NCBI GenBank assembly: GCA_964187785.1
Contig: OZ076409.1
Coordinates: 32,738,001 to 32,802,000 of the forward strand
From: Amphiscolops sp. MND2022
Lineage: Eukaryota
Reading direction: 5' to 3'
Length of the DNA: 64,000 nt
Shown here: piece by piece, positions 1-64,000 of the stretch
Position numbering within the stretch: the first letter of the stretch is position 1
How the letters are laid out: each line of letters starts with the position of its first letter
Notes under the pieces: model-generated
Databases searched by the model: none
Told to the model about the DNA's origin: nothing
What the model saw: the letters and a program-made list of their open reading frames with translations, nothing else
Translations under genes and position numbers: made by a program

Positions 1-2956
1 CCGCAAATGGTTGATGATCTCACTGGTCCACTTTTAGAAGACAACGCTGCGACGGACGGCTCATTCGCGTCAATGACAGATGCCAGTTCCGAAGCATGTT
101 CATCAGCAACATCTGGCTTGGCTTCTCCACTTTTAGTTGGTGGTTTCGGATCAACCATCTCGCCGACAGCTGGCTTGGCTTCTCCACTTTTAGCTGCTCC
201 TTTCTGAGCAAGTTTCTCTCCGACAACTGGCTTGGCTTCTCCAGTTTTAGCTGGTGGTTTCTGAGCAACTTTCTCTCCGGCAGCTGGCTTGGCTTCTCCA
301 GGTTTGGCTGGTGGTTCCGGAACAACTATCTTGCCGACAGCTGGCTTGGCTTCTCCACTTTTAGCTGTTGGTTTCTGAGCAACTTTCTCTCCGACAGCTG
401 GCTTGGCTTCTCCACTTTTAGCTGGTGGTTTCTGAGCAAGTTTCTCTCCGACAACTGGCTTGGCTTGTCCAGGTTTGGCTGGTGGTTCCGGAACAACTAT
501 CTCGCCGACAGCTGGCCTGGCTTCTCCACTTTTAGCAGGTGGTTTCTGAGCAACTTTCTCTCCGGCAGCTGGCTTGGCTTCTCCAGTTTTAGCTGGTAGT
601 TTCGGAACAACTATCTCGCCGACAGCTGGCCTGGCTTCTCCACTTTTAGCTGGTGGTTTCTGAGCAAGTTTCTCTCCGACAGCTGGCTTGGTTCCTCCAG
701 TTTTAGCAGGTGGTTTCTGAGCACCTTTCTCTCCGACAGCTGGCTTGGCTTCTCCACGTTTAGCTTGAGGTTTTGAAGTAAGTTTCTCTACGGCCGCTGG
801 CTTGGCTTCTCCAGGTTTAGCTGATGGTTCCGAAACAACTATCTCTCCGACAGCTGTTATGTCTTCTCCACTTTTAGCTGGTGGTTTTGAAGCAAGTTTC
901 TCTCCGACAGCTGGCTTGGCTTCTCCACTTTTAGCAGGTGGTTTTGAAGTAAGTTTCTCTCCGGCAGCTGGCTTGGCTTCTCCACTTTTAGCAGGTGGTT
1001 TTGAAGTAAGTTTCTCTCCGGCAGCTGGCTTGGCTTCTCCACTTTTAGCTGCTCCTTTCTGAGCAAGTTTCTCTCCGACAACTGGCTTGGCTTCTCCAGT
1101 TTTAGCTGGTGGTTTCTGAGCAACTTTCTCTCCGGCAGCTGGCTTGGCTTCTCCACTTTTAGCAGGTGGTTTCTGAGCAACTTTCTCTCCGGCAGCTGGC
1201 TTGGCTTCTCCAGTTTTAGCTGGTAGTTTCGGAACAACTATCTCGCCGACAGCTGGCTTGGCTTCTCCACTTTTAGCTGCTCCTTTCTGAGCAAGTTTCT
1301 CTCCGACAACTGGCTTGGCTTCTCCAGTTTTAGCTGGTGGTTTCTGAGCAACTTTCTCTCCGGCAGCTGGCTTGGCTTCTCCAGGTTTGGCTGGTGGTTC
1401 CGGAACAACTATCTTGCCGACAGCTGGCTTGGCTTCTCCACTTTTAGCTGTTGGTTTCTGAGCAACTTTCTCTCCGACAGCTGGCTTGGCTTCTCCACTT
1501 TTAGCTGGTGGTTTCTGAGCAAGTTTCTCTCCGACAACTGGCTTGGCTTGTCCAGGTTTGGCTGGTGGTTCCGGAACAACTATCTCGCCGACAGCTGGCC
1601 TGGCTTCTCCACTTTTAGCAGGTGGTTTCTGAGCAACTTTCTCTCCGGCAGCTGGCTTGGCTTCTCCAGTTTTAGCTGGTAGTTTCGGAACAACTATCTC
1701 GCCGACAGCTGGCCTGGCTTCTCCACTTTTAGCTGGTGGTTTCTGAGCAAGTTTCTCTCCGACAGCTGGCTTGGTTCCTCCAGTTTTAGCAGGTGGTTTC
1801 TGAGCACCTTTCTCTCCGACAGCTGGCTTGGCTTCTCCACGTTTAGCTTGAGGTTTTGAAGTAAGTTTCTCTACGGCCGCTGGCTTGGCTTCTCCAGGTT
1901 TAGCTGATGGTTCCGAAACAACTATCTCTCCGACAGCTGTTATGTCTTCTCCACTTTTAGCTGGTGGTTTTGAAGCAAGTTTCTCTCCGACAGCTGGCTT
2001 GGCTTCTCCACTTTTAGCAGGTGGTTTTGAAGTAAGTTTCTCTCCGGCAGCTGGCTTGGCTTCTCCACTTTTAGCTGATGGTTCCGAAACAACTATCTCT
2101 CCGACAGCTGTTATGTCTTCTCCACTTTTAGCTGGTGGTTTTGAAGCAAGTTTCTCTCCGACAGCTGGCTTGGCTTCTCCACTTTTAGCAGGTGGTTTTG
2201 AAGTAAGTTTCTCTCCGGCAGCTGGCTTGGCTTCTCCACTTTTAGCAGGTGGTTTTGAAGTAAGTTTCTCTCCGGCAGCTTGCTTGGCTTCTCCCCTTTT
2301 AGCTGGTGACTTCGGAGCAACTTTCTTTCCGACAGCTGGCTTGGCTTCTCCACTTTTAGTTGGTGACTTAGGAGCAACTTTCTCTCCGACAGCTGGCTTG
2401 GCTTCTCCACTTTTAGTTGGTGACATAGGAGCAACTTTCTTTGCGACAGCTGGCATGGCATCAAGTTTTTTTACGACAGCTGCCTCGGCTACTCCAAATG
2501 TAGTTGGTTGTTTTGAATCATCCTTTCCTGAGGCAGTTGCTCTGAGTGCCACCACGCATTTCGAGAAACCTTTTACTACACCGGCTGTCTGTTCCGACTT
2601 CTCATCTTCGGTTTTTGATTCGGAATCAATTTTCTGTGTAATGTTGGCTTTCGATTCTGGTTTTGACGTTTCTATTTTCTGGACCTGGTGTTTTAAAACA
2701 ACTCTACTTCTGGTCTTCGGCTTCTCTTCCTTTGTAACAGCTGATTTGTTTGTAACGTATTCTTCGCATGGCGCTTGTCCGGCTGCAGTTAACCTCATTT
2801 CATTTTCGGTAAGTGTAAGCATTTGTGCCGTTGCAACCACGAGTTCTTTTGTAGAATTTGGGTTTTCCAAATTAACTGGTGTCTCACTTTCGGGAACCGC
2901 GGTGTTTTTCCGCCACTCGGCATTTGGGAAGCCATAATCATATCGCAGCTCTTCTC
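1..2956 (-). CDS. Large 3' exon of the SET-domain gene: SET C-terminal motif, then ~40 copies of a 19-aa Pro/Ala/Lys/Glu repeat; runs off the window start
   Basis: Minus frame is open from acceptor TTTAAG| (AG at 2958-2957) to position 1. It reads (G)EELRYDYGFPNAEWRKNTAVPESETP...[PAKSGEAKPAVGEKLAQKP]n...SGPVRSSTIC. It is missing from the ORF track, probably because it has no stop in the window; the listed ORFs here are shadow frames. Confidence 0.8.
105..2460 (-). repeat. Coding 57-bp tandem repeat with a 1083-bp (19 x 57) higher-order duplication
   Basis: Unit ccagctaaaagtggagaagccaagccagctgtcggagagaaacttgctcagaaacca; variant patterns recur at offset 1083 (182 vs 1265, 802 vs 1885). Confidence 0.95.
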
Positions 2957-4997
2957 CTTAAACAAGGTTGCACGTGAATTTTTCAAGTAAAACTCATTTC
3001 TTTATCTGCGAAGAAAAACACTTGTGTTCCTTTTAAGCTTCCCCTTATTCCAATTTCTAAAACTAGATATCAATTTTCCTGTGCCCACGTAAAAAGTTTC
3101 TTGCTACCCGCTGGTGACAATATTATATTGTTGTTTTCTCCAGTTTCATTTTTTTGCGCTTCGAAATCTATCAAAATTTTTCTTTCAAAATTGAAACTAT
3201 GAAAATTTTCAAATGAGTCAAAAATATTTCTGAATTATATCAAAACTTATTCTATTTTTGGACAATGTAATTCGATTCATGTAAAACGGACTCAGTATGA
3301 TGCTGTTTCTTACTAGCAGAAGTTCGGACTGGCAGTTAGTAAAATTTGTCGTCGTGTTTTTACAGTCACAAGGTCGTACTCGCACTTGGTAGGATATGAC
3401 TGATTTTACAAGCACATGGTCGGACTTGCACTTGATTGATCATGATGTTCAAGCACCACGCGTTGCTACTGTTGTCGCTGTGACCCACCAATGTATATCT
3501 TGTAATTAAAAAAATGTCAATTTTTCGAAACCAATTTTTTGTTCAATCTAATGGCACTGGCATCCTCAGACTTGGGGGCAAATGGTTAACGAAACAATTT
3601 TCACGGATGTTTTTTCCACAATGTGATGGTTGGAAAAAATGCTAACTTGCTAAACTTTTTTCGAAGTTACAATTGTTCTAATTTTGGAACTCTTGTTGCA
3701 GAAATTCCAATGAAACATTTTCAGAGATACCAAAAGTTCTAAAACTTCCCTTGATGTTTCGTATTTCTGGCACTTTCTTAACTTATTTGTTGTTGAACTT
3801 TGTAATTTTAGGCAAAAGAGCTGCGGTATTTTGAAACGCGTTCGCACAAAGGTATATTTTTGGTAAAGTAATTGGTTGTTTTAACTTCAAAGGTTCTATC
3901 TTATGTTAGTGTTGTTAGTATTGTGGACAATCCCGCTATCGCGCGATTGTCGAGCTCATCTTTTGGGGACAGCTCGTTACAGTATATGCAAATAGATGGA
4001 TATGATGGTCCAATGCCAATAATGGAGTCGACCGTCTTTCCGCGCCAGCCCTTCGCGCCACTTCATGTCGGTTTTTGTCAAAACGGGCTGCTTGCCAAGT
4101 AATGTATTGTCTCTCCGCTTCGCTGCCTTGCTGCACATAAGTGCATACTAGGTGCATAAGAACATAGCTGATTACATTATCATAATTAGTTCATTGGTGT
4201 TTAGCACACAAACTCAATCACTTTGCTTTTTCCCTAATTCAATTTTCAACCAATCAGAAGCGTTTAATAAACGTTTTTGGCGCAATGAAAAGCTTACTAA
4301 ATTTCAACGTTTAGGGAAACGGCCAAAATTCTGGCGGTTACCAGAAAAAGTCCATTTCGAGGGATTGTTTAAAAAGATTACGTACCAAATAACAAGAGCA
4401 AATAACAAAAACAAAATTAGTTTCAAATAACATTAAATTGAAAGTAATTTCTTATAAAATAAAAATCAAACTGAATACTTGGTTGAAAAAATGAACTCAC
4501 GTAATTTTATCTGTAATTTTTAATACTTTTTTCAGTGAATCCTTCGAATTTTCTATAATGTTTTCTATAAACACTAAAACTTTCTCGTGTTTTTATTTGC
4601 TCTAATGCTATTTGGGAATTCACCGTTTGAAAACAATTTTGCTCAATGTCATGCAATTTAGAAATTATGGATAAGATTTGGGATTCATGCTAAGCCCCAT
4701 CCTGGTTTAAAGACGTCACCTGGAATCGAGAAACTTGAACACCTCTCAAATAGGGAACTTGATTTGAGCCTATCAAATTATGTACTTACTCATCCCTGGA
4801 ACTTTTGCCAAAAGTGATTGGAATATCAACGCCCTGTGTTAGTGAGTTATCCCAACTTAGATGATTATATACATTCCGTATAATGAAACAATCTGGCATC
4901 TGGAAAGCAGTGATGTCCATTTATAATAATATAAATGATTTTTCATGTGCCAGTGGAAAGAACAGAAAAAACTTATACAGCTCGTGGACTCTATTCC

Positions 4998-5430
4998 AAG
5001 CAACGCCCGGTGTTTGTGAATTTTTTCACGACTTGGTCGAACATGAACACTACTTTTCACTATCGGGTTAAAATAGCAACGCCCGGTGCTTGAATTCTAT
5101 AACGGCTTAGTCGAACATAAACACTACTACTTTTTACTACCTGGTTAAAATAGCAACGCCCGGTGATTGAATTCTATAACGACTTAGTCGAACATAAACA
5201 CTACTACTTTTTACTACCTGGTTAAAATAGCAACGCCCGGTGTTTGAATTCTATAACGACTCAGTCGAACATAAACACTACTACTTATCACTACCTGGTT
5301 AAAATAGCAACGCCCGGTGTTTGAATTTTATGGTGACTTGGTCGAACATAAACACTACTAGTTTGTGTTTTAAAATAGCAACGCCCGGTGTTTGAGCTTC
5401 ATTACCACTTGGTCGAACTTAAACATTATT
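4998..5430 (+). repeat. Tandem array, ~77-bp unit x6, core AGCAACGCCCGGTG
   Basis: Core at about 4999, 5075, 5152, 5229, 5306, 5377. Confidence 0.9.
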
Positions 5431-6560
5431 TTTCATTCCCTGTACACGAAAGTTATTTTTCAACGTTATAAATGGCTCTTTGCTGCAAAACATCCGCTCT
5501 AATGCTCATTGTTGACCCGTGATAATCCTATTTTCCAAAGAAAAAACCAAAAAACGTTCAAAAGGGCCTAATTAGAAGTCAACTTGGGCTCCGCGACAGT
5601 ACCAAAAACGAACAGAAAACGCGATTTTATATGCAAGAACAATATGTTTGAAATATAAATAGAACGTTTTTCAAAATGCACTTGGTGTGGCCTTACCCTG
5701 TACTTTACTAAGCATCGATGGGACTTTCTAACGCAGTCGTGTTTGTTTTCAATCACCAAGTAATTTACTGATTGCTCTCTCCTAATTGCCAGCTTGTATG
5801 CAAAGCTCTCAACTTGGTTCATTCACCACCCAACACCCCATGGGGATGGCAGGGTTTATTGACGCTTCGCTTATTATTGTGTAAAAAATAATTAGGACGT
5901 TTTCGAAAATACACTCGGTGGGACCTGAAACTAGTTTACTAAGCATTGATGGGACTTCAACCGCAATCTTGTTTGTTTCTATTCGCCAAGTAAATAAGTG
6001 GTTGTCCCCCTCTTGATTAAATTCAAATCAACAGCTTGTATGGCAAGTTCTCAACTTGGTTCATTCACCACCCAACACCTGACAGGCGGATAACTATACT
6101 CTATCTTAATTTTTAGCACTTTTTTCAATCGATAAACTATTGGGAATCAATTAGTGGGACATAATTTGTGGGAATTGAAAAATTACTAGAGCGTGGTCAT
6201 GTGTCAAAAGTATGGAAGTAAGGGACCATGTGTTCAATCCTCCTCAAGGGGCCGCTACCTGTCAGTTGAAAGTTATTCTTTTAAATTTTAAGGCGAAGAA
6301 AATTTGCGTTTGAAGAACATAGTTTGAACAAAATTTGTATTTGAATCTCAAACTGTCAAAATGAAATTAGTTTCCAATATGAACGTTTAAGGTGCTAAGT
6401 TTAAGTCTTTTACATTCGAACACTGTCACTGATTTCTCAAAACATTTCTGACTGTCATTTTGACTGTTTTTTGGTAGCAACTAAATCTGGGTTTCAATTA
6501 CTTGAGAATTCTGGGAAACATTACAGAAGATTGTTCCACAATTTGAAAAATTAAACTGAA

Positions 6561-6954
6561 CTGGAAGAATAACACGAGTTGCCAGGAAGATGCAATGTGG
6601 TCTGCCCTCGTCGTCATGAACCTTTTTCATTCGACAGTTGGCGGCAACTGATTTGTCCTTGTCGTTGATAAACCTCGCCAAGCCAGAGTTCGTCTCATCG
6701 GAAGTGTCAATGAACACTGTGTCTTTTCCCTCCTGAACTTCCATCACGTAGTCAAAGTTGGCGACTTGAGTTGCTCTCCTCGGCCCCCAATAACTCAGGA
6801 GAAACTCTTGCGCTTCAAATTGCTTTTTCACGAAAAGCCCTCTTCCAGTCGTTCCATTGGCGAATTTGACGGTCTGGACAATGACACCCTCCGGATCAGA
6901 ATAGAGGAAGTCTTTCCACGATTCAGTTTTTCGCGCAGCACTACGAGTAGACAT
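6561..6954 (-). CDS. SET-domain lysine methyltransferase exon (SET8/KMT5A-like), first coding exon
   Basis: GRGLFVKKQF...FLLSYWG...FIDTSDETNSGLARFIND...NCRMKKV...PHCIFLATRVILP follows the SET8 motif order. The terminal GEELxYDYG is absent here but present at 2957-2931. An acceptor (ctcttcag) lies 6 nt before the ATG, and an Inr-like TCAGT lies near 7086. Confidence 0.85.
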
Positions 6955-7380
6955 GGTTTTCTGAAGAGCAAGAAAGGTAGGGTTTTGTCACACAGAGCAG
7001 TTCAACCAAAATTTAACATCAATAAAGCCAATGAAATATGAACTCTACATTATAATAAATAAGTAAACCTTTTAGTGTTCAACTGAAACCGTTCGATTAT
7101 GTTTTAGAATTTAGGAAGAATGAAAAAATGTGCTCAATGACAGTGTTGCTACTAGGAGAAAATTCAATCGAGAAAATCTAATACTTTAGTATTAGTGAGC
7201 CAAAAAAAACATTAGTGAGCCAAAATACTGTGATTCATTGTTTTAGCGAGAAAAAAAGAACAAAATTTTGAACCAATGTTGTCAGTTTTGAAAGCAAAGA
7301 GTTCTCAAGAAATCAATGTCAGCTTCGAATTGAAGAAAAGCCAAAGTTTTCATTGGTCTGGTCACGCTCCCATTTTCTGT

Positions 7381-10300
7381 TCAATTTTGTCGGACCCAAG
7401 ATTCTATTTCGTCCCAGTGGAAGTCCCAAGTGGATTCGCAGTACATGTAGAGGAAAATCTCCCAGGGGCTCTCGAAGGGCTCTTTTCCTTTGGGGTGTCT
7501 ACGTTGGTCAGCCTTGATGATAGCCAGCATCTTCCTCAGCTCAACTTTACTGACAGTGCTCTCTGAACGATGACGATATGACCACTCTCTGTAGAGGAAT
7601 ATGACAACCAAGGCTTCAAAGTGAGGAAATGCAAAGGAGGGTTGGAAACCTTGTTCGAGTTCCTTCTCGAAGGCCAGGGCGCTCCGATACATGTGCTTCT
7701 CCATAATGAAGTTACAGCCAAGCGCCACGCTCTCTTCCGCAGTGAACACAAAATGGATCCATTGACTGGGTAAGAACAGACAATCGCCTTTTTCTAGAAC
7801 TATCTGATGCGTTGTCACGTCCCGGTGAAAGCCGAAGAAGAATGAACTGAAACAGAGAGCATGTTGAAGAAGCAACTATTACCCCGGAATTGGTCATAGG
7901 GATCTAAAATTCACTACCGTTCGTTCATCGCGCACATAGTTGTCATATATAAAAATCGGTGGTAGATTAATACCATCGATCAATAGCAACGCTCGGTGCT
8001 GGAAAAAAAAGTGACAATTGTTGCGACCTAAATTTGAGATAAAAAAGGAACGCCCGGTGCTGGAAAAAAAGTAATTATTGCGGCTTCATATTTAAGATGA
8101 AGAAGCAACGCCGTGATGGAAAACGAGAGTGTTTTTAGGTTTCGAACGAAAAAGCAATCGATCATTGATGATTCTCCAACGTTTTAAAAATTGAAGAAAA
8201 AACCTAAAAATTACTTTTGAATTTGTACCTATTTTTCAGAACATTTATGACGCAAGCAAAGCTCCTGATCATGTGCCTTTGAATAAAGTCTCACTTACTT
8301 TCTGTTACCGCTCGCAAGCCATTCCTCAAAAAGCTTTTGATTTTCCTCGGTTGGCTCCACAACAAAGAAGTGTTTCTGGCCCTTTGCCAAAATGTAGAAA
8401 ACGGATGTGCCCGTGAAGTCCTGATGCCAGTTAGTTTGCGCTCCAGCTTCTGACATCAGCAGGTAGTCACTAATTCCTGATGTGAAATCAAATGCCAACT
8501 GGTTTTTGGGGCTCATAGAATTCTTCATGCAATGGCCAAAAGAAATGTCCGTCACTATATTGGGCAAACAAAACCGGTGGACCATCCCGCTCTTTGAATC
8601 CGCGTTGAAGTCAATCACATTCATCGGATGATATTCAGGCTCAAGGCTGCGGTCTTCATTGTGCTCAAGAAACTCCTCCAGAGTGAATTCATCTTCATTT
8701 TCTTGAATCGAAGAGAAACAGACATTAATTTTGACCTCCCCTGGAATTCCCTCTGTTACACAACGAAAAGACGTCAAGCTTTCAGCAGGAGGAGTTGCGA
8801 TACCAGGAAGTTTGTTGGTACACTGGCGTATAACAACAGGTTTTGAAGGGCTCCCGTTGCAAAACTTGGATCTAATATCGTCCACATTCAGCACATCAAA
8901 ATCATTTGTGGCAGGCGGTGCTGTTGCAAACACATGCTGCTGGAATTCCACAGAACCAACTTTGACTCCAATTGGGGGAAGCGAACTGAAGTTTGTTGAG
9001 TAAGAAGCGACGCCCTCCACGGCAGTCTCCAGCTGTTCCTCGACCGCGACTTCGGTTGTCCTCGGAGGTGTTTTTTTTAATCTTCAGCTCTCTCTTGAAC
9101 GTCAACCGCTCCAGCACCCGTAAGAGTTTCTTCGGATGAGACTTCACTTCTCTCTCCAAGCGAAGCAAGGGTTTCCAGTTTAAATTGAAGCGACTCGTCA
9201 CTTGAGAAAGGAGGGCTCTCATCCGCGAGAGATCGTCGTTCTGGGGTCTCTGGAACAAACGGTTCCAAAACTGCGCTTTGGTCGACAAGATTTGCACTTT
9301 CCTCAACTGCACCAGAGGATGTAGTGGGCTTTTGTTCCAAAAACGTGAAAGTTGTCGCCGTTTGGGAAGTACTGGTTGTGGCTGGAGCAAGATGGTACTT
9401 TTTTTTGTGCCGCGTTAGATCAAAACTTCGAGTCGTTGTCGTGCCACAAAATTCACACTCGAAGATACCTTTTTGGCGTTCTGAAACATAAGACTCGTTA
9501 TGCGAAGGAATCAAACGGAAGCCAAAAAGAATGCTACAATATTCGACTTGGTGCCAGTAAAAAAGTTGGTTATAATCGAAGTTTATCGATCAATCTTAGA
9601 TGTAATCTAGTCACTGTTCATGCGGTGCAACACCCGGTGCTGGAGAATGAGACTGTTCCTTAAAAATTGAAGAAAAAGCAACGCCCAGTGCTACAAAAAT
9701 GAGGTTAAAACAAGCGCGACACAATTCAACTAGCCACTGTCATGAATACTATATTGGTATTTATTTATATATTATTCAGGACAGGGCTTGTCAAACTATG
9801 CCAGAGACAGGTTATTCTAACATATCTCCCTGAATTTCGTTTTATGTATTCAATTAAAAAAGAAGTATCGAAACACTTTTTGACGAAAATCACTTTCTGA
9901 GTTTTTCATTGAAATCTTTTTCAGAAACACAGGATCTTTTTCTCAAAATATTGAAGAATAGTCTGTATTTTCAACCACCACTTGCAGGAAAATACAGTCC
10001 AGGTTGAAATTTAAAAACACAGCATAACAATTTCTGACAAAGACTGCATCAGACTTCATTCATTGAACTTCGTTGAATGAAGCGAGAATGTCTTGGTCCC
10101 AAAAATGTTGAACGAAGAATCGAGAAACGATATCAACTTTACTACCAGTAACAATGTTTTTCGAGTGGAGCAGAAATTAAAAAAAACCATCAAACACTCA
10201 ATTAAACTACCAGAATTCCTTCACCTGGATTCATTCAACCAAAACAAATCATTGTAACAAACTTTCAAAATGTTAAAATTTAACATGTCGAGCAGATTAG

Positions 10301-13300
10301 AACTGCACCATGTGTCTTTCAAGGAAACCATGTTGAACAAAACAAGGAAGTGCCGGCTTCGAAAAGGACCCACCCCTTACTTCCTTCAACACAATTTTCC
10401 GCGCAGGAACGGAAAAAAATGTTTAACGCGACGTATTTGATCTGAAAAGCAACTCTCCTGCTATAGTGTAGTGTTCATATAGTCCGAGCATTGCACCCAA
10501 CTAACAGAGCGTCTGAGGTTCGATGTTCATTTGAAATTCTTTATACGTACAAATGGAAAGAGTTCTACGAAGTTGTAACAATTTTATCGAAAAATTTTCT
10601 CTCCAGAACCCACTTGGTTTATTTCTTGGGAAAATCAAGAAAAAATGAAGGAAAAGAGGAAAAAATCTAACTTTTTTAGCAGAAACGATCACGCACTTGC
10701 CGTGGCGTTCATGTTCGACCTATGCTGCTGAGTTTTCAGTTGCTGAAAGGGTGAAAATCATAGTGAAAGGTCGAAAATTCTACAGGAGTTCGACCTTTGC
10801 CCCTAATTGTGATTACCACAGCACACAATGAATCTCGTGATCGCTTATCTCATTTCGTGATTTTATGTCGACAAAAATTGGGCTCGGAACCAATTGACGA
10901 GGTTCAACTTGATTGCATCGCATTTTTTTTGAGAATTCTAGCGTCAATTTGAAACTTGACACCCTAATCATTTCAAACTAGCAACGCAAGGTGCTGGTGA
11001 TTACTACATCTTTACTGTACTTTAATCTGAAAAAGAGCTAGTGAAAAAGCAGCACCCGAAACTTGAAATATGTTTGAAAAGAAAATTTTGATTAGATTTT
11101 ATTGCTGAGAAAATTTCTTTTGAAATAGGCGCCTTTAACACAAAAAGACATTTGGTCTTTTCGGACAAAAAGGTTTGAAAATTAGGGGAAAATAAAATCA
11201 CAGCAACTTTCGTAACGAGTGTTCGTAAAACTTCCGGACCGCGCGTCAGCGTTTTGCCCTTCTTTCATTTTCACATGTTACCAAGGTTTAATTTCAAACA
11301 AATTGATGTTTTTATGTAACCGAACAACCGTTCAGGAAAAGCAACGCCCGGTGCTGAAAAAAACACAATGTCAATGTGATTCCGCCTTAAAATTTATACA
11401 AAAATAGCAACGCCCGGTGCTGGAAAAGATTGGGTTTTTGCGCAGTATTGTTTTCATTTAGAAAAGCGTGGCCCTGTGCTGGAAAACTGGACTGTTATCG
11501 AGCCTTATAGTTTGAACGGAAAATGTAACGCCCGGTGCTAGAAAAACGAGTTTGTTATTGTGCCTGAAGAGTTGAACAAACATAGCAACTCCCGGTGCTG
11601 GAAATAGAAACTTTTCGCGCCTTGTTGTCACGACTCTTCAGACGGACGACTGTCTGGTGATAAGAGTCTGAGTCTACTTAAAAGAAACTTAGTTTATTCA
11701 AAGTATCAACTACGATGTAATTTGCTCTCAGAACCTATTTGTTTTCAATATTGATTTTTCAAGTTTCTATCAGGGAGGTACTAAAGGAAACATGCTCGAC
11801 GTTGATCACCTGGACATTGACCCAAGGGATATAATAGTTTTCATATATCAATCGGGACGACGTCTAGTTGAATCAGGTCAAAAAATTGCATTCGAAAGAG
11901 CAACAACTTTATCCGAACCCTTCGTGACACTTTCGTTTTGTGATTAGAAAAATGAAAAGTCCCGCGTGAAAGAAAGAAAAATGAACTGTTTACACTTGAA
12001 AACGGAAGACAAGAAAACAGATATTGCGATTCTTCTCGAGTATGATAAATAGGTTCTACGAAAGACTTCTGTAAACACATAACGTAACACTTTCTGACGA
12101 AAACTGAATCAGACTTCTTTCATTGAACTTTTTTGAATGAAGCGAGAAGGTCTTGGTCTCAAAAATGTTGAACGAGGAGTCGACAAAGGACTTCAACCAT
12201 TACTACAGGTAACAACCTATTTCGAGTAGAACAGACTCAAAAAATAAACGTAAACGCTTGTTCAAACCACCAGAATTTCTTCATGTGGTTTCATTCATCT
12301 AATGAAAAGTATTGTGACAATTTGATAAAAAGGTCGTTACAATTTCAGACTAAGACTGCACCATGTTCATTTCAGTGGAACTATATTGAAGCACACAAGT
12401 GGGTCTTGGGCTCGAAAATGTTGAAAGCGATGAATCGAGGAATCGTTCCCTCCCTTGCTCTTCCGGTAACAAAACATTCCGACCAGAACGAAACAAACAT
12501 CATTTTACGTTTGGTCTGGTTGACACATTTGGTCTGGTCGCCAATATTCCTGCTATAAGGTAGTGTTCATATATTAAGAGCATTGCGCCCAACCGTAAGA
12601 GCGTCCAAGTTTTTGTTATGTATATGATGTTCTTCACACATACAGAAGGAATGAGTTCTACCAAGTTTAAAAAAACTATCGAAATGTTTTCTATCCAGGA
12701 CTCAGTTAGGATTTTCTCTCGAAAAATTTTGAATAAAAGAAAATGGAGTAAAAACAAAATTTTTTTAAAGCAGAAACGATCATGCAACTGCAATGTCGTT
12801 CATGTTCGACCTGTGCTGCTGGGTTTTCAATTGCTAAGAGGGTGAAAATCATAGTCGAAGGTCGAACACTCTACATTTCATTTTATACAAGTTAATTTAA
12901 TTATTTTAATTTTACAAGCTTTAATTTTAAACAAACTGATGTTTATTATACACTTGGACAGCCAAGCAGAAATGCAACTCCTGGTGCTGGAAAAAAATTG
13001 GAAAAGGTATTCGGCCCCAAAATTTGAACAAAAAGCAACGCCCGGTGCTGGGAAACTAGACTGTTATTGGGCGTTAAACTTTGAACGGAAAGAGCAACTG
13101 TTGATTTTTGAAGTTTCTACAGGAAACACGCAAAACATAGATCACCTGGATATAGGACCCAAGGGATATAATGGTTTTCTTATATCACTCGGGACAACGT
13201 TTGGTTGAATCAGGTCAAAAGATTGTATTTGAAAGGGAAGCAACAATTTTTATCCCAACCTTTTGTGACACTTTCGTTTTGTGATTGGAAAATTGGCTAG

Positions 13301-16300
13301 CAAAAATATATTAAGTATATTGTCCATCTTGATACATGTATTTGAAAAAAAATCAATTTAATCAAAAATTCATTTTCTTTTGACTTGTTCAAAACACTAA
13401 AAATTTTTGTTTTATTCCATCAAGGGGGGTTCGTGTTTGAAATTAAAATACGCGTGAGAATTTCCTAACGCGTATATATATTTTTGTGTTTTAAAAAAAC
13501 AATAAGTTTGATTGAGTATTTCAAACAATAATTTGAAAATAGGTTTTTCGAAAAATCAACTGACAACACATCAATTTCATTTTTTTTCATTGTTTAGTAA
13601 AATCAAGCATTTATTGTTATTTCAGTTTGCGGGGTCAATTTGAATATTTCAAGTTTTAAGGGGACGAGAACTTCCTAAAGCTTCCTAAAACTTCCTATAC
13701 CGAACAATAATTTGAAATTAACTGTATTTCAAAAAACGAACTGAGTTATCTAATCATGAAGTAAAGTTCAACGTTCAAAAAAATCGAAGTTTTAATTTTT
13801 CAATGTTCCTGTTGGGGGGGTTTGATTATAATATTTTGTGAATGTGCATGAATTTACAAATGCGCATAACGTTTTGATTTCTGAAAGTTTAAGTCCGACT
13901 TACAGTATTCCAAGCAATAAACTAATTTCATGAATTTAATTCAAAAGAATTAGTTGTTTCAAACGTAGTTCCAGTTGGGGAGATTTGATCAAACCAATTG
14001 ATAATATTATTTTCTGCATTATATAATTCCCAACCACCTTATAATTCTCAACCACTGAGCGTTGCTATTTTAATGAACAACCAATATGAAAACATTAGCC
14101 GAAAGGATTTTGTCAGGACTACAAAAAACCGAGTTAGTGTCAAGCAGCTCTCAACACTCATTTGCAACTCAGTTATCGGTTCACCTTCAGACACATACAA
14201 TTGCGTATACTGTAACGAGCTTCCCCTAACGAATGATGAACTTGACAGCGTGATTAACCACTACACTAACTCGGTTTGAAGAGAAGCAGTTTTAACTTAA
14301 TCATGCAAGATTACGTACCAAATAGCATATAAAAGAAAATAACGAAACGAAAATAGTCCCATTCAACGAAAAAGCTAAATTAGTTTCATAAAAACATTTA
14401 AAAAAACCGAATACAGTTGAACAATTAGCTCACGAATTTTGTCTCTAATGTTGATACATTTTTAGTGAGTGTTTTGAATTGTGAATGCTTTTGACCACAA
14501 AAACTTTCTCGTAAACAATTTTATTGTTTCCTGAAAAGCATTTCATTTTTTTAATTTGAAACCTTTAGTTTATTTGCTATTATGTTAGTTCGACCTTGTG
14601 CCTGTAAAAAAGTCTCATGTCCTACCAAGTGCGGGTCCGACCTTGTGCTAGTAAAATTACGACCGCATATAGGACATTAACACAAAATGTGTTGTGCAAA
14701 AGCTGATTTCATGCTTTTCTGCTCCTTTCCTAAAAAACTATACACAAGTGTCCAGCGTCACCAGTGATGACTTTACACGAGGGGGTGCCCTCGTTCAGAA
14801 TTTAACCCTGAAAAACAGCAAAGGAAGAAACCCCCTCCTGTTTGAGGTTTTTAGCCATGTTTGGGATCAAAATTTTCAAACTTGCTGTTAGGAATAGTGG
14901 GTTGAAATTTCATTGATTGCCTTGCAAACGTTTTAAGCAGCACTAACATGCCCCCCGTTGAGAAATTTCAAACACCGCCCCTGTGCGTCACGGAAAGGAA
15001 AACAAACTACAATTGGAAACTGAAGACAAGAAATGAGATTACTCTTATTTCAAGAACGATACATAGGTTCTACGAAAGCTTCTGTAATTGAAGACCTTTT
15101 AAAAAAGGTTAATTCCCAAATAGCAAACAACATAAGTCTTGAAAACTAGACTGTTACTGCAACTTAAGATTAGAATAAAAGAACAACGCTCGGTCCTGGA
15201 AATTGAGACTATGACTGTGCCTTAAAATTCGAACAAAAAAGCAACGCCCGGTGCTAACAAACTAGACTGCTACTGCGCTTTAAGGTTCGAAGAAAAAAGC
15301 AACGCCCGGTACTGGAAATTGAGACTATGACTGTGCCTTAAAATTCGAACAAAAAAGCAACGCCCGGTGCTAACAAACTAGACTGCTACTGCGCCTTAAG
15401 ATTCGAAGAAAAAAGCAACACCCGGTACTGGAAATTGAGAATATGACTGTGCCTTGAAATTCGAACAAAAAAGCAACGCCCGGTGCAAACAAACTAGACT
15501 GTTACTGCGCCTTAAGATTCGAAGAAAAAAGCAACACCCGGTACTGGAAATTGAGACTATGACTGTGCCTTGAAATTCGAACAAAAAAGCAACGCCCGGT
15601 GCTAACAAACTAGACTGTTACTGCGCCTTAAGATTCGAAGAAAAAAGCAACGCCCGGTATTGGAAATTGAGACTATGATTGCGCCTTAAGATTCGAAGAA
15701 GAAAGCAACGCCCGGTACTGGAAATTGAGACTATGACTGTGCCTTAAAATTCGAACAAAAAAGCAACGCCCGGTGCTAACAAACTAGACTGTTACTGCGC
15801 CTTAAGATTCGAAGAAAAAAGCAACGCCCGTTTCTGGATATTGAGGCTGACTGCACCTTGAGTTTCGGGAAAAAGCAACGCCCGGTGCTGGGAATTGAGA
15901 CTGACTGCGCCTTGAGATTTGAAAAATACCTGAGCCTAGTAAAACAAGATTAAAATAAAAAATATTTATCAAAATAAAAATTGAAAAAGCAAACAACTTA
16001 CTTGGAGGCGGTGAAGGAAACTCACTGGGTGTAACTCCTTGTTCCACAGCTTCTTTTTGTCGCTTCTGACAAGTCTTTTTAGCAACATGCTGCTGCAATT
16101 TGGTCGTGCTTGCGCAAATTAACCCACATAGTTGGCAAGTGCAGCGGAAAATGCTTTGAGCTTTTCGTGTTCTTTGGCCTTAAAAACAGAATCGTGTGAA
16201 AACCTGAGAACTGATTTGGAAAACACAATCTCATGAGTTTATCAATAAATTGATGATTGATTTTTACGATCGATAAATTTTGATTGATTTTTTATCGATA

Positions 16301-17041
16301 AATTGATGATTGATGAAATAATTTTTGGACAGCCCTGCAAATGAATGATCAAGCATTCCAATTTTCAACAGAGGCTTGGACGCAAACCAAGAACCTTCAA
16401 TTTTATTTAAATCCAGGTACAATTTTTTTTCACAAGCTGTTTTTGACTGTTTTTGGTGGGGGCGGTGAGGGGGATGGTTTGTTCAATAATTTTTGTTTAC
16501 GGTGAATTCCCAGATAACACAAGAGCAAATAACATAAAAATTGAATTAGTTTCAAATAACATGAAAATAAAATTGTTTACGAGAAAGTTTGGATCTTTTG
16601 TTGATCCCCCCATTTAATTCCCCCCAGTTTTTATTACTCTATATTACTCTACCTTTTTTTAACTCTAACATCAACTGAAACTCATCTCTGTTACGGGGGG
16701 GTGGGGTTTCATAATTTTCTCTGTGGGGGAATTAACAGAAAAGATCCGAAAGTTTTAGTGTTCTAAAGCATTCACAATGCAAAAGACATTCGCTGAAAAA
16801 GTATGAGAAATACAGATAAAATTTAGTGAGTCCGATTGTTTAACCGGGTATTTGGATTTTTTTTAAACTAATTTCATTTGTACGTTTAATGGAAAGAAAT
16901 TCGCTTTTATGTTATTTGCTCTTATGTTATTTGGTACAAAATCTTTGTTTACTAACCCAGGCATCTTGATTGATGGCGACTGAACAACCACTTCTGATTG
17001 GCTTGGAATTCCTTCGCGCAGTGAGTGCAGCGTGGAGGCAT
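7381..17041 (-). CDS. Spliced gene: three C2H2/C2HC zinc fingers plus JmjC histone demethylase domain (KDM2/KDM7 type). Exons 17041-16957, 16178-16002, 9480-8299 (1-nt frameshift near 9078), 7846-7381
   Basis: All three introns are GT-AG and phase-compatible (1,1,2). Fingers: CTHC..HQSRC, CQLC..HVAKKTC, CEFC..HKKKYH. JmjC: AQTNWHQDFTGTSVFYILAKGQKHF...FLPSQWIHFVFTAEESVALGCNF, with HxD..H and the 2-oxoglutarate Lys. Confidence 0.85.
10030..12870 (+). repeat. Diverged ~0.8 kb direct repeat (about 10030-10800 and 12090-12870)
   Basis: Shared blocks such as tcagacttc..ttcattgaactt..ttgaatgaagcgagaa and gggtgaaaatcatagt. Confidence 0.75.
11335..11605 (+). repeat. Diverged ~60-bp array x5 with conserved AGCAACGCCCGGTGCTG core
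   Basis: Core at about 11340, 11406, 11465, 11523, 11584; inter-core sequence strongly diverged. Confidence 0.8.
15175..15915 (+). repeat. Tandem array, 58-bp unit x~13, two largely alternating unit types (116-bp dimer), core AGCAACGCCCGGT
   Basis: Spacers gctaacaaactagactg... and actggaaattgagactatg... mostly alternate at 58-bp spacing. Confidence 0.95.
16591..16747. mobile_element. Small MITE with GG termini and 8-bp TSD (Merlin-like)
   Basis: Ends GGATCTTTT...AAAAGATCC; GAAAGTTT on both sides (16583-16590, 16748-16755). Confidence 0.7.
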
Positions 17042-19657
17042 ATCTTGTTCCGAGAATGATTGATGATCAGTTTTTTAGTTTTCAATTTTGAATTTGAAAA
17101 CAAAGTTTTAAATACAATTTTGTACGTCCTTGAGTGCAACCATTATATCGTCGAAAAGAAAATTCAAAACTTTACTTCATTTTTCGAAACAAATGAGAAA
17201 ACTGAAACATTGAAACCAAAAGAAAAATGATCATCACTGATATCGGTGGAAATATTGTGATTTGAATAGGCGAGTAGACGATAGGTATTCAAATTTTGAT
17301 TGAGAGAGCGAACGCAACTGAATGATAAAGAGAATGGATATTGAATGGCGACTGCGCTGGAAGAAGCGATGAGTCACATGAGTCACCGCTTTGAACTCCG
17401 CAGCTCGCTTTGTTAGAATCATAAACAAACATTGCTTGCACGACGCAGCATCGTTCAACTAGTAGAATTTCCACCGCACTCTTTTTTCGTCGACAAAACC
17501 AAGAAAGTTGACTCCCAATAAAAGAGCGGCAGCTCGGAATACAAACTCAGACTCCTTTCATTTCAAACAAAACTTGGTTTCAAAACCCGAACATCGAGTT
17601 GAATAAAGAATGTAAACAGAAAGTAGTTACCGAACTGCGCTGCTCGTGATTTTTTTCTTTTTTTTTCGATTATATCAAAGGAACAGAGATCAAACAGCTT
17701 TAGTGTTTGGGGGGGGGAGAATTTCCCAACAAGGTGTACCTTGGAAATAGATGACATGGTCCGATTTAAGAAATAACTGGTTGGATTTTATGCCTTTTGG
17801 TTTCTATGAGAACAGTTTTCAAAAAGTAAACTGAATAAATGAATCCTAAATTAAATTTTATGAATAATGTAAATCAAAGATATTTTTATTGAGGGGGTGG
17901 GGGGCGTTGTTTGTTTGGTACATGTATTTCAAAAAATCAATCTGATCAATAGTTCATTTTCCTTTTACTTGTTCAAAACAATTTATTTTTCATTTAAAAT
18001 ATTCTCCAGAACTGCAATCCTTTTCAATACAAAAACAAGATATAGAGACCGAATTCTATATTCTTCTCACGTATACCGAACAATAATTTGATATTAACTG
18101 TACTTCAAAAAAACGAACTGAATTAACTTAATAAAGTTCAACGTTCGGTAAAATCGAGGTTTTAAATTTTCATTGTTGTTCCAGTTGGGGGGGGGGGGTT
18201 TGATTATAATTATTAAATAATTAATCAATTTGTGAAAGTGCATGATTTTCCAAATGCGCATAACGTTTTGGTTTTTGAAAGTTAAGTCCGACTTACAGTA
18301 TTCCAAGCAATAAACTAATTTGATGAATTTAATTCAAAGGAACTAGTTGATTGTTTCAAACGTTGTTCCAGTTGGGGAGTATTTGATTAAACCAATTGAT
18401 TTTTTTCCATTATATAATTCCCAACCACCTTATAATTCTGAACCACCGAGCGTTGCTATTTTAAGCCGAGTCAAACAACCAAAATGAAAACATTGGTGAA
18501 TTTCCAAATAACATTGGGAATAAGAATGCCGAAAACATTATCTGTAAGGATTTTGTCGGGGCTATAAAAAACCGAATTAAATAGTGTCAAGCATCTTACA
18601 ACACGCAAATGCAAATACCGGTTCACCTTCAGACACATATAATTGCGTATACTGTAACGAGCTGCCGCTAACAAATGATGAGCTTGACAGCGTGATTAAC
18701 CACTACACTAACTCGGTTGAAAGAGCAGCAATTTTAAGTTAATCAAATAACGCCAAACTCTTGTAGCGAATACTATATAAGAGCAAATTACAAAAACGGA
18801 ATTAGTTCCATTCAACATAGCGAAATTATTTTCATATATTACGAAAAGCCGAATACCCGGTTAAACAATTAAACTCACGTTTTTGTCAGTAATTTTAACA
18901 CATTTTCAGTTAGTCTTTTGGATTTTGAATGCTTTTGACAACTTTCCCAAACAATTTTAATTTCATGTTTGGTGAAGCTCTTTTCATTTTTATTTTTTTA
19001 AAACTAATTTGGTTTTTCATTTGCCATTTTGTTGGTTCGACCTTGTGCTAGTAAAAACAGGTCTCATGTCCTACCAAGTGCGGGTCCGACCTTGTGCGAG
19101 TAAAATTACGACCGCATGTATTAAGTGCAAGTCTTGTGCTATTGAAAAACGGCCTCATGTCCTACCAAGTGCGGATTCACGAAAACTGAGTTTACATTTC
19201 GCTCGATCAACTGACTTGCTTTGTGATTTTAAAAATCGTTGTAGATAACTAGGAATGACAGATGCTATATAGCAAACGAAAATTCCTGAAAATTCAGGTG
19301 GTCAAGATAATTATGAGAATAAATTTTGTTATATAACTGAGAATTCTAGTTTATTACTGCCAGTCAATTTCTATGTTTGTAGCTACAAACAGCAGTAGTT
19401 GACTGGTTGATAACTTGCTTGAGTTATCTCGGTTCCCGAATTTCAAAGCTCTTCGAGACAAAATAACGTGTTTTTCTTACGGTTCTAGTAACCTATTCAC
19501 AATAACACTTGTAGCCTATATTAACACTCAACTTATCTCGTACCAAAACCAAGTATGTGTTCTATAAATTCAATTCAACCAACAGAATGAGAAAAACAAA
19601 TAGTTGAAGCGAGAAAACAAATTCAGAAATAAGAATGTTTTTGAAAATTGAAAGTTT

Positions 19658-20010
19658 TTAAGCTGCTCTTGATAGTGGGTAAATCAGCTGCATGTAGGTC
19701 ACGGCGTCTTCCAGCGCAGGGTCAGTGTTTTCCAAGGCATGGTAGCAAAGAACTTCATAGAGTCTTATAAAACTGTGTGACTCTGGATCAATTCGCACTT
19801 GGCATTTACGGGATTTTGGCTGGGAGGGTGACACTAGACCCGAGTACTTGGAACGGTAACAAATTTTCACCGATTGGTCTGCGTAGGTCCAACGGAGTCT
19901 TGTAATGATTACGTCAACTAATCCGTTGATCTGCATCTCTTTGGGCAGAGTCCATTCGAGGTGCAAATACACTTTTTGGTACCAAAACGTTTGGATGGAA
20001 AGAGTGAATA
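19658..20010 (-). CDS. Unknown protein (probably a last exon), paralogue of 23871-24251
   Basis: KVYLHLEW..ITRLRWTY..IDPESHSFIRLYEVLCYHALENTDPALE aligns with the 23871 ORF; 5' end uncertain. Confidence 0.65.
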
Positions 20011-20894
20011 CTTGACAGAGAAAAAGAGCGTGGTTGAGATAGGCACACACACACAGGGAGAAAGAGAGAGAGAGAGAGTCGAAAACAAAACTGAACTGAC
20101 TGATTTGAAACAGCTCTGAACGAAAGAATGAGCCAGTGGAGAAACCAATTACGAGATATATAAGTGAAAAGAGAAAATGTACCGAAAAACAAAAGCCTGA
20201 TGAAGGATGTATTATTCGATAGGAAACCCTGGCAAATAACAAATAATTGCGTTTTCCTCCCTTCGAGAATGAAAGACATAAATAACAGCTTTGTTCAATA
20301 GTAGAGTATTATCAATTAGCGAATTAAGTTGCTTCATGTTAATCGAATGTAGTCGATGAAAGCACAACACCGCGTTACTCAATGATACATAAGGCTAGTC
20401 TGTTCAATTGTTCAACCTGAATCATTTGGTAATTAGGTAATCGGTAGTTGAATTTGTTGCTGGTTGGGCGACTAAAGAAAAGCATCAAACTGAATTGATG
20501 TGATAGTGCCGATACCTCTGCACTCTTGTGACGGTTTGAGGTTGAATTGGTTATTTAAATTTTTTGAGGTGGTCTAAAATCACGGATGGTGTACGAAGTC
20601 TTTGTATTACAAGTCTGATCCACATACACTAGTAACGAAAGGAATAAATTTCCGGTAAAACTGTCTCAGTATTTTGTGACCGTTTATGCCAAAAGAAACT
20701 TTTAATTTTAATTAGATGGACATTAAAGTTTGTAGATGTTTCGGATCTTGTAGGCTGGGGAAGGGGTGGCATTAGCAAGCAAGATATGATTTTTTGTCTT
20801 TTTTTAGTCATGTAAACTGTAAACAATGTGTATCGGGGGAAAACGACATGATTCGGATTTTTACAAGCATTCGATAGAATTGATGATTCGGTGT

Positions 20895-20960
20895 TAAGTA
20901 GATTCGAACCGACATTCTACAGCAGTAAAGTATTCTATTTTACCTCTCGGCCATAGCGCC
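20895..20960 (-). pseudogene. tRNA-like remnant or SINE head
   Basis: Box A-like TGGCCGAGAGG and box B-like GGTTCGAATC at tRNA spacing; no complete cloverleaf. Confidence 0.35.
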
Positions 20961-21034
20961 TTGATATTGGACGGTTCTATTTTAGTCTTATTCCTATTTG
21001 CTCTGTTTAAAGCACTGGTGTTAAACGAAAGACG

Positions 21035-21215
21035 TAAAAAAGCAACGCCTGATGTTTGATCGCACAGCTTATCCAGAACAAAGTGAAAAAGCAACGCCTG
21101 GTGTTTGATCGCACAGCTTATTCAGAACGAAGCAAAATAGCAACGCCTGGTTTTAATCGCACAGCTTGTTCAAAAGGAAGTAAAATAGCAACGCCAGGTG
21201 TTAATCGCACAACTT
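21035..21215 (+). repeat. Tandem array, ~49-bp unit x4, core variant AGCAACGCCTGGTG
   Basis: Core at about 21041, 21090, 21139, 21187. Confidence 0.85.
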
Positions 21216-21230
21216 GTTAAAAAATGAACG

Positions 21231-21679
21231 GGACCATGTCATCTATCCCCCCCAGGTACACTTTGTTAGGAATCCCCCCAGCACGAAAGCACATTTTGTT
21301 CTTGAATAAAAATATTTCACTACTTAGAGAATATTATACGAATGTAAATACTTAGCGGATTGTCTCTACAACTGTTGGACACTTCAGGTAAAAAAACCCT
21401 AATTTTTTGATATCATTGTCCAAAATGGCAAAAATTCACGCTTGGAACGAGATGAAATAGTATAAAAAGGCCCCTATTTCAACGCAAATTTTCTCCGTGA
21501 TGATATCTAATGAGCAACTTTTAACTGACAGTCAATGTAATGGATAGGATTATGTCGACATGAATTGTTTTATTGGATTAATATTCTAACGCAAACGATG
21601 TCGACATAATGGTATTTGAACCTTGTGACTTATTCCCCCCCCCCGCCGCAGTTTGGGGGGGAAACAGATGACATGGTCC
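21231..21679. mobile_element. MITE with GG-initiated TIRs and perfect 8-bp TSD (Merlin-like)
   Basis: GGACCATGTCATCTATCCCCCCC ... GGGGGGGAAACAGATGACATGGTCC; AATGAACG at 21223-21230 and 21680-21687; related lone end near 17745-17762. Confidence 0.9.
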
Positions 21680-22084
21680 AATGAACGATACGAACAAAAA
21701 TTGCAATTAAATCCTTCAAGAAAATACTAGGAGTTTATAATGTTCTTAACGTCATCAATATTCCAGAAAGAATGGTTCACTTTCGAAAAAGTCGCTTTTC
21801 AAGGTTATTGGGCGACAAGTTTTTTATTTTATACCTAAATACTTGAAATTTGTCAGTTTCTCACATTTGATTTAAAAAATAGTTGCAAGTAATTGCAGCT
21901 GAATGCATTCAAATCAATAAACTTTTTAATTGCCTGAATTCAAACAATTAAAACTTGAACCACTTTGATTGCAACGCCCAGTGCAATCAGCGTTGTGCAA
22001 TAAATAATTTATTTGAAAATAATTCAAAGAAATAAAAATACCAATCTTTATTCTAGTTTCGTCTTCTAGTTTTAGAATGAACGT

Positions 22085-22400
22085 ATTAAAATAGCAACGC
22101 CTGGTGCATCGCTCAGAGTTTGATTTAGAATGAACGAATTGGAATGAACGAATAAAACTAGCAACGCCCGGTGCTCGCGCAGTGTATAATTTAGAATGAA
22201 CGATTAAAAATAGCAACGTCCGGTGCTTGCGCAGTGTATAATTTAGAATGAACGATTAAAAATAGCAACGCCCGGTGCTCACGCAGTGTATAATTTAGAA
22301 TGAACGATTAAAAATAGCAACGCCCGGTGCTCACGCAGTGTATAATTTAGAATGAACGAATAAAAATAGCATTGCCCGTTGACTCGCGCAGTGTTTGATT
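22085..22400 (+). repeat. Tandem array, 52-bp unit x~6, core AGCAACGCCCGGTGCT
   Basis: Unit aaatagcaacgcccggtgctcacgcagtgtataatttagaatgaacgattaa. Confidence 0.9.
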
Positions 22401-22781
22401 TACAGTAGTTGACTTAGACGTCAATCAAAACTAATATAATGATAATCCTCAATGTATTTTTGTGAAATACTCTACAGTAGTGATAATCAGGAAGAATAAA
22501 TTCGGGCACTCATTTCCTCAAAACGGCGGGACTTTCTTATGCGAATTCGGTACTCCTATTTCCTAAATCGACACTCGAAAATAAACGAAGAAGCAATGAA
22601 ATTTTTCATTGATATTTAACGAAAACAAAAGGTAATGAAAGTGATCACAAATGTTTCAACACATATTCCAGAAATACGCGTTCGAGTTCGGGTTCTTGGT
22701 TGTTTTACAGATAAATTCAACCAGCGGCATCGTCGGCAATCGTCTTGGTTTTGAGACTATTTGTTTCTCAGCATCATCTCA

Positions 22782-23340
22782 TCAAAGTCGTGCTTGGAAT
22801 GGCTTGACATGAATATTGTTATTGGGCCGCCACAGATCCTCTTGTTCTTCCATGAAATCCGTCACATTCTTGAGCATCTTTTTGTGTCTAAACAGGATGA
22901 ACGGTATACAAAAATTTGCCGGCTACAAAAAGTTCTTAGAATTTTATCTAGTTTACAAAAATGTTTATTTGGAAGTCTTCTGACAAAAATTACAAAGTTA
23001 AGATTGTAAATTTTGACAAAATCAAATTTGCATTTTTTTCTTGATTTTCACAAAGTTGAGATAGTATTTTTGAAAATTTTTTAGTCAATCATATGCCCCA
23101 AGATCTGAGGGTTATCCTGTGTACCAAACACATCATGATATAGATTCTTTCGTAATACAAAAACCAGATTCCAACATAGAAACTCTAAACGATTTAGAAC
23201 AATAATTACCTTATCTTTCCGTCAGGGTAAACCACACTATTGTAATAGCAGAATCCAACTTTCTCGGGGGTTTGTGACTTGATCTCAATGACGGCGAAGT
23301 TTCCATTTTGTAGGATTATTGTCCCTGTCGCTTTCAGCAT
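22782..23340 (-). CDS. Possible small two-exon gene, 78 aa, unknown function (exons 23340-23210 and 22887-22782)
   Basis: ATG; AG|GTAATT donor and ctgtttAG acceptor in matching phase 2. MLKATGTIILQNGNFAVIEIKSQTPEKVGFCYYNSVVYPDGKIRHKKMLKNVTDFMEEQEDLWRPNNNIHVKPFQARL. Confidence 0.4.
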
Positions 23341-23870
23341 TGTTGAATACAGTTCAGTGAAGAATGAAACTGGTTCAGTAAAACTGGTTCAGTGGAGAAA
23401 GATGGTTGTTTCAACTGATTTTGATTGTGAATTGGCGCTGACTGGTTAGTAGGTGAGTCTGAAGTTAGTTAATTAGAAGTGGAATCCAATTGGTTACTGG
23501 AGTATCAAAGGATTCCTTTAGTGTAAGGGACTTTCTTTTGCTGAATACTTTATAGCGAGGCAACACGAATAAACGTCACGCTTGTTACTACAGTTTTAAT
23601 AATTAAGCAGCCTTTAAAATACTTAATTAGGTTACCAACAATCGTTTCGACTTTGCTGTTCCTAATTACTTGATTATCTATACCCGGTTATTTCACCAAA
23701 GTATTTTACTTTGAACTATATCACAACTGAACACCGACTCATTACTCGTGAGTAAGGTTTAAGGTTGAGACGATTGTGCTAGCACGCTTTTGGAAGGGTA
23801 CTGTAGAATTCCAGTTGTTTCTCAGTCTCTTTGAACGCAGTCTGTTTAGTCTAACCTACCAAATCTACTG

Positions 23871-24251
23871 ATGCCTTGCCACAAACTATATTTGAACTTA
23901 CTGTGGGTAGTTCCACAAGAGCTTGAAAACCTCGATATTGAGGTAGTTACCATCACAAAAATATATTGGACCTTCAGAGAAAGTGTCATCAGAGTTTGTT
24001 TCTATGGAATCCAATCTAACCGCTCTCATCCGCTACCCGTGAAAAAGACCCCAACGAAATTCAACATACACCTTCACCCACAGTCACAAAGTTTCAAGGA
24101 CTTGAACGAAGTGCTGGGCTACCATGCTCTGGACAACAAGGATCCACTACTGGAAGAACTGCTGAGCTTTATGTCCAGCATCAAGAAGATTTCTTTGGAA
24201 AAACTCTTTGACTCGTCTTCGGACGAATCATTCTTTGGCATGGAATTCTAA
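23871..24251 (+). CDS. Unknown 126-aa protein, paralogue of 19658-20010
   Basis: Clean ATG ORF; protein-level similarity to the 19.7 kb ORF. Confidence 0.7.
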   Translation: MPCHKLYLNLLWVVPQELENLDIEVVTITKIYWTFRESVIRVCFYGIQSNRSHPLPVKKTPTKFNIHLHPQSQSFKDLNEVLGYHALDNKDPLLEELLSFMSSIKKISLEKLFDSSSDESFFGMEF

Positions 24252-26539
24252 TTGCACGCACACATTGTATTTTTTCAATTCAAGTCGTTTCATTTATATT
24301 TTATTTTCATTTATAAAAAATATTTTATTACTGTAACAGCGATAAGTTTCAGTTGCAGTTAGAGTTATAAAATAAGTAGAGTAATATCGAGTAATAAAAA
24401 CGGGGGAATTAAATGGGGGGGATCAACAAAAGATCCAAACTTTCTCGTTGTGTGTGTATGTCCTACCAATGCTCGTATCTAACTGTTATCCTTGTATACA
24501 AACTGTCCAAGTATTAATTGTTCAAAACAAGGATGACTTTTAAAAAAGTTTTGAAACATGGATATTAGAAACATTGTAATTAGTGATTTGAATTTTTAGA
24601 TTTTCAACATTTTAAAAAAACGTCTTAATTAACACTTGAATGAATAAAAATACTTATTTTTGAGATAACTAAAACTAAGAGCGTTTGTTTCAACGAATCG
24701 TCAGCCAAATAAATTCGAAAAACAAACAAAATTGAGCTAATTTCTAGAAATACCTTTGTCAAGTACATTAAGCTACTGAGTCAAAAGGTCTAAGAGTCCT
24801 TTAAAAAAGCCCTGTCGCCGCGTTTTGGCCTGATTATGGATGGCTACTTTAAATTTTTGTTGATATTCGTTTTTCGCTGAGAATAAAAATAATAATTATA
24901 AAGCAATAGTAATATTCGGATAAAATATTGAACACCCCTGATTGTATGTATTTGGCTAAAACTGTAGCGCAGTATACGAACAAATACTCTCAAAAAAGCC
25001 TGGTTGGAGTAATCATACTGTGCGAGGAAGTGGAGAAGGGCATTGCTCTCAACACTACTGCATTATTTCCACCGTGGATGCGATTGAAACATCAACAATC
25101 ACAGTGAAATCTATTCCATGAACCATGAAGGTGGCTCCTACCGTGATTCGAACCACAATTTAACTATGCAGCTAGTGTGAGATCAATCTTTCGCGCAACC
25201 GACTACTCCAACAAGACCTTGAAGCATTCAGTAGTGTTGCAGTTCATATACCATATTTACTGCGAAGCAACGAATATATGACAACGCGGGAGTCAACAGC
25301 ATTTTGAAATAATTCTTGGTACGCCAGCTTCACGTACCTGCTCGTTGTCAGGTTTGACACGAGCTTAAAATTGTTTGAAGTGCAGTCGAATTTCACTTTC
25401 ATATTCTATACCCTCATTGAGAGGTAAAACTCATTATCGTTGGTCATTTTGAATCTCCGTTCTCCCAAGTTATGAAATTAACCATCCTCCTAGTGAAATG
25501 CAATTTTCGATGAGGGCTCTTCCCGTTAAATGTTAAAAGTCAGGTGCTAAGTGTTAAGTTAAAATGGAGCAAAACCGGTCTGAGCCAATCAAATTTCAGA
25601 AAAATGGATGGACCGGAACGAAGTCCTCACGCAAAATTGAGTTGTGAATTAAAAAGTTCATTTTTCTCTGAAGTTTTCCGTGCTTTCGTTCCGGTCCGCA
25701 TGCTTTCAGCCAATCAGATTGCAGAGAAATCGCAGTACGCTCTTTTTGAAGAGGATAAACAAAAGGATGAACAAGTAAGACAGCATAAGGACGGAAAGAT
25801 GCAAAAGGCTCAAAACAGATCGGTACCACCTAGGTTGTAAAATATTGTATTTCAATACATTTTGCATGAAATTAAACTACTTATATTTATTTTTCAAGAA
25901 AACAAATGATTTAAACTATTGTCGCTTTATTGTGCAGGAGTGCTTGAGAAAACGATTTCAGTTTCACATAACTTCATTCACTGTATTTACTTACAACCCG
26001 GATGCTCGAATTATTGTTCAAAGTCACATAGATAGTCATTATGGAAGTATCTCGCAGTACTGAAAAATCGTTCAGCTGAGTTTGACGTGTTTGATGTAAA
26101 AAATTTGAAACAATAAATTATTGTAATTGGAAAGGCCGAAAAATAAATTATTTGAATATATTTATTGCAATTATTTTCAATTATTTACTTGACACTCTTG
26201 GGTACCACTACATACCTACAATTTTTCAAGCAGTCGTGTAAACCACTGCACCAACAGAACATTCATTTGATTTTAAAGTTTGCTCTTTATTGCCTGAAGT
26301 TTTATGCTTTTTAATAAGAGCAAATTAAGAGCAAATAACATAAAAACAAAATTATTCCCATTTAACATAAAAATGAAATTAGTTTCATATAACATAAAAA
26401 ATAAATCCAAATACCCGGGTAAACAATCGAACTCACGAAAATTTATCTGTAATTCTCATACTTCTTTCAGTGAATCTCTTTTGCATTGTGAATGCTTTAG
26501 AACACTAAAACTTTCGGATCTTTCCTGTTAAATGCTAAT

Positions 26540-26995
26540 AAATAAACTAAATGAAATAGCAACGCCCGGTGCTTAGAACACTGCTATTCAATAATCTAAA
26601 TGAAATAGCAACGCCCGGTGCTTAGAACACTGCTATTAAATAATCTAAATGAAATAGCAACGCCCGGTGCTTAGAACACTGCTGTTAAATAATCTAAATG
26701 AAATAGCAACGCCCGGTGCTTAGAACACTGCTATTAAATAAACTAAATGAAATAGCAACGCTCGGTGCTTAGAACACTGCTATTAAATAATCTAAATGAA
26801 ATAGCAACGCCCGGTGCTTAGAACACTGCTATCGAATAAACTAAATGAAATAGCAACGCCTGGTGCTGAGAACACTGCTATTAAATAATCTAAATGAAAT
26901 AGCAACGCCCGGTGCTTAGAACACTGCTATCGAATAAACTAAATGAAATAGCAACGCCCGGTGCTGAGAACACTACTATTAAATAAACTAAATAA
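26540..26995 (+). repeat. Tandem array, 49-bp unit x9, core AGCAACGCCCGGTGCT
   Basis: Near-identical unit ctaaatgaaatagcaacgcccggtgcttagaacactgctattaaataat. Confidence 0.95.
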
Positions 26996-27075
26996 AAAAA
27001 TGTCGGGCTAAAAAGAAAGTTGTGATAAAAAATCACAACCTTGAAACACTGACACCCATTATCATGTATTTTTAG

Positions 27076-27153
27076 AGAGGCTCTCAGTTAGGGGATCACA
27101 TAGTGTCGCCCATAACAAGACCCACGCCGGGAACGTGGCCTCTGGAGGGTCTC
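27076..27153 (-). ncRNA. HDV-like (CPEB3-type) self-cleaving ribozyme candidate
   Basis: GAGACCC(P1) TCC AGAGGCC(P2) ACG(P3) TTCCCGG(L3) CGT GGGTCTT(P1', G1.U wobble) G [P4] CTGA(J4/2, catalytic C) GAGCCTCT(P2', one bulged A). Confidence 0.8.
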
Positions 27154-28214
27154 AAAATCTAATTTACAAAGTCTACTACGAAAATATGCTAACTACCAGA
27201 GCTTCCGGAATTTTATTTGGGATCAAACATTTCAATTAATTTAAACCAAAATCAATTAATGGACAAATGGAAACTTGCAAATTAACTATCAATTATCTCG
27301 CAATTGTTGAAGCAATAATTTCGGTATTAAGGCTTTCATCCCAAGATAGTCTATTCATCTTCAAAGATTTCGAGTTTCATTGGAAATAAACTTATCTAAA
27401 ACCGTCCATCTAAAGAACTTTTGCATTTAATTAGAGGTCAGAATCATTTTTTCCGTTTTTTCATCAAATTTTCAGTCAATAAACTACCTTTTGACCTCCC
27501 TAAAATCAATTAATTGCACCCTAATAATTGCAAATAAATAGTTGCCAGTTAATAAAACGATGAGATAATCAAAGAAGAATTGAAATGTTTTATGATGAAG
27601 GAAATTATATTCTTGAAAAGTTGATTCTGCTGTACAGTGTATTGGCGATCGAATGAATTCGATGTACGATGAGAGAAATGAAATGCTAATTATGAAGGAA
27701 ATGATGCTGCTGAAAAGATGATTCTGCTGTACAGTGCATTGGCGATCGAATGAATTAGAATGTAAGAATGAAGTACATATAAGAATGTGATTAGAATTTC
27801 GTAATTCTGTTTGCGAACCATGCCGGGACTGAACGAAATTTTGTGACGTCATCGTTAAAACGGTTAATTCTTTTTCGATTCAAAATGGTGATAAATGCAA
27901 GAAACTTTGCTAAAGCTATATAATAGAGTGTGTGCATGCATAAATCTATTGGAAGATCAATAAATTATTGCAAAAAATAATTCCATAGAAAGCTTTTGAC
28001 TTTGAATATTTTATTGGCAGAAAGCAATAAAATAATTTATCATACCATGTAAATAATTTCTCCATTTTGAGACGTTCTGTTTACTGCTATTAAATAAACT
28101 GAAGGAAAGAGCAACGACCGGTGCTGAGAACACTGCTAATAAACAGCGTCCGGTTGATATATATGATGCAAAACTCAAAAATTATATTCATATTAATTGT
28201 GCGGGGGGATCCAC

Positions 28215-28870
28215 ATACTTTTTCCATTCTCAAGCCCTTGAAAAAATGATTGGACTAATTCCAAAAAAATAAACTGAATAAAATTAGTTAGACTTTCAGT
28301 TTATTGTTTTAGGTAATTTCTTTTTCGTTTCATTTTACGTTTTGGCTTGGAGGGGGGGGCTTGGTGTAAGAATAATACTTTATGAATGCATTAAACTGCT
28401 AAAGCATACATATTTCCTCCATTCTCAAGCCTTTCTAAAATTGATTGGACTTATTCCAAAAAGAATAAACTGAATAAAATTAGTTAGACTTCCAGTTTAT
28501 TGTGTTAGGTATTTTTTTCGTTTCATTTTCTTTTTTGGCATGGGGGGGTTCGTGTAAATATAATACTTCAAGAATGCAGTAAACTGCTAAAGCCTACATA
28601 TTTCCTCCATTCTCAAGCCTTTGTAAAATTGATTGGACATATTCCAAAAAGTAAATTAAATAAATTATTGAGAGTTTCATGAGTTTAATTTTATTGTGTT
28701 AGGTAATTTCTTTTTCGTTTCATTTTATTTTTTTTGGCCTCGCGGGGGGGGGGGGTGGTTGTTGTGTTGAATAAATTACTTTATAACTGCATAAAAATTC
28801 GCCAATGCATATACAATTTTTCCATTCTAAAATTTTCTTGAAATTGGTTGAATTTATTCCAAAAAACTAT
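28215..28870 (+). repeat. Degenerate ~190-bp tandem repeat x3-4
   Basis: tccattctcaagcc...gattggac..attccaaaaa at about 28223, 28418, 28606, 28821. Confidence 0.8.
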
Positions 28871-30679
28871 GTGAAATATCAAGACTTCAAGTTAATCATG
28901 TTCACTAATTCCCATTTTTTTTCGTTTTATCCATGTTGCGTGTGGGGGGATTCGTTGATAAAATAATGCGTGAAAATTACTTAAAAAACTTTTACTACAA
29001 AAGGTAGAACATTGTGTGAAAATTCTTCATTAATACTCGTGGATGGTTCACAGTGATATCTGATACGCGTCGTACGTTCAATTTATCTAGTGACGTCATT
29101 TTGAACTATTTGGAATGCTTTCCAACGGTATTCGCTTCGCGAGTTAATACATTGTTCCTTTGTCGAAAGAAGCACTTATGACACACTCGCTCACCGCGAC
29201 AAGGTCGGACATAGAATTGACCTCGGAATTGATCAATCAGAGAGCAGCATCACTTTTCGCTCACTTGGTCGAACTTACACAGGAATTCGTTCAACCAATC
29301 AAAAACGCCGGATTCGTGACACTCTTTCGCCGCTGGTCGGCGCTATGAAAATGTATAAAATCTAACATTTTGTCACTTGGTAGGACAAAGTCTTAAAATA
29401 ATCCTGAGGCCATTTGAAGCATTTTCCACTATTCAGAATAGCGTGTTCGACCAATTATGACCGACGAAGTGCGGGTTCGACCAAGTGCTAGGCAAAAAAC
29501 GGCCAAATGTCCGACCAAGTGCGGATTCTCAAAGACAAACAGAGAGAGAGAGAGAATAACTTGAATTCTGGTTAATGATCTTAAAATTTGATGAATTCTT
29601 TTTGCTCCATAATCGATTTCTCAAACTATTTCTCCGATTTTCTGTTACAAACACAAACTGCTTTTATTGATAAAAGGAATGTTCACTCTTTTTACCATAA
29701 TCCATGCTACCACGATCAATTTAAGTTCAATAATAATCCCACACACACGATTAACAAAATTTCAAATAAATGAGTTGAGTATTGTAAAAAAAGTATAATA
29801 TTGTTTTTATATTTAGCAAATAGCTGAAGGTTTTGGAACTCAAATAATTCAGATAATCTCCTAGTCTATCTCAATAAAGAGAATAGTATATCAAAAACTG
29901 TTAAATTTTTAGCTTTCAAAACAATTTGTGGGGAATATCAATGTGGTAAGAAGATCGAGAACCTCAAACACTTGTAACAGTCTCTTGATTATTATCTCTA
30001 GGTGTATGTTTTTATTCTGGCTGACGTTTTTGAAAACCTCTGAAGACTGGCCTACGGGAGTTTAAGCTGGGAATCTATACTTTTTAAGTGTCTCGATTTA
30101 CATGGAAAGCAATGCTAAAAACACTAAAGATTCAACTTGATTCTTAAGTGAACAAAACCACCTCATTGATACCCCAAACAGTTAAGTATCCAAAATCTTT
30201 AGTAGTTGAAAACAACAACGTCTGTGAATTCTATTCCGAAATGTTTCCATAACACTCCTGTAGTCAGTCTAGGATTATCACTGTATACGAACTGGTTATT
30301 CCTGCATTTGGTTCTTTAAGAAATGCCGCTGAAATTAAAACAGGCTCTAAAACACTCAAGAGTCATTCAGAGACTGTGGTATCCGAAATCATCAACAATT
30401 CGAATGAAATGTCTTCCATTTCAACCGGCATCAACAAAAAAGTGTGCCACTCAAAGCCGTTTATTCACCGTCACTGTTCAATCGAAAAAACAAGCTGTAT
30501 ACAGGAAGAAGTTTTTGAGAGGTCCGAAAACGATTAAAAGTAGTTAGTTCACTTCGAAAAGTGCAAGTTTAAATGCGGGAAACCTAAGTGCAAATTTATA
30601 CCTTTCCAAAGGGCTCTGATGACAAAAATTGAACCGCCTGTACAGGAGACAGTAGTTTCCACCCACTCAACCTGATGTA

Positions 30680-31303
30680 GTGTATGAGAAAACGTCAATA
30701 GCCAGAATAACATCTACTCCAAAACGTTTTTATAACAATCCAGACTCATGTTACACCGTTGACATATGTGCCAAAGGTACATGTGTGCATGATTTCTCAG
30801 CTCTCAACACAAACTATGTCATCTATTTTTCCATCGAAAGGGACCAAAAACTGTATCACTCAAAGTCGTTTACCCAGTGTCACTGTTCAATCGAAGAAAA
30901 GGTACCAGCTCGGAAAACTATTTCAAGAAACAATCAAATGGGAATGAAGAGTACCATCTATTCCACATTTTTTCAACACAACGGTTACTATGAAAATAGT
31001 CATGCAGAGTTCAAACAATATTGCAATCATTTTTTCTCACGTAAAGAAGTTGAACAATTAAATGAGATACCGATTCGTTTAGAGATTTTATACATTTGTG
31101 CCGACATAATGGACCAGTTGAATGGAACCAATGATCCCATTTTGGGGAGCCGAGATTGTAACCTGACATTGATTGTTAACAATGTAGACGAAGAAGCTGA
31201 TTCATTAGTGAACATGCCGTGCACAGACCGATCTGTCGGTTCTTCGCTCTTTATAAGGGGTCCCCACTTTGCAGCTATTCAATTGGCGTTACGAAATCTG
31301 TAA
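30680..31303 (+). CDS. Unknown 207-codon ORF, possibly part of a decayed KH-domain gene extending to ~32500
   Basis: Long ORF in AT-rich DNA; partial duplicate at 30410-30490; a GRIIGKNGSILNKI (KH GxxG-like) fragment with a stop near 32410-32460. Confidence 0.3.
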   Translation: MYEKTSIARITSTPKRFYNNPDSCYTVDICAKGTCVHDFSALNTNYVIYFSIERDQKLYHSKSFTQCHCSIEEKVPARKTISRNNQMGMKSTIYSTFFQHNGYYENSHAEFKQYCNHFFSRKEVEQLNEIPIRLEILYICADIMDQLNGTNDPILGSRDCNLTLIVNNVDEEADSLVNMPCTDRSVGSSLFIRGPHFAAIQLALRNL

Positions 31304-32554
31304 CTTGAAAATAATTGCGAACCATTTTTGCATGCTCATAATCTCAACATGATGAAAAAGCTAAGCAGTGAATTTCGGTATTTTGTAAATGTGATGCACT
31401 ACAGCGCTGTTAAGAAGTAACACACGATAGGAGTTAAACAAGCCGAAAACAACTCAAAGTCGGCGATACAAATTCCAGAAGATGAAAAAACACTGAAAAG
31501 TAACACAGATTTTGGGGGTAATTTAAATGTAAATGCCCACACTAACCGAGAATGCTACCCGGGACAAACGAATAAAAAACAATTGTCAATCTCTCAAGCT
31601 CTCCACTACCAAAAAAGAACATCAAAGCTCATAGTATCATCTTTTCCAACCGCGTGTACGATACTCCACGAAGCTATTGCAACCTAAGAAGTCTAGTTAA
31701 TAGTCCCCAGCTGAAGACAGATTCGTTATGGTAATTAATGAGTCTTCCCGGATTATAAAGCTTAAAATACTAAAATACGAGAAAGAATTTATTGAAAATA
31801 AACCAGGAACTTTTAAACTTCGTGGAGCATACAGGTTTTTTTTAGTTCAAAACATCAAATTTCGTAGTAGTATCTATTCTAAAGCGCTTGTACAACACTC
31901 CAAAAACCTGTTAAACACTAGAACTTCTGATTCTGAGCCTTTCAGAAGCGAAAAATGACAGCCAGAAAAACTATTTCCAAGACAAAAGAGAAGTCAGCCA
32001 AAGAAAAAAAATGACGGAACAAGCTGGTTAATTTCAAGTACAATTGATAGAAACAATATTGCAGTAATTTCATGCCACGTAGAAAAATTGCACAATTTGC
32101 ATCTGATACCGCCATATTAACTACGTCGAGGTAATAAAACTGAAGAGGGAAAAAAGTAAAGATTTTAATCGAATCAAATCGGTACATGTGCAAGAGATTT
32201 TGAGTGCCTACTGGAGTCTTGGGTTAACCTCAACCCGATTCGTGAAGAGCAGAGATGTAATGTAAGGTCAACCAATACTGAGACCCCAGTATACACTCGT
32301 ACTGTGCAGGCTGGGTTAGGCCCCTCTTACCCAGTACATTGTGTCTACATCATGAGAGTAATGAACTTATCAAAGAGGAAATGAGAGGAAGACAAATTTT
32401 GCTCAAGGAACCGGAAGAATAATCGGCAAAAACGGAAGTATACTAAACAAAATCGCTTAATGCGACAAAGACAAACTATTCATCAAAGTGCAGCAAATAA
32501 GCAATCTTTTTTCATTCGAACATAGTAGGTCCCTTAAAAAATTACTCGAAACGA

Positions 32555-33060
32555 AGACATTTGGAGAGTTGAAGACAAATGAAAAGCTAAATTGCTGAAT
32601 ATAATCAACAATTTTGCAAAGCGACAGAACTTATCGCCCATAGAAGTACACTAATTTAAGCCAATTTGAGAGTTAAAGACAATCAAAAAACGAAAATGCT
32701 GGACATAATCAACAATTTTTCAATTTGACAGAACTTATCCGTTTTTGAAGTACACTAAAGTAAGCCTTTTCGAGAGTTAAAGACACAAATATTGGTAAAT
32801 TGCCGGATATAAAGAAGGATTTTTCAACCGGACATAAGTTCTCTCCTAGCTATGGATCTTGAAAGTAAACATTGCGAGAGATGAACACACAAACATTTGT
32901 AAAATGCAGGTTATAAACAATGGTTTTTCCTTCGAACATAAGTTACCTCCTATCGAAGGATCTCAAAAGTAACCATTTTGCGACCTAACGACACTAACAA
33001 TGGTAAAAAGCCAGATATTTACAACAATGTTCCAATCAGACGTAGAATTTTCGCTATTGT
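32555..33060 (+). repeat. Degenerate ~103-bp tandem repeat x~5
   Basis: gagagtt(g/a)aagaca... recurs at about 32565, 32668, 32772, 32876. Confidence 0.7.
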
Positions 33061-35271
33061 ATTGGTCAAAATTAACAGTTAGAGATACTAAATTTTCCTA
33101 AATGTTGGCAATAGTCATCAAAGTTTCAATCGGATAAAGTAGGTTCTTCATTATCTTTGAGAAATCTAAACAATTAATGATATCACAACTAACGTAAAAA
33201 GTACGCTTTTCCAATTCCTGATGTTTGAATGCGTGGGATTGAATTGGTATGAAGAATAATTTGAACTGAAAGAACAGATTGTCTACTAGATAGAGCTGTA
33301 TTCATATTAAACTCATCTGTGGTGTCGGAATATTTCTATTCAGGTGGTGACTGCCACTACTCGAATTTGTTGATGTGAAAACACAATCTAAACACAAGAG
33401 GTTTCAAACTCTAATAATACGACAGTGATCGGTTTGTTAGATGGTTATCTAGTTCAACAGTTAGGGTTGCAACAGTGACATTTTAAAATTGACAACACTT
33501 ACCATTTTTCCAGTTTCTTGTTTCCAGATTCCAAGATTTTAATTTTATTCAACGATTGCTCGGAAAAATGTTTTGGAATAGACACTCCACTGATTGTTGA
33601 TCGTTCGCATCAAAAGATCGTTTTGCTGGTTTAACTGAAATAGCTCATTCTGTCATTTTTTTTGGAACAATGGTTCAATTTCTTATTGAAAACCGACTTC
33701 ATCTTTCCCGGTCAATTGTGAAGCAAATTTCAAAGTTTTTAACATGAGAGATAGTTGTTCATTTTTGAACGAGAAATATTGAACGAGAAATATTGAACAG
33801 TCCAGAGAAATATGGCGAAAATTGAGTCTGCATCTCGAACCGGTTGCTGGTAATTGAAAGTTGTTGCTAAATCGCCTGCATCTGGGCGAAACATTTCTTT
33901 TGGGTTTCTGCTCTGACAATAAAATTGGATGGGATCCTCATTCAAAGAAATTTGGCCTCCTCTTTTCATTCAATCCAAGACGGCAATTATACTTTATTGA
34001 CTTGCCAATTCAAAGCCACTTGACAATTGTGAACAAAAACTCAACTGGCACAAGACAAATATATGGCTCGCATAAGCTCTGCTGAAATTAACCTTGAGTC
34101 AAATTTGGAGGTCCTTAAATTAGGGCCCACCAAGCTTCATTTTATGAAGGGGTCCTAAAAGTTGGTCCGTAGGGACCCCTAACACAGCTCTCCAATTTCG
34201 AAGAAAAATTATCCAATACCTCACCAAATGTATTTTTAAACTTTGAAGTGGGTCCCCCTCCTCAGAAAAAGGTCAAATTTCATATTGATAATGAATTACA
34301 GTAGTATCATTCACTAATGTTTCTTTGTATAACGTTGACAGCATAACAAAGCTTGCATTTGTGAACTTCGTTTTGTTTTCTAACAAGAATTTATGTAGTG
34401 GAAACGAAAAAAGTTGGTTTGCAGTTATATTTAAATTCATCTCAACCTCGGTAGGTCAGGGGTTGGAAACAACATTTTGATTCAACACGATTGTGTTGGG
34501 AAGTTAAAAATAATTTACAGGAAGGAATAAGAACACCGCTACCACTACATTTGGAGGAGCGCATATAACTATTCCTAATAATACTAAGCGTACATACAGA
34601 TAAGAAAGATGGAAATACAACCCTTCATATACAAGAATGTTGAGAAATTTGTACCAGTATTAGTCAATCCAGCTTTACAATTCAATTACAACAAAATTTC
34701 AAGGTTAGTATTTTCCAAACTTTTAGACATTCAAAGAATATACAACAGTGTCTATGCTTTTACATGTACTTTCGCGAAATTACTTCCTTTTAGGGATAGG
34801 TTCTAAAATTTCAGAGCAAGGACCCACTCCGTTGTGAACGAGGACCCACCCAGTTGAAAGGCCGGTGGGCTTTTTGTTCAAAATGCAAAAAGTGATCTGT
34901 CCTTCCTGGTATTTACACTACTCGATTGAAACAGAATAAAACTAAAAGATCAGAAATTTACAAAATTTCGACCTTCAAAATACGAAATTTTGATCAAACA
35001 TACGGTTTTTTTCACAACAGCAAAAGTTAAAGAACCTGGCAAAGCTGCAAAAATACACATCAAAATACAACGGAATGGAGCTTTAATTGCTTATAAAAAA
35101 CATTATATTAAGAATTTAGCAGATTTAGTCCTGAAATTATCCCTTTTTCTGAACGTAAATCAATCCAGCTACCCCAAAAATACCTGACAACCTTGCCTAT
35201 CAAGCGGCTTCAAGAAACGCGAAGCCGAAAAGCGTCCTTAATGCTACCAGGGTCATTAAGGTAACCCAAAC

Positions 35272-35756
35272 CAGGGGTTGCACTTAACTGAAAATTCGAT
35301 GATTGAAATTGCATGAGCAAGAAATAATCGCTAATTGCAAACGCACAATGTTAACAATTGCAATTGCAATTGCTTTTTAGTATCTAACAGAATATCAGAA
35401 TTTGACAATAAATCTGGTTTAAAAGCAGCTAGTGAGATATCTCGTACAAAAAACAAAACCAGAAAGAGAAAACATAAATTACACTCAGTGTGAAAAAATG
35501 CTTTGGAAGAAAGCACTGCAATACTCCAACAATATACAATTATAAAAAATGTTTTCGGTGTAATTCGAGGTGATAGCCAAAATTGCATTTTTTGTGGAAA
35601 AACCCAGGAAAATTGCAAAGTTGCACAAAATGTCGCACTAATTGATAATTGCCCTCAGTGTTGTTGATAATTGCTAATTGAAATTGCATGCCTCAAAGTC
35701 GCAATTAATTGCAATTGCATGCAATTAATTGCTGTTTGGTGAAAATGCTATCCCTG
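35272..35756. mobile_element. hAT-like MITE
   Basis: CAGGGGTTGCA ... TGCTATCCCTG; flanks ACCCAAAC / GCCCAAAA (6/8 match); subterminal AATTGC repeats. Confidence 0.6.
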
Positions 35757-36514
35757 GCCCAAAAAACCAAAAAAGTTGGAAAAAGGACGAATATAGAAAA
35801 TCAACCAAGCTTCCGGCGCAACTCAAAGATTTCAGACACGTCAGTTTTTCTCCCTCATTGATTGAGAGTAGTAGTACGTTGCATTTTATGTGGGGGGAGG
35901 GGTGTTGAGTGAGTAAACAAATATGGTAACAACAAAACTTTCTAAAACGTTACGTAGTAACTGCAACACGAACATGGTGTATTCGAACATGAAAATTCTC
36001 ACCGAAAGGCAAACAAAATCCGAATAACTTTTTTTACAACCTTGAAAATACGAGTTCCAGTAAATTTTTTCCATTCGTTTTCTAGGCCACAAAAAAACGT
36101 TCCTTCCCTTGGCGTGGTGGAAAGTAATAAAAATCGAGTGGTTTGTTAGGAATGCAAATGGAGGGATGAAGGGAAATCAAATCAATAAAAAGTCTTTTAT
36201 TCTAGCAACTTTGAAAAGAATGTGCTATTAGATTATTTTACCTTTTTTTGAAGTTTGATTGCGGTGGAACAAAATTCCTTGATATTGCCTTCATTTGCGT
36301 ATTGGAAACAGTTATAAGTAATCCAACCAATTTCTATGGAAATAATCCAAGTTTCTTTTTACACCGAATTTTCACATTCTAGAAAATGAAAAACGACCTA
36401 AAATGATTGGAAAAAGGTTTTTGAAATTTCGGGAAAGTGTTAAATTTTCAAGGAAAAAGCCCTTAATTGCGTTCTAGTTTGATACATGTCCCGCAAAAGT
36501 GGAATATGATCACT

Positions 36515-36915
36515 TGGTGTAAATAGTATTTTGGGTAAAATAGTCAATTAGTGTAAACTTGTCAAAGACTGTAGTAATCCATTAGTGTAGTGGTGCAGCC
36601 AAGTGTAATATGAACGCGGTGAATTCCAGTCAAAATGCGTAGTTAGTAAATGGTGTAAAACAGTCTCAAAATATACAAGCTAATTTAGTAAGGTGTAAGT
36701 TAGTCAAAAATTGGTTAAATTTCACTTTTGAGGAGTATTCAAGTATAAAACTACCAAAAAGTGTAAATTAGTCAAAGTTTGACTATTTTACAGCAATTTA
36801 ATAACTACTTCAAACACACTAATTTACATTGAATAGTTGCTTGGCGTTTTTTTACTTTGACTAAATTACACATTACCTTTGACTGAATTACATACATACA
36901 GTAAAATTTACATTG
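36515..36915. repeat. Foldback-like array of short GTGTAAATTAGTCAAA-type units, forward then inverted about 36775
   Basis: gtgtaaa.t.gtcaaa repeats left of gtcaaagtttgac; tttgacta.attacac repeats to the right. Confidence 0.6.
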
Positions 36916-37113
36916 GATGACACATGCATGCAAAAGAATTCTAGTCATTCAGTGCATCTAACTAATTATATCGATTTAGAGTTTAATGATTTGAACTAAT
37001 TGCCTACTGGTCATGCCAGTAAGCAAAATGTTTAGAACTAAACTGGACTATGTGTTCATTTTCCAACACACTACAGGGTTGAAGTATTGTTACTTGATGT
37101 ATTTACAATTTTG

Positions 37114-37191
37114 GAGACCCTTCAGAGGCCACGTTCTCGGCGTGGGTCTTGTTATGGGCGACATTATGTGATCCACTAACTAAGAGCCTCT
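37114..37191 (+). ncRNA. HDV-like (CPEB3-type) self-cleaving ribozyme candidate, second copy
   Basis: GAGACCC TTC AGAGGCC ACG TTCTCGG CGT GGGTCTT G TTATGGGCGACATTATGTGATCCACTAA CTAA GAGCCTCT; same fold as 27076-27153. Confidence 0.8.
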
Positions 37192-37796
37192 TTAAAACTG
37201 AATTATACTGGGCAAAATTAATTTTTCGTTGAGATTTGTAATCTTAGCAGTTATTTGTGTCCGACAATGTTGATGGAAAACAGTTTCACAAAACAAAAAT
37301 TGTTGACGAGGAGGTTTAAGTAGTCACAAAAATACAAATAACAATTTTACCGGGTTATCAGTATTCTTTTTATGTTAAATGAAAGTAATTTCAGTTTTAT
37401 GTTATTTGAAGCTAAAAGGCTTGAAAACCAAATTTTTGCATAACTACAGTGATACTAATTGTATATACCACATTTACAACCCCCACACAGCCTCCGTTAC
37501 ACCTTGATACGAATGACCTACAGCCCAATGATACTAACGAAATGAGGATAGAACGAAGTGAACGACAAGCAGCGCGTCTTCATCGAAATATGACAGGAGA
37601 TACCTTTCAGCTACGAAACTGACTTTGACAACACTTAATCAAACCCAACTGATCATCACAGTAAGCAAACATTCAAACATAAACTTTATGGTTTGGATTT
37701 TTGTGATTATTTAAACATCAACGCATTGGAGTGAAGCATTGTAATAATACACGCGTGATTATAATGCTGTTTAAAATGGAATCGTTACGTAGAACT

Positions 37797-40700
37797 GTTA
37801 AATATATTATACAATTCAACTACAAAATTTTACACAATTCCAGTTGAACTGTGAGAGAAACGAAAGATAAATTTGTGTGAGTTTAAATATGTTTGCGATG
37901 CAACGGCATGTTGGGGATGGTGGCGCAGTTAATACTTCCCTTGGGTATGAAGTGAAGCTAGCACCGTTGTCTACCGCCGAATCGATTCCCTAACATACAC
38001 TGCTCGGTGACTCTATACAGACCACTCTGTATTACCCTGTAGTACAAAGCATCGCTACTTGGCAAAACTTCCAATACTTTGTTATTCTTTCTGAAAGTTA
38101 TTCATAATCTTTGAACACCTCCAAAACTAGTTTCAACATCAAACCTTTAACAGTTTTGAAATTAATTAAATTGAAATCAAAAATATGATTTTCTTCGCAG
38201 AAAAAACTAAACTAATTTTTTTAAGCTCTTTTGAACTAAGTGCAAACTGATCATGACAGTAAGCACAATTTTCGACCGTTACTTTTTTTGTTATTATAAT
38301 AGCTAATTATAACTGAAAAATTACAATGTCAATTACCAGAGTGTCGGTCTTTTCTTTGATTCATCACTTGGAAACTCAAATTTACTGGGTTTCGAAATTC
38401 AAAGGAATAAAGGTGGACTCTGTAATATTTTGAAAATAGGTTCAAAAGATAGCCGAGCCTTTGATCGAGGCCCTAAAAGCCCTAAAAAATCAAAATGGTT
38501 GTTTATCTGAGTTTCCCATTGCTTAGATATTGGAATTGTGTCTGCGGTAAAATATTTGATGTTTCCCAGATCAAAGTAAAACTGAAAAAACCCATAGGAG
38601 GTGCTCGAAGTCTTGAGAAGTTGTTAAGCCTGGCGAGCTCAGAAAGATCGTTTAGGACTCAAAAATCTCAAAACCTAGTTTCGACAAAAAATTCGGCTCG
38701 AAACAACTAAATATAACAAAAATGCTCAGCTGGAATTAGCTCGACTAAACTGACCACTTCCCCTGGGGCGTCGCAAACAAGAGGTGCAGGGCCTCGTGTG
38801 TTCTCGACGTCTCGAGTGAGACTTACGACACAGTGAGAATGATCTATAGAGATGAGGTATGTTTTTCATTCTCTGTTTTTTCTGAGCTTTTTATTGTTGA
38901 CGTTTTGTCTCAAAAACGACTGTTCACAGTTATCCTGGTGCATGCTTACTTTGAGGGGACCAGTACTCAGTCCGAGCTGGATGTGTTCGCCTTTTGGCAA
39001 TTGCACAAAATGCATATAAATACTTTGCATCAAAAAAAATTTAATTGAATGTCTGCATGCTTTTCGTCTTTTCTAATGAATCTGTGCTTGCACCTATTAA
39101 GTCGTCAACAAAAACTCTGTTGTCAATCTGAAAACCTCCCCCCTTATCCTTTTTTCAGGTGGTATGGAAAAAAGGCACCTGATTGTTTTTTGTGCTTCAA
39201 AACCTTCTAGAATTATTAATATTCATTCATGTCAGTATCAACATATCCAAATTCTCGCCGAAAAAGGCGGTCGACAAGAATTACTCTTCTGAACAATTCT
39301 TCAATTCTACATTTGATTTCTTGTTGTTTCGAGCCCTCTCTCAATCATAGTGTCAATTCGTCTTTATCTTCCCCGACATTCTCTACACTTCGCTTACAAT
39401 GCCACCAAGTTAGTTGTACTCTTTTGTTTTTTCTTCTTTTGAGCAACAAAATTGAATTTTTTCCGACGAAAAATTGGTAGTTGATTGGGAAACTATGTGC
39501 TTAAGGGAAAAATAGTGTTTCAACACTGTCACGTAAAGACATTACGGATAACTAATGCTCTGTAACAGAATTTGAAAAAGAAAGGGGTCAAACTAGTGAT
39601 TGGTCTGGCTCGACGTAATCAACTTCTTCCAAAGTCGAACAAAAGGGTCGATAAAGTTTTGCAGAAACAGCTCGAAAAGTGCAAATCTTTGAACGTTCAC
39701 AAGATGTGTACCAGAGGCGTCGACATGACAGACCATTTTCACTACACTGAGCAGATTTTGGAACAAACGTTGCACGATGTTCTTCAATTTGCGTCTTCAC
39801 AAAACAACTAGTAGCTAAATTACAGTTTTCATTTAACACTACTATTCTTCAAGAAAAGGCTCTTTTTCTGAATTTCTATCTAGTTTTGTATATAATCACT
39901 TACTACTTTGTTTTACGTTATAACTGTCAACAACCCCTTATCAAGGCAAAAATACGAGAAAAATGAAAAATGCTCAAAGAAGGTTTCATCGTCTTATTCT
40001 GGTTGGAATTTAAACTTAAACATGGTTGCATGGTCTCGACTCACAGGAAAACTTAGTTTCAGCAATATTTTTCAATTTAGAAAATTGAAATTTCAGTTGT
40101 CAATGGCTATCATGAATACCAATTGTCAAATAAATCATTGGAAAGACAACAAAGATCCTTCAGACTATTTGTTTTCCAAAAAAGAAAAAATCCACTCATT
40201 GGGCAAAATTTATGAAAAACTCTAAATTCACAAGGAACACTGTTCTGTTGCAAAATTTAGGCTCATTTTTCAACATTTTGTAGTCGGCGCTTCATGAAGT
40301 GAACGCGATTAATATAGTGGCTTTTCTTTTTTCTTCTTCTAGCCACACGAGCTAACCAAAATATTTCCTAAAAGTTCTACAAAAAATTATTGCACCAAAC
40401 TGCACTCTTTGGCCTAGCGAACTGAACCAAAATGGTTTTACCTGTTTTTCCGCGTAACATACCATACCGAACGAGACCAAAGAGTCCCCTTTTCAATTTT
40501 TTTCGGCACTGCGAGACGTTTTTTTTCGGAATTTTTTTCACCAAAGAGTCCCCCTGCATTTTTTTGATGTTTTGCGACAGAATGGATGTTGGAAAATCCC
40601 AAAGGGTTCCCCCTTTCAGTTTTTTCGGCATTGTGAGATTTTTTCCCGAAAATGATTTTTTTTCAATTTTTTCATGTTTTGCGACCGAGTGGATGTTGAA

Positions 40701-43660
40701 AAACCTCAAAGGGTCCCCTTTAAGGGGATATATTCAGTTAAATATATTATACAATTCAACTACAAATTTTTACACAATTCCAGTTGAACTGTGAGAGAAA
40801 CGAAAGATAAATTTGTGTGAGTTTAAATATGTTTGCGATGCAACGGCATGTTGGGGATGGTGGCGCAGTTAATACTTCCTTTGGGTATGAAGTGAAGCTA
40901 GCACCGTTGTCTACCGCCGAATCGATTCCCTAACATACACTGCTCGGTGACTCTATACAGACCACTCTGTATTACCCTGTAGTACAAAGCATCGCTACTT
41001 GGCAAAACTTCCAATACTTTGTTATTCTTTCTGAAAGTTATTCATAATCTTTGAACACCTCCAAAACTAGTTTCAACATCAAACCTTTAACAGTTTTGAA
41101 ATTAATTAAATTGAAATCAAAAATATGATTTTCTTCGCAGAAAAAACTAAACTAATTTTTTTAAGCTCTTTTGAACTAAGTGCAAACTGATCATGACAGT
41201 AAGCACAATTTTCGACCGTTACTTTTTTTGTTATTATAATAGCTAATTATAACTGAAAAATTACAATGTCAATTACCAGAGTGTCGGTCTTTTCTTTGAT
41301 TCATCACTTGGAAACTCAAATTTACTGGGTTTCGAAATTCAAAGGAATAAAGGTGGACTCTGTAATATTTTGAAAATAGGTTCAAAAGATAGCCGAGCCT
41401 TTGATCGAGGCCCTAAAAGCCCTAAAAAATCAAAATGGTTGTTTATCTGAGTTTCCCATTGCTTAGATATTGGAATTGTGTCTGCGGTAAAATATTTGAT
41501 GTTTCCCAGATCAAAGTAAAACTGAAAAAACCCATAGGAGGTGCTCGAAGTCTTGAGAAGTTGTTAAGCCTGGCGAGCTCAGAAAGATCGTTTAGGACTC
41601 AAAAATCTCAAAACCTAGTTTCGACAAAAAATTCGGCTCGAAACAACTAAATATAACAAAAATGCTCAGCTGGAATTAGCTCGACTAAATTGACCACTTC
41701 CCCTGGGGCGTCGCAAACAAGAGGTGCAGGGCCTCGTGTGTTCTCGACGTCTCGAGTGAGACTTACGACACAGTGAGAATGATCTATAGAGATGAGGTAT
41801 GTTTTTCATTCTCTGTTTTTTCTGAGCTTTTTATTGTTGACGTTTTGTCTCAAAAACGACTGTTCACAGTTATCCTGGTGCATGCTTACTTTGAGGGGAC
41901 CAGTACTCAGTCCGAGCTGGATGTGTTCGCCTTTTGGCAATTGCACAAAATGCATATAAATACTTTGCATCAAAAAAAATTTAATTGAATGTCTGCATGC
42001 TTTTCGTCTTTTCTAATGAATCTGTGCTTGCACCTATTAAGTCGTCAACAAAAACTCTGTTGTCAATCTGAAAACCTCCCCCCTTATCCTTTTTTCAGGT
42101 GGTATGGAAAAAAGGCACCTGATTGTTTTTTGTGCTTCAAAACCTTCTAGAATTATTAATATTCATTCATGTCAGTATCAACATATCCAAATTCTCGCCG
42201 AAAAAGGCGGTCGACAAGAATTACTCTTCTGAACAATTCTTCAATTCTACACTTGATTTCTTGTTGTTTCGAGCCCTCTCTCAATCATAGTGTCAATTCG
42301 TCTTTATCTTCCCCGACATTCTCTACACTTCGCTTACAATGCCACCAAGTTAGTTGTACTCTTTTGTTTTTTCTTCTTTTGAGCAACAAAATTGAATTTT
42401 TTCCGACGAAAAATTGGTAGTTGATTGGGAAACTATGTGCTTAAGGGAAAAATAGTGTTTCAACACTGTCACGTAAAGACATTACGGATAACTAATGCTC
42501 TGTAACAGAATTTGAAAAAGAAAGGGGTCAAACTAGTGATTGGTCTGGCTCGACGTAATCAACTTCTTCCAAAGTCGAACAAAAGGGTCGATAAAGTTTT
42601 GCAGAAACAGCTCGAAAAGTGCAAATCTTTGAACGTTCACAAGATGTGTACCAGAGGCGTCGACATGACAGACCATTTTCACTACACTGAGCAGATTTTG
42701 GAACAAACGTTGCACGATGTTCTTCAATTTGCGTCTTCACAAAACAACTAGTAGCTAAATTACAGTTTTCATTTAACACTACTATTCTTCAAGAAAAGGC
42801 TCTTTTTCTGAATTTCTATCTAGTTTTGTATATAATCACTTACTACTTTGTTTTACGTTATAACTGTCAACAACCCCTTATCAAGGCAAAAATACGAGAA
42901 AAATGAAAAATGCTCAAAGAAGGTTTCATCGTCTTATTCTGGTTGGAATTTAAACTTAAACATGGTTGCATGGTCTCGACTCACAGGAAAACTTAGTTTC
43001 AGCAATATTTTTCAATTTAGAAAATTGAAATTTCAGTTGTCAATGGCTATCATGAATACCAATTGTCAAATAAATCATTGGAAAGACAACAAAGATCCTT
43101 CAGACTATTTGTTTTCCAAAAAAGAAAAAATCCACTCATTGGGCAAAATTTATGAAAAACTCTAAATTCACAAGGAACACTGTTCTGTTGCAAAATTTAG
43201 GCTCATTTTTCAACATTTTGTAGTCGGCGCTTCATGAAGTGAACGCGATTAATATAGTGGCTTTTCTTTTTTCTTCTTCTAGCCACACGAGCTAACCAAA
43301 ATATTTCCTAAAAGTTCTACAAAAAATTATTGCACCAAACTGCACTCTTTGGCCTAGCGAACTGAACCAAAATGGTTTTACCTGTTTTTCCGCGTAACAT
43401 ACCATACCGAACGAGACCAAAGAGTCCCCTTTTCAATTTTTTTCGGCACTGCGAGACGTTTTTTTTCGGAATTTTTTTCACCAAAGAGTCCCCCTGCATT
43501 TTTTTGATGTTTTGCGACAGAATGGATGTTGGAAAATCCCAAAGGGTTCCCCCTTTCAGTTTTTTCGGCATTGTGAGATTTTTTCCCGAAAATGATTTTT
43601 TTTTCAATTTTTTCATGTTTTGCGACCGAGTGGATGTTGAAAAACCTCAAAGGGTCCCCC
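37797..43660 (+). repeat. Recent tandem duplication, period 2940 bp (37797-40720 and 40737-43660)
   Basis: ORF track repeats at offset 2940; only a handful of substitutions and a poly-T length difference seen; novel filler at the junction. Confidence 0.97.
39480..39780 (+). pseudogene. piggyBac-like transposase remnant (duplicated at +2940)
   Basis: ITDN*CSV (DN..S motif) followed by G..RRN and RGVDMTDH (GGVDxxDQ-like), broken by stops and frameshifts. Confidence 0.4.
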
Positions 43661-43881
43661 TTTCAGTTTTCCGGCATTGTGAGACTTTAGCGCGCCAGGG
43701 GCTTGCGCTAGCGGGCCCCGGCGCGCCACTCGGTCCATTTTTTTAATAGGTAATTTTTTCAAAAAAAAATTCGAAAAATTTTCGATTTTCGAGTACTGTA
43801 AAAGAATACTTGACACTTGGAAATCCTTTTGCTATTTTTGAGCCTTAGATATGGCGCCTACTTGGGCCGGTCCCGGCTTGT
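43316..43881 (+). mobile_element. Non-autonomous Helitron/Helentron-like repeat with internal subrepeats (3'-truncated copy at 40376-40720)
   Basis: Internal caaag(a/g)gtcccc repeats; GC-rich hairpin near 43690-43727; 3' hairpin GCCGGTCCCGGC followed by TTGT. Left boundary uncertain. Confidence 0.5.
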
Positions 43882-44904
43882 TGTTTTTCACCTTGACTTA
43901 ATGTAAGACTAAGATTAGCAGGTAGAGTAGCTCTTGTTTAACCTGTTTTACCACTCGACAATTTAGTACTATGCAAGATTCCGAATATCAACCATATAAA
44001 ACAAATTGTTCTTTCCACACCGAAAAGAAATTTTGCATCGGAATGTATAATTCAAAAAAATTATTTCAATTTAAAAAACGCCTCAAAAAAGGTATCCAAT
44101 CTGCTGGTCAATGCTGGAGCGTCTTGAACACAAAATGATTGTGCTTTGCAGCGGTTTAACCTTATCATTTTCTGATTGAAATTGTTGTTGATGGAAGCAA
44201 TGATTTACATATTCACACAGCTTTTACTGACGTGGAACGTATATTTGCCTATGAGACACATTTTGGAGCCCAATCCTAATAAGGGAAGTAAAAAATCAGC
44301 AACAAACGACAAGTGGAAAATTGAACAGTCTGTCTCCTACCGCTACCTTTACTGCAATCAATCAGTGCTCAAGTTAAAGTTGATACAGCAAAAAATGCTC
44401 CGACGACGACTACAAGCAAGAGGAAGAAGGAGAAAGCACTGACGAGGACGACCAAAGTGTTTTTGACTTGACAGCTTCTGGTCCGCCACAACTGCCCCGT
44501 CAATACGCTTTTGATTTAGTGTTGGAAACGTAGTAGGACTGGAAAGAAACTCATTGTACACAATCAGGTTGTTTGAGTCTGGAATTGATATGAAAATTCA
44601 TTGATTGGTTTGGAAAGCACGCTAGTGCCCATTACTGAGAATCATTTGGGAACGTAAGAGTACGAAGAATCTAAACGATCCTATTAGTGTATATCCAACA
44701 CTACAGATAGCAATGCAGAAACTACAGCATCGGCGGATGTCGACGACGACAAAGATTGTCGCCAACTAAAAGAAAAGAAGAAACTGAAGAGGGTAAAGCT
44801 GATGACTGGTCCAGCAGCAGCAGCAGTGAAATTGAATGAGTGAGTGAGTGAACGACTCTCATTCAATCAAATTCTTTTTTACAATCCTGTTCCTCGAAAC
44901 AAGG

Positions 44905-45850
44905 ACTGCCTTTTATATTGATCTACTGTCTAATGCTAGTTTGGACTTTCATCCATTTATTACGTTGGCATTTTTTCGAACTGAATGTCAAATCCAATTA
45001 ATTTGAGCAGAGGAAGTGAATGGGAAGTTGCACCCACAGACATTTCATTCACAAACCGAGTATACAATGTCACCGACGGCGAACTCATTCTTGACCATAT
45101 TCCTACACCGGTTCTTCAACGATATCGTAGTGTTGTGAACAAACCAGATGCCTTCAATAAGGAAATTATAAAAAAGTATTCGGTTCTTCAACGATATCGT
45201 GTTGTTGTGAACAAACCAGATGCCTTCAATAAGGAAATTATAAAAAGGTATTTTTGAATCATTGTCGTATTTTTAGCATTCCGAAGGTTTGCTACCTTGA
45301 AATTCGTCAAATTGTTGACGCAATGATTTCTCAAATAGCTATTATTACAAACATGGAGAGAACAATCACTTTTGCCTACAACGAGGAAACTTTGAACCTT
45401 TCATTCAGCTCCGAAAGAACTACAGAAGGACAGAGCCGCGTGAACTTCAAAATCCAAAGTCAAGAACTGTCTCAATCTTTGGAGTGGGAACAGATGCTGT
45501 GTACTGTGAAGACAACCAAATCATTGTTCCCTACCATTGTGATATTGCACGTTTTCACACAAATTTTGTATACAGTGATATTGTAGACTCAAGTAATGTG
45601 AGCAACGTGAAGAATCAACTTTTACGCGCCTTCACATTTCGTCAACTAACGAAAAATGAGGATTTGGTTATGATATACTCTTACGACAACCGAGCTTTCT
45701 CTAACTTGCAGAATCGCAATGTTTGTTTGTACAATTTCAATTGTGTACAGATTGAAATTCGAGACATGGACTGAAAATTATTTCCTTTTACCAGTTTGGG
45801 TCTTGTAGTTTAAATTTTACAATTTCGCAAAAAAACTGCCTGTAGTTTTT
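44905..45850 (+). pseudogene. Polinton minor capsid protein (penton), frameshifted
   Basis: LLSNASLDFHP...SNPINLSRGSEWEVAPTDISF..YNV N-terminal motif; FVYSDIV..VSNVKNQLLR..IEIRD..LQFRK C-terminal motif; 72-bp internal duplication at 45109/45181. Confidence 0.85.
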
Positions 45851-45929
45851 GAAATAGGTAGGAGAGTAAAAGAATGTTTTTACAAACAATGTTCTTTCTA
45901 TAAACAATTACAAAACAATTGAGACAATT

Positions 45930-46318
45930 CAAATATTGTTCGCTACATTAGATGTTTCATCAAACAAGTTCCATGCAAAATAAATACAATAGAGACCACA
46001 CAATGAATCGACCTGCTTCATTGAAGTGTTCGAAGGAAGGAAAAAGGTTTTCTTCTATTCTGGTGGTGGTAGTCGGGTAAACAACATTGGGTACTGAATC
46101 AAACTTGTTGCTTCCGGGGAACCTCCAAAATAATGAAAACTATTGGATAAGTTGATCAACGTTTTCCCATGTCCGTCATTGTCTGTAGTGGTGTTTACAA
46201 TTTGAAAATGGTCTTTTGGCATTGGGAAATTGCAAGCATTGGGGCCGAAGCAACACAAGTATTGACACTTTAATGCGGGAATATTCGAAATGACTTGTAG
46301 AAAGGCTGCACTATCCAT
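45930..46318 (-). pseudogene. Polinton adenain-like cysteine protease, frameshifted
   Basis: QIVNT...GH(W)..YF(D)S-like segment, then QVDSLCGLYCIYFA catalytic Cys motif near 46020-45975. Confidence 0.8.
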
Positions 46319-47580
46319 GTTTCAACACTTCTCCTGTATGATCAATTTGACCTTTCGTAAATCGTTCTCCCAGCACAAACAGCTCCAAAAGCGTGCTAGT
46401 GTTAGTCGCAAACTCGCGCTCGTGCCGTATTAGTGCTCCCACATATTCGGGGTAGTAAATTTCTTGATTGCACTGTTGTGTGGAGACAAGGTCGAAAACT
46501 AAATAATTATGATTTTCATAAGTGTCCAACTTGATTCATTGACCGTCTTGATCAAATAGTACGTTTTGAACAGTCTTGAAGTAAAGTTGAGAATTGAAAC
46601 TTGTGCTGTATTCCACCACTGGTACACCCTCTGCAAAACTCGCACTTTCCTCCAATTGTCTTCGTGGAAAGCAAGCGGAGTGTCTGTCCACCGTCCAGTA
46701 AACTGATTGTTGGGACACATGGCCAGTACCATGCGTCTGCATTGAAAACATTTTCACGAATAAAATGACTTTGGTCCTTTGGAACTACAAATGTCTTGCT
46801 GCGAACTTCAAAAAAATTGTATCTAGCAGGCCACTTGAGCAGAGATCGTTGTAAATTGACCTGACAGTTTTCAGCAACAATGTAGTAACGAGCAAAAATT
46901 GACACTCGTCTACTTTTTGGAGTGAAGGCAGGGTTGGTGACAGCACTTTCCAGCAAGTGATCAGGCTTGTTTCTCGTCAGTCGAATTCGCATAGAACAAT
47001 TGAGAATGAGAAGTTGATCACCAGACTTGAAATCCACCGCCAGTTTTTGAAGCGGATACTAGGGTCCATGTTTCTCGGTGGGCATGCATATCACTGGTAG
47101 CGGGCTCGAAATGAAAGCCCTGTCTAGTGAGATTTGTTGTGGCACAGCCCTGTGTGTTGGACAGTTCAGTTTTAACAAAAGCTCTCTGTGCATACAAATT
47201 AAAGGACGTGTGTACAATTTCATTGTTGAATAAAATGTCACAATTGGAAAAGAAGGAGTGTAGTGTGTTGTTGATGAAGCTGACTTTGTCGATTGCTTTG
47301 GCTACAGTGTTCCCCCAGCCAATTTCGGTATTGCCATTTGCGCCTTTTCCAATTTTTGACTCCAACGTCAATTCAAGGCTTTGCAAATGCAAGTAAATGA
47401 TTCGATCAGTTGTGAGTGCAAACTCAAAAACTGGTGCATCGTGTGCGGTGACTGGCAACGTTTCTTGTTCAAAGAAATTCTCAAAAGACACAAACACTTC
47501 TGGTTTAGAAAAAATATCTAGGCTAGAGTAGTTTGCCGGTTTAGGTATTATGTGCGCTGCCGCTGCAGTTGTCGTCATTG
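46311..47580 (-). pseudogene. Polinton major capsid protein (double jelly-roll), frameshifted
   Basis: SLDIFSKP...FEF...YLHL...FINNTLHSFFSNCDILFNNEIV..NLYAQRAFVKTEL; IRLTRN; YLVFDL; over several frames. Confidence 0.9.
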
Positions 47581-47639
47581 TTTTGAAATTGACCGTCAAC
47601 GCAAGTTTTAAAAAATGTCAATCTTTTCAAGTTTTTGAG

Positions 47640-48290
47640 CCTTACTCAAAATCACATGTTTTTTTAACCTTCAACTGTACCATACCCTTTAAGTGATTCA
47701 CACGGTCGTTGAGAGTTTTTACAAAGTCTGGCAACTTGTCAATACAGCGCCACATCCATTCCTCTTGGAGATACCGAACAATTCGGGCCTTCAAAGTTCA
47801 AATGGCAGGCCCATCAAACGCTGCTTTTCTACCGCTGAACAAATGTTTTTGGTTTATTCCAACAGTTTTAGAAAACTTGAAAAATTCTCCCTCAACTTCT
47901 CGACCTTGATCTGTCCAAGTTTTGTTGGGATGTACTGTTGGACATTTATTTAACATGGTAACTAGACCATCTTTCACTGCAGCAGATGTCAGTCGCTTCA
48001 GTGGTTCCACTCTCAAGTAGCGTGACTATACACCCTAGTGAAAAATTTACACCATCGTTTGGCTTGGCAATTTTGTCGACGTAAGCAACGTCTATGCACC
48101 AAATGTAGTTAATGTCGAAAGCAAGTGTCGTCAATAAAAGATGAGATTTACGCTGGGGAATGCAAAATTTGGTGTAGGAGCTTTTATCTTGCAAAAAGAT
48201 AAACTTTTTTGATGACAATTTGGTAGCTTTTTGAAGGGATTGGCGCGATCCATACTCCGAGAAGCCACTCTTCAAAACTTTCTGCAACAA
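47640..48290 (-). pseudogene. Polinton rve-type integrase, frameshifted
   Basis: YGS..L..FLQ...YT...INYIWCIDVAYV...NDG; VEPLK; WTDQGRE; KAAF..RTLKARI motifs. Confidence 0.9.
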
Positions 48291-48306
48291 CGTTTTTTTG
48301 TCTTTT

Positions 48307-48573
48307 TCAAAATTGATTATTGCATCCTTGACTAAATACCATTCCTTTTGTTCTTTTCTTTGCTGAACGTTGCCCTGCTGCTGCTACTGTTCGGGAATTT
48401 TGCAATCTATATAAAAATGTGCTGAGAGGAAAGTCTGTGTCGGAACTTTTCAGACTAAATGTACCTTCTTTTGTCAGTTTTAGTTTCGGATTAGACAAAA
48501 TTTTGTCGTATAAGGAAGCGCTGCGTCTTTGAGTCGTTTCGCTTCCACCCACATCCAACAAATATGGCTCCAT
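48307..48573 (-). CDS. Polinton accessory ORF, unknown function
   Basis: 88-aa ATG ORF directly upstream of and co-oriented with the integrase. Confidence 0.35.
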   Translation of the reverse strand: MEPYLLDVGGSETTQRRSASLYDKILSNPKLKLTKEGTFSLKSSDTDFPLSTFLYRLQNSRTVAAAGQRSAKKRTKGMVFSQGCNNQF

Positions 48574-50389
48574 TTGACGATCAAAATCCTTTGTTGTACT
48601 ACCACTATAACTACTGCTGCTACTACTACTTTATAACGGTGCCAAGTTAGAGAAAAATGTATTAATAGCAGGACAATTCAAATTTCGAAATTAATATCAG
48701 TGACAGTTTAAGATAAATTTACTACCAAGTACTAAGACATAAATTGGCATTTAGACCTTGCTACCGAAGTGTTATCAGGAACAATATAAAAACTTATCAG
48801 AGTCTAAAACTTGCAATACGGAAAAACTGATTAAAACTACTTTCAAGTTTTATGCCCAACCCTCATAGTGCTAAAAACGCAAAAGAGTGGACCTTTTGGT
48901 CACTTATTCCATCCAATTAGGTGCAGAAAATCGAAATAATCTAAGAGGGGACCCTTTGGTGACATCAAAAAGACTGATAATCTCAACTTTCTCTGCCAAT
49001 CACACTCTCATTACGAAATCATGTATTTGCGTGTATGAAATCATGTAAGTTCATGTGTTCCGTTTTTTAGGGTTCACCTAGTGGACCTCTTGACCAGTCA
49101 TTTTCTTCTCACTTTCAATCGGTGTAAGCATTTTCGCTTCTGAGAAGTGTAACAAATTTGAATGGTTGACAGGAGCGTTTGAAAAGTTTGTTGACAAATA
49201 TTTAGAGCTCTGAGAGCGCAAAAATTTTGTACGTTCCGTTTTTTGGTTCACGTAGTAGATTTAATTTAATTTTAGATCTATCTCATTTCTTTCAGGTCAT
49301 TTTCAGTAACGAACTCAATGGTACATACCCCCATCTGTATCTTTCTTGTATGAAATAAATTGACCAGTCGTTTCGTTACCAGGTGTTATCAGGGACGATT
49401 TAAAAATTAATCAGAGTCTAGTAATTGAATCCCGGAAGAACTAATTTCAACTGTTTTCAAAATTTATTTGTAAATTATTGAAAAAGGAATCAAATAAAAC
49501 AACCACAAAAACTTACTAAACAACTCATCAATTTGATAAGTAACAGCTAGAGGGTGGTTTCAAACCCAATCTCAACCCCAACCCCAACCATTCTCTTTGC
49601 TCTCAATACCTTGCTTTTTTTCCAGAACACCTGGGTAGCTGTTTTTATTTTGGCATAAATTCTGGAGCATTGCGCATTCGTGAGGTCATATCCTCTTCCT
49701 TGGATTCTCCGCTTAACCTCACTCTCTGCAACTGTGCCTCAGGATTTCGAGAAAAAGCAGGCATGCTTTTTTGATCTTCTGTTCAATTGGGGGCATTGGT
49801 TTTCACTCTGAAGTTCGTCAGTGATTTCAACTATTTTTCAATCGGGGTTGGGTATCGAGTTGTCACAGTCATGTCTAAAGTGGTCGAGAAGAGAGTCGGT
49901 GGAAGATGGCACTGTTGAACTTGCTTTGGTTTTGGAATTTTCGTTGGAGAAATTCTCGGTTTTGTTTTTCTCGAGAGGGGAAATTGGAGCTCCGTTGACT
50001 ATCTTTTTAGACCGGAGTGTTCGTTTTGACGCTTCTATAGGGATTTCTTCATTTCACCCTTTGGTACTTTTCTGCACTGTTGACGCTTCTATTGGAAATT
50101 CTTCATTTCTCCCTTGTGTTCTTTTCTGCACTGGATTTTTCGGGGCTTCTGGACACCTTATTACAAGTTGGCTTCTCAAAGTCCGGGGCATAATTAAAAC
50201 AATAAAGTCAATAAAGTTGAATGCAGACTGGTATAATGATTTTAGGATTTTACAATTGTCGAAATTAGCTGAATTTGAACGTTGATGAAGTTACAGTGAA
50301 GTTGAGTTGAGAAGTAGTAACAAATTTGATTGAGTTACTCTAAATTGGGTTCCTAAACTGGTCTTTCAATTGCATCTAGAATTTTAACT

Positions 50390-52180
50390 AACAGCTACTA
50401 AATAATGGTCAACTTTGAATCGTACAATACTGTGCTGACATGCTTACTCAATGCCAATTGACGCTTGTACTGTGGAAAAGGTAAACGTTTTCAATTCCAA
50501 CACTGCTATTGGTGCCAACTGAACCTTTGACTCATTACGTGTGCAACAGCGACAACACTCTAGTTTCCGAAAATAGTAAATTTTTACATGCCGAACGACA
50601 GTATATTGCCTTTTCATCCAAACAGCATCCTTAACAAAATTTAAATTGTTCTGTAACCACTCATTTCACCAATATGCGCCACCAAGTTAGAACACTCGTT
50701 ACCGATGCTATCTGTGCTTCCTGTAAAACTGTTTAGTACTTTTTGGTATTTTATCATCACGCCCATGACTGTATGAGTTTGGTTATTTGACAACCTTAAA
50801 TTTAAATAGGTTGATGCACTTTCTCATGAGGTAATTCAATCTGCTAAATGTTTCAGCCGCCTCTAATTCATGGCAAAACACGGCGAAAATAGGTGAAAAT
50901 GTCAAAGAGCGTAAGGAAGGTATTCTAAATGCAGGATTTCGTGTGATTGAGCAATGGGAGTGTCAATGGAATTGACTTGAAGAAACACACCCAGAGATGA
51001 AAGAGTTTGTGAGAAACCTTGAATATCTACCACAAAAGTTTTCAACTTTGGAGACTTTTCTCCAGTTTGGAAATGTAGTTTGGAAAGAAAAAGTTCATGG
51101 AATAAATGCCATTGACTTCCACGTTCCTGATGATCTGAAGAAATTCTTCAACGAACTTCCACCAATTTTAAAATTACAACTATCGAGAGGCAACATCTGT
51201 CTATCGAAATGCAAGATTATGCCAAAGAATTCCGCTTGATGAAAAACGGTTGGAAATGTCTTTTCCCCAGCTACTTTGATAATGGTATGTACCGACTACA
51301 TCAAGTGGTGTTTGGAACATGGTTTGGTTGTTACCAAATGCTACCAGTTTCTTTGTTATGAAAAAGCACAACTCTTCAAAGATTTTATGAATTGTGTAAC
51401 GGAAAACGCGTCGAGGAGATGTAGACCAGGCGCTCAGTGTGAATGCAGAAACATTCAAAGTTATTGGTAACAGCGCATATAGCATCCAACTCACAAACAA
51501 ATCGAATTTTCAAAAGACGCTTTTTGTTGATGGAAGCAACCTAGATCAAAAAATCAACTCACCGAAATTCGGGACCTATGGCATTGTGGATGAAAATAAT
51601 TTCGAAATTAACGTTATGAGACGTTATGAGAAGTTAAGGGTTATGAGACCGAGGTCTTTTCTCTTTTCGTGCAATAGAGACTCTTTCTACATGGATCTGA
51701 TAGAAAACGACCTATACGAGTGTTTCACCGAGGCTGCAAAAACACCATGGCAAGACAATGCCAAGCATTATCATGAACAAGACGACTGTTTTCCACCAAG
51801 TGCTCAAATGAATTATTTTAACACGAAGCTGTTGTAAAGAACACGCTGCAATCGATAAAAGAACACCTGGACTCTTCAAAATTCATTGGAACGGAAATGA
51901 TTTGCCTCAACAGCAAAAGCTACTGTGCATTTAACGATAGCAACAAAAAGATTAAAATGGCTCCTAAAGGTAGCAACAAAGATCTAGAGTCCTCATTGGA
52001 AAGATTCAAATCCATTTTGTTCAACAAAGTGCCCTACGAAAGATCCAACAGCGGATTTCGGTACTACCGAGGAAATATGGTCACATATAAACAAAACAGA
52101 ATGTCTATCACATATTTTTATCTCAAACGTGTTTGTGCATGCGGATGGTGTTACAACATTCCCAACAATTGCATTGAGTA
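50390..52180 (+). pseudogene. Protein-primed family B DNA polymerase (pPolB), C-terminal part, frameshifted
   Basis: GFRVIEQWECQW; DFHVP..FFNELPPI; KWCLEHGLVVT; FKVIGNSAY; (D)RDSFYM; RTPGLFK; MICLNSKSYC; SGFR..MVTYKQ..YFYLKR. Confidence 0.9.
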
Positions 52181-54160
52181 ACTCAGAAATTTTTCCTCTA
52201 TAAAATTGGTTTCAATGTATTTGTTTTTTTAGTTCCAAACAAATTCCATCAATTTTTCAGAAATGGTTAGCAATGAAAGTACACCATCAACTCGAAAGAA
52301 GAAAGTTGTTCCTGTTGGTACTGCCCTTCGCAAAGGGGAAAAGAAGACAAGACAAGCAATTATTGGCTTAGGTAAACATTTGAACATATAGTTCAATTGG
52401 GACTATGTATTTATGATGTTTCAGACATACCTCTTGGTGATGTCAGCACAATTAGTGTAAGAGAAACGCCTCCTCATAGTGACAAGCGAAAAAAAGCGTT
52501 GTTTCTTGACAAATCTGAAAATCAAGTTGACGAGTCAGAAAGGAACCTCTTGGAGAAATTGTTGATAGAGGATGATAAAAACAATCTCGCATGGTACTTT
52601 AAGGATGATAAAACTGATTGTGACAACAAGTCATCCACAAGTAGCTATCTTGAACAAAGTTTAAAGGTACTATTCATTTGTCTTGCGGTAAAAGTCTCTG
52701 ACATGGACAAGGTTAATTTTGCTTTAGAACACTGATAATTTGAACATGGTGGAGTTTTAATTGCTGTTCAAAATAGACCTGGTCGGAGACAAATTTCAAA
52801 AGAGATCACCTCAGATTTGAAGATACAAGTGAGGGTAACTGGCTTTTGTCACCTACCAGTATTCAGTTCACTGTTTGTTAATGCTTTATACTTTTTTTAT
52901 AGGAAATGCAAAACAAAACTCGGACGTTTGCTGATTTATTCCCTGATCTAGTTGAGTCATCGGGAGAACCCTTGCTAACAAAGGAAGACTTAGAGACTGC
53001 AAAAACGCTTGTTCAACAGTTTGAATTAGCGTCTCGGAAAAGAAACAATCCGTCAGATTCGTGAAAAAGGTTAAAGAATATTCAAAGTTTGGTTTCAATT
53101 ACGTTCAACCGGAATTTATGAAAATCTTTTTGTATCCAGATTCTTCGAAATCATCGTACATACAACTCATCATCAATCATCCAGTCATGCAAGATGTCGT
53201 CAATTTGTTGAACCTGATCCAGTATTGAGAAGCGTTCTAACGGTTCTACCACCTCAATGTTGAGATGCATCAGACCATCATCTTCATTAGCAATGTCTTC
53301 GTCAATGAAACCTTTGAATCGTAACCGCTGTCTTTTGCAAGACTGTCAGAATCATTGCTTCATGTTTCAATATCCATATATCTTGTTTGTTGATTTCAAA
53401 CAAGTAATTTTCACGTGTGAACGTTCATGATGACACAAGTTTGAAAAATATACACTTTTCGCGTGGAACCAGCAGTCGTTTTGCCAGAAGTAGCCCTTGC
53501 ACAAATACTAGGAAAGAATGAGGATGTGGTGAGGTTCAAATCTGGATAACAACAGATCCCACTAGAAGGAGGAAGGCAAGATAATTAGGATTTGTGCAAA
53601 GTACTATTTTGTCACCAAGAAAACTACTTTCTTTTAGACTCAGTTTTTGCTTGGCTCAATGGAAAAACCATTCCACTTTTGTCAGTCTTTTTCGCCAACC
53701 AATGAATGCAAAGATTGGTGACGTTATTTTAAGTATTCTTGAATTCGGTTACGTCATTGTGTCGCAATTATGACGTTGTTTTGGAGTCCGCGTTATTTTG
53801 AACAACAACCATTCCACTTCTTGTAGTCACCTCTTTGTCGTCAACCAATGAAATGTAATGATTGGTAACGTTATTTTAAGTGTTTTTGCATTCGGTTACG
53901 TCATTGTTTCGCAATCATGACGTCATTTTGGAGTCCTCGTTATGACCGTATTTGGTTACTCACTCAACCCCACACATAAAATGACACGTACTACTATTAC
54001 TATGGACCATTAATGGCCGTCCATGGAAAACCTTTTTTGGATCCAAGCTTTACCCATGGGAGTCCATGGTATCTCAGTACGGGGAGGAATAAAATTGAAA
54101 ATGAATGTACTAGCTAGAAAACTAACGGTTAGCATTACTGTGCTCTGGGTATTGTTGCAG

Positions 54161-56755
54161 CTACTTTGACAACGTGAGTTCATGGACGAACACACCCATA
54201 ATAGCGACCCTGGTCAGTGGTCTGTGTGCTGCACTGCTGGCTCTGCTGTTGCCCCTGCAGGCCCTGGTGGAGATGATGAGCATCGGCACCCTCCTCGCAT
54301 ACACTTTAGTCTCCATCTCAGTCCTTCTTCTGAGGTACGCATGCATGCACCCGTACAAAATACCTTTCAATTTCCACTCAACATCAAACTTTATTAACCA
54401 GTAAACTTATCATTAAAATGTAACCAGATTAGGCTTTTGCAGTTTTTAGCACTCCCAGAATAAGAAGTGATAAAAAGCAGAGGTTCGTGATCATTTTCTG
54501 TCCATGAAAACCTTTGCTTCCTTGGGAAATATTAGTTGAAAAAAAACAGGTTTAATTGCATATTTAGCTTTTTGTTCAAGGCTATGGAAACATTACTGTG
54601 AACTACAATGAAAAGAACTAAACGACTTTATAGTAGTTTATTTCTAACATTCAATATAAATGATTGTCAGATACGAGCCGAGCAAGAACGTAGACAACAT
54701 GGGCATGGGAGAGGGATCTTCCGGTGTGCAACAGAATGGGATCGGTACTGGCAATCTGAGCTACGGCTCCACGACCAAGTACACAGAATTCACAAATGAT
54801 TCCTACCACAATGCCCAACTTAGGGGGTCACAAGAGCAACTGGTGGGGGGTCCAGAAGGTGATTTGAACCAGATGGAGGACGACTCGAGAATACTACCCC
54901 GTCCGTTGGCCATGTGTTATGACACAATTGCGGCGTCCATTGAGCCCAAATGGATGGTGGCCAGAGTTTTCCTGGGACTTCCAGACTCTACCGTGGCTCC
55001 AACTGAAGAATCCAGTCAAAAAGTGGCGAAACTAGTTCTTCTGATATCTGTAGACTTCCTTTTTCTACATATTGTCACCGTGTTCAGTCCTAGTTGGACA
55101 TGGTACTTCGCGTGTCTAGCTCTTCTCTTTCTAGCCGGCGGGTATGTCACAAAATGCAAAATGAACTTTCAAGCTTACAACTCAAACATGCAACCCATGG
55201 GGCCTTCGTAATTATCATAAAAAATTGTGTTTCACGGATAACTATCATGGGTCGATAAATTTGAACGAAGGGAAACTAAGCACATGTACAAAAATTTAAT
55301 TCTTTCAAAATTAGAGTAGTTTGATTTCGATGCAGTAACTAAACTGGGTACAGCTGAAAAAAATAGACAATTTGAAATAAAACTTCCCCAGTCGAAATAT
55401 AATGTAGTAAAACAGTCGACAAAATTTGGATACCTTCTACATGCAACCACGAGACGTCAGAAGTGTATAATATCTCTTGATTGCCAGTCAGTATTTACAT
55501 CTAAATTTTCAAAACCTTGTTCTCTAACAAAGTTGAAGTTCACTTCAAAAAGAACTCAATAAGGTCAAAATCTGTATTGTGAATCAGAATGTAGAACATG
55601 CCATCAATTGTCATTTTGTGCTGCTTGCTGATTTCAGACTTGGTCTTCTGTATTTGATCATGCGGGAGCCGCAAAATAGCCGCAAACTGCGCTTCATGAC
55701 CCCTTGGGTGCCGTTCCTTCCTGTAGCAGCTGTCTTCTCCAACATCTATCTCATGCTCAAACTCTCTCCTCTCACATGGATCCGTTTCGTCGTGTGGATG
55801 GCTATCGGTAAGCAGAAAACTCTTTTCTTATTTGCTGAACACTGAAATTCACACCTGCAAAAGTTAAGCTTTGAAAAGAGAGTCCAAAGTAGAATTGTTT
55901 TTGAAAAGTCTCAAAACGTCATTGTGTCGAAAAATAATCAAAGGCGGATCCAAAGCTTAATTAAAAGGCTTCTTTATAAATGAAAACATAAAAAACCGAA
56001 CCGAGAACCATTTTGAGGAATCAAACCCACATACAACTTTGTAATTCGAATAAAAGTGTCAAAATATGAAAAGAGGCCTTTTAAACTATTTGGCCCTCTC
56101 GAGATAAGATAGTAAAAAAACTATTATAAAGGTCGTGTCATATTTCAAATAGTGCCGACTAAAAACCGACGAAAAGTTACTATTTTCAGACTACGTTTCA
56201 TATAACACCGACTCTAAAATAAAATCTTGAGTACGAGCACAAGAACAAGTAAACAAGTGTTAGCATGTAAAAAATAGATGATATACAGATGTCATTCAGA
56301 TAAGTTTTTTTAGTTTTCTATCGCTCCAGCTGAACTAAAGATATTTTTAAGGTAAAAATTTAAAACTATCACACGAGGAAGTTCACAAAATTTTCCGCAA
56401 GATCGTTCCAAGATCAATATATGTAGTGTTCACCCAGGTTATCAATCTTTGTTTTCATTGCAATTAATGTGACTATAGTTTTTCGCTGAGCCTTTCCCTC
56501 TTCGCTCACGATGACATTTCAGGTTTCGCAATTTATTTTGGATACGGAATCTGGTCCAGTGCCCAGGGCGAAGGAGGAGGAAAGGGCAAATCCGAGTATG
56601 ACACCCTAGACGACATTAATAGCGGGGGGTACACCAAGATGCAAGATCCCACTGGACAAGATGCTTCAAATTTTAATACGCCAAGTGCTCATCAGTATAA
56701 CCAAAACTTTCAAGGTGGACAACAAGACCAGTCATATTACAATAATTATGGATAA
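54161..56755 (+). CDS. Cationic amino acid transporter (SLC7A14/CAT-like), last four exons: 54161-54334, 54671-55141, 55638-55807, 56523-56755
   Basis: [102 protein letters not shown] introns in matching phase; TAA at 56753-56755. Confidence 0.95.
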
Positions 56756-57993
56756 CATCATTACCAACCTTTGTTCACATTGGCGCGGGCCAGACATGGA
56801 GAGATGCATCAATTAAAAATAGTATTATCGTTTTCAATCAAAACAAGCTAAGTATTTTTCAAATCTGTAATCATTTTAATATGCTCGCCATTTATATTAA
56901 TAAACCACCCAACGCGACGTGGCTCTGGATATTGTCTTCAGCCAATGAAAGGGTACGCTGCTTTATAGTGTCTCGGTTGTTGCTTGAAACTTTCAAATTT
57001 GCAAGTTTTAAAAATTCTATACGTTGGGTAGCTTCAGTTACAAGAAATTTTGCTGTCTGTGTGCAATAAACCCTATTTATCGTAGACCTTAAATCAAATC
57101 AAAAGAAGGGGCTTCTAGCTGCTTGATTTCTCTTCGAGCAACTTTGGAAAAATCAATAACGAGGTTATTCTATTAACATTTCCATCAATTAAAATCCGAT
57201 CACAATCCCACGGATATTCCTGTACTCAATTTATTATGAAAATTTGAACGATTTTGAAAGAAAGCGAAGAATTTTCAGTGCGATGATTCAAATCCATTCG
57301 GAACTTGGAATCTGTTATATTAGTTTCAGCCCTTGGCCATTGAGTTCATGTTAACCTCACATAGAATTTTAGTGGACACGGTCCATTCGGATGATCTAAG
57401 AAGCCTCTTCCCAAAAATACAAGATGTGAAACCTTGTTTTGAAATATTACATATACAGATGCACTACTTTTAAACACTTCTGAATGCTACCAGATACTAT
57501 ATCCTGTTTAGTTTCTTCTGCGTTGCAATTGCGCGAATTGGTTCAATCTTTGGTAACCGTAATCCACCCTACCAACCTTTCGACTTTGGATTTTAACACG
57601 TGAATGCGTATTTGTGAATAAAATGTCAAAATGTTGAAAACTCTTCAAATATATCTATATTCGTAACAAAATAATTTACGCTTTCATTGCAGGACTTAGT
57701 TATTCAAAATTTTACAGGTTATCTTAACATCACTCTCATTTAATCATTTGATGTTTGCATGCTATACACATGCTGCTACAGATTGTTTCCTCTTAGTGTG
57801 GGCCCCTAAAGGTGAAGTGAGTCAACGGAGCAGAATTCTTTCCTGTTTCTCCATCCTCACCTTCCAAATGATCTTTGTAAACCGTTTTAGAACGTCTTTC
57901 AATGCGGAAGTTGAAAAATTTTGAACAAAAATTTATTCACAACATTTTGAAAAATTTGATCAACTCAAAAGAAAAAGTGTCGGGTCTCTTCAG

Positions 57994-58370
57994 CAGGGTT
58001 GGTAAAAAAGTGTTTTTTTTTAAAAAAGGTTTAAAACAGTGTGTTTTTTTCTCCATGAAGACAACAAATGAATGAAAAATCCAATTTCATGAATTGAAAA
58101 ACAAATTATTTTATCATTCAGTCATCATTCAGAGATCTCAGGCAAAAGGCAAGTTTTACTACTTTTTCAGCCAAGAGTCTGTTCCTCAAATCAGAATGCA
58201 CAAAACCCATGAAAAATTTGCAAATCTGTCGAAGTCAGCCCATACAGGGTTGGGTTTTCTCACCCGAACTTGCCATGTATTATGTGAAAAAAACATCTAA
58301 ACAAAATGGCCAAAAAAATACAAGTGTTTAGAAGAGTGTTTAGAACAGTGTTTGAAACATCCCAATCCTG
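57994..58370. mobile_element. hAT-type MITE with perfect 8-bp TSD
   Basis: CAGGGTTGG ... CCAATCCTG; CTCTTCAG at 57986-57993 and 58371-58378. Confidence 0.9.
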
Positions 58371-58949
58371 CTCTTCAGTAACGAATACTTGATAAGGAAC
58401 GATATTGTACATGCGGATTGGAAACTGGCCTTGCATTGAGAAAGTTAAGCCTTATTGACCTGGGTGTTTTTGTAATTTTTGAGAAATAAAAATCATCATC
58501 ATCTTCACAACTACATATACAAGAGAAATGAAGTATAGCGCGTTTGTAGTAAGTTTCGTAGTATAGCGCGTTTGGGACCCATGCTTTTTTCATGTTTTGA
58601 GAAACAGAATTTTGTCAAAAACGGAATTTTGGTAAAGTATAACCATTTTTTGCAAATAAACTCATTTTTCTCAGTTTTGGAGACATTCACGTCTTCTAAT
58701 GCGTGTATCATTCAAATCACACACGGTACCAATGAATTGCTGAGAAAACTGTGCTAGAGAATCGGGGCTATTGGCAACACGAATCAGAAATTGAAAAAAG
58801 TGGGCTGCTTTAAAATACCGCTAGGTTAATTAGGGTTAACTTGAAATTTAAGGTGGAGATGGCAGAGTGTACCAGGTTATTTAAAAAATCATTTTAAATA
58901 TTGAGGGTATGAAACTTGCGTAACAATTTCGATCAAAGATAAAACGTTT

Positions 58950-61086
58950 ACTGCCGCATAATAGGTACGCTGATCAAGCAACAGTTGGCGTCGATTTTTG
59001 TTTGTTTCCATTCACTTTTCTTAGTTTTTTCTCTTGAATTCTTGGCAAGATCACCAATATGAAGAACACCGTCCAGATCTTTGGACGCAGGTCAACAACT
59101 CAGTGCTATCCATGGTCTTCCACGCCAAATTCAATCTACTTCTGTAACGGCTGCTTGCCCTTATCCTGTGCTGAGTCTTGACAAGCTTTACAGCGCCCTG
59201 ATCCGTTGCATAGTACTGTGGACCGTTACTATGCAAATCCTGCCTCGTTTTCTTGTTGTAAAGAACTGTATCTTTGACTCGTGGGTCCGATGTGACCCGT
59301 AGGATCTCCTGATGATCCTCTCAACACTAGGTTGGATCCGATGTGATCCGTAGGATCTTCTGCGATCCCTCTTGATACTTGTTTGGATCCGATGTGATCC
59401 TGCACACACTTCCTCCACTATGTCTTCACGCGCTCCGGCTCTCCAACTTTGATTTCAATCAAAGATAAAACGTTTACTGTACAGATCCATAAAAGTTATC
59501 CCAGTGCAAAACATCTTGAAACTCTTGCCAAGATCTTGCACATTCTTACAACTTCCAGTTTCTTCTTGAATGCCTTGATATCTTGTTTATTCTTGCTTAG
59601 CATAAAGCTCTTGAAATTCTTGATAGGAATCTTGGTAAGAGTATTATCAAGAGTGGCAAGATAATGAATAACTTGTAGAACAAACAACAATTTTGGTTTC
59701 AAGTACCATACTGTAGTAAATCAATTGGATCCTTGATTGTAAAAAATGATTTGACCTGATAATAAATTAGCTCGAAACCCGAGAGATTTCGGAGGTAATC
59801 AAAAGAAGCTTGATCAAATTTTATTAAACTTGTGAAAACAATTTAGAACCAGTTTGCAAACAATTTTGGAGCTTTGTAATATCACTTTGATCAACTTGTA
59901 TTTACAACTAAACTTTGATCTAGGAGCAAGGTTTTGCAAAAATGGACATCTCACAAACGCAGTTTTGCAATTTGGTAATATGGATAAAGACTAATCCATC
60001 CACTGATGACAATAATATGTGTTCTTCACAGAAAACTTGTAGAAAACTATAACTATATAAGGGTTCTTTCAAAAGTAATTTTAAGCCCTATCTTAATACA
60101 TTGCATTCAAGTTTCTTTCTCTGAAATGTCGTGTCCAAGAAAATTTCTTTTCAAAGCTCTGCAATAAAAAAATCACTGGTTACCTTTGTTGAAAAAGCCT
60201 CTGAAAAACTTAAAACAAACATTTTTCAACACTCAAGGTTTTCGAAATAAGTTAGAAACGAAATCAGTAAAAAATGAGTCGTTTCTGAGTTTTTGTAATT
60301 TGATCCCTGAATTTTTGAACAAATTCGTTTGTAATGACCGTTAAAATTTATTAAACTTTTGGTTTTAGAGTTTTCCGAAATACAATTTTGTTCAGAAGAT
60401 TTTGGTCTCCTTTAATCGAGTCCAGTTCAATTTTTTTTACAACCAGAGGTCCAATTCATTTATAATAGTATGGTACTTTGCTACTGTTCGCACTACAAGA
60501 TACACTATCAATCTTTGATGTATTGGCTACAGCACAAAGTATGTTCACTTCAGAGCGTTATGGCTTGGTTGGTAGCGCCAACAACTGCCGCATAATAGGT
60601 ACGCTGATCAAGCAACAGTTGGTGTCGATTTTTGTTTGTTTCCATTCACTTTTGTTAGTTTTTTCTCTTGAATTCTTGGCAAGATCACCAAAATGAAGAA
60701 CACCGTCCAGATCTTTGGACGCAGGTCAACAACTCAGTGCTATCCATGGTCTTCCACGCCAAATTCAATCTACTTCTGTAACGGCTGCTTGCCCTTATCC
60801 TGCGCTGAGTCTTGACAAGCTTTACAGCGCCCTGATCCGTTGCATAGTACTGTGGACCGTTACTATGCAAATCCTGCCTGGTTTTCTTGTTGTAAAGGAC
60901 TGTATCTTTGACTCGTGGGTCCGATTTGACCCGTAGGATCTCCTGATGATCCTCTCAACACTATGTTGGATCCGATGTGATCCGTAGGATCTTCTGCGAT
61001 CCCTCTTGATACTTGTTTGGATCCGATGTGATCCTGCACACACTTCCTTCACTATATCTTCACGCGCTCCGGCTCTCCAACTTTGA
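58950..61086 (+). repeat. ~500-bp near-identical direct repeat (58950-59452 and 60584-61086)
   Basis: actgccgcataataggtacg...ccggctctccaactttga present twice, with internal ggatccgatgtga subrepeats. Confidence 0.95.
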
Positions 61087-61727
61087 GAGTAGCAACTTAC
61101 TCGCTCTAACTCTAGCGAAAAGTTGTGAAGATTGAGAAGTTGATCAATTAGTCTCTTGGTACTGAGACCCAACTTGACTATAGCTATTCAGTGGAAAGAA
61201 TATATCTAATAATGGTAAAAATCTGGTTTACAATTCTATAGTAAATATAGGCAAATATCAATTGAAACATGTTGTATAAATAAATGAAATTCAAAGCATA
61301 AAATGAAGTAATTGGCTATGTAAACAAACAATGTGGTGGTTTTGGCATATTAATCAAGTGGGCTAGAAAATATTTTTACACAATGTAAATATTATTAATT
61401 TCAACAGAGTCACATTTCCTTCAAGGTCATATGAGAAAAAAACATAGAATTTTATACATCACAATTGAGTAATTCCTTGGGTCCGACTTAGGTCACTTTG
61501 GGTGGTAAATGCTCTGAACCCAGAGGAGATACGGGGTTAGGTGTTCTGAATGAAAAGTTAGTTTATAACCATCACTATGTGTGTGCCAAGTTTCGAGGTC
61601 ATTGATTGAGTGCTTCGTCGGGACGGGGGGTGGCCCAATTTTACACGAGGCTATTTTCGCTGAAAAGAAGTAATTTTCAGATTAGAAACTTGATAAAGCT
61701 TGTAAGTGTTTTGAGTTATAAGTTTCA

Positions 61728-64000
61728 TCAGTCATGTTCGATTTTGAGTTTCTGGTCTTGCAATTGACTGGCGCCAACATTGCCGGCCCTGTTTCTCTCC
61801 CGAAAAATTTTTTCGTAGAACCTGGGTGCCAGTCTCACTACTTGTCTTTTAAGTTTGCCATCAATTGTTTTTGTCTTTCTGAGGAATCCAGGTTCATAGT
61901 CATGTTTGTCATTTGTCTGTTGTGTTCGTTCTTCTGCTGCAATGATTTCCCAGCCCATATTCCAGTTCGTTGACCATAAGCTTGCTTCCCACATGCGCAC
62001 ATAACACATTAAAAATTTTCCAATAACTGCTTTCTCATTTGAAGTGATAGTTTTCCCAGCCCAGTTATCACAAATTTCATCAACAATGTCCAACATTCAT
62101 TGCGTTCAATCGAATTCCTTTCTTCCGAATCATTAAAAGATACATTGCCAAAGTGCTTCAGCTCATTTAACTTAGCTTCTATAATTGCGTCAACATCCAA
62201 AGAGTAGATTTCCAGGTAGGTCAAAAACGTCTTCAGCCAGTTCTCCAAGATTTGCTCTGCTACACAATTCCTCTTCAAAGTTGACCGACCGCGGCGGAGA
62301 CATGTCAAACAGAATTCGTTCTCTAATCGTAGCATAATCCTGTTTTGAAACTGCTCTTCTTGAAACATCGTCGAAACATCCATCATCATAATCAGTGGAT
62401 AAAGACAACTTCCCACATTACGGCAACTGAAGGTCCTCCCTTTGTGTTCAGTGATCTCTGTGCATCCCATCGGGATGAATTCGTATTTTGAACTCAATTG
62501 CTGCCTTACAATTTGCTCTCTGCTTTCTGACACAACGTTTTCCAAAGCTACATCCGAGTTTTCTCCCAGATACTGCAATGCTGTGGAGTTTCGCTTTCCA
62601 TTCTGTTTGTAGAAAGTCTTTGAGCTTCTGTCACCACAAAACCCCAATTTCTGTTCATCAATGTTTTTGTCAGGCTCCGATAGATCATCAGAAACTCTGA
62701 GTTTCCAAGAGAGCCATAACGAGTCCACATCGTCTTGATCAGTGCAGCCGGCCCATTGCAAGACCCATTGCTCCAACTTGCTGTTGTTGGTACTTTCAAA
62801 GAACATATTTGCGTTCTTTTCACCTATGGCCTGTCTCTCAAATCATGTAGCCAAACTGTGTTATTTTGTATTCCATTCTCGTTCAATTGAACTCTTTCTT
62901 CCATTTCACGTCTCAAGTTCAAGATGCGTTCAACCGTCGAAACTCTTTTCTTCTGTTGCTTGCAGTGGCCGTGGCTCAATTGAGTTTTTTCAATGCCGTT
63001 AGCCTGTGCCACGGCATCCATCCCGGAATTTCCATTGCCAGTCCAATGGTTCCACACATTATTATTACTCTGGATAGTTTCTTCAACAAGGCTTACTACG
63101 AGGTCAAAATCAGTTTTCTTTCCAAAAGGTGCATTCATGTCTTGTGTTTCACCTTTGCCATTGCCTTCCACGGGTTTGTCATGTTTCATTGCAACGTGGC
63201 ATAGCTTTTGATACATGGCTCGTTCATTCCAATCGTCTTGCAGTGCAAATTGCTGCTCATTCACAAATCAAACTTTTTGTCCAACGCTAAACACTTGTTT
63301 CCTTCTTCAAAGTGTAGATTACGGACATTTTTCCGAAGTTTTTTTGCCTGAGGAGAAAGTTAAGCTTCAATTCCTTGTTTCCGTCATTGTGTAATCCAAG
63401 TTCTCCTCTGTTTGCACTAATGAATGCTCACTCATGACCAAGTAAATCTCTTCTTCCAAAACTTGTTTGGTAACCACAAGGAGGGTTTCTGAACGGAAGT
63501 CTTGCCAGCCATCGTCTACAACGATTGTTTCTGACCAGTTCTGTATGCATTCCGCTGTGATGCGCTCCGAGGTTCCTTTATTTGCAACATTCACGTATGG
63601 TTGTGACGTTGCTCCTTGTCTGCGATGGTCTGACGATGCTCTGTTTTCAGCTTTTGTTCCTTCGTTCCGATAAGCTTCCTCATCGGCTCCTGTGAGAGGT
63701 TTCGAGTCTCTCATAGGTGCGGAGAAATTTCCTTCGTGAACTAATTTCCCTGCATTCTCTGATTTCGAATATACTGATACTACAATATTGGACTTAGCCC
63801 CGTTCTTGGTTGTTTCTGTTATGTCCATACATCCTGAGTCTTTCGTCAGATTGTCGTCTGGTGACTCGACCGGTTAAATATTTCGCAAGCTAGACCCACA
63901 ACTATTCGATATTTTCGCTATTTGACTTTCTATTTCAGCTATTCTAGCTTTGTGGGCAAGCGCTTCTTGAAAAGCAACCTTTTCAAGTCTTTCACAACTT
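61728..64000 (-). mobile_element. Decayed retrotransposon-like coding region (possibly Ty3/Gypsy-derived)
   Basis: Chain of co-oriented broken ORFs; weak motifs MGCTEITEH and GIEKT..H...VER; no clear RT YxDD seen. Confidence 0.35.

Follow-up and report, generated by a model that had tools for sequence, protein, structure and literature searches.

The locus raises the question of whether a zinc-finger JmjC (ZnF-JmjC) gene, a SET gene, small orphan genes, a ribozyme-like fold and many copies of one short motif form a self-contained mobile element, as an earlier note on this DNA proposed, or whether JmjC and SET are single-copy host genes and the motif is spread over the genome independently of them. 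Analysis of the window (the whole 64-kb stretch) and its surroundings indicates that the block is almost certainly a giant CryptonV-like DNA transposon. The whole element is ~34.7 kb long and runs from -5149 to 29535 in window coordinates, where 0 is the base before position 1 (G000:C1:32732851-32767535). The originally proposed extent, 1..28200, is thus covered by the element, but the element ends at 29535 and starts 5.1 kb to the left of the window. It is bounded by 21-bp terminal inverted repeats and aligns collinearly with the C2 and C7 copies (Table 1). The termini are sharp and common to copies, the flanks are unrelated between copies, and near-identical copies lie on different chromosomes. 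The insertion point is a (CA)n tract within an SLC7 intron. Of the 30 ends examined, from a total of 170, 29 adjoin CA/TG runs: all 12 far ends and 17 of the 18 recombinase ends. Empty paralogous sites were found for six of the seven flanks fetched. SLC7-type exons are present on the plus strand at both sides, and the element is therefore intronic and antisense to a host transporter gene, as first described. Separate subterminal repeats track the ends of each family. The copy in the window (C1 copy) has three lesions, one in the JmjC frame and two in the splice donor and frame of the SET gene, and is decaying.

Table 1. Coordinates of the element and its features, relative to window position 1 (negative values lie left of the window).
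Feature	Position	Strand	Remarks
In-window part of element	1..29535	-	Collinearity with C2 and C7 copies; terminal repeats; empty paralogous sites; recombinase
Recombinase-end inverted repeat	-5149 to -5125		Host (CA)n directly before repeat
Far-end terminal inverted repeat	29511..29535	-	Host CA/GA microsatellite adjoins
Subterminal repeats of far-end repeat core	29203-29509		
ZnF-JmjC exon 1: start codon, finger Z1 (C2HC)	16957..17041	-	
ZnF-JmjC exon 2: finger Z2 (C2HC)	16003..~16178	-	dN/dS 0.29, 4 changes only
ZnF-JmjC exon 3: finger Z3, acidic linker, JmjC first half (H-x-D)	8298..9483	-	Z3 at 9483-9400; frame broken near 9080 in C1 copy
ZnF-JmjC exon 4: JmjC second half (distal His), stop	7381..~7845	-	
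SET-YR exon 1: SET8/KMT5A-like SET domain	6561..6954	-	Splice donor degenerate in C1 copy
SET-YR exon 2: SET end (ELxYDY), repeats	1..2957, on to ~-220	-	Frame broken near -60 in C1 copy
Coding repeat in SET-YR exon 2	109-2459	-	41 copies, 57 bp, Lys/Ala/Pro-rich
SET-YR exon 3: acidic tract, Cys/His knuckles, recombinase N-terminal part	~-574 to -2040	-	
SET-YR exon 4: tyrosine recombinase catalytic domain	~-2440 to -3215	-	
SET-YR exon 5: short helical C-terminal domain	~-3707 to -4177	-	
Motif copies	3454..28123	.	52 copies, 14 clusters
Main motif arrays	4999-5425; 15143-15923; 21027-21223; 22075-22402; 26533-26997		Units of 77, 58, 49, 52 and 49 bp, respectively
Three-copy motif cluster	-3527 to -3335		Left of window
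HDV-like ribozyme candidate	27076..27153	-	P1 with first G-U pair, P2, P3, 7-nt L3, P4, C-containing J4/2
Orphan ORF, 127 aa	23868..24251	+	Common to family 2
Orphan ORF, paralogue of the above	19661..20005	-	dN/dS 0.40 vs C8 copy
Host SLC7-type amino-acid transporter, 3' exons	54126..56755	+	Context, outside element; 5' exons ~-23900 to -21700

The genome holds ~85 copies of the element, many of them broken. The terminal 20-mer occurs exactly 170 times (control, 0), and 100 listed occurrences include 32 inward pairs, 30.7-42.9 kb apart. JmjC and SET are enclosed by all 32 of these listed pairs, and a scored recombinase by 27. Scored matches, as lower bounds, number at least 147 for JmjC, at least 150 for SET and at least 126 for the recombinase, and this multiplicity rules out single-copy host genes. 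Similarly, the motif has 2,361 exact copies genome-wide versus 2 for the control. Among the first 100 of them, 97 are in repeat-bounded copies and three are beside decayed JmjC or recombinase matches, and none lies within the first 32 Mb of C1. The motif is thus confined to element copies, with which JmjC and SET travel, rather than being spread independently of them.

The earlier note saw no recombinase for this element and suggested that the continuation of the SET ORF past position 1 be searched for one. The missing mobiliser is, judging from its modelled fold and residue pattern, a tyrosine recombinase encoded there, left of the window. SET, which had been taken for a separate cargo gene, turned out to be exon 1 of the recombinase gene (SET-YR), with the order SET-repeat-tyrosine recombinase; it lies head-to-tail with the JmjC gene, 427 bp below its stop (~430 bp had been estimated). 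The recombinase is encoded at the 3' end, by the last gene. In the fold search (VIA), rows 1-18 consisted entirely of tyrosine recombinases and type IB topoisomerases (Z 11.4-6.9), and the catalytic residues R73, K125, R194, H220 and Y229 align with columns that 110-112 of 112 homologues retain. A DDE transposase is ruled out as the mobiliser. The recombinase was not recognised by Pfam and PDB sequence searches, Foldseek matches were weak (E 0.02), no DUF3435 match was found at E up to 1, and one of 36 public homologues had a Phage_integrase match, under the cut-off. SET fusion occurs in 13 of these 36 homologues and a JmjC domain in the same protein in none; by these comparisons, SET belongs, as a fused domain, to a family of SET-recombinases widespread in animals and is not special cargo. 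KMT5A accounts for 14 of the 15 PDB matches of SET, including the best solved-structure match (best E 1e-5), and the ELxYDY motif is retained. Unlike SET8/KMT5A, however, the domain is fused to a recombinase and has ND instead of the canonical NH as its cofactor motif, as do 8 of 8 scorable homologues, which makes methyltransferase activity doubtful.

We take the recombinase to belong to the CryptonV family. CryptonV is described as an animal DNA transposon with a tyrosine recombinase and microsatellite-specific insertion (Kapitonov and Jurka 2012 as cited in PMC8869645). As far as that description goes, the element is similar in its tyrosine recombinase with intact catalytic residues, its microsatellite insertion and its lack of a reverse transcriptase, which sets it apart from DIRS/Ngaro. 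Its long frames (those of at least 200 aa were all accounted for, and selected ORFs were run against Pfam) include no reverse transcriptase, polymerase or capsid. In contrast to CryptonV as there described, these elements measure 35-58 kb (15-58 kb across the animal tyrosine-recombinase transposons considered) and carry a ZnF-JmjC gene, orphan genes, a ribozyme-like fold and motif arrays. In Starships, the captain is a DUF3435 protein encoded by the first gene. Starships are reported as giant, cargo-carrying eukaryotic transposons of fungi moved by a tyrosine recombinase (PMC10104507), whereas the present element has no DUF3435 match, has its recombinase last and fused to SET, carries cargo that looks selfish and not host-adaptive, and resides in an animal. 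Classical Cryptons (A, F, I, S) are described as having 4-6 bp direct repeats and no terminal inverted repeats (PMC3212892), unlike the 21-bp inverted repeats seen here.

The ZnF-JmjC gene contains the three fingers counted before, in exons joined through phase-compatible GT-AG introns in all four copies inspected, from three families. Pfam matches of the protein are to ZnF and JmjC only, with Cupin_8/JmjC_2 below or near cut-off on the JmjC exons. The best solved-structure match is PHF8 (E 3e-23, with a family-3 copy as query); in that copy H, D, H, T and K align with PHF8, and the same residues are found in the window frames. The iron and 2-oxoglutarate residues of PHF8/KDM7 (H-x-D...H, T and K) are therefore retained, but three separate zinc fingers replace the N-terminal PHD finger. 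The fingers are atypical, being C2HC with long linkers (C2HC/C2H2 finger exons, no PHD finger). JmjC dN/dS is 0.47 and 0.39 within family 1, values of 0.4-0.5 being moderate and including post-insertion drift, and 0.11 versus family 3. Although synonymous sites are nearly saturated between families, the catalytic residues, the introns and each of the three fingers have been retained. These substitution patterns indicate that the three-finger PHF8-like gene is under purifying selection. The Z3 helix varies among family-3 copies. Z3 carries Arg-1, Asp+3 and Arg+6, which by the Zif268 code presumably reads GCG, present in the reverse strand of the motif (a weak match, expected about 1 in 3 by chance). 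In searches for relatives beyond the host, there was no IMG/VR match, a metagenome search with JmjC returned a single 30-residue match, and 15 JmjC-related proteins (11 of 15 read) resemble Amphiscolops' own copies except one JGI fragment. A separate, single host locus with a JHD domain is also present in the genome.

In agreement with the ~50 motif copies initially noted, the window contains 52 at two or fewer mismatches (25 exact, 15 with one and 12 with two), and none at this threshold from 28.2 to 64 kb. The 15 clusters have mostly unrelated flanks and are located between genes and in introns, and coding exons (~25% of the element) hold 0 of 55 copies. The arrays span 32 kb, far from the element ends, and five arrays that differ in repeat unit and flanks share the motif core. 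The first bases of the motif resemble what we take to be an RFX half-site; the base that makes this half-site is mostly A in family 3. A 27-bp satellite on L127 was rejected as a motif array, being one tandem block.

The three-finger JmjC gene and variant motifs recur in two sister families (families 1, 2 and 3 in all), one of which has a distant recombinase and a Suv4-20-like SET domain; the recombinases of the two lineages align with an hhalign probability of 2.4%. The family-3 enzyme would also be a tyrosine recombinase on its R, K, R, H, Y pattern. The motif tracks the ZnF-JmjC gene across these two distant recombinases and not the recombinase. In family 3, one intron of the recombinase gene is packed with it; the nearest relative has another motif at that place. 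Three motif variants accompany three finger sets, in three lineages only, other motifs existing without these fingers. Fingers and motif variants are both absent from all six loci of family 3's recombinase relatives, a comparison of three lineages with six loci, each viewed through 30 kb. Three of the six have their own dispersed motifs without Z1-Z3, and such motifs may therefore be recognised by some other protein of the element or the host. A different single-finger JmjC lies near two loci, with no clear matching array beside it.

Other modules, namely a RING gene, orphan ORFs and the ribozyme, are exchanged freely among these elements. HDV-like ribozymes, which occur in R2 and related retrotransposons, feature a nested pseudoknot, a first G-U pair and a C in J4/2. 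The candidate in the block, already reported in the earlier note, shares this pairing, the G-U pair and the C; the fold thus stands, but a second copy lies outside the element (37114-37191). A purpose-built descriptor of the pattern gave eight matches in seven of eight regions scanned and none in 40 shuffles of 30 kb. Unlike R2-type ribozymes, the candidate sits inside DNA transposons, in two recombinase lineages, and matches no Rfam family (gathering threshold; E up to 5). Its minimum-energy folding z of -1.2 is uninformative for a pseudoknot, and its helices are almost invariant, so covariation gives no support. For the orphan ORF, close copies only and no Atlas match were found; dN/dS is near 1 for two short candidate frames.

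How might these parts work together? We put targeted anti-silencing by a finger-guided demethylase at slightly below an even chance. From tyrosine recombinase biology, the element would be excised as a circle and reintegrated by recombination within a CA tract, in one fixed orientation and without a long duplication. The three fingers, at the place of PHF8's PHD finger, would bind the motif and thereby bring the demethylase along all 35 kb of each family copy. The repressive marks of the PHF8/KDM7 class are H3K9me1/2, H3K27me2 or H4K20me1; their removal would keep the element open to transcription and excision, and host genes would be spared. Damaged copies such as the C1 copy would depend in trans on intact ones, and the SET domain would most likely act locally, with the recombinase.

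This proposal extends an analogy drawn in the earlier note with VANDAL, a Mutator-like element. VANC of Arabidopsis VANDAL is described as binding a motif and causing loss of DNA methylation (PMC5735166). In line with that account, a short motif is tandemly amplified in non-coding regions and confined to the family. The two systems differ elsewhere: the mobiliser is a tyrosine recombinase, with no Mutator-type transposase and no VANC homology, the protein carries a putative catalytic JmjC of its own, motif binding is demonstrated for VANC and a prediction here, and other lineages have motifs without the fingers. CpG hypermutability was not seen in the elements (ratio 0.8-1.3; the flank control gave 0 alignments), and a PF00145 search, exon-wise and able to miss DNMT1/3, found DNMT2-like loci and two small-contig matches. 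Without CpG decay and with only DNMT2-like genes found, any target is more likely a histone mark, and the DNA-demethylation half of the VANC model is probably inapplicable. More tentatively, 15-58 kb animal tyrosine-recombinase transposons may carry an exchangeable anti-silencing module, comprising a finger-guided demethylase and an amplified motif, that would be a histone-level counterpart of VANC swapped between distant recombinase lineages.

Rather unlikely, in our estimate, is that in this same transposon the motif serves as an architectural site or germ-line enhancer, its reader being a host transcription factor or the SET-recombinase's zinc knuckles, while JmjC is untargeted or acts on host genes. 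Dispersed motifs in lineages without Z1-Z3, the Cys/His knuckles and the intergenic and intronic clusters would suit such a reader; however, the motif goes with ZnF-JmjC across two distant recombinases, family ends are already tracked by separate subterminal repeats, family 3 mostly has A at the RFX-like key base, and the full motif is missing from host DNA in the stretch listed. It is also unlikely that the fingers bind the motif for self-regulation or recombination control, with SET and JmjC controlling the timing of excision or restraining copy number through an H4K20 state. Both SET types resemble H4K20 enzymes (SET8, Suv4-20), H4K20me3 is described as a transposon-silencing mark (PMC9406493) and thus odd for a pure escape device, and public homologues carry SET (13 of 36) but never JmjC in the same protein; yet SET activity is doubtful given the ND motif, and arrays over 32 kb, far from the ends, better fit a domain-wide chromatin change. 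A captured JmjC that merely hitchhikes, with arrays as slippage by-products, is improbable and already weakened: free module exchange, the many broken copies and the two frames with dN/dS near 1 agree with passive cargo, but not the conservation of catalytic residues, introns and fingers at near-saturated synonymous divergence or the same motif core in five arrays of differing unit and flank. Finally, segmental duplication of host genes or an endogenous virus is hardly credible despite the 35-58 kb size, the several genes and the tyrosine recombinases and microsatellites reported for some endogenous nimaviruses (PMC10871703), because sharp common termini, unrelated flanks and empty sites rule out duplication, the host JHD-domain locus is separate and single, and the long frames lack polymerase, capsid and reverse transcriptase and JmjC has no IMG/VR match.

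The locus thus holds a single copy of a large jumping gene that was active recently in an animal, and its putative histone-modifying enzymes, together with the motif copies, suggest that it may alter its own chromatin and so evade silencing. How transposons in animals withstand silencing by chromatin remains an unsettled problem; for sequence-specific anti-silencing, the case studied in detail comes from a plant, and the cited account of it leaves the mechanism open (PMC5735166). Here, the sequence defines candidates for reader, eraser and target site, in three natural variants. A literature search, with Repbase Reports and most subscription papers outside its scope, found no description of giant cargo-carrying recombinase elements with histone enzymes in animals and, in the same scope, no paper on SET- or JmjC-carrying Cryptons. 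The results also suggest a transposase identity for many fish and insect genes annotated as 'uncharacterized' or 'KMT5A-like', and a microsatellite-targeting recombinase moving 35-58 kb could interest genome engineers. If the anti-silencing module is real, lineage-specific motifs would mark parallel arms races within one genome.

In the 1.07 Gb assembly that contains the window (G000:C1:32738001-32802000), at least 147 scored matches to the JmjC exon were found. Copies on contigs C2 and C7 are collinear with the window over the whole 34.7 kb element, similarity ends sharply at its borders, and a 21 bp inverted repeat is present at both ends. The 20-base core of this repeat occurs 170 times (control, 0), indicating approximately 85 element copies. 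Among 100 listed terminal-repeat sites, 64 form 32 inward pairs spaced 30.7-42.9 kb apart, each with matches to both JmjC and SET between its repeats; in 27 of these pairs a scored recombinase match is present as well. Thus, the mobile, multi-copy element with common termini proposed in the earlier note is borne out. On C1-C13, with small contigs and weak matches excluded, SET lies downstream of 57 of the 62 strong JmjC matches and a scored recombinase downstream of 47. The window copy is 96.6% identical to the C2 copy and 86% to the C8 copy; between the C7 and C8 copies identity reaches 99.6%, which indicates recent activity.

In a survey of 30 element ends, a CA run precedes 17/18 recombinase ends and TG repeats adjoin 12/12 far ends, in fixed orientation. 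The host site of the window copy is an older dispersed repeat with ten other matches; in six of the seven paralogues fetched (of ten found), only a short CA tract separates the two flanks, making these paralogous empty sites, where the earlier note had proposed comparison with an orthologous one. At 78-83% identity, they exclude a long duplication on insertion, and they do not fix the crossover point. The note's description of the locus was also accurate: a motif block and minus-strand genes, in which a zinc-finger exon and two JmjC exons are followed 427 bp further on by the SET exon, lie between plus-strand exons of an SLC7-type transporter.

Positions of features in the window (negative values lie to its left) and at other loci of the assembly
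Feature	Position	Strand	Remarks
Gypsy-type retrotransposon, presumably	~-40800 to -28500 (L001-L003)	-	long frames
SLC7-type transporter exons	~22 kb left of window; from 54126	+	
Host-site repeat	~-5350 to -5150; 29540-31300		
Collinear with C2 and C7 copies	-5169 to ~29540		
Frame breaks, window copy	near -60; near 9080		
SET-recombinase linker repeat	109-2459		unit differs by family (L098)
Motif sites	3454-28110		array units 77, 58, 49, 52, 49 bp
Internal duplication	10012-10784 / 12072-12873		short frames, dN/dS near 1; extra copies in C7/C8 subfamily
Internal duplication	13696-14668 / 18072-19120		
JmjC gene start	17041	-	
HDV-like candidate	27153-27076	-	
Frames without assignment	30253; 30656		after the host-site repeat
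Second HDV-like copy	37114-37191	+	outside element
Tandem duplication	~38750-44600		period 2940 bp; identical frames 38749/41689 and 39896/42836
Maverick/Polinton-like capsid, integrase and polymerase genes, presumably	~45000-52700		broken frames; no Pfam match in the one scanned
51 bp tandem repeat	59282-59400; 60916-61034		two copies
Run of long frames	61700-63900	-	no Pfam match
Giant-element trains	C1:47.15-47.24 Mb; C2:75.30-75.34 Mb		L022, L023, L029, L033, L039, L043
Second-superfamily loci (six)	L110-L127		C1, C3, C4, C8, C9, C12
Divergent single-finger JmjC genes	L125:9057 to L126:312; L115:6587-8018		beside recombinase genes

The earlier note had suggested searching the continuation of the SET frame for a recombinase, and three more exons, encoding a tyrosine recombinase, were found left of the window. 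Exon order is the same in the C8 copy and in public proteins. Of five single-frame proteins aligned to the C8 copy, four match the SET exon, four the N-terminal recombinase exon, five the catalytic exon, and three all of them. This collinearity indicates that SET, a 57 bp coding repeat and the recombinase form one gene, the exon joins of which are inferred from splice signals. The repeat unit has a histone-H1-like composition in this family (family 1) and is 114 bp long in family 2. At E ≤0.001, 1885 relatives of the catalytic exon were retrieved; a scan of 36 long relatives detected SET in 13, a weak Phage_integrase match in one, and JmjC in none, and of ten relatives whose identity was checked, nine are uncharacterized proteins of fish or beetles. 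The predicted structure (pLDDT 78.5) resembles those of tyrosine recombinases and type IB topoisomerases: the best Foldseek match has E 0.02, and such enzymes fill VIA rows 1-18, the top one at Z 11.4 with an rmsd of 3.3 over 155 residues. R73, K125, R194, H220 and Y229 occupy near-invariant columns. By analogy with the circle-mediated excision and reintegration proposed for Cryptons (PMC3212892), the element may leave as a circle and then reintegrate.

The JmjC gene has three finger exons, and the phase-1 introns between them are shared by three families. PHF8 is the best structural match of its JmjC domain, with iron and 2-oxoglutarate residues aligned in an intact family-3 copy; a single JHD-domain match on C4 is separate and belongs to the host. 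In the comparison of the window copy with C8, dN/dS is 0.14 for SET, 0.26 and 0.34 for the recombinase, and 0.47 and 0.39 for the JmjC exons. The finger exons give 0.29, 0.61 and 1.2, from too few changes to judge, but they retain 44-68% identity at a divergence that nearly saturates synonymous sites. In addition to its frame breaks, the window copy has a degenerate SET donor. Frame breaks are concentrated in runs of A, and assembly error may account for some of them. Counted by hand, 26/147 JmjC matches retain stop-free frames of at least 410 aa at ≥85% identity.

The window contains 52 motif sites (≤2 mismatches), mostly in tandem arrays, and none to the right of 28110; the whole element has 55 in 15 clusters, none in coding exons. 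Exact copies number 2361 in the assembly (reversed control, 2), or ~28 per element, as in the window copy. The claimed confinement of the motif holds for the first 100 exact copies, with 97 inside repeat-bounded elements and three beside decayed ones. Cluster flanks are mostly 30-70% conserved past a few bases, and the conservation of the core is partly circular because it was chosen for similarity.

Two sister families were identified. Family 2, whose recombinase is 69% identical to that of family 1, includes one copy of ~58 kb and two that agree at 99.6% over 34.8 kb. Its ends are related to those of family 1, its genes lie in the same order, and it too has the three fingers; its variant motif is present in 3485 copies (control, 8) and clustered among the 100 listed. 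Family 1 copies often abut family 2 termini in one CA tract, so that giant elements stand in trains. Family 3 spans at least 15 kb and has fingers, JmjC and a third motif variant in a gene order opposite to that of family 1, and a Suv4-20-like SET on a recombinase-like protein that aligns only remotely to the family 1 recombinase. Two family 3 copies (L091, L095) carry two or three tandem recombinase catalytic exons. At six loci of relatives of this second recombinase (42-68% identical), neither fingers nor motif were found within 30 kb. With three families having all three and six loci having neither fingers nor motif, it appears that fingers, JmjC and motif pass together from one recombinase lineage to another, and this best supports the idea that the fingers target JmjC to the arrays. 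Against this idea, few lineages underlie the linkage, other dispersed motifs occur at three of the six loci lacking fingers, a different single-finger JmjC lies nearby at two, and one has a cupin-like frame without a Pfam match.

The second large recombinase-like superfamily, in which the fusion partner is a Suv4-20-like SET, comprises 732 candidates. One 16 kb copy is flanked by (TAC)n runs, and its ends look inverted. Three lineages carry dispersed motifs of their own, with flanks that differ between copies (12, 13 and 10 copies, respectively; L111-L112, L119-L121, L122-L124), and are candidates for more protein-motif pairs; in one, the cupin-like frame is split. Two single-finger JmjC genes of greater divergence lie next to recombinase genes and indicate that JmjC cargo reaches beyond the three families. 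The HDV-like ribozyme of the earlier note is a candidate by its pairing pattern, which fits a custom descriptor, and has no Rfam match. The core, with 1132 candidates, is found within 15 kb at all six second-superfamily loci (with a small RING gene just upstream at five), and is therefore a general feature of such elements rather than of the ZnF-JmjC cassette. The second HDV-like copy, close to short stretches that match the flank of a family 2 copy, is perhaps a remnant of another element.

Regarding what might be silenced, CpG transitions between elements are not raised (0.8-1.3x other C/G transitions), CpG observed/expected is 0.8-1.0 inside the element and 0.85-0.96 outside, and a methylase search yielded DNMT2-like loci and two small-contig matches. 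DNA methylation is thus an unlikely target, and histone marks remain. One methylase-like frame on a small contig (L107, C1674) is unlike the two DNMT2-like loci and may be foreign to the assembly; beside one DNMT2-like locus lies what we take to be a histone H2B-like frame (L105-L106).

The most likely reading, held tentatively, is anti-silencing: the fingers would carry the putative demethylase to the element's own motif arrays, and its delivery would keep element copies open. That another protein reads the motif is unlikely, although it deserves some weight. Self-regulation via H4K20 is rather doubtful; the SET domain is nearest to KMT5A, and its cofactor motif is ND instead of NH throughout the family, leaving the label of writer unproven and a methyltransferase role putative. 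Passive cargo is improbable, and duplication or a virus is scarcely credible.

The layout is like that of VANDAL/VANC (PMC5735166), and mobility is like that of CryptonV, for which PMC8869645 describes microsatellite targeting; the latter likeness is one of features, not of compared sequences. Tests of membership placed the element outside VANDAL, Starship and classical Crypton. Overall, this is a real, recently active family of giant transposons, which carry conserved histone-enzyme genes as cargo and a motif private to them.

Follow-up and report, generated by a model that had tools for sequence, protein, structure and literature searches.

Tandem arrays of a 14-bp core motif in the non-coding DNA of a multi-copy segment with JmjC and SET genes

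Within the window (the whole 64,000-nucleotide stretch of DNA that was analysed), a single 14-bp core, AGCAACGCCCGGTG, is common to tandem arrays of differing period. The arrays sit in the introns and intergenic DNA of a multi-copy segment of at least 19 kb, and probably of more than 29 kb, that also carries genes of two histone-modifying enzyme families. On balance, we take the core to be a protein-binding site that was tandemly amplified in a large mobile element and works like the VANC arrays of VANDAL transposons. The coordinates of the features are given in Table 1.

Core motif, arrays and spacers

At up to two mismatches, 52 copies of the core were found in the window (0.16 expected; 52 was reached in none of 100 shuffles), confined to 3454–28123. 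The common core reported in a preliminary description of this DNA was thereby confirmed, as were its array periods: Tandem Repeats Finder returned 77, 58/116, 49, 52 and 49 bp, and the spacings at 11340–11600 were 58–66 bp. At up to three mismatches 55 copies were found, all at or before 28110, and none in the 35.8 kb repeat-rich flank (28200–64000). Coding exons (5.7 kb) contain none of the 52 copies. Isolated copies had been placed in introns; this is supported at 7985–8110, likely at 9626–9690 and without support at 12970–13050 and 28110. An intron position is also supported for 4999–5425. ORFs P0211–P0213 on other contigs span the pair at 12973–13095, with the core translation retained.

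All 25 exact copies, and 49 of the 52, are on the plus strand. The three reversed copies comprise those noted earlier near 14055 and 18445 (found at 14053 and 18444), which are duplicates of each other (13696–14671 matches 18072–19120), and a third at 3454. The earlier statement that nearly all copies share one strand holds for the copies themselves; it carries little weight when independent lineages are counted (7 versus 2, p = 0.18).

The spacers had been described as mostly dissimilar. Unrelated classes do exist, but there are four rather than six, because the loci at 7985, 9626, 11340, 12973 and 15182 belong to one whole-unit family. The class D spacer is weakly related to that of class C (p = 0.008 global), for which Tandem Repeats Finder gave a span of 21027–21215, and the class A spacer contains a word resembling a second motif, motif B. 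Motif B, TCC[GT]ACC[AT][AT]GTGC, occurs 12 times in the window, where 0.14 occurrences were expected, and never outside 3382–29522.

Core and spacer were compared by identity. Between classes the core identity was 0.88 and the spacer identity 0.46, with the core higher in 25/25 comparisons; for the five class B loci the values were 0.83 and 0.60, with the core higher in 10/10 pairs (shuffled baselines 0.40 and 0.43–0.45). A pairwise count restricted to aligned columns, which inflates the spacers and misregisters one deleted core, gave 0.79 and 0.72 (8/10). Within arrays, 30 alleles in 98 core columns were set against 124 in 305 spacer columns (p = 0.09), a result that tells against the reading favoured here and for which the underlying multiple alignment overstated the core–spacer gap; core diversity was below spacer diversity in 5/7 arrays. 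In the class A array none of the 14 core columns varied, and the 63 spacer columns held 20 variant alleles. Apparent core conservation is inflated by the detection of the arrays through the core, and the profiles used in the spacer-only check were trained on the same units. The preliminary description would have been refuted by a core no better kept than its spacers, which is not what was observed; its proposal that the core is under selection and not a neutral satellite is partly supported, with selection still putative. The two CpGs that the core was said to keep are not spared: CpG positions account for 15/37 core substitution events, no fewer than their share. Kept CpGs would in any case be a weak argument, since CpG is hardly depleted in the surrounding DNA (observed/expected 0.95 inside the segment with arrays masked, 0.80 outside, p = 0.002).

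Table 1. Features of the repeated segment in window coordinates
Feature	Position	Strand	Basis
Large exon, open at window edge	3..2957	-	985-aa stop-free frame
Motif B, leftmost cluster	3382..3424	-	Motif scan
Single core copy, reversed	3454..3467	-	Motif scan
Single degenerate core copy	4825..4838	+	Motif scan
Class A array, 77-bp unit, 6 cores, SET-gene intron	4999..5425	+	Tandem Repeats Finder 4999-5425
SETD8/KMT5A-like SET exon	6561..6960	-	Pfam SET; cluster of 101 members
Last JmjC exon, distal His (WIH)	7381..7850	-	KDM7/PHF8 matches, E 1e-7 to 2e-5
Degenerate class B array with 3 cores, JmjC intron	7985..8125	+	Donor and acceptor seen
C2H2 zinc finger + JmjC exon (HQD motif)	8298..9481	-	45 clusters, 220 members
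Class B pair, upstream of finger-exon acceptor	9626..9690	+	Motif scan, spacer comparison
Single degenerate core copy	10980..10993	+	Motif scan
Class B array, 58-66-bp units, 5 cores	11340..11620	+	Motif scan, spacer comparison
Class B pair, core also on other contigs	12973..13095	+	ORFs P0211-P0213
Reversed core copy in duplicated 1-kb module	14053..14066	-	13696-14671 matches 18072-19120
Motif B cluster	14589..14648	+	Motif scan
Class B array with 13 cores; alternating 58-bp units form a 116-bp higher-order repeat	15143..15926	+	Tandem Repeats Finder 15143-15923
Reversed core copy, class-A-like flanks	18444..18457	-	Motif scan
Motif B cluster	19036..19172	+	Motif scan
Small multi-copy gene, no assigned family	19658..19990	-	Clusters of 27 + 8 members
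Class C array (4 cores, 49-bp unit) flanked by two small genes of divergent orientation	21027..21222	+	
Single degenerate core copy	21970..21983	+	Motif scan
Class D array, 52-bp unit, 6 cores	22075..22402	+	Tandem Repeats Finder 22142-22402
126-aa multi-copy gene, family of 19658 protein	23871..24251	+	Cluster of 15 members
Multi-copy stretch, inverted repeat, two CCAAT words	25604..25840	+	Cluster of 27 members
Class E array, 49-bp unit, 9 cores	26533..26997	+	Tandem Repeats Finder
Single class E unit, last core copy	28083..28143	+	Sequence comparison
Motif B, last cluster; candidate right end of element	29373..29522	.	

The repeated segment and its genes

ORFs of the segment recur on more than 100 other long contigs. 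Multi-copy ORFs lie on both sides of the arrays (cluster sizes in Table 1; a further ORF at 12939 has 4 members), and three ORFs outside the segment are single-copy. The rightmost part shown to be multi-copy is 25604–25840 (fold z = -3.8 for 25590–25710), and the first single-copy ORF beyond motif B is at 30656–31303; exact look-ups, in which 4/7 and 7/10 window ORFs were absent from the collection, left 26–30 kb unmapped. The left end lies beyond the window, and neither termini nor a target duplication were seen in the window, where only one end can lie; this counts against the favoured reading given below. Co-occurrence of the clusters was judged from equal contig sizes, among no more than 15 listed members of each cluster and without a formal null. 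Among the matches listed, 8/21 contigs of the 19658 cluster, 8/17 of the 23871 cluster and 6/14 of the 25604 cluster were equal in size to a JmjC or SET contig. Among 106 sequences, three separately amplified subfamilies with 52, 14 and 12 members were distinguished, all on long contigs; they are 95–98% alike within and 85% and 50% alike to the main subfamily. A search of sequencing runs listed one run and no RNA data set; the contigs of that run are collinear with 5298–13293 at roughly 90–95% and depth 2, and the layout therefore exists in a second source; given the low depth and the record filter, the lack of pile-up on the arrays and the gap at 13306–14299 are uninformative on copy number.

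The exon at the left edge continues the SET exon across an intron. It encodes the end of a SET domain (GEELRYDYG) and, beyond it, a 19-residue repeat rich in A/K/P/G that is present in about 41 copies and specified by a 57-bp × 41.2 array at 109–2459. Long forms of this exon were found in 0/1663 candidates by a weak search that also missed the window's own protein. All 14 solved-structure matches of the SET exon were KMT5A/SETD8, at weak scores (E about 4e-6); the cofactor motif reads NDK where SETD8 has NH. The C2H2–JmjC protein is PHF8/KDM7-like (best matches PHF8, KDM2A and KDM7), with the HxD...H iron ligands present, and is a putative demethylase. HQD is intact in 99/109 JmjC ORFs that reach it. 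The window copy of the element is broken, since the C2H2–JmjC exon is frameshifted near 9070 and the SET splice donor is degenerate, which, like the altered SET cofactor motif, counts against the favoured reading; other copies have intact 406-aa JmjC frames. The finger residues R-1/D+3/R+6 are retained in 26/28, and the triplet predicted for them, GCG, ties nothing to the core because it occurs in 62% of shuffled cores.

The 19658 protein, with 23 relatives, is 35% identical to the 126-aa protein of 23871. For the latter an alignment-based model reached pLDDT 81.7 and a single-sequence model was poor; its fold had no clear match in the PDB, a wide PDB set (best Z 6.2, helices only) or a viral library. 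Atlas hits of the small protein were all unnamed, and no PHROG match was found. Pfam domains in the window ORFs were SET, JmjC and C2H2 only. In the part of the element within the window, 123/123 ORFs gave no Pfam match to a transposase or recombinase, a further point against the favoured reading, nor to a Mutator transposase or the VANC domain (DUF1985/DUF287).

Explanations weighed

The explanation we favour is that a large dispersed mobile element, able to move itself, uses the core as a protein-binding site acting in cis. Single sites in its introns and intergenic DNA would have been multiplied repeatedly by local tandem duplication, each event taking along whatever flanked the site; one core would thus come to be joined to unrelated spacers because the duplications included differing flanks. 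The arrays would offer the binding protein a dense landing platform, by which the element would stay in open chromatin or have its genes switched on, probably with the help of its JmjC demethylase and SET methyltransferase if these are expressed. Points in its favour are the better kept core, the confinement of the copies to non-coding DNA of the segment, the retained CAACG..GTG of isolated copies, the multi-copy ORFs on both sides of the arrays and their co-occurrence, the three subfamilies, the preserved HQD and finger residues, the higher CpG ratio inside the segment and the VANC-like layout. The bound protein could be encoded by the element, as VANC is, or by the host, with roughly even chances. 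The VANC analogy of the preliminary description gains real support from the confinement of the arrays to non-coding DNA of a large multi-copy segment with genes for chromatin enzymes. A more specific version, which we put forward tentatively and consider less likely than not, is a giant animal transposon family with its own, independently evolved VANC-like self-protection: an element DNA-binding protein (candidates are the finger–JmjC protein and the 126-residue family) would read the element's own, subfamily-specific motif arrays and recruit its demethylase and methyltransferase, keeping the element out of host silencing.

The main rival, somewhat unlikely in our estimation, is a neutral core-sharing minisatellite family in a repeated segment, with the core seeding slippage, gene conversion or unequal exchange. 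Core-sharing minisatellites of the Jeffreys type likewise have arrays of differing period on one core. New arrays would start at the core and be homogenized, and conservation would be mutational without selected binding. Marginal core conservation within arrays, class B arrays that travelled with 1–2 kb internal duplications, the many decaying cores and detection through the core all fit it. Against it, six isolated copies with unrelated flanks still retain CAACG..GTG; the spacers of the class A array diverge but its six cores are unchanged; neither flanks nor exons contain the word; and motif B is equally confined. Jeffreys-type families differ further in that the loci here all fall in one element of about 25 kb.

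Nothing found favours either the origin or the recombination site suggested earlier, and we consider it improbable that the core serves as the replication origin or recombinase site of an excised circle, like baculovirus hr regions or the site of a tyrosine recombinase whose gene would lie past the left edge. Dispersed arrays, A-rich flanks and the core extended to 16 bp, an imperfect palindrome AGCAACGCCCGGTGCT (12/16 positions symmetric, p = 0.03), would suit such a site, and 3/24 SETD8-like genes tabulated for Hydractinia have a C-terminal DNA_BRE_C domain (PMC10368294 S8 Table). The palindrome is, however, shorter than recombinase sites and hr cores (24 bp; PMC4535591), and 6/6 folds gave no stable hairpin (z from -1.3 to 0.7). 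Viral, replication or recombinase genes were not found in the window, and fifty internal sites suit excision poorly. Crypton-type tyrosine recombinase transposons lack long terminal repeats and have at most 4–6-bp direct repeats (PMC3212892); no tyrosine recombinase gene was found in the window, and the SET gene runs off its left edge.

We consider it very improbable that the motif marks where an abundant short element (MITE or SINE) ends, or is a Helitron 3' hairpin, left in many copies. A Helitron 3' terminus has a GC-rich hairpin with CTRR after it, and a MITE or SINE end adjoins a shared body, with terminal repeats or a tRNA-derived head and tail. The word GCAACGC resembles loop sequences of Helitron 3' hairpins, but there is no left arm, no stable hairpin and no constant CTRR after the core, where the bases differ by class. 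Four unrelated spacer classes, no tRNA or Rfam match and no copy in the repeat-rich flank largely refute a MITE or SINE end in the window, the outcome named in the preliminary description as fatal to its proposal; a Helitron terminus was rejected, all six motif regions folding no better than shuffles.

Comparison with known systems and significance

VANC target arrays of the Arabidopsis VANDAL (Mutator-like) transposons consist of a short motif that is dense in introns and intergenic DNA, missing from exons, mostly in one orientation and built up by tandem repeat formation (PMC5735166). The segment shares with them a motif in non-coding DNA, tandem repeats, a multi-gene element with motif-free exons, separately amplified subfamilies and an element protein with tandem peptide repeats. 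It differs in its probably animal host, in its cargo of a putative histone demethylase and methyltransferase, and in a motif of 14–16 bp that is quasi-palindromic (8–9 bp for VANC); its common orientation (49/52) comes down to 7/9 independent lineages.

SETD8/KMT5A-like genes of Hydractinia, Hydra and sea urchin are also many and dispersed, with an N-terminal SETD8-type domain and then a long region; the parts of that report consulted do not assign them to large elements that also carry motif arrays or JmjC genes (PMC10368294). The tyrosine recombinase domain that ends three Hydractinia genes is possible in the segment only beyond the window. In Amoebidium, giant-virus insertions carry KDM4-like, intron-bearing JmjC genes in large repeated elements, and these genes have been suggested to act against silencing by the host (10.1101/2024.01.08.574619); the parts consulted mention no motif arrays. 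By comparison, the segment has a PHF8/KDM7/KDM2-like JmjC with a C2H2 finger and no giant-virus gene. Baculovirus hr regions likewise comprise several separate arrays whose units contain an imperfect palindrome, but hr units are conserved over their whole 64 bp (PMC4535591), and the segment has no baculovirus gene.

Regions of the hr type act as enhancers and origins in large DNA virus genomes. Such a setting found no backing in viral contigs, where the array pattern had no match and 0/176 candidates from the JmjC alignment were confirmed. A 20-base pattern gave two single matches there of one 50%-GC sequence, rejected for lack of likeness beyond the word, and the one metagenome locus matching the array pattern, a GC-rich bacterial CRISPR-like repeat array, was judged chance. 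A literal 12-mer of the core occurred in one unrelated paper. In the openly searchable literature, no account was found of an animal element that combines JmjC and SET genes with motif arrays.

In plants, transposons are documented to counteract silencing in a sequence-specific way through motif arrays. If this holds for an animal element carrying its own histone-modifying enzymes, the strategy would extend to animals, may explain the unexplained SETD8-like gene expansions of several invertebrates and would offer a compact, directly testable motif-plus-enzyme pair. With more than 100 element copies in at least three subfamilies, motif selection and turnover are measurable from the existing assembly.

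Core copies, arrays and spacers

Exact copies of the 14-bp core number 25, each of them on the + strand; at up to two mismatches there are 52 (49 + and 3 -), with 0.16 expected from shuffles; the repeated core of the preliminary description is thus real, and the array periods given there hold. The whole window was scanned with up to three mismatches allowed; the core ranges over 3454-28123, with zero matches in the other 35.8 kb. The 16-mer AGCAACGCCCGGTGCT is imperfectly palindromic (12 of 16 positions, p = 0.03).

Spacers were compared after removing the core and its A-run. Four classes were found, with no significant likeness between any pair of classes. Spacer-only profiles, trained on the same units, gave no cross-class match and no core-less interior unit. 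The class B loci are homologous across the entire unit. A word related to a second motif, TCC[GT]ACC[AT][AT]GTGC, is present in the 77-bp unit, and the class E array is directly preceded by a copy of a MITE-like repeat.

Features of the window
Feature	Position	Strand	Remarks
Array A (class A)	4999-5425		77-bp unit
Class B loci (five)	7985, 9626, 11340, 12973, 15182		58-66-bp units
Arrays C and D (class C/D)	21027-21222, 22075-22402		49 and 52 bp; weakly related, p = 0.008
Array E (class E)	26533-26997		49-bp unit
Second motif clusters	3382-3424, 14589-14648, 19036-19172, 29373-29522
MITE-like repeat, 200-430 bp	4365-4620, 14307-14590, 16508-16946, 18779-19030, 26316-26531, 37346-37415		imperfect terminal inverted repeats; five copies inside the element, one outside
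C2H2 finger + JmjC gene	exons 8298-9481 and 7381-7850	-
SET exon	6561-6960	-	closest to SETD8/KMT5A, 14/14 matches
Two small paralogous genes	19658-19990, 23871-24251	divergent	pointing away from each other
SLC7-type cationic amino-acid transporter gene	54126-56755		multi-exon; closest to mammalian CAT1

All the conservation figures that follow are tilted towards the core, as the arrays were found via it. Between class B loci, identity was 0.83 in the core, against 0.40 when shuffled, and 0.60 in the spacers, against 0.45 when shuffled, the core being higher in 10 of 10 pairs; between classes the values were 0.88 versus 0.46 (shuffled 0.43), with the core higher in 25 of 25. A cruder class B comparison gave 0.79 versus 0.72 (core higher in 8 of 10). 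Within arrays the core has a weak advantage (variant alleles numbered 30 across 98 core columns and 124 across 305 spacer columns, p = 0.09); core diversity was below spacer diversity in five of seven arrays, and the six class A cores showed zero diversity.

Genes and copies of the segment

The window is eukaryotic and probably animal, given its spliceosomal introns, mammalian CAT1-like transporter gene and enzyme families. The closest matches of the JmjC protein are PHF8, KDM2A and KDM7. As the JmjC frame terminates near 7380 and the SET exon begins with ATG, these are probably two genes. The SET domain is completed in an exon starting at 2957 (-); a 19-residue repeat follows there in about 41 copies, and the exon is open at the window edge. 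Arrays C and D sit between the two small paralogous genes, introns hold array A and the first of the class B arrays, and 0 of the 52 cores fall in coding sequence across 5.7 kb of these genes. The family of the small genes (about 125 residues) has 23 relatives at 50% clustering and no match in Pfam, NCBIfam or PHROG; its predicted structure, a confident model of a four-stranded sheet and long helices, gave no clear fold match. As a protein of the element, it is a candidate for a DNA-binding or accessory role.

The segment holding these genes and arrays is multi-copy. The JmjC exon search yielded 45 clusters, together comprising 220 sequences, among 324 candidates (196 members when four clusters on short contigs are excluded). 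By exact look-up, in which the collection lacked 4 of 7 and 7 of 10 of the window ORFs queried, the SET ORF belonged to a cluster of 101, the ORF at 23871 to one of 15, the 19658 family to clusters of 27 and 8, the ORF spanning the 12973 pair to one of 4 and the ORF at 25604 to one of 27; ORFs outside the element at 30656, 44985 and 62009 were single. Among the members listed (at most 15 per cluster), with contigs told apart by their length, at least 129 different contigs of 17-855 kb were represented besides the window's own; 8 of 21 (19658), 8 of 17 (23871) and 6 of 14 (25604) members lay on a contig that also carries a member of the JmjC or SET clusters, raw counts that carry no chance expectation. 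The motif travels with the segment, since three ORFs on other contigs keep the core translation at 13034; contigs of one further sequencing run are collinear with 5298-13293. JmjC sequences on long contigs form subfamilies of 52, 14 and 12 among 106 comparable sequences; likeness is 95-98% inside each, and 85% and 50% between the main group and the other two, which marks separate bursts. Frameshifts occur in many JmjC copies, that of the window among them; the HQD motif is unbroken in 99 of 109, and finger residues R-1, D+3 and R+6 are kept in 26 of 28.

The proposed element and its surroundings

Since dispersal, bursts and decay are what mobile elements show, we infer that the segment is one, probably extending from beyond the left window edge to between 25.84 and 30.66 kb. 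The second motif (12 matches versus 0.14 expected) has a core-like range with its last match at 29522, which suggests a right end near 29.5 kb. Tandem arrays lacking the core lie at 28223-28865 (188 bp), which may be inside this end, and at 32559-33008 (104 bp). A scan of 123 ORFs inside the window gave neither a transposase nor a recombinase; Crypton ends were defined after PMC3212892. Among Hydractinia SETD8-like genes, 3 of 24 tabulated end in a tyrosine recombinase domain, about 750 or more residues past the SET domain (PMC10368294), and by analogy such a domain is predicted left of the window. An inverted repeat at 25590-25720 (arms of about 15 bp, fold z = -3.8, two flanking CCAAT words) is a possible promoter or origin; it is conserved in 27 or more other copies.

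Outside the element, the transporter gene is apparently an ordinary host gene. The broken ORFs at 44300-53000 resemble by eye a Maverick/Polinton relic (polymerase, capsid, integrase), with no confirmation from any library searched. A 2.9-kb tandem duplication at 37797-43662 (99.8%), either recent or an assembly artefact, includes a fragment resembling by eye a piggyBac transposase end. The ORF fragments at 61728-63873 (-), single in the cluster look-up, are possibly another decayed element, and 58950-59452 has a duplicate at 60584-61086. On a GC-rich metagenome contig (L001, 1310-1591) the 14-mer occurs by chance within the repeat of a CRISPR-like array, beside cas1/cas2-like genes.

Role of the core and known systems

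The preliminary description proposed a protein-binding or origin/recombination site under selection. This is partly supported and has gained a concrete setting, but two of its arguments fail. The strand bias reduces to 7 versus 2 by independent lineages (p = 0.18). CpG positions, said to be kept, account for 15 of 37 core substitution events, a share that is not reduced, and the element's non-array DNA has a CpG o/e of 0.95 anyway (0.80 in flanks, p = 0.002), which fits past low methylation but also youth or foreign origin. We lean towards a putative protein-binding site under selection, which would be duplicated in tandem along with its local flanks; such copying would explain one core in unrelated units, the isolated single copies and the exclusion from exons. 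The within-array figures speak for a neutral minisatellite family sharing a core, which we consider rather unlikely. An origin or recombination site is improbable, as no stable hairpin formed in six of six regions folded (hr structure, that of the baculovirus homologous regions, was defined after PMC4535591), and it is very improbable that the core is the end of a short element.

In the finger code, R-1/D+3/R+6 reads GCG, which is present on the core's lower strand yet also in 62% of shuffled cores. The core also holds TAGCAAC, an RFX half-site, which makes a host factor and an element protein equally possible as binders.

The target motifs of VANC, a protein of Arabidopsis VANDAL transposons, are described in introns and intergenic DNA of these transposons, in a single orientation and at high density, and accumulate in the way proposed for the window's arrays, by tandem copying of the site with its flanks (PMC5735166). 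The segment is similar in layout without being a member, as neither a Mutator transposase nor a VANC domain was seen in ORFs within the window. JmjC cargo is described in large repeats of Amoebidium giant-virus insertions (10.1101/2024.01.08.574619), and plant Spm encodes its own regulators and carries motif clusters (10.64898/2026.08.24.746577). In the openly accessible literature searched, no element of an animal was found that brings together JmjC, SET and motif arrays; Repbase, subscription journals and bioRxiv supplements may describe one. That the segment is an animal transposon with a self-targeting anti-silencing system is a tentative reading, conceivable if on the doubtful side.

Follow-up and report, generated by a model that had tools for sequence, protein, structure and literature searches.

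The window, by which we mean the whole stretch of 64,000 nucleotides analyzed here, carries what appears to be the decayed copy of a mobile element that is large (at least 28 kb) and present in many copies. One of its genes belongs to a family in which C2HC zinc fingers are combined with a KDM2/7-type JmjC domain, an architecture that is genuine for the family. The best explanation of the locus, put forward tentatively from the sequence, is that intact copies of this decayed mobile element would target demethylation to themselves through a short DNA motif.

The finger-JmjC gene and its family

The coding features of the finger-JmjC gene and of the gene next to it are as follows.

16957..17041, minus strand: candidate exon 1, with ATG, finger 1 (C-x2-C-x14-H-x3-C) and a phase-1 donor; splicing predicted
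16002..16178, minus strand: candidate exon 2, with finger 2 (C-x2-C-x12-H-x5-C), symmetric phase 1-1; splicing predicted
8299..9480, minus strand: exon 3, with finger 3 (C-x2-C-x12-H-x4-H, 9457-9392), an acidic S/T/E linker and the first part of the JmjC domain with T-x-x-H-Q-D, Y and K; frameshifted
9077..9079, minus strand: premature TAA closing the frame of finger 3
7381..7846, minus strand: exon 4, with the distal His, the GCNF Asn, a C-terminal helical region and the stop; end-to-end alignment with the intronless relative P0001
6561..6954, minus strand: first coding exon of a SET8/KMT5A-like gene, with a TT donor and the SET motif IND for INH
1..2956, minus strand: second exon of the SET gene, with the GEELRYDYG end of the SET domain followed by a 57-bp tandem repeat coding for a P/A/K-rich tail; leaves the window

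A sequence-only reading of this DNA had joined two small finger exons, in phase, to a third finger and the JmjC domain. The splice signals agree with it: GT/AG ends are present on all three introns at the coordinates then proposed, each of exons 1 and 2 finishes in phase 1, and the reading frame is carried into finger 3 over an intron of 6,521 nt. Support for the 8299/7846 intron comes from relatives that lack it and read straight through that site. The union with the JmjC domain, however, fails in the window copy. The four-exon model comes to 1,910 nt after splicing, which is not a multiple of 3; the frame of finger 3 ends after ERAED at the TAA 9079-9077, and the JmjC domain lies one base out of frame. 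The fingers and the JmjC domain are therefore unjoined in this copy; as assembled, it would yield a three-finger peptide without the enzyme.

At the finger-JmjC junction the window copy is one base shorter than its intact sister copies, and its JmjC part shows 0/259 differences from the intact relative P0287. Since the fusion is intact in the sisters and the JmjC part matches P0287 throughout, the frameshift is either a lesion of the window copy or an assembly error. It adjoins a run of A and could be an assembly error, which we hold to be the less probable of the two; the second lesion, the TT donor of the neighbouring SET gene, favours real decay.

In the family at large the fusion holds. 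From 448 candidates, a search matched for length yielded 48 clusters. Frames of 400-406 aa span finger 3, the linker and the JmjC domain at 85-98% identity, and such finger-plus-JmjC exon-3 frames head clusters of 26, 16, 5 and 5 members. Finger 3 and WHQD were found in one frame in 40 of the 156 fetched relatives, at roughly 50-99% identity; these include groups at ~78%, 52-54% and 48-50% identity, the last of which is without the 8299/7846 intron. The junction, as defined by pattern, was covered by 63 of the 156, the linker frame running into the JmjC domain in 47 and off frame in 14, with 2 unclassified. For six distant relatives the identity was 52-71% in the finger, 62-82% in the catalytic core and 16-49% in the linker. 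The fusion of finger 3 to the JmjC domain is a genuine feature of the family.

The assignment to the KDM2/KDM7 type was borne out by the PDB searches, in which all 14, 12 and 14 matches fell in the KDM2A/PHF8/KDM7 group. The Fe ligands H-x-D...H, the 2-oxoglutarate residues T and K, the Y gate and the N were all found, spaced as T209, H212, D214, Y222, K229, H284 and N298 of KDM2A (numbering of PMC11168414). The HQD...H ligands earlier called intact are so, at H(8426-8424), D(8420-8418) and the distal H(7755-7753). Of 120 pattern matches, 98 had the T/H/D/Y/K pattern; 12 of the 120 were spurious and off frame.

JmjC domains of the KDM2/KDM7 type are normally guided by CXXC or PHD domains. Pfam searches of the window exons and of P0001 gave no match to CXXC, PHD, F-box or JHD; there was likewise no match to JmjN and no PDB match to KDM4, and a C-terminal C2H2 array is absent, the fingers being N-terminal. 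By its predicted domain content the protein is not of the KDM2, the KDM7 or the REF6/Rph1 type. In the JmjC trees, which were quick and without outgroup, the family formed a clade on a very long branch, with p-AU 0.53 for a position with the CXXC proteins and 0.32 for one with two PHD-JmjC rows as a KDM7-like stand-in; two anchorless rows were dropped from the first tree and unplaced metagenomic rows were omitted from the second. KDM2 and KDM7 origins are thus both unrejected, and the substrate of neither type is singled out: H3K9me2/K27me2/H4K20me1 for KDM7, H3K36me2 for KDM2. The predicted Y222-type pocket argues against trimethyl substrates (as described in PMC11168414). In the atlas, P0001 had fungal and unplaced JmjC clusters as neighbours; in one of them a C2H2 family occurs in 27% of the members (score 0.86, a lead only).

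Across the six frames of the window, finger patterns of this type occur three times only, all in the finger-JmjC gene. Finger 2 has the spacing seen for finger 3 among the P0001/P0176 relatives. In most relatives the last residue of the finger-3 pattern is Cys, so that the fingers, described earlier as C2H2/C2HC, are present as patterns but are mostly C2HC. Pfam recognized finger 3 alone, weakly (E 5e-4, under the cut-off).

It is rather unlikely that finger 3 is the only finger belonging to the JmjC gene, with exons 1 and 2 forming a small gene of their own or arising by chance, and with the start codon supplied by a different short 5' exon. This explanation draws on exons 1 and 2 themselves, which had no Pfam match and no significant match to a family finger HMM (E 4.5 for exon 1, E 5.9 for exon 2). 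Their codon scores were equalled by 17% and 7% of null windows, under a model that scored the left-out JmjC exon negative. They were also unmatched among the fetched relatives, although genes called from genomic sequence would not cross the intron. On the other hand, exon 3 has no Met ahead of the JmjC domain and requires a phase-1 upstream exon, its acceptor signature recurs in four subfamilies, and two finger patterns were reached in just 1 of 1000 shuffles of 9481-18000, with a pattern fitted after the exons were seen. Exons 1 and 2 are probably joined to exon 3, as judged from these signals.

Copy number and the linked SET8-like gene

The JmjC family comprises 32 clusters at 80% identity or more, with 165 member sequences, some being pieces of one copy. 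JmjC sequences of 62-100% identity lie on about 96 contigs among those listed, counted as distinct contig sizes with the short-contig clusters and the P0001/P0026 groups excluded. Identical JmjC proteins were found on 8 and on 4 contigs and one SET protein on 19, and different subfamilies occur on contigs of equal size (249702, 492286). Many copies of the family are broken. One contig from run X1 is colinear with 5298-12073, introns included, in three pieces with 352 differing letters; in this comparison, which covered 3000-15100, no listed piece spans 9079.

The SET8/KMT5A-like gene lies 430 bp downstream of the finger-JmjC gene, and its best PDB matches are to KMT5A (E 1e-5). It forms 68 clusters, one with 101 members. 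The donor that reads TT in the window is a GT-compatible codon in 17 of the 19 sister proteins covering the site. KMT5A writes H4K20me1, and by analogy the SET8-like partner might write the same mark; in the copies shown, however, its NH motif is replaced by ND with an insertion, and with IND in place of INH the enzyme may be altered.

The two genes are linked. Among the members listed, SET and JmjC sequences shared 18 of 32 contigs when the SET protein was at least 83% identical; for a more distant SET family, used as control, the count was 3 of 57 (p 1e-7, with equal size used as proxy for the same contig and with partial member lists). We infer mobility from copy number and linkage and regard the locus as probably the cargo of a mobile element. 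Transposase, terminal repeat and target-site duplication were not found within the window; the left end of the element lies outside it.

Motif arrays and a possible mode of action

Non-coding DNA on the left side of the window is rich in a 14-bp motif, AGCAACGCCCGGTG, for which 52 matches with at most 2 mismatches were found in the window versus 0.16 expected. All 52 lie within 3454-28123, 49 of them on the plus strand, and none beyond 28123; none of the 52 falls in the exons, which cover 5,981 nt. The matches form 13 clusters (10 plus, 3 minus), so that by cluster the strand bias is just 10 of 13. Five tandem arrays, with units of 77, 58, 49, 52 and 49 bp, are mutually dissimilar once the motif is masked. 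The features of the motif block are listed below.

4825..5425, plus strand: 77-bp tandem array and a single copy, 7 motif matches
7985..13047, plus strand: 10 motif matches, in 4 clusters, scattered through the two large introns of the finger-JmjC gene
15143..15926, plus strand: 12 motif matches in a 58-bp tandem array, located within the 6.5-kb intron
19661..20020, minus strand: uncharacterised ORF within the motif block, paralogue of 23871-24251 (35% identity, 105 aa, E 3e-22)
21027..22402, plus strand: 49-bp and 52-bp tandem arrays and single copies, 10 motif matches
23871..24251, plus strand: second ORF of the same family as 19661-20020
26533..28123, plus strand: the other 49-bp array, with 9 matches, and, at 28110, the final single motif, which roughly marks where the motif-rich block ends on the right

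The two ORFs had no Pfam, PHROG or fold match, and a structure model of one member (pLDDT 54) gave no fold match at E 0.001. A metagenome scan for two tandem motif copies gave one locus, rejected as chance: it reads as a CRISPR array behind cas1/cas2-like genes and shows no similarity to the window.

Oriented arrays, the high copy number with SET8-like linkage, and the frameshift with its stop had all been overlooked in the sequence-only reading, the parts of which otherwise stand.

In the helix of finger 3, R at -1 was found in 16 of 17 distinct fingers, D at +3 in 13 and R at +6 in 16, while +1 and +2 vary; the Cys/His columns were fixed by the search pattern used. The combination is suggestive of a GCG-reading finger, and D at +3 also reads C. 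Finger 1 of Zif268 (RSDELTR) sits on GGCGT targets (PMC1920264). On its gene strand the motif includes GGGCGT; the bases of its AACGC part are retained in 50-55 of the 55 matches, the next two bases in 46-48. The GCG-type fit of finger 3 to the GGCGT of the motif is likewise suggestive, and could easily be chance in a GC-rich 16-mer. Fingers 1 and 2 depart from the canonical spacing and are separated from finger 3 by a long linker.

According to the mechanism that we propose, the element would carry its own chromatin kit, made up of the C2HC-finger-JmjC gene and the SET8-like gene directly downstream. Intact copies would make a finger-JmjC protein of ~636 aa whose fingers, with finger 3 on the GCG-T core, would bind the AGCAACGCCCGGTGCT motif piled up in the non-coding DNA of the element. 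The Fe(II)/2-oxoglutarate JmjC domain would strip mono- or di-methyl lysine from nearby nucleosomes (H3K9me2/K27me2/H4K20me1 or H3K36me2). Such demethylation would keep the element's own copies expressible, and most host genes would be spared. If the locus is taken as mobile cargo, self-targeting through the motif seems possible, if a little short of probable.

The main rival explanation, which we consider somewhat weaker, also takes the locus as mobile cargo but without self-targeting. The motif would be bound by the transposase or another protein of the element, as are subterminal repeats, the C2HC fingers would bind protein, a nucleosome or RNA, and the JmjC domain would act broadly or on a non-histone substrate. 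The copy-number and linkage data fit this explanation equally well. It is also consistent with the Cys ending of finger 3 in most relatives and with the long branch of the JmjC domain, and the two ORFs of the motif block could be the motif binders. It does less well with the R-1/D+3/R+6 helix, which is retained over ~50% divergence, and with the position of the motif, which is spread through internal introns over 24 kb and not crowded at one end.

Less likely again is an amplified host gene cluster, arising as a segmental duplication or an ampliconic or drive-like array, in which the motif arrays would be co-amplified satellite DNA. The host, a eukaryote, has spliceosomal introns. The large introns of this kind, the presence of several copies per contig in some relatives, and the failure to find transposase or termini in the window would suit such a cluster; the spread of several subfamilies over ~96 contigs, identical proteins on many contigs, widespread decay and the missing canonical PHD and CXXC domains would not. 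Least likely, and improbable in our judgment, is an endogenous DNA virus segment with captured chromatin enzymes, like the KDM4-like genes in giant-virus insertions of Amoebidium: intron-bearing JmjC genes are known from viral insertions (PMC11244446) and the family groups with unplaced metagenome JmjC proteins, whereas IMG/VR gave no confirmed relative for the JmjC, the SET or the two ORFs of the motif block, no PHROG match reached cut-off strength, and gene density is low with multi-kb introns.

Self-targeting by mobile cargo is the explanation carried forward here. The term sequence-targeted demethylase, introduced in the sequence-only reading, may fairly be applied to intact copies of the family, on the strength of the fusion and the conserved finger-3 helix; it does not fit the window copy, whose frame is broken.

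Comparison with known systems

No description of a transposon-borne finger-JmjC gene with a SET8-like neighbour was found in the literature searched, Repbase Reports and most subscription journals being outside its scope. Fusions of chromatin domains to transposon domains have a precedent in bioRxiv 2021.11.30.470311. Chromatin- or DNA-modifying enzymes are also known as cargo, with TET/JBP in fungal DNA transposons and SET in oomycete HarbingerS and MuDR elements (PMC12730594). Those elements differ from the present one in their enzymes and hosts; the account in PMC12730594 describes no finger-motif pair, and JmjC is unmentioned in its main text.

Giant-virus insertions in Amoebidium contain multi-copy, intron-bearing KDM4-like JmjC genes for which silencing evasion was proposed (PMC11244446). 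Like the genes described here, they are the cargo of a genomic parasite; as described there, they differ in being KDM4-derived, in having a JmjC domain only, without a reader domain or motif, and in their viral context.

Among cellular enzymes, KDM2, KDM7 (PHF8) and Jhd1 are the nearest, giving the best PDB matches and sharing the cofactor and methyl-lysine pocket residues. The present family differs from them in having no CXXC, PHD or F-box, in its N-terminal C2HC fingers, in its very long branch and in being multi-copy. For JmjC proteins with C2H2 fingers, the plant proteins REF6 and ELF6 are a valid precedent, as the sequence-only reading had it, but not the only one. Yeast Rph1 and Gis1 are also C2H2-bearing JmjC proteins (PMC8329514). 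All four combine JmjC with DNA-binding zinc fingers; they are encoded by host genes of the KDM4 type, with JmjN present and the C2H2 fingers at the C-terminus, whereas the gene described here is KDM2/7-type, has N-terminal fingers and is repeat-borne.

To our knowledge, the escape of transposons from chromatin silencing has been well worked out for plant VANC only. In Arabidopsis, VANDAL elements encode the anti-silencing protein VANC, and the motif that VANC targets builds up within them in non-coding tandem repeats (PMC5735166). Two traits of that system are found here, namely a gene on a multi-copy element and a short motif accumulated in non-coding tandem repeats. For VANC, as described in PMC5735166, no catalytic domain is known; the protein acts on plant DNA methylation, and its biochemical mechanism was left open there. 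In the present element the finger reader, whose binding is predicted, is fused to a histone-demethylase domain, and no MuDR transposase was seen.

Taken to its full extent, the proposal is of a transposon of giant size, amplified recently and probably belonging to an invertebrate, in which C2HC fingers and a captured KDM2/7-type demethylase would act on a 16-bp motif co-evolving as arrays, accompanied by a captured SET8-like writer: a catalytic counterpart of VANC outside plants. This extended form is doubtful in our judgment. Reader, eraser and candidate target motif lie within one element, and subfamilies at ~85, 78 and 50% identity can be compared in their fingers and motifs, which makes binding specificity, substrate and co-evolution directly testable. 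If this reading is true, the family would provide a natural DNA-guided demethylase in a subfamily usually guided by CXXC or PHD domains and, by analogy, a catalytic VANC-like system.

Repeats in and around the motif block

Comparison of the sequence with itself revealed two sets of repeats, one of them lying in the 6.5-kb intron between candidate exon 2 and exon 3 of the finger-JmjC gene:

13696-14671 and 18072-19120: repeat of about 1 kb, two direct copies, 76% identity
3300-4010: partial inverted copy of the same repeat
10012-10784 and 12072-12875: direct duplication of 0.8 kb inside the intron, 70% identity

Two of the three minus-strand matches of the motif fall within the ~1-kb repeat (inverted copy included), which also carries a second motif, CCAAGTGCGG; this second motif was additionally found at 29465-29515. 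The 0.8-kb duplication is old.

Relatives of the JmjC and SET8-like genes

Ten divergent JmjC proteins (P0035, P0053, P0055, P0058, P0059, P0060, P0061, P0068, P0077 and P0095) have long branches and group in the tree with the JmjC family of the window; Pfam found JmjC and no further domain in them. These proteins may be cargo of other elements or viruses, and their grouping with the window's family may be due to long-branch attraction.

P0193, P0194 and their relatives form a second SET8-like family (~72% identity) that includes one cluster with 114 members and another with 38. Among the matches listed, its contigs are seldom shared with the JmjC family. This second family is a putative sister element.

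Sequence to the right of the motif block

The following features were found outside the motif block:

30253-32000, plus strand: a group of ORFs, each 84-215 aa long
37797-40721 and 40737-43662: 2.9-kb segment duplicated in tandem, 99.8% identity
54126-56755, plus strand: multi-exon host gene of amino-acid permease type (Pfam AA_permease_C, E 5e-17)
58950-59452 and 60584-61086: direct repeat of 503 bp, 98% identity, copies 1.6 kb apart
61728-63873, minus strand: run of ORFs of 122-277 aa

The tandem duplication is either very recent or an assembly artefact, and the 503-bp repeat pair is possibly LTR-like. Pfam searches gave nothing above cut-off for the ORFs of 30253-32000, two of which have an HSK-F--HCSIE stretch in common, and no match for the minus-strand run, which is probably another repeat element.

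Broken ORFs are clustered at 44985-52735, where copies of the motif are absent; searches of these ORFs against Pfam and PHROG returned nothing above cut-off. Some pieces appear to resemble capsid, integrase and polymerase, and the cluster looks like a Polinton/Maverick relic.

Follow-up and report, generated by a model that had tools for sequence, protein, structure and literature searches.

In the HDV consensus, G1 pairs with U or C, L3 reads U-Y-C..G, and J4/2 reads C-N-R-A, which contributes the catalytic C and a conserved A. The helices of HDV-like ribozymes, and their cut 5' of position +1, are named in the portion of PMC4035085 that was accessible, and the available text of a review places the known genomic members at the 5' ends of retrotransposons, in an intron of CPEB3, and at bacterial loci (PMC6765202). 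A second class of small structured RNA relevant here, the H/ACA RNAs, is described in humans, in the accessible part of PMC5207380, as having hairpins of 55-70 nt, a loop-to-box distance of 24-28 nt, and an excess of U at the end of the loop. Repeat-derived H/ACA RNAs have also been reported, with no ribozyme head mentioned in the part of that report available to us (PMC10948791).

The locus described here lies in a 64,000-nucleotide stretch of contig OZ076409.1 of Amphiscolops sp. MND2022 (hereafter the window), where the minus strand from 27153 to 27076 can be read as an HDV-like ribozyme. Counting from G1 at 27153, P1 is GAGACCC/GGGTCTT (7 bp, with G1.U), J1/2 is TCC, the 5' strand of P2 is AGAGGC followed by C, P3 is ACG/CGT (3 bp), and L3 is the 7-nt TTCCCGG. 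A single C-G pair, P1.1, uses the G at 27116; P4 occupies 27114-27088; and J4/2 is CTGA, whose first base, C27087, is the predicted catalytic residue. The 3' side of P2 then consists of a G-C pair, a 1-nt bulge, and six further base pairs, the last base being 27076. Judged from its sequence, the HDV-like fold is real, and every helix can be assigned. The ribozyme is the same as that of CPEB3 and of the R2, RTE, Baggins, and L1Tc heads in its 7-bp P1 beginning with G1.U or G1-C, its 3-bp P3, and its 7-nt L3 of the form U-U-C..G, as well as in the single C-G P1.1, P4, and the C-N-R-A of J4/2; unlike those ribozymes, it has a one-base bulge in P2, and no Rfam model matches it.

A search with a structural model or descriptor, as the initial annotation had suggested, gave a divided answer. 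A pseudoknot descriptor that we composed after inspecting the window's sequence recovered 27153(-) as one of exactly two matches in the window, the other being 37114(+), and yielded none in 2,555,602 shuffled bases on both strands. Rfam, on the other hand, returned no match in the window at the gathering threshold or at E<=10, and nothing, snoRNAs included, at the module that contains the ribozyme (see below) in 16 loci. Because Rfam models do not score pseudoknots, this negative result weighs little. Nested-only folding, with a program that cannot form the pseudoknot, gave P1 a probability of just 0.1-0.3 in context.

The ribozyme is present in many copies in the genome (1.07 Gb in 1,929 contigs). 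A DNA search yielded 1,125 candidate matches, and 22 of 40 scored genomic matches, the window copy among them, were identical to the ribozyme. Exact patterns, whose counts are lower bounds, gave 1,116 matches for a 25-base degenerate core (0 for the reversed control) and 1,397 for a 15-base core (3 in the control). The descriptor was passed by 28 of the first 30 genomic matches along contig 1.

From 208 occurrences in fetched loci we aligned 33 distinct, mostly intact copies, excluding truncated copies and two that lack the catalytic C (L173 and L247). Paired cells made up 93.1% of this alignment, a value that none of 500 shuffles reached, and controls with slid pairing were 36-49% paired. Both sides had changed in 18 of the 39 pairs, although many of these changes were inherited jointly within one clade, so that events are fewer than cells. 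Compensatory changes across these diverged copies affect the second base pair of P1 (AU in 27, GC in 4), the outer pair of P2 (AU in 18, GC in 14), and the first pair of P4 (UA in 18, CG in 15); the last of these, a UA-to-CG exchange adjoining the catalytic C, fixes the register of P4. G1 pairs with U in 24 copies and with C in eight, with one other arrangement. The catalytic C, the A of J4/2, and the following G were invariant in all 33 copies at positions left free in the search pattern, whereas that pattern itself prescribed P3, P1.1, and parts of P1 and P2, whose invariance is therefore uninformative.

The nested double pseudoknot of P1, P1.1, P2, P3, and P4 proposed by the initial annotation can thus be assigned in full and is borne out by the compensatory pairs, and the 4-nt J4/2 combined with a bulged P2 is supported by the invariance of C28 and G98. 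The predicted cut between 27154 and 27153 agrees with both structure and covariation. By analogy with the ribozyme family, Mg2+-dependent cleavage 5' of G1 is very probable, and would produce an upstream piece ending in a 2',3'-cyclic phosphate and a module beginning with a 5'-OH.

The limits first given for the ribozyme were kept, but the conserved unit, which had been overlooked, continues to 27001. The ribozyme is the 5' half of a module of ~153 nt, in which it is followed by an A-rich linker, a 53-nt hairpin, and ACA. The linker (27058-27075, minus strand) contains an H-box-like hexamer, ACATGA (27067-27062), whose position 3 is A in 33 of 33 copies, position 6 in 30, and position 1 in 27; ANANNA occurs at the aligned column in 24 of 33 copies and anywhere in this A-rich linker in 30. 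The 3' hairpin (27005-27057, minus strand) is closed by invariant GG/CC, and its upper stem covaries in six of seven pairs in the 33-copy alignment; two changes in the window copy weaken the middle stem. The hairpin is followed by a G-ACA tail plus 3 nt (26998-27004, minus strand; ACA at 27003-27001), which would define the 3' end if the RNA is H/ACA-like. ACA stands one base past the stem in all 33 copies, and was not fixed by the search pattern. Across these copies the hairpin measures 49-56 nt, the loop-to-ACA distance is 21-24 nt (24 in 21 of 33), and the last base of the terminal loop is U in 28 of 33. A search of metagenomes added one full module (L266:1185-1334(-)), with a new hairpin sequence in the same geometry. 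Viral contigs contained 92 short-pattern matches and a single, weak descriptor match, which we rejected as a chance occurrence given its mismatched P1.

The geometry of this tail suggests an H/ACA-like RNA, with a hairpin at or just under the human size range. The canonical hairpin 5' of the H box is absent, and because the ribozyme stands in its place we do not class the module as a canonical H/ACA RNA. The closest parallels are AluACA RNAs and the 3' domain of telomerase RNA, with which the module shares a repeat-borne origin, an aberrant 5' domain, an H-like box, and one 3' hairpin followed by ACA, as well as a similar loop-to-box distance and a U in the terminal loop. It differs from these atypical H/ACA RNAs in that self-cleavage, and not intron trimming or a cap, would define its 5' end, and in its shorter hairpin (49-56 nt). 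The internal loops of the hairpin are mostly self-paired, vary between subfamilies, and hold no conserved guide sequence; a self-target pattern had no match in element A, and neither a CAB box nor a BIO motif was seen in the tail. On this geometry, the chances appear even that H/ACA proteins would load on the hairpin and that the 3' end would be trimmed to ACA+3.

Homology between families spans about 150 nt, from G1 to the CC-G-ACA end, and falls off at the ACA tail; the flanks are T-rich. When the window's family was compared with eight copies with unrelated flanks, identity was 92-97% in the ribozyme, 64-97% in the tail, and 45-64% in the 100-nt flanks, against an unrelated baseline with a mean of 50% and a maximum of 62%. 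Two further pairs of copies have a common upstream flank (84-88%). By these alignments, the module is far better conserved than its flanks. Since the host elements are mosaics, recombination or gene conversion is possible and could partly account for the identity across hosts. Upstream of the module, poly(A) signals were not enriched (2 of 30), and YAG within 12 nt of G1 was found in 14 of 30 copies compared with 9 of 30 in a control stretch, a difference we consider unconvincing.

The window copy lies 2.4 kb inside a 34.7-kb DNA transposon on the minus strand, which occupies window positions 1-29541, with its left end at 29541 and its right end ~5.2 kb beyond the start of the window. We fetched 16 host copies at 10 kb, one of them truncated; the other 15 aligned collinearly with the window, from 29541 down, for as far as fetched (94-98% identity), and all five copies that were extended further stopped at the same point, giving the length of 34.7 kb. 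Copies of the element are ~97% identical to each other, and of 140 recombinase matches scored, at least 45 reached 94%; the transposon is young. A module model search found only one module in the window's element. Directly after it, still inside the transposon, is a 49-bp tandem array of 9.5 copies (26533-26997), and the element also carries a 57-bp repeat frame and several arrays with a common AGCAACGCCCGG motif. L097:4841-10000 covers this host element as well.

The host ends in TG repeats outside 20-bp subterminal inverted repeats. These TG-repeat termini were present at 13 left ends and at all six right ends inspected, with no long terminal inverted repeat (TIR) or classical target-site duplication (TSD). 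Degenerate internal copies of the terminal motif (window positions 3297-3425, 14587-14663, and 19035-19200) suggest nested or ancestral ends. Past the window start, the element encodes a recombinase of 314 residues (L097:6663-7604(-)) for which there was no Pfam or PDB sequence match. Its frame has 1,878 relatives, in which R73, K125, R194, H220, and Y229 (R-K-R-H-Y) are conserved; an alignment-based model (pLDDT 88.9) had XerH and XerA as its best folds, and its homologues, read by eye, are single proteins that unite SET with the recombinase. According to the text available of PMC8869645, there are CryptonV families that target microsatellites or have microsatellite-type termini. Because of the R-K-R-H-Y residues, the XerH/XerA folds, the SET-plus-recombinase homologues, and the microsatellite-type ends, all likenesses to CryptonV, the host is probably a CryptonV-like tyrosine-recombinase DNA transposon. 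The CryptonV label itself we take from the order of the domains. Unlike CryptonV, these hosts reach 34.7-38 kb and carry JmjC and zinc-finger cargo, tandem arrays, and the ribozyme module.

The module is not confined to this element. It occurs in Crypton families with recombinases that share 92-93% and ~70% identity with the window's; its local context differs among these families, one of which has it in both orientations. In the 70% family, L251 has, 30-760 nt ahead of the module, a small RING-finger gene and another short frame, the latter ending ~24 nt before G1; in the window's element they are decayed. The module is also found in elements that end in repeats of TAA or TAG, and SET frames are present in two of these. 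One such element, of 11.5 kb and ending in (TAA)n (L389:3025-6803(-) and L389:8545-9567(+)), has SET, a zinc finger, and a recombinase-like but divergent frame, P0204, which tblastn with the window's recombinase did not find; another (L188/L190/L200) starts at a long (TAG)n and has two diverging modules of different clades ~570 nt apart.

The second descriptor match in the window, a module copy at 37114-37266 on the plus strand, has a G at position -1 and several changes in P4 and J4/2, and sits in a truncated piece (~36480-38035) of a giant element, B1. B1 (L151+L379+L380) exceeds 26 kb, begins with CATTAC, and has SET and JmjC-like frames; two of its long frames have no Pfam match (P0205 and P0206), possibly a transposase. 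Elsewhere in the window are a 2.9-kb tandem duplication (37797-43662, 99.8% identity), which arose either recently or through misassembly, a duplicate of 503 bp at 58950/60584, and the exons of an amino-acid permease, a host gene (54126-55842(+)).

A covarying variant of the module is carried by MITEs of ~1.1 kb with CCCAGG TIRs and 2-bp duplications. Across sampled copies the TIRs take the form CCC(A/T)G with a 2-bp TSD, and a strict test for both was positive in 13 of 75 sampled copies and in none of 100 controls, the 13 including one subterminal-repeat match and three from one array. A weak double-jelly-roll-like Pfam match, below the cut-off, lies beside one MITE (L262:14-367(+)). Transposase_21 (PF02992) scored over the cut-off in the larger hosts of this type, and at least 5 of 19 Transposase_21 matches lie ~4 kb upstream of an EnSpm-type module on the same strand. 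Two autonomous copies share 99.8% identity across 9.2 kb; in them the module follows the transposase ORF at a distance of 2.7 kb and lies 410 nt from the TIR. The second host is EnSpm/CACTA, by its Transposase_21, CCC termini, and 2-bp TSD, the termini and TSD as seen in the MITEs.

By flanks and TIRs, 24 of the first 30 copies could be placed in DNA-transposon contexts and six could not, with a flank library that contained unmapped 50-kb Crypton stretches. In a tree of the module, 14 copies hosted by Crypton or giant elements separated from 11 hosted by EnSpm at 100/100, and in 0 of 500 shuffles; eight rows of this tree were unlabelled, some labels were given by family likeness, and one copy, the minus copy of L188, an EnSpm-type module inside a Crypton-like element, was left out. 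Where host ends are mapped, the module is mostly 0.4-5 kb from an end.

The initial annotation had linked the ribozyme to JmjC/SET genes downstream on the same strand. This geometry holds, but the C2H2/JmjC/SET exons (6484-9589, minus strand) lie 17.5 kb downstream of the module as cargo of the same 34.7-kb transposon. Among 60 copies the module has at least 29 different upstream contexts and faces either way relative to the genes of its host, so it is not dedicated to the JmjC/SET genes. It is most improbable that the ribozyme processes the element's JmjC/SET/recombinase transcript or aids its translation, in the manner of an R2 head. The shared strand in families A and A2 would fit such a role, and R2 and L1Tc ribozymes have been proposed as IRES-like heads (in the available text of PMC6765202); several tandem arrays, however, intervene over those 17.5 kb, no ORF follows the module, in EnSpm the transposase gene precedes the module, and modules that are antisense, doubled, or facing converging genes are seen in families C, G, D2, and B1.

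We somewhat favor a reading in which the module is cargo of several DNA-transposon families, self-cleaves as HDV-like ribozymes do, and releases a small RNA protected by the H/ACA-like hairpin. RNA ends bearing a 5'-OH are handled poorly by 5'-3' exonucleases. As the ribozyme family suggests, a Pol II transcript through the module would be severed 5' of G1, and the downstream 5'-OH piece would be trimmed from its 3' side to the protein-bound hairpin-ACA, leaving ~156 nt. DNA transposons are copied as DNA, yet the structure stays conserved, which indicates selection at the level of the element. Since the module is mostly near mapped element ends, the likeliest gain may be the cutting of read-through RNA that crosses the element's boundary, which would limit long or double-stranded RNA that triggers silencing, the small stable RNA being a product or effector; we propose this tentatively. 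More doubtful, if possible, is the broader idea that Crypton, EnSpm, and the giant SET/JmjC element have in common a ribozyme-headed, splicing-independent H/ACA RNA that recruits dyskerin and serves as an anti-silencing device alongside the SET/JmjC enzymes.

The cut alone might matter, in which case the module would terminate or insulate transposon transcripts and the hairpin would be a generic exonuclease block or protein site unrelated to H/ACA. We consider this unlikely: A, A2, B1, F, G, D2, and EnSpm do have the module close to an element end, the H box fits ANANNA imperfectly, and the internal loops are largely self-paired and free of conserved guide sequence, but a generic hairpin would need neither an invariant ACA, nor a near-constant loop-to-ACA distance, nor a U at the end of the loop. 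Somewhat less unlikely is a selfish, SINE-like retroposed RNA whose 5' end is made by the ribozyme and whose hairpin is recognised by a reverse transcriptase of some kind or confers stability, as in retroposed snoRNAs, and which landed in a few ancestral transposons and rides along without helping them. Homology that begins at G1 and ends at ACA between T-rich flanks, and the variety of upstream contexts, fit such an origin, and HDV-like heads are known on non-autonomous retroposons (PMC3414825, PMC4035085, and PMC6765202, each as far as available). So does the passive amplification of broken copies: a family with a 57-nt deletion in the module has three copies 97-99% identical over 6 kb, and L426 and L439 have the common tail but a replaced ribozyme. 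As these broken and ribozyme-less versions also spread, the module is not required for the host to multiply. However, TSD lengths in 30 copies did not exceed those in mismatched controls (old TSDs may have decayed), there is no poly(A) or repeat tail, and no non-LTR reverse transcriptase was found in the 101 ORFs scanned of 113 near sampled copies, which gave LTR, Tc1, and host-gene matches only. Nor did 17 tail-only loci, inspected over 125 nt, reveal a LINE; they were mostly decayed modules, with one intact module and one chance match. The one empty-site pattern searched, for family D, had no match, the module tree follows the host superfamily, and the structure is still kept inside hosts that are copied as DNA. 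In being short, non-coding, and abundant with a ribozyme at its 5' end, the module resembles R2 SIDEs and NARTc/SIDER; it differs from them in its amplification inside DNA transposons and in having, among the samples examined, no TSD, tail, or LINE partner.

A retrozyme-like unit, of which tandem copies are cut to monomers that may circularise and be reverse-transcribed, is very unlikely. Its best case is an array of ~248-nt units at L425:989-3285, in which every unit has a module and three units satisfy the descriptor, joined by looser arrays in L364, L402, and L366; tandem units of ~250 nt with one ribozyme each are a feature of non-LTR retrozymes as well. Most array units are decayed, however, and most sampled copies, including 27153(-), are single and lie in DNA transposons; moreover, the ribozyme is HDV-like, and the animal retrozymes described in the accessible part of bioRxiv 2026.07.22.740005 use type I hammerheads. 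The preferred reading remains that of DNA-transposon cargo from which self-cleavage would free a small, hairpin-protected RNA.

Unlike known HDV-like ribozymes, then, the module is internal cargo of DNA transposons, with no ORF behind it and a fixed hairpin-ACA tail. In the literature searched, which lay outside Repbase and most subscription papers, we found no report of an HDV-like ribozyme in DNA transposons; the term "DNA transposon" does not occur in the available text of one review (PMC6765202), and that of PMC6431247 mentions ribozymes for retroelements only. Within that literature the class of ribozyme is ordinary, and its setting and architecture are unreported.

Genomic HDV-like ribozymes have been explained mostly as 5' cutters of retrotransposon RNA. 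DNA transposons have no RNA intermediate, so a different explanation is needed for a ribozyme that two unrelated DNA-transposon superfamilies have kept with compensatory changes. The window's host is, in addition, a Crypton-like element of unusual size that carries histone-modifying cargo. A natural cassette of ribozyme and ACA hairpin would be a new, splicing-free way of producing small, stable RNAs, and a compact format for their expression. The system also makes it testable whether self-cleavage helps transposons to evade RNA-based silencing.

Follow-up and report, generated by a model that had tools for sequence, protein, structure and literature searches.

A sequence with the fold of an HDV-like ribozyme on the sense strand of a host intron raises the question of what maintains it, the host gene or a mobile element. 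The ribozyme is located at positions 37114..37191 (+ strand) of a 64,000-nt stretch (C1:32738001-32802000; hereafter the window, whose numbering is used below) in a eukaryotic assembly of 1.07 Gb. The original prediction placed it on the sense strand of an SLC7A intron, and this placement holds, as judged by the homology of the SLC7A14-like exons on either side. One exon ends at window position -21,743, and the next is located at 54161..54334 (+; tblastn, end approximate; Pfam AA_permease_2). The two exons are in frame, and the intron of ~75.9 kb between them, with GT-AG ends, is confirmed as a homology-based prediction. Its part in the window (1..54160, +; 75.9 kb in total) contains all ribozyme-bearing elements of the window.

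The intron holds three ribozyme copies amid many repeats. The window copy studied here is located 17 kb ahead of the next SLC7A14-like exon. A second copy (26998..27153, -; ribozyme 27153-27076 plus a hairpin-ACA tail) is antisense to the host gene, and a third, at window position -14,744, is in the sense orientation.

The predicted HDV-like ribozyme in the window

The HDV-like fold proposed for this sequence is upheld: in the window, an HDV-like descriptor picks out this copy and the one at 27 kb, and 100 shuffles gave no site. We assign the copy to type I of the family on the basis of the descriptor, covariation across types, and the copy's own changes at motif positions 51, 62, and 69. P1 (37114-37120/37144-37150) has 7/7 pairs formed and ends in the pair G1-U37, where 6-7 bp with G1-Y are expected of an HDV-like ribozyme. 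J1/2 (37121-37123) leads into P2, in which 37124-37130 pair with 37184 and 37186-37191. P2 thus comprises 6 bp plus one pair beyond the bulged base 37185, at least 5 bp being expected. P3 (37131-37133/37141-37143) closes L3 (37134-37140), which carries U21, C25, and G26, and a single P1.1 pair is formed by 37136 and 37151. P4 spans 37152-37178. The predicted catalytic C (C67) is located at 37180, and the predicted cleavage site lies between 37113 and 37114. J4/2 conforms to C-N-R-A, as CUAA in the window copy and as CUGA in 115 of 127 modules.

With its nested double pseudoknot, 7-bp P1 with G1-Y, and 3-bp P3, the fold resembles CPEB3 (RF00622) and the R2, RTE, and L1Tc ribozymes. The 7-nt L3, the C-G P1.1 pair, and the C-N-R-A of J4/2 are shared with HDV-like ribozymes in general (PMC6326823, in part). 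The sequence features of the class in that source and in PMC3774820, which treats their variability (both in part), are all present except for the second P1.1 C-G pair of the PMC6326823 descriptor, which is absent. Unlike known HDV-like ribozymes, the module has a bulged P2 base, a fixed hairpin-ACA tail, and no Rfam match at gathering score, and the window as a whole has none at that score either.

Behind the ribozyme, the window module continues into a conserved tail (37192..37269, +). It is composed of an A-rich linker (37192-37208), in which a candidate H box has been lost, a hairpin (37210-37262), and the trinucleotide ACA (37264-37266).

Decay of the window copy

Selection for activity had been suggested from the differences between the window copy and the copy at 27 kb. 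As described, there are exactly five, at motif positions 9 (J1/2), 24 (the variable L3 base), 51 and 62 (P4), and 69 (CUAA vs CUGA); P1, P2, P3, and C67 are identical between the two copies, and the flanks have diverged strongly. The conclusion drawn from them does not follow. The window copy departs from the commonest family sequence at positions 51, 62, and 69, while positions 9 and 24 are changes of the 27-kb lineage. The chance that five random differences all miss the 36 stem and catalytic positions is p=0.04; for the three copy-specific changes it is p=0.15. One of the three, at position 62, breaks a G-C pair of P4 and is shared with two siblings. Together, the two P4 changes weaken P4 from -7.0 to -3.9 kcal/mol.

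Sibling loci give the same picture. Thirty were collected via the downstream flank, and the collection is therefore unbiased with respect to the core; 28 were used, and L081 and L094, whose 5' half is deleted, were dropped. In these siblings, P1, P2, and P3 are changed in 32/980 cells, compared with 25/867 in J1/2 and P4 (p=0.69), and rare substitutions are about as dense in the core (64/2,183) as in the flanks (237/9,320; p=0.30). The catalytic C is mutated in 2/28. Changes thus fall in stems, loops, and flanks alike, the very pattern that the original prediction had set against selection. The unique changes of the window copy (core 2/78 vs flanks 18/334, p=0.39) are likewise not significantly depleted in the core. 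Selection on the fold does act, on the transposon lineages (see below), but the five differences do not demonstrate it.

Damage to the window copy extends beyond P4. The -1 base is G instead of U (1/127 distinct modules), ANANNA is lost from the linker, and the tail hairpin has a folding energy of -15.2 kcal/mol (z -1.6), compared with -23.3 kcal/mol (z -4.4) in the sibling L025. We also considered a uniquely inhibitory hairpin formed through the -1 G and dropped it (-4.2 kcal/mol here vs -2.1 to -5.6 kcal/mol in 17 siblings).

The suggested parallel with the CPEB3 ribozyme is not borne out, as the window copy arrived with a transposon, one of three such insertions in this repeat-filled intron. 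CPEB3 is a host locus conserved for >100 My (PMC8233481, in part); the sequence here is a high-copy repeat in a transposon with a neutral pattern of change, not a single host locus under purifying selection. We are highly confident that the window copy is a passenger, and it is likely a decaying one without host function. Since P1, P2, P3, and C67 are intact, it may still cut the host intron. For the SLC7A14-like gene itself, the finding is an ordinary one.

The ribozyme family

A genome search returned 1,072 candidates, of which the best 40 were scored; the 29 other copies retrieved all share one 78-nt sequence. The first 38 nt of the motif have 154 exact matches in the genome. For the P3-L3 active-site core, with two positions left free, the count is 1,094, compared with 0 for the reversed control; only some tens of these sites were assigned to elements. 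Type II (170 candidates) was reached through a degenerate copy close to one of five further transposase loci, and types III and IV were found through the core-pattern list.

Covariation was analyzed in 27 sequences, leaving out L247 and L248, in which P1 is degenerate. Ten of 29 pairs change on both sides (P1 2, P2 1, P4 7), a count that is inflated by relatedness. Paired cells amount to 92.7%, compared with 33-56% in slid controls, and 1/500 shuffles reaches ten two-sided pairs, a comparison that kin sequences can win without structure. The G1-Y pair is G-U in 17 sequences and G-C in 10, the P1 pair 2-36 is A-U in 22 and G-C in 5, and the P2 pair 11-78 is A-U in 13 and G-C in 10, while the single P1.1 pair C23-G38 is present in 27/27. 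Mean identity of J1/2 is 46%, and both free L3 positions and the P2 bulge vary. For many rows, P3, most of L3, and three P1 bases were preset by the search pattern; although the invariance of P3 is partly a product of this, the 3-bp P3 is also present in type II, which was found by BLAST. As read from these alignments, the compensatory changes in P1, P2, and P4 among the diverged types indicate that selection acts on the lineages, and intact family members are, in our judgment, very probably active ribozymes.

Six type III copies match Rfam CPEB3_ribozyme weakly (E 0.19-3.1), and one type I module gave nothing in Rfam to E 10. When type I is folded as a nested structure, a competing fold is preferred (z -0.8). 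The long ribozyme patterns have 0 matches in viral contigs and metagenomes; an 18-letter pattern has 37 viral matches, 0/37 with the full fold. The one metagenome transposase locus found (6.7 kb) is without the P3/L3 core.

Transposons carrying the module

The window module is carried by a non-autonomous TIR transposon of family A (36481..38036, +), delimited by homology to siblings from -633 to +923 and by the termini. The left TIR lacks its first 6 bp, and the right TIR was not found in the window. Siblings begin sharply at the terminus, whose reverse complement forms the other end of the element. The complete small copies (four of the 30 loci and the third intron copy) have both TIRs and a 2-bp TSD in 5/5 cases, and the 2-bp TSD is present in 6/6 family A elements with both ends, including a full relative of 25.0 kb (C3:77398338-77423374; L039, L040, L065, L110) with the same TIRs and a TA TSD. 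The frames of this relative encode a transposase and SET, zinc-finger, and JmjC-like proteins, and 1.28 kb separate its ribozyme from the left end. Family A modules point inward from the left TIR, at a distance of 0.7-1.3 kb, and are antisense to the transposase.

The family A transposase matches Pfam BRCT only, with no DDE match, and the C(2)C and H(3-4)H motifs are not evident in it by eye. A database protein 95% identical to it has a structural model (pLDDT 87.5) and 74 homologues, none with a match to Pfam Plavaka. The best structural match of the model is BbRAGL (Z 11.3, rmsd 3.9, 265 residues), and RAG1 (Z 10.8) and HzTransib (Z 8.6) match as well, with BRCT-domain rows at like Z. Foldseek gave no match at E 0.001, a sequence search of the PDB gave nothing significant, and Atlas leads score <0.8. 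The modelled transposase is a candidate for a RAG/Transib-type fold. The CA..TG termini and the 2-bp TSD of family A agree with the CMCT clade, for which CA..TG TIRs and a TSD of 2-5 bp are expected, and are similar to those of PlavakaB (PMC12730594, in part). Relatives of the transposase occupy 1,300 candidate places in the genome, the best 62 of which were scored.

The second module lies in a giant element of family B (~34.7 kb; 1..29540, onward to window -5,150, -), delimited by its ends, its ORFs, and a C5 copy to which the main collinear blocks are 93-98% identical. The ends are TGT..ACA with a subterminal inverted repeat, and the module is near one end and points inward. The cargo comprises SET and JmjC genes (Pfam), a C2H2 finger, and an ORF which, from its motifs, we take to be recombinase-like; no transposase was found in the element. 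Family B also contains repeat arrays with periods of 49-77 bp that share one short motif (4999-5425, 15143-15923, 21027-21223, 22075-22402, and 26533-26997).

A second family of 40-kb elements has TIRs and a 2-bp TSD in 3/3 copies, a transposase ~30% identical to that of family A, and one or two ribozymes. An EnSpm-like element, with a match to Transposase_21 (E 4e-4, below the Pfam cut-off) and a SET gene, is likewise a carrier: in 6/6 close copies, the transposase is followed by an array of 3-7 or more modules on the sense strand. Thus, the module sits in DNA transposons wherever element ends were mapped in the assembly. The 38/38 intact and 2 truncated copies among 40 sampled type I copies share their upstream flank with a known family context, and 0/40 (drawn from the exact-match list) have a unique one. 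Like the TIRs of the mapped carriers, this does not match the arrangement of a retrotransposon 5' ribozyme, in which a unique flank precedes G1 and the body of the retroelement follows. Within ~20 kb of five other transposase loci, four have no ribozyme and the fifth has a degenerate one, indicating that the carriers do not all have one. An apparent case of identical cores in elements with 28% identical transposases was dropped, as the C7 transposase was not shown to be in the same element.

Several further arrangements were noted. Family C elements (L033/L034, L037/L038, L107, L109) have two or three modules in mixed orientation within ~20 kb; one end was mapped, and the other was looked for and not found. 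BRCT-bearing TIR transposons of 25-40 kb carry SET, JmjC, zinc-finger, and recombinase-like cargo, with many frames near 1,000 aa open. Several tandem SET and recombinase-like genes surround one module at L046, L063, and L064, and one 1,055-aa frame near a module is a SET/recombinase-like fusion.

The hairpin-ACA tail

Homology between families spans about -3 to +153..158 from G1, which coincides with the predicted RNA ends. Mean identity of the tail is 61%, yet one common hairpin is formed. Its folding z-scores are -1.6 to -4.4 in 9/10 cases and -0.4 in one. Nine of 12 pairs changed on both sides, which 0/500 shuffles equal, the structure being derived from the same alignment in which the pairs are counted. 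The hairpin is 50-56 nt long, and we accept it as the 55-70 nt hairpin followed by ACA that is expected of an H/ACA RNA.

ACA is present behind the hairpin in 20/20 aligned tails and in 19/23 tail clusters; three of the other four are truncated or rearranged, and one has ACC. The C and the A of ACA are kept in 118 and 117 of 122, and the following positions are free. From the upper stem to ACA, where ~14-16 nt are expected of an H/ACA RNA, the distance is 15 nt in 18/20 aligned tails, and 14 and 16 nt once each, while the 5' arm varies between 10 and 14 nt. Single-sequence folding gives a stem-to-box distance of 13-15 nt in 13/18 clusters, although the 13-15 nt rule of H/ACA RNAs concerns the target uridine, not the stem base (PMC5207380, in part). 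ANANNA is found in 108/127 modules, in two registers and in an A-rich linker where chance matches are frequent; the 19/127 without it include type III and the window copy. The middle of the hairpin is mostly paired, and differs between families, so an open pseudouridylation pocket, which is expected of guide RNAs only, is not evident. No Rfam snoRNA match was obtained at the module, and no poly(A) or simple-repeat tail was seen after it. By sequence and predicted structure, the geometry of the tail matches that of an H/ACA 3' domain (PMC5207380, PMC5519232, both in part).

A putative transposon RNA and alternative explanations

A cut-and-paste transposon has no RNA intermediate; therefore, a selected ribozyme inside it needs another purpose. 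We propose, giving it about an even chance, that the module, borne by giant DNA transposons and by shorter elements derived from them through deletion, specifies a transposon RNA of ~155 nt whose 5' end is made by the ribozyme and whose 3' end is set by the hairpin-ACA. An RNA polymerase II transcript crossing the sense strand of the module, whether from the element, from host read-through, or from an intron, would fold into the double pseudoknot and be cut at G1, with C67 as the general acid, leaving a 5'-OH end. Such an end resists 5' exonucleases. The downstream RNA would be trimmed to ~3 nt past ACA, and the H/ACA core proteins dyskerin, Nop10, Nhp2, and Gar1 would bind the tail hairpin, as on telomerase RNA and AluACA RNAs, the ribozyme taking the place of the H/ACA 5' hairpin. 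This would give a stable, uncapped nuclear RNA required by the transposon, and tandem arrays would yield several such RNAs per transcript. The use of the RNA is a guess; most likely, it would help, together with the SET and JmjC genes, to counter silencing. The full reading, which we consider rather less likely than not, is that giant animal DNA transposons with at least two transposase types encode a ribozyme-snoRNA chimera that recruits host dyskerin, in ~1,000 cassettes, and that acts against silencing together with SET/JmjC. Some cassettes would then be self-processing tandem arrays, and cut-and-paste elements would have gained a small nuclear RNA of their own.

Much of the placement can also be read as a means of breaking transcripts, with the ribozyme cutting read-through RNA that enters or leaves the transposon so that no long antisense or fold-back RNA, and hence no silencing trigger, arises. 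No H/ACA particle would form, and the hairpin would merely insulate folding or bind an element-encoded protein. The inward, antisense position of the family A module near the left TIR, the inward module near one end of family B, the EnSpm-like arrays 3' of the transposase, and the weak H box and pocket are consistent with such cutting. It leaves unexplained why ACA and the 14-16 nt length of the 3' arm are fixed, as well as outward-pointing copies and arrays where one cut would suffice, and we regard both the cutting and the role it assigns to the hairpin as rather doubtful. The role ascribed to known mobile HDV-like ribozymes is to generate the 5' ends of retrotransposons (PMC6765202, in part). 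The module could accordingly be an ancient short retroposon with a ribozyme at its head, comparable to R2 SIDEs or trypanosomatid SIDER/NARTc, that inserted into DNA transposons and travels with them. Homology between families begins at the cleavage site and ends ~155 nt on, and the module is found in unrelated carriers at varied places and orientations, as this origin would have it. The absence of a unique upstream flank from the 40 sampled type I copies, the absence of a poly(A) or simple-repeat tail, and the compensatory change that went on after the lineages split make it improbable, and the accompanying idea that the hairpin is a binding site for a LINE reverse transcriptase is improbable to the same degree. 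Rare retroposition could nevertheless be the route of the module between carriers.

Two further possibilities are much weaker. Retention of the intronic copy by the host, which would use it, as with CPEB3, to cleave the SLC7A14-like pre-mRNA and so adjust the output of the gene, would agree with the sense orientation ahead of the next exon, with the intact P1, P2, P3, and C67, and with the non-significant shortage of unique core changes. It is very unlikely in view of the truncated transposon around the copy, the neutral decay of the siblings, and the damage to P4, the -1 base, the linker, and the tail hairpin. Conservation at the DNA level, with the module serving as a promoter or protein-binding hallmark and its RNA no longer cleaving, is suggested by the type I core, identical in several flank families with loop positions included, by the competing nested fold, and by Pr77, which has such a double role (PMC3383444, in part). 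The identical cores were partly picked by the searches, and wider sampling reveals that positions in J1/2 and L3 are free to vary, that stem pairs change on both sides, and that some G-U pairs can form on one strand only; we consider this explanation equally remote.

Comparison with known systems

Unlike CPEB3 and the R2, RTE, and L1Tc ribozymes, the module is internal to DNA transposons and shares common upstream flanks, being neither a retroelement 5' end nor a single conserved host locus. Pr77 of the trypanosomatid L1Tc/ingi/SIDER elements is likewise an HDV-like ribozyme of ~77 nt common to differing mobile elements (PMC4035085, in part), but it forms a retroelement 5' terminus, whereas the mapped carriers here have TIRs and 2-bp TSDs.

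Like AluACA RNAs and the H/ACA domain of telomerase RNA, the putative transposon RNA has an atypical 5' domain, a single-stranded hinge, a 3' hairpin (55-70 nt in those RNAs), and ACA near the 3' end, and AluACA RNAs also arise from an intronic repeat (PMC5207380, in part). It differs from them in that its 5' end would be made by predicted self-cleavage, its H box is imperfect, and its apical loops of 3-8 nt are without an evident CAB box; the RNA is represented here by genomic sequence.

Family A shares with PlavakaB the CA..TG termini, the 2-bp TSD, a probable RAG/Transib-like fold, and the chromatin-enzyme cargo; PlavakaB ends in CATCA..TGATG and PlavakaA in TGT..ACA, which resemble families A and B, respectively (PMC12730594, in part). 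Unlike PlavakaB, family A is found in an animal, ends in CATTA..TAATG, has a C-terminal BRCT domain, and carries SET/JmjC rather than TET/JBP. The carriers here have a ribozyme as cargo, while ribozymes are unmentioned in the main text of the PlavakaB paper (PMC12730594, in part). The BRCT-bearing giant TIR family is possibly an animal counterpart of fungal PlavakaB.

Tandem module arrays occur at C1:63167225-63172416 and at L262, L263, and L264, with periods of ~0.25, 0.5, 1.0, 1.4, and 1.7 kb. Successive cuts in such arrays could give monomers able to circularise. Animal non-LTR retrozymes similarly have tandem ribozyme units and possible monomer release, which the 247-bp arrays fit (PMC7761336, in part), but those units are hammerheads in retroelements, whereas most copies here are single and in DNA transposons.

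Among the open papers searched, no title or beginning of an abstract describes a ribozyme in a DNA transposon, Repbase, subscription papers, and three key HDV-like surveys being outside this scope. The papers retrieved for HDV-like ribozymes and DNA transposons all concern, by title, R2 or retrotransposons, and hammerheads are the only ribozymes mentioned for Terminons (PMC6431247, in part). The same literature contained no description of giant SET/JmjC transposons with a ribozyme or of EnSpm with a ribozyme, nor of a ribozyme-H/ACA chimera, although the slashed spelling "H/ACA" may escape a text search. If H/ACA proteins do bind, the module would add a new pathway to H/ACA RNA biogenesis and a new device to the repertoire of DNA transposons. 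It is short and directly testable for cleavage, the 155-nt RNA, and ACA dependence.

Other repeats in the intron

A broken Polinton-like remnant is located in the same SLC7A14-like intron (44985-52181). One of its frames (47021-47617) matches double-jelly-roll capsid-like clusters with a score of 0.97; the other frames have no Pfam match, and their gene labels are presumptive. Positions 37797-40721 and 40737-43662 form a tandem duplication with 99.8% identity over 2.9 kb that overlaps the 3' part of the ribozyme-bearing element, and is either a recent event or an assembly artefact. A motif of ~25 nt, possibly a transposase or promoter site, is repeated near the ribozyme (36990-37032, 37645-37669, and 38230-38272) and once, in a sibling (L025:1954-2016), forms a perfect palindrome.
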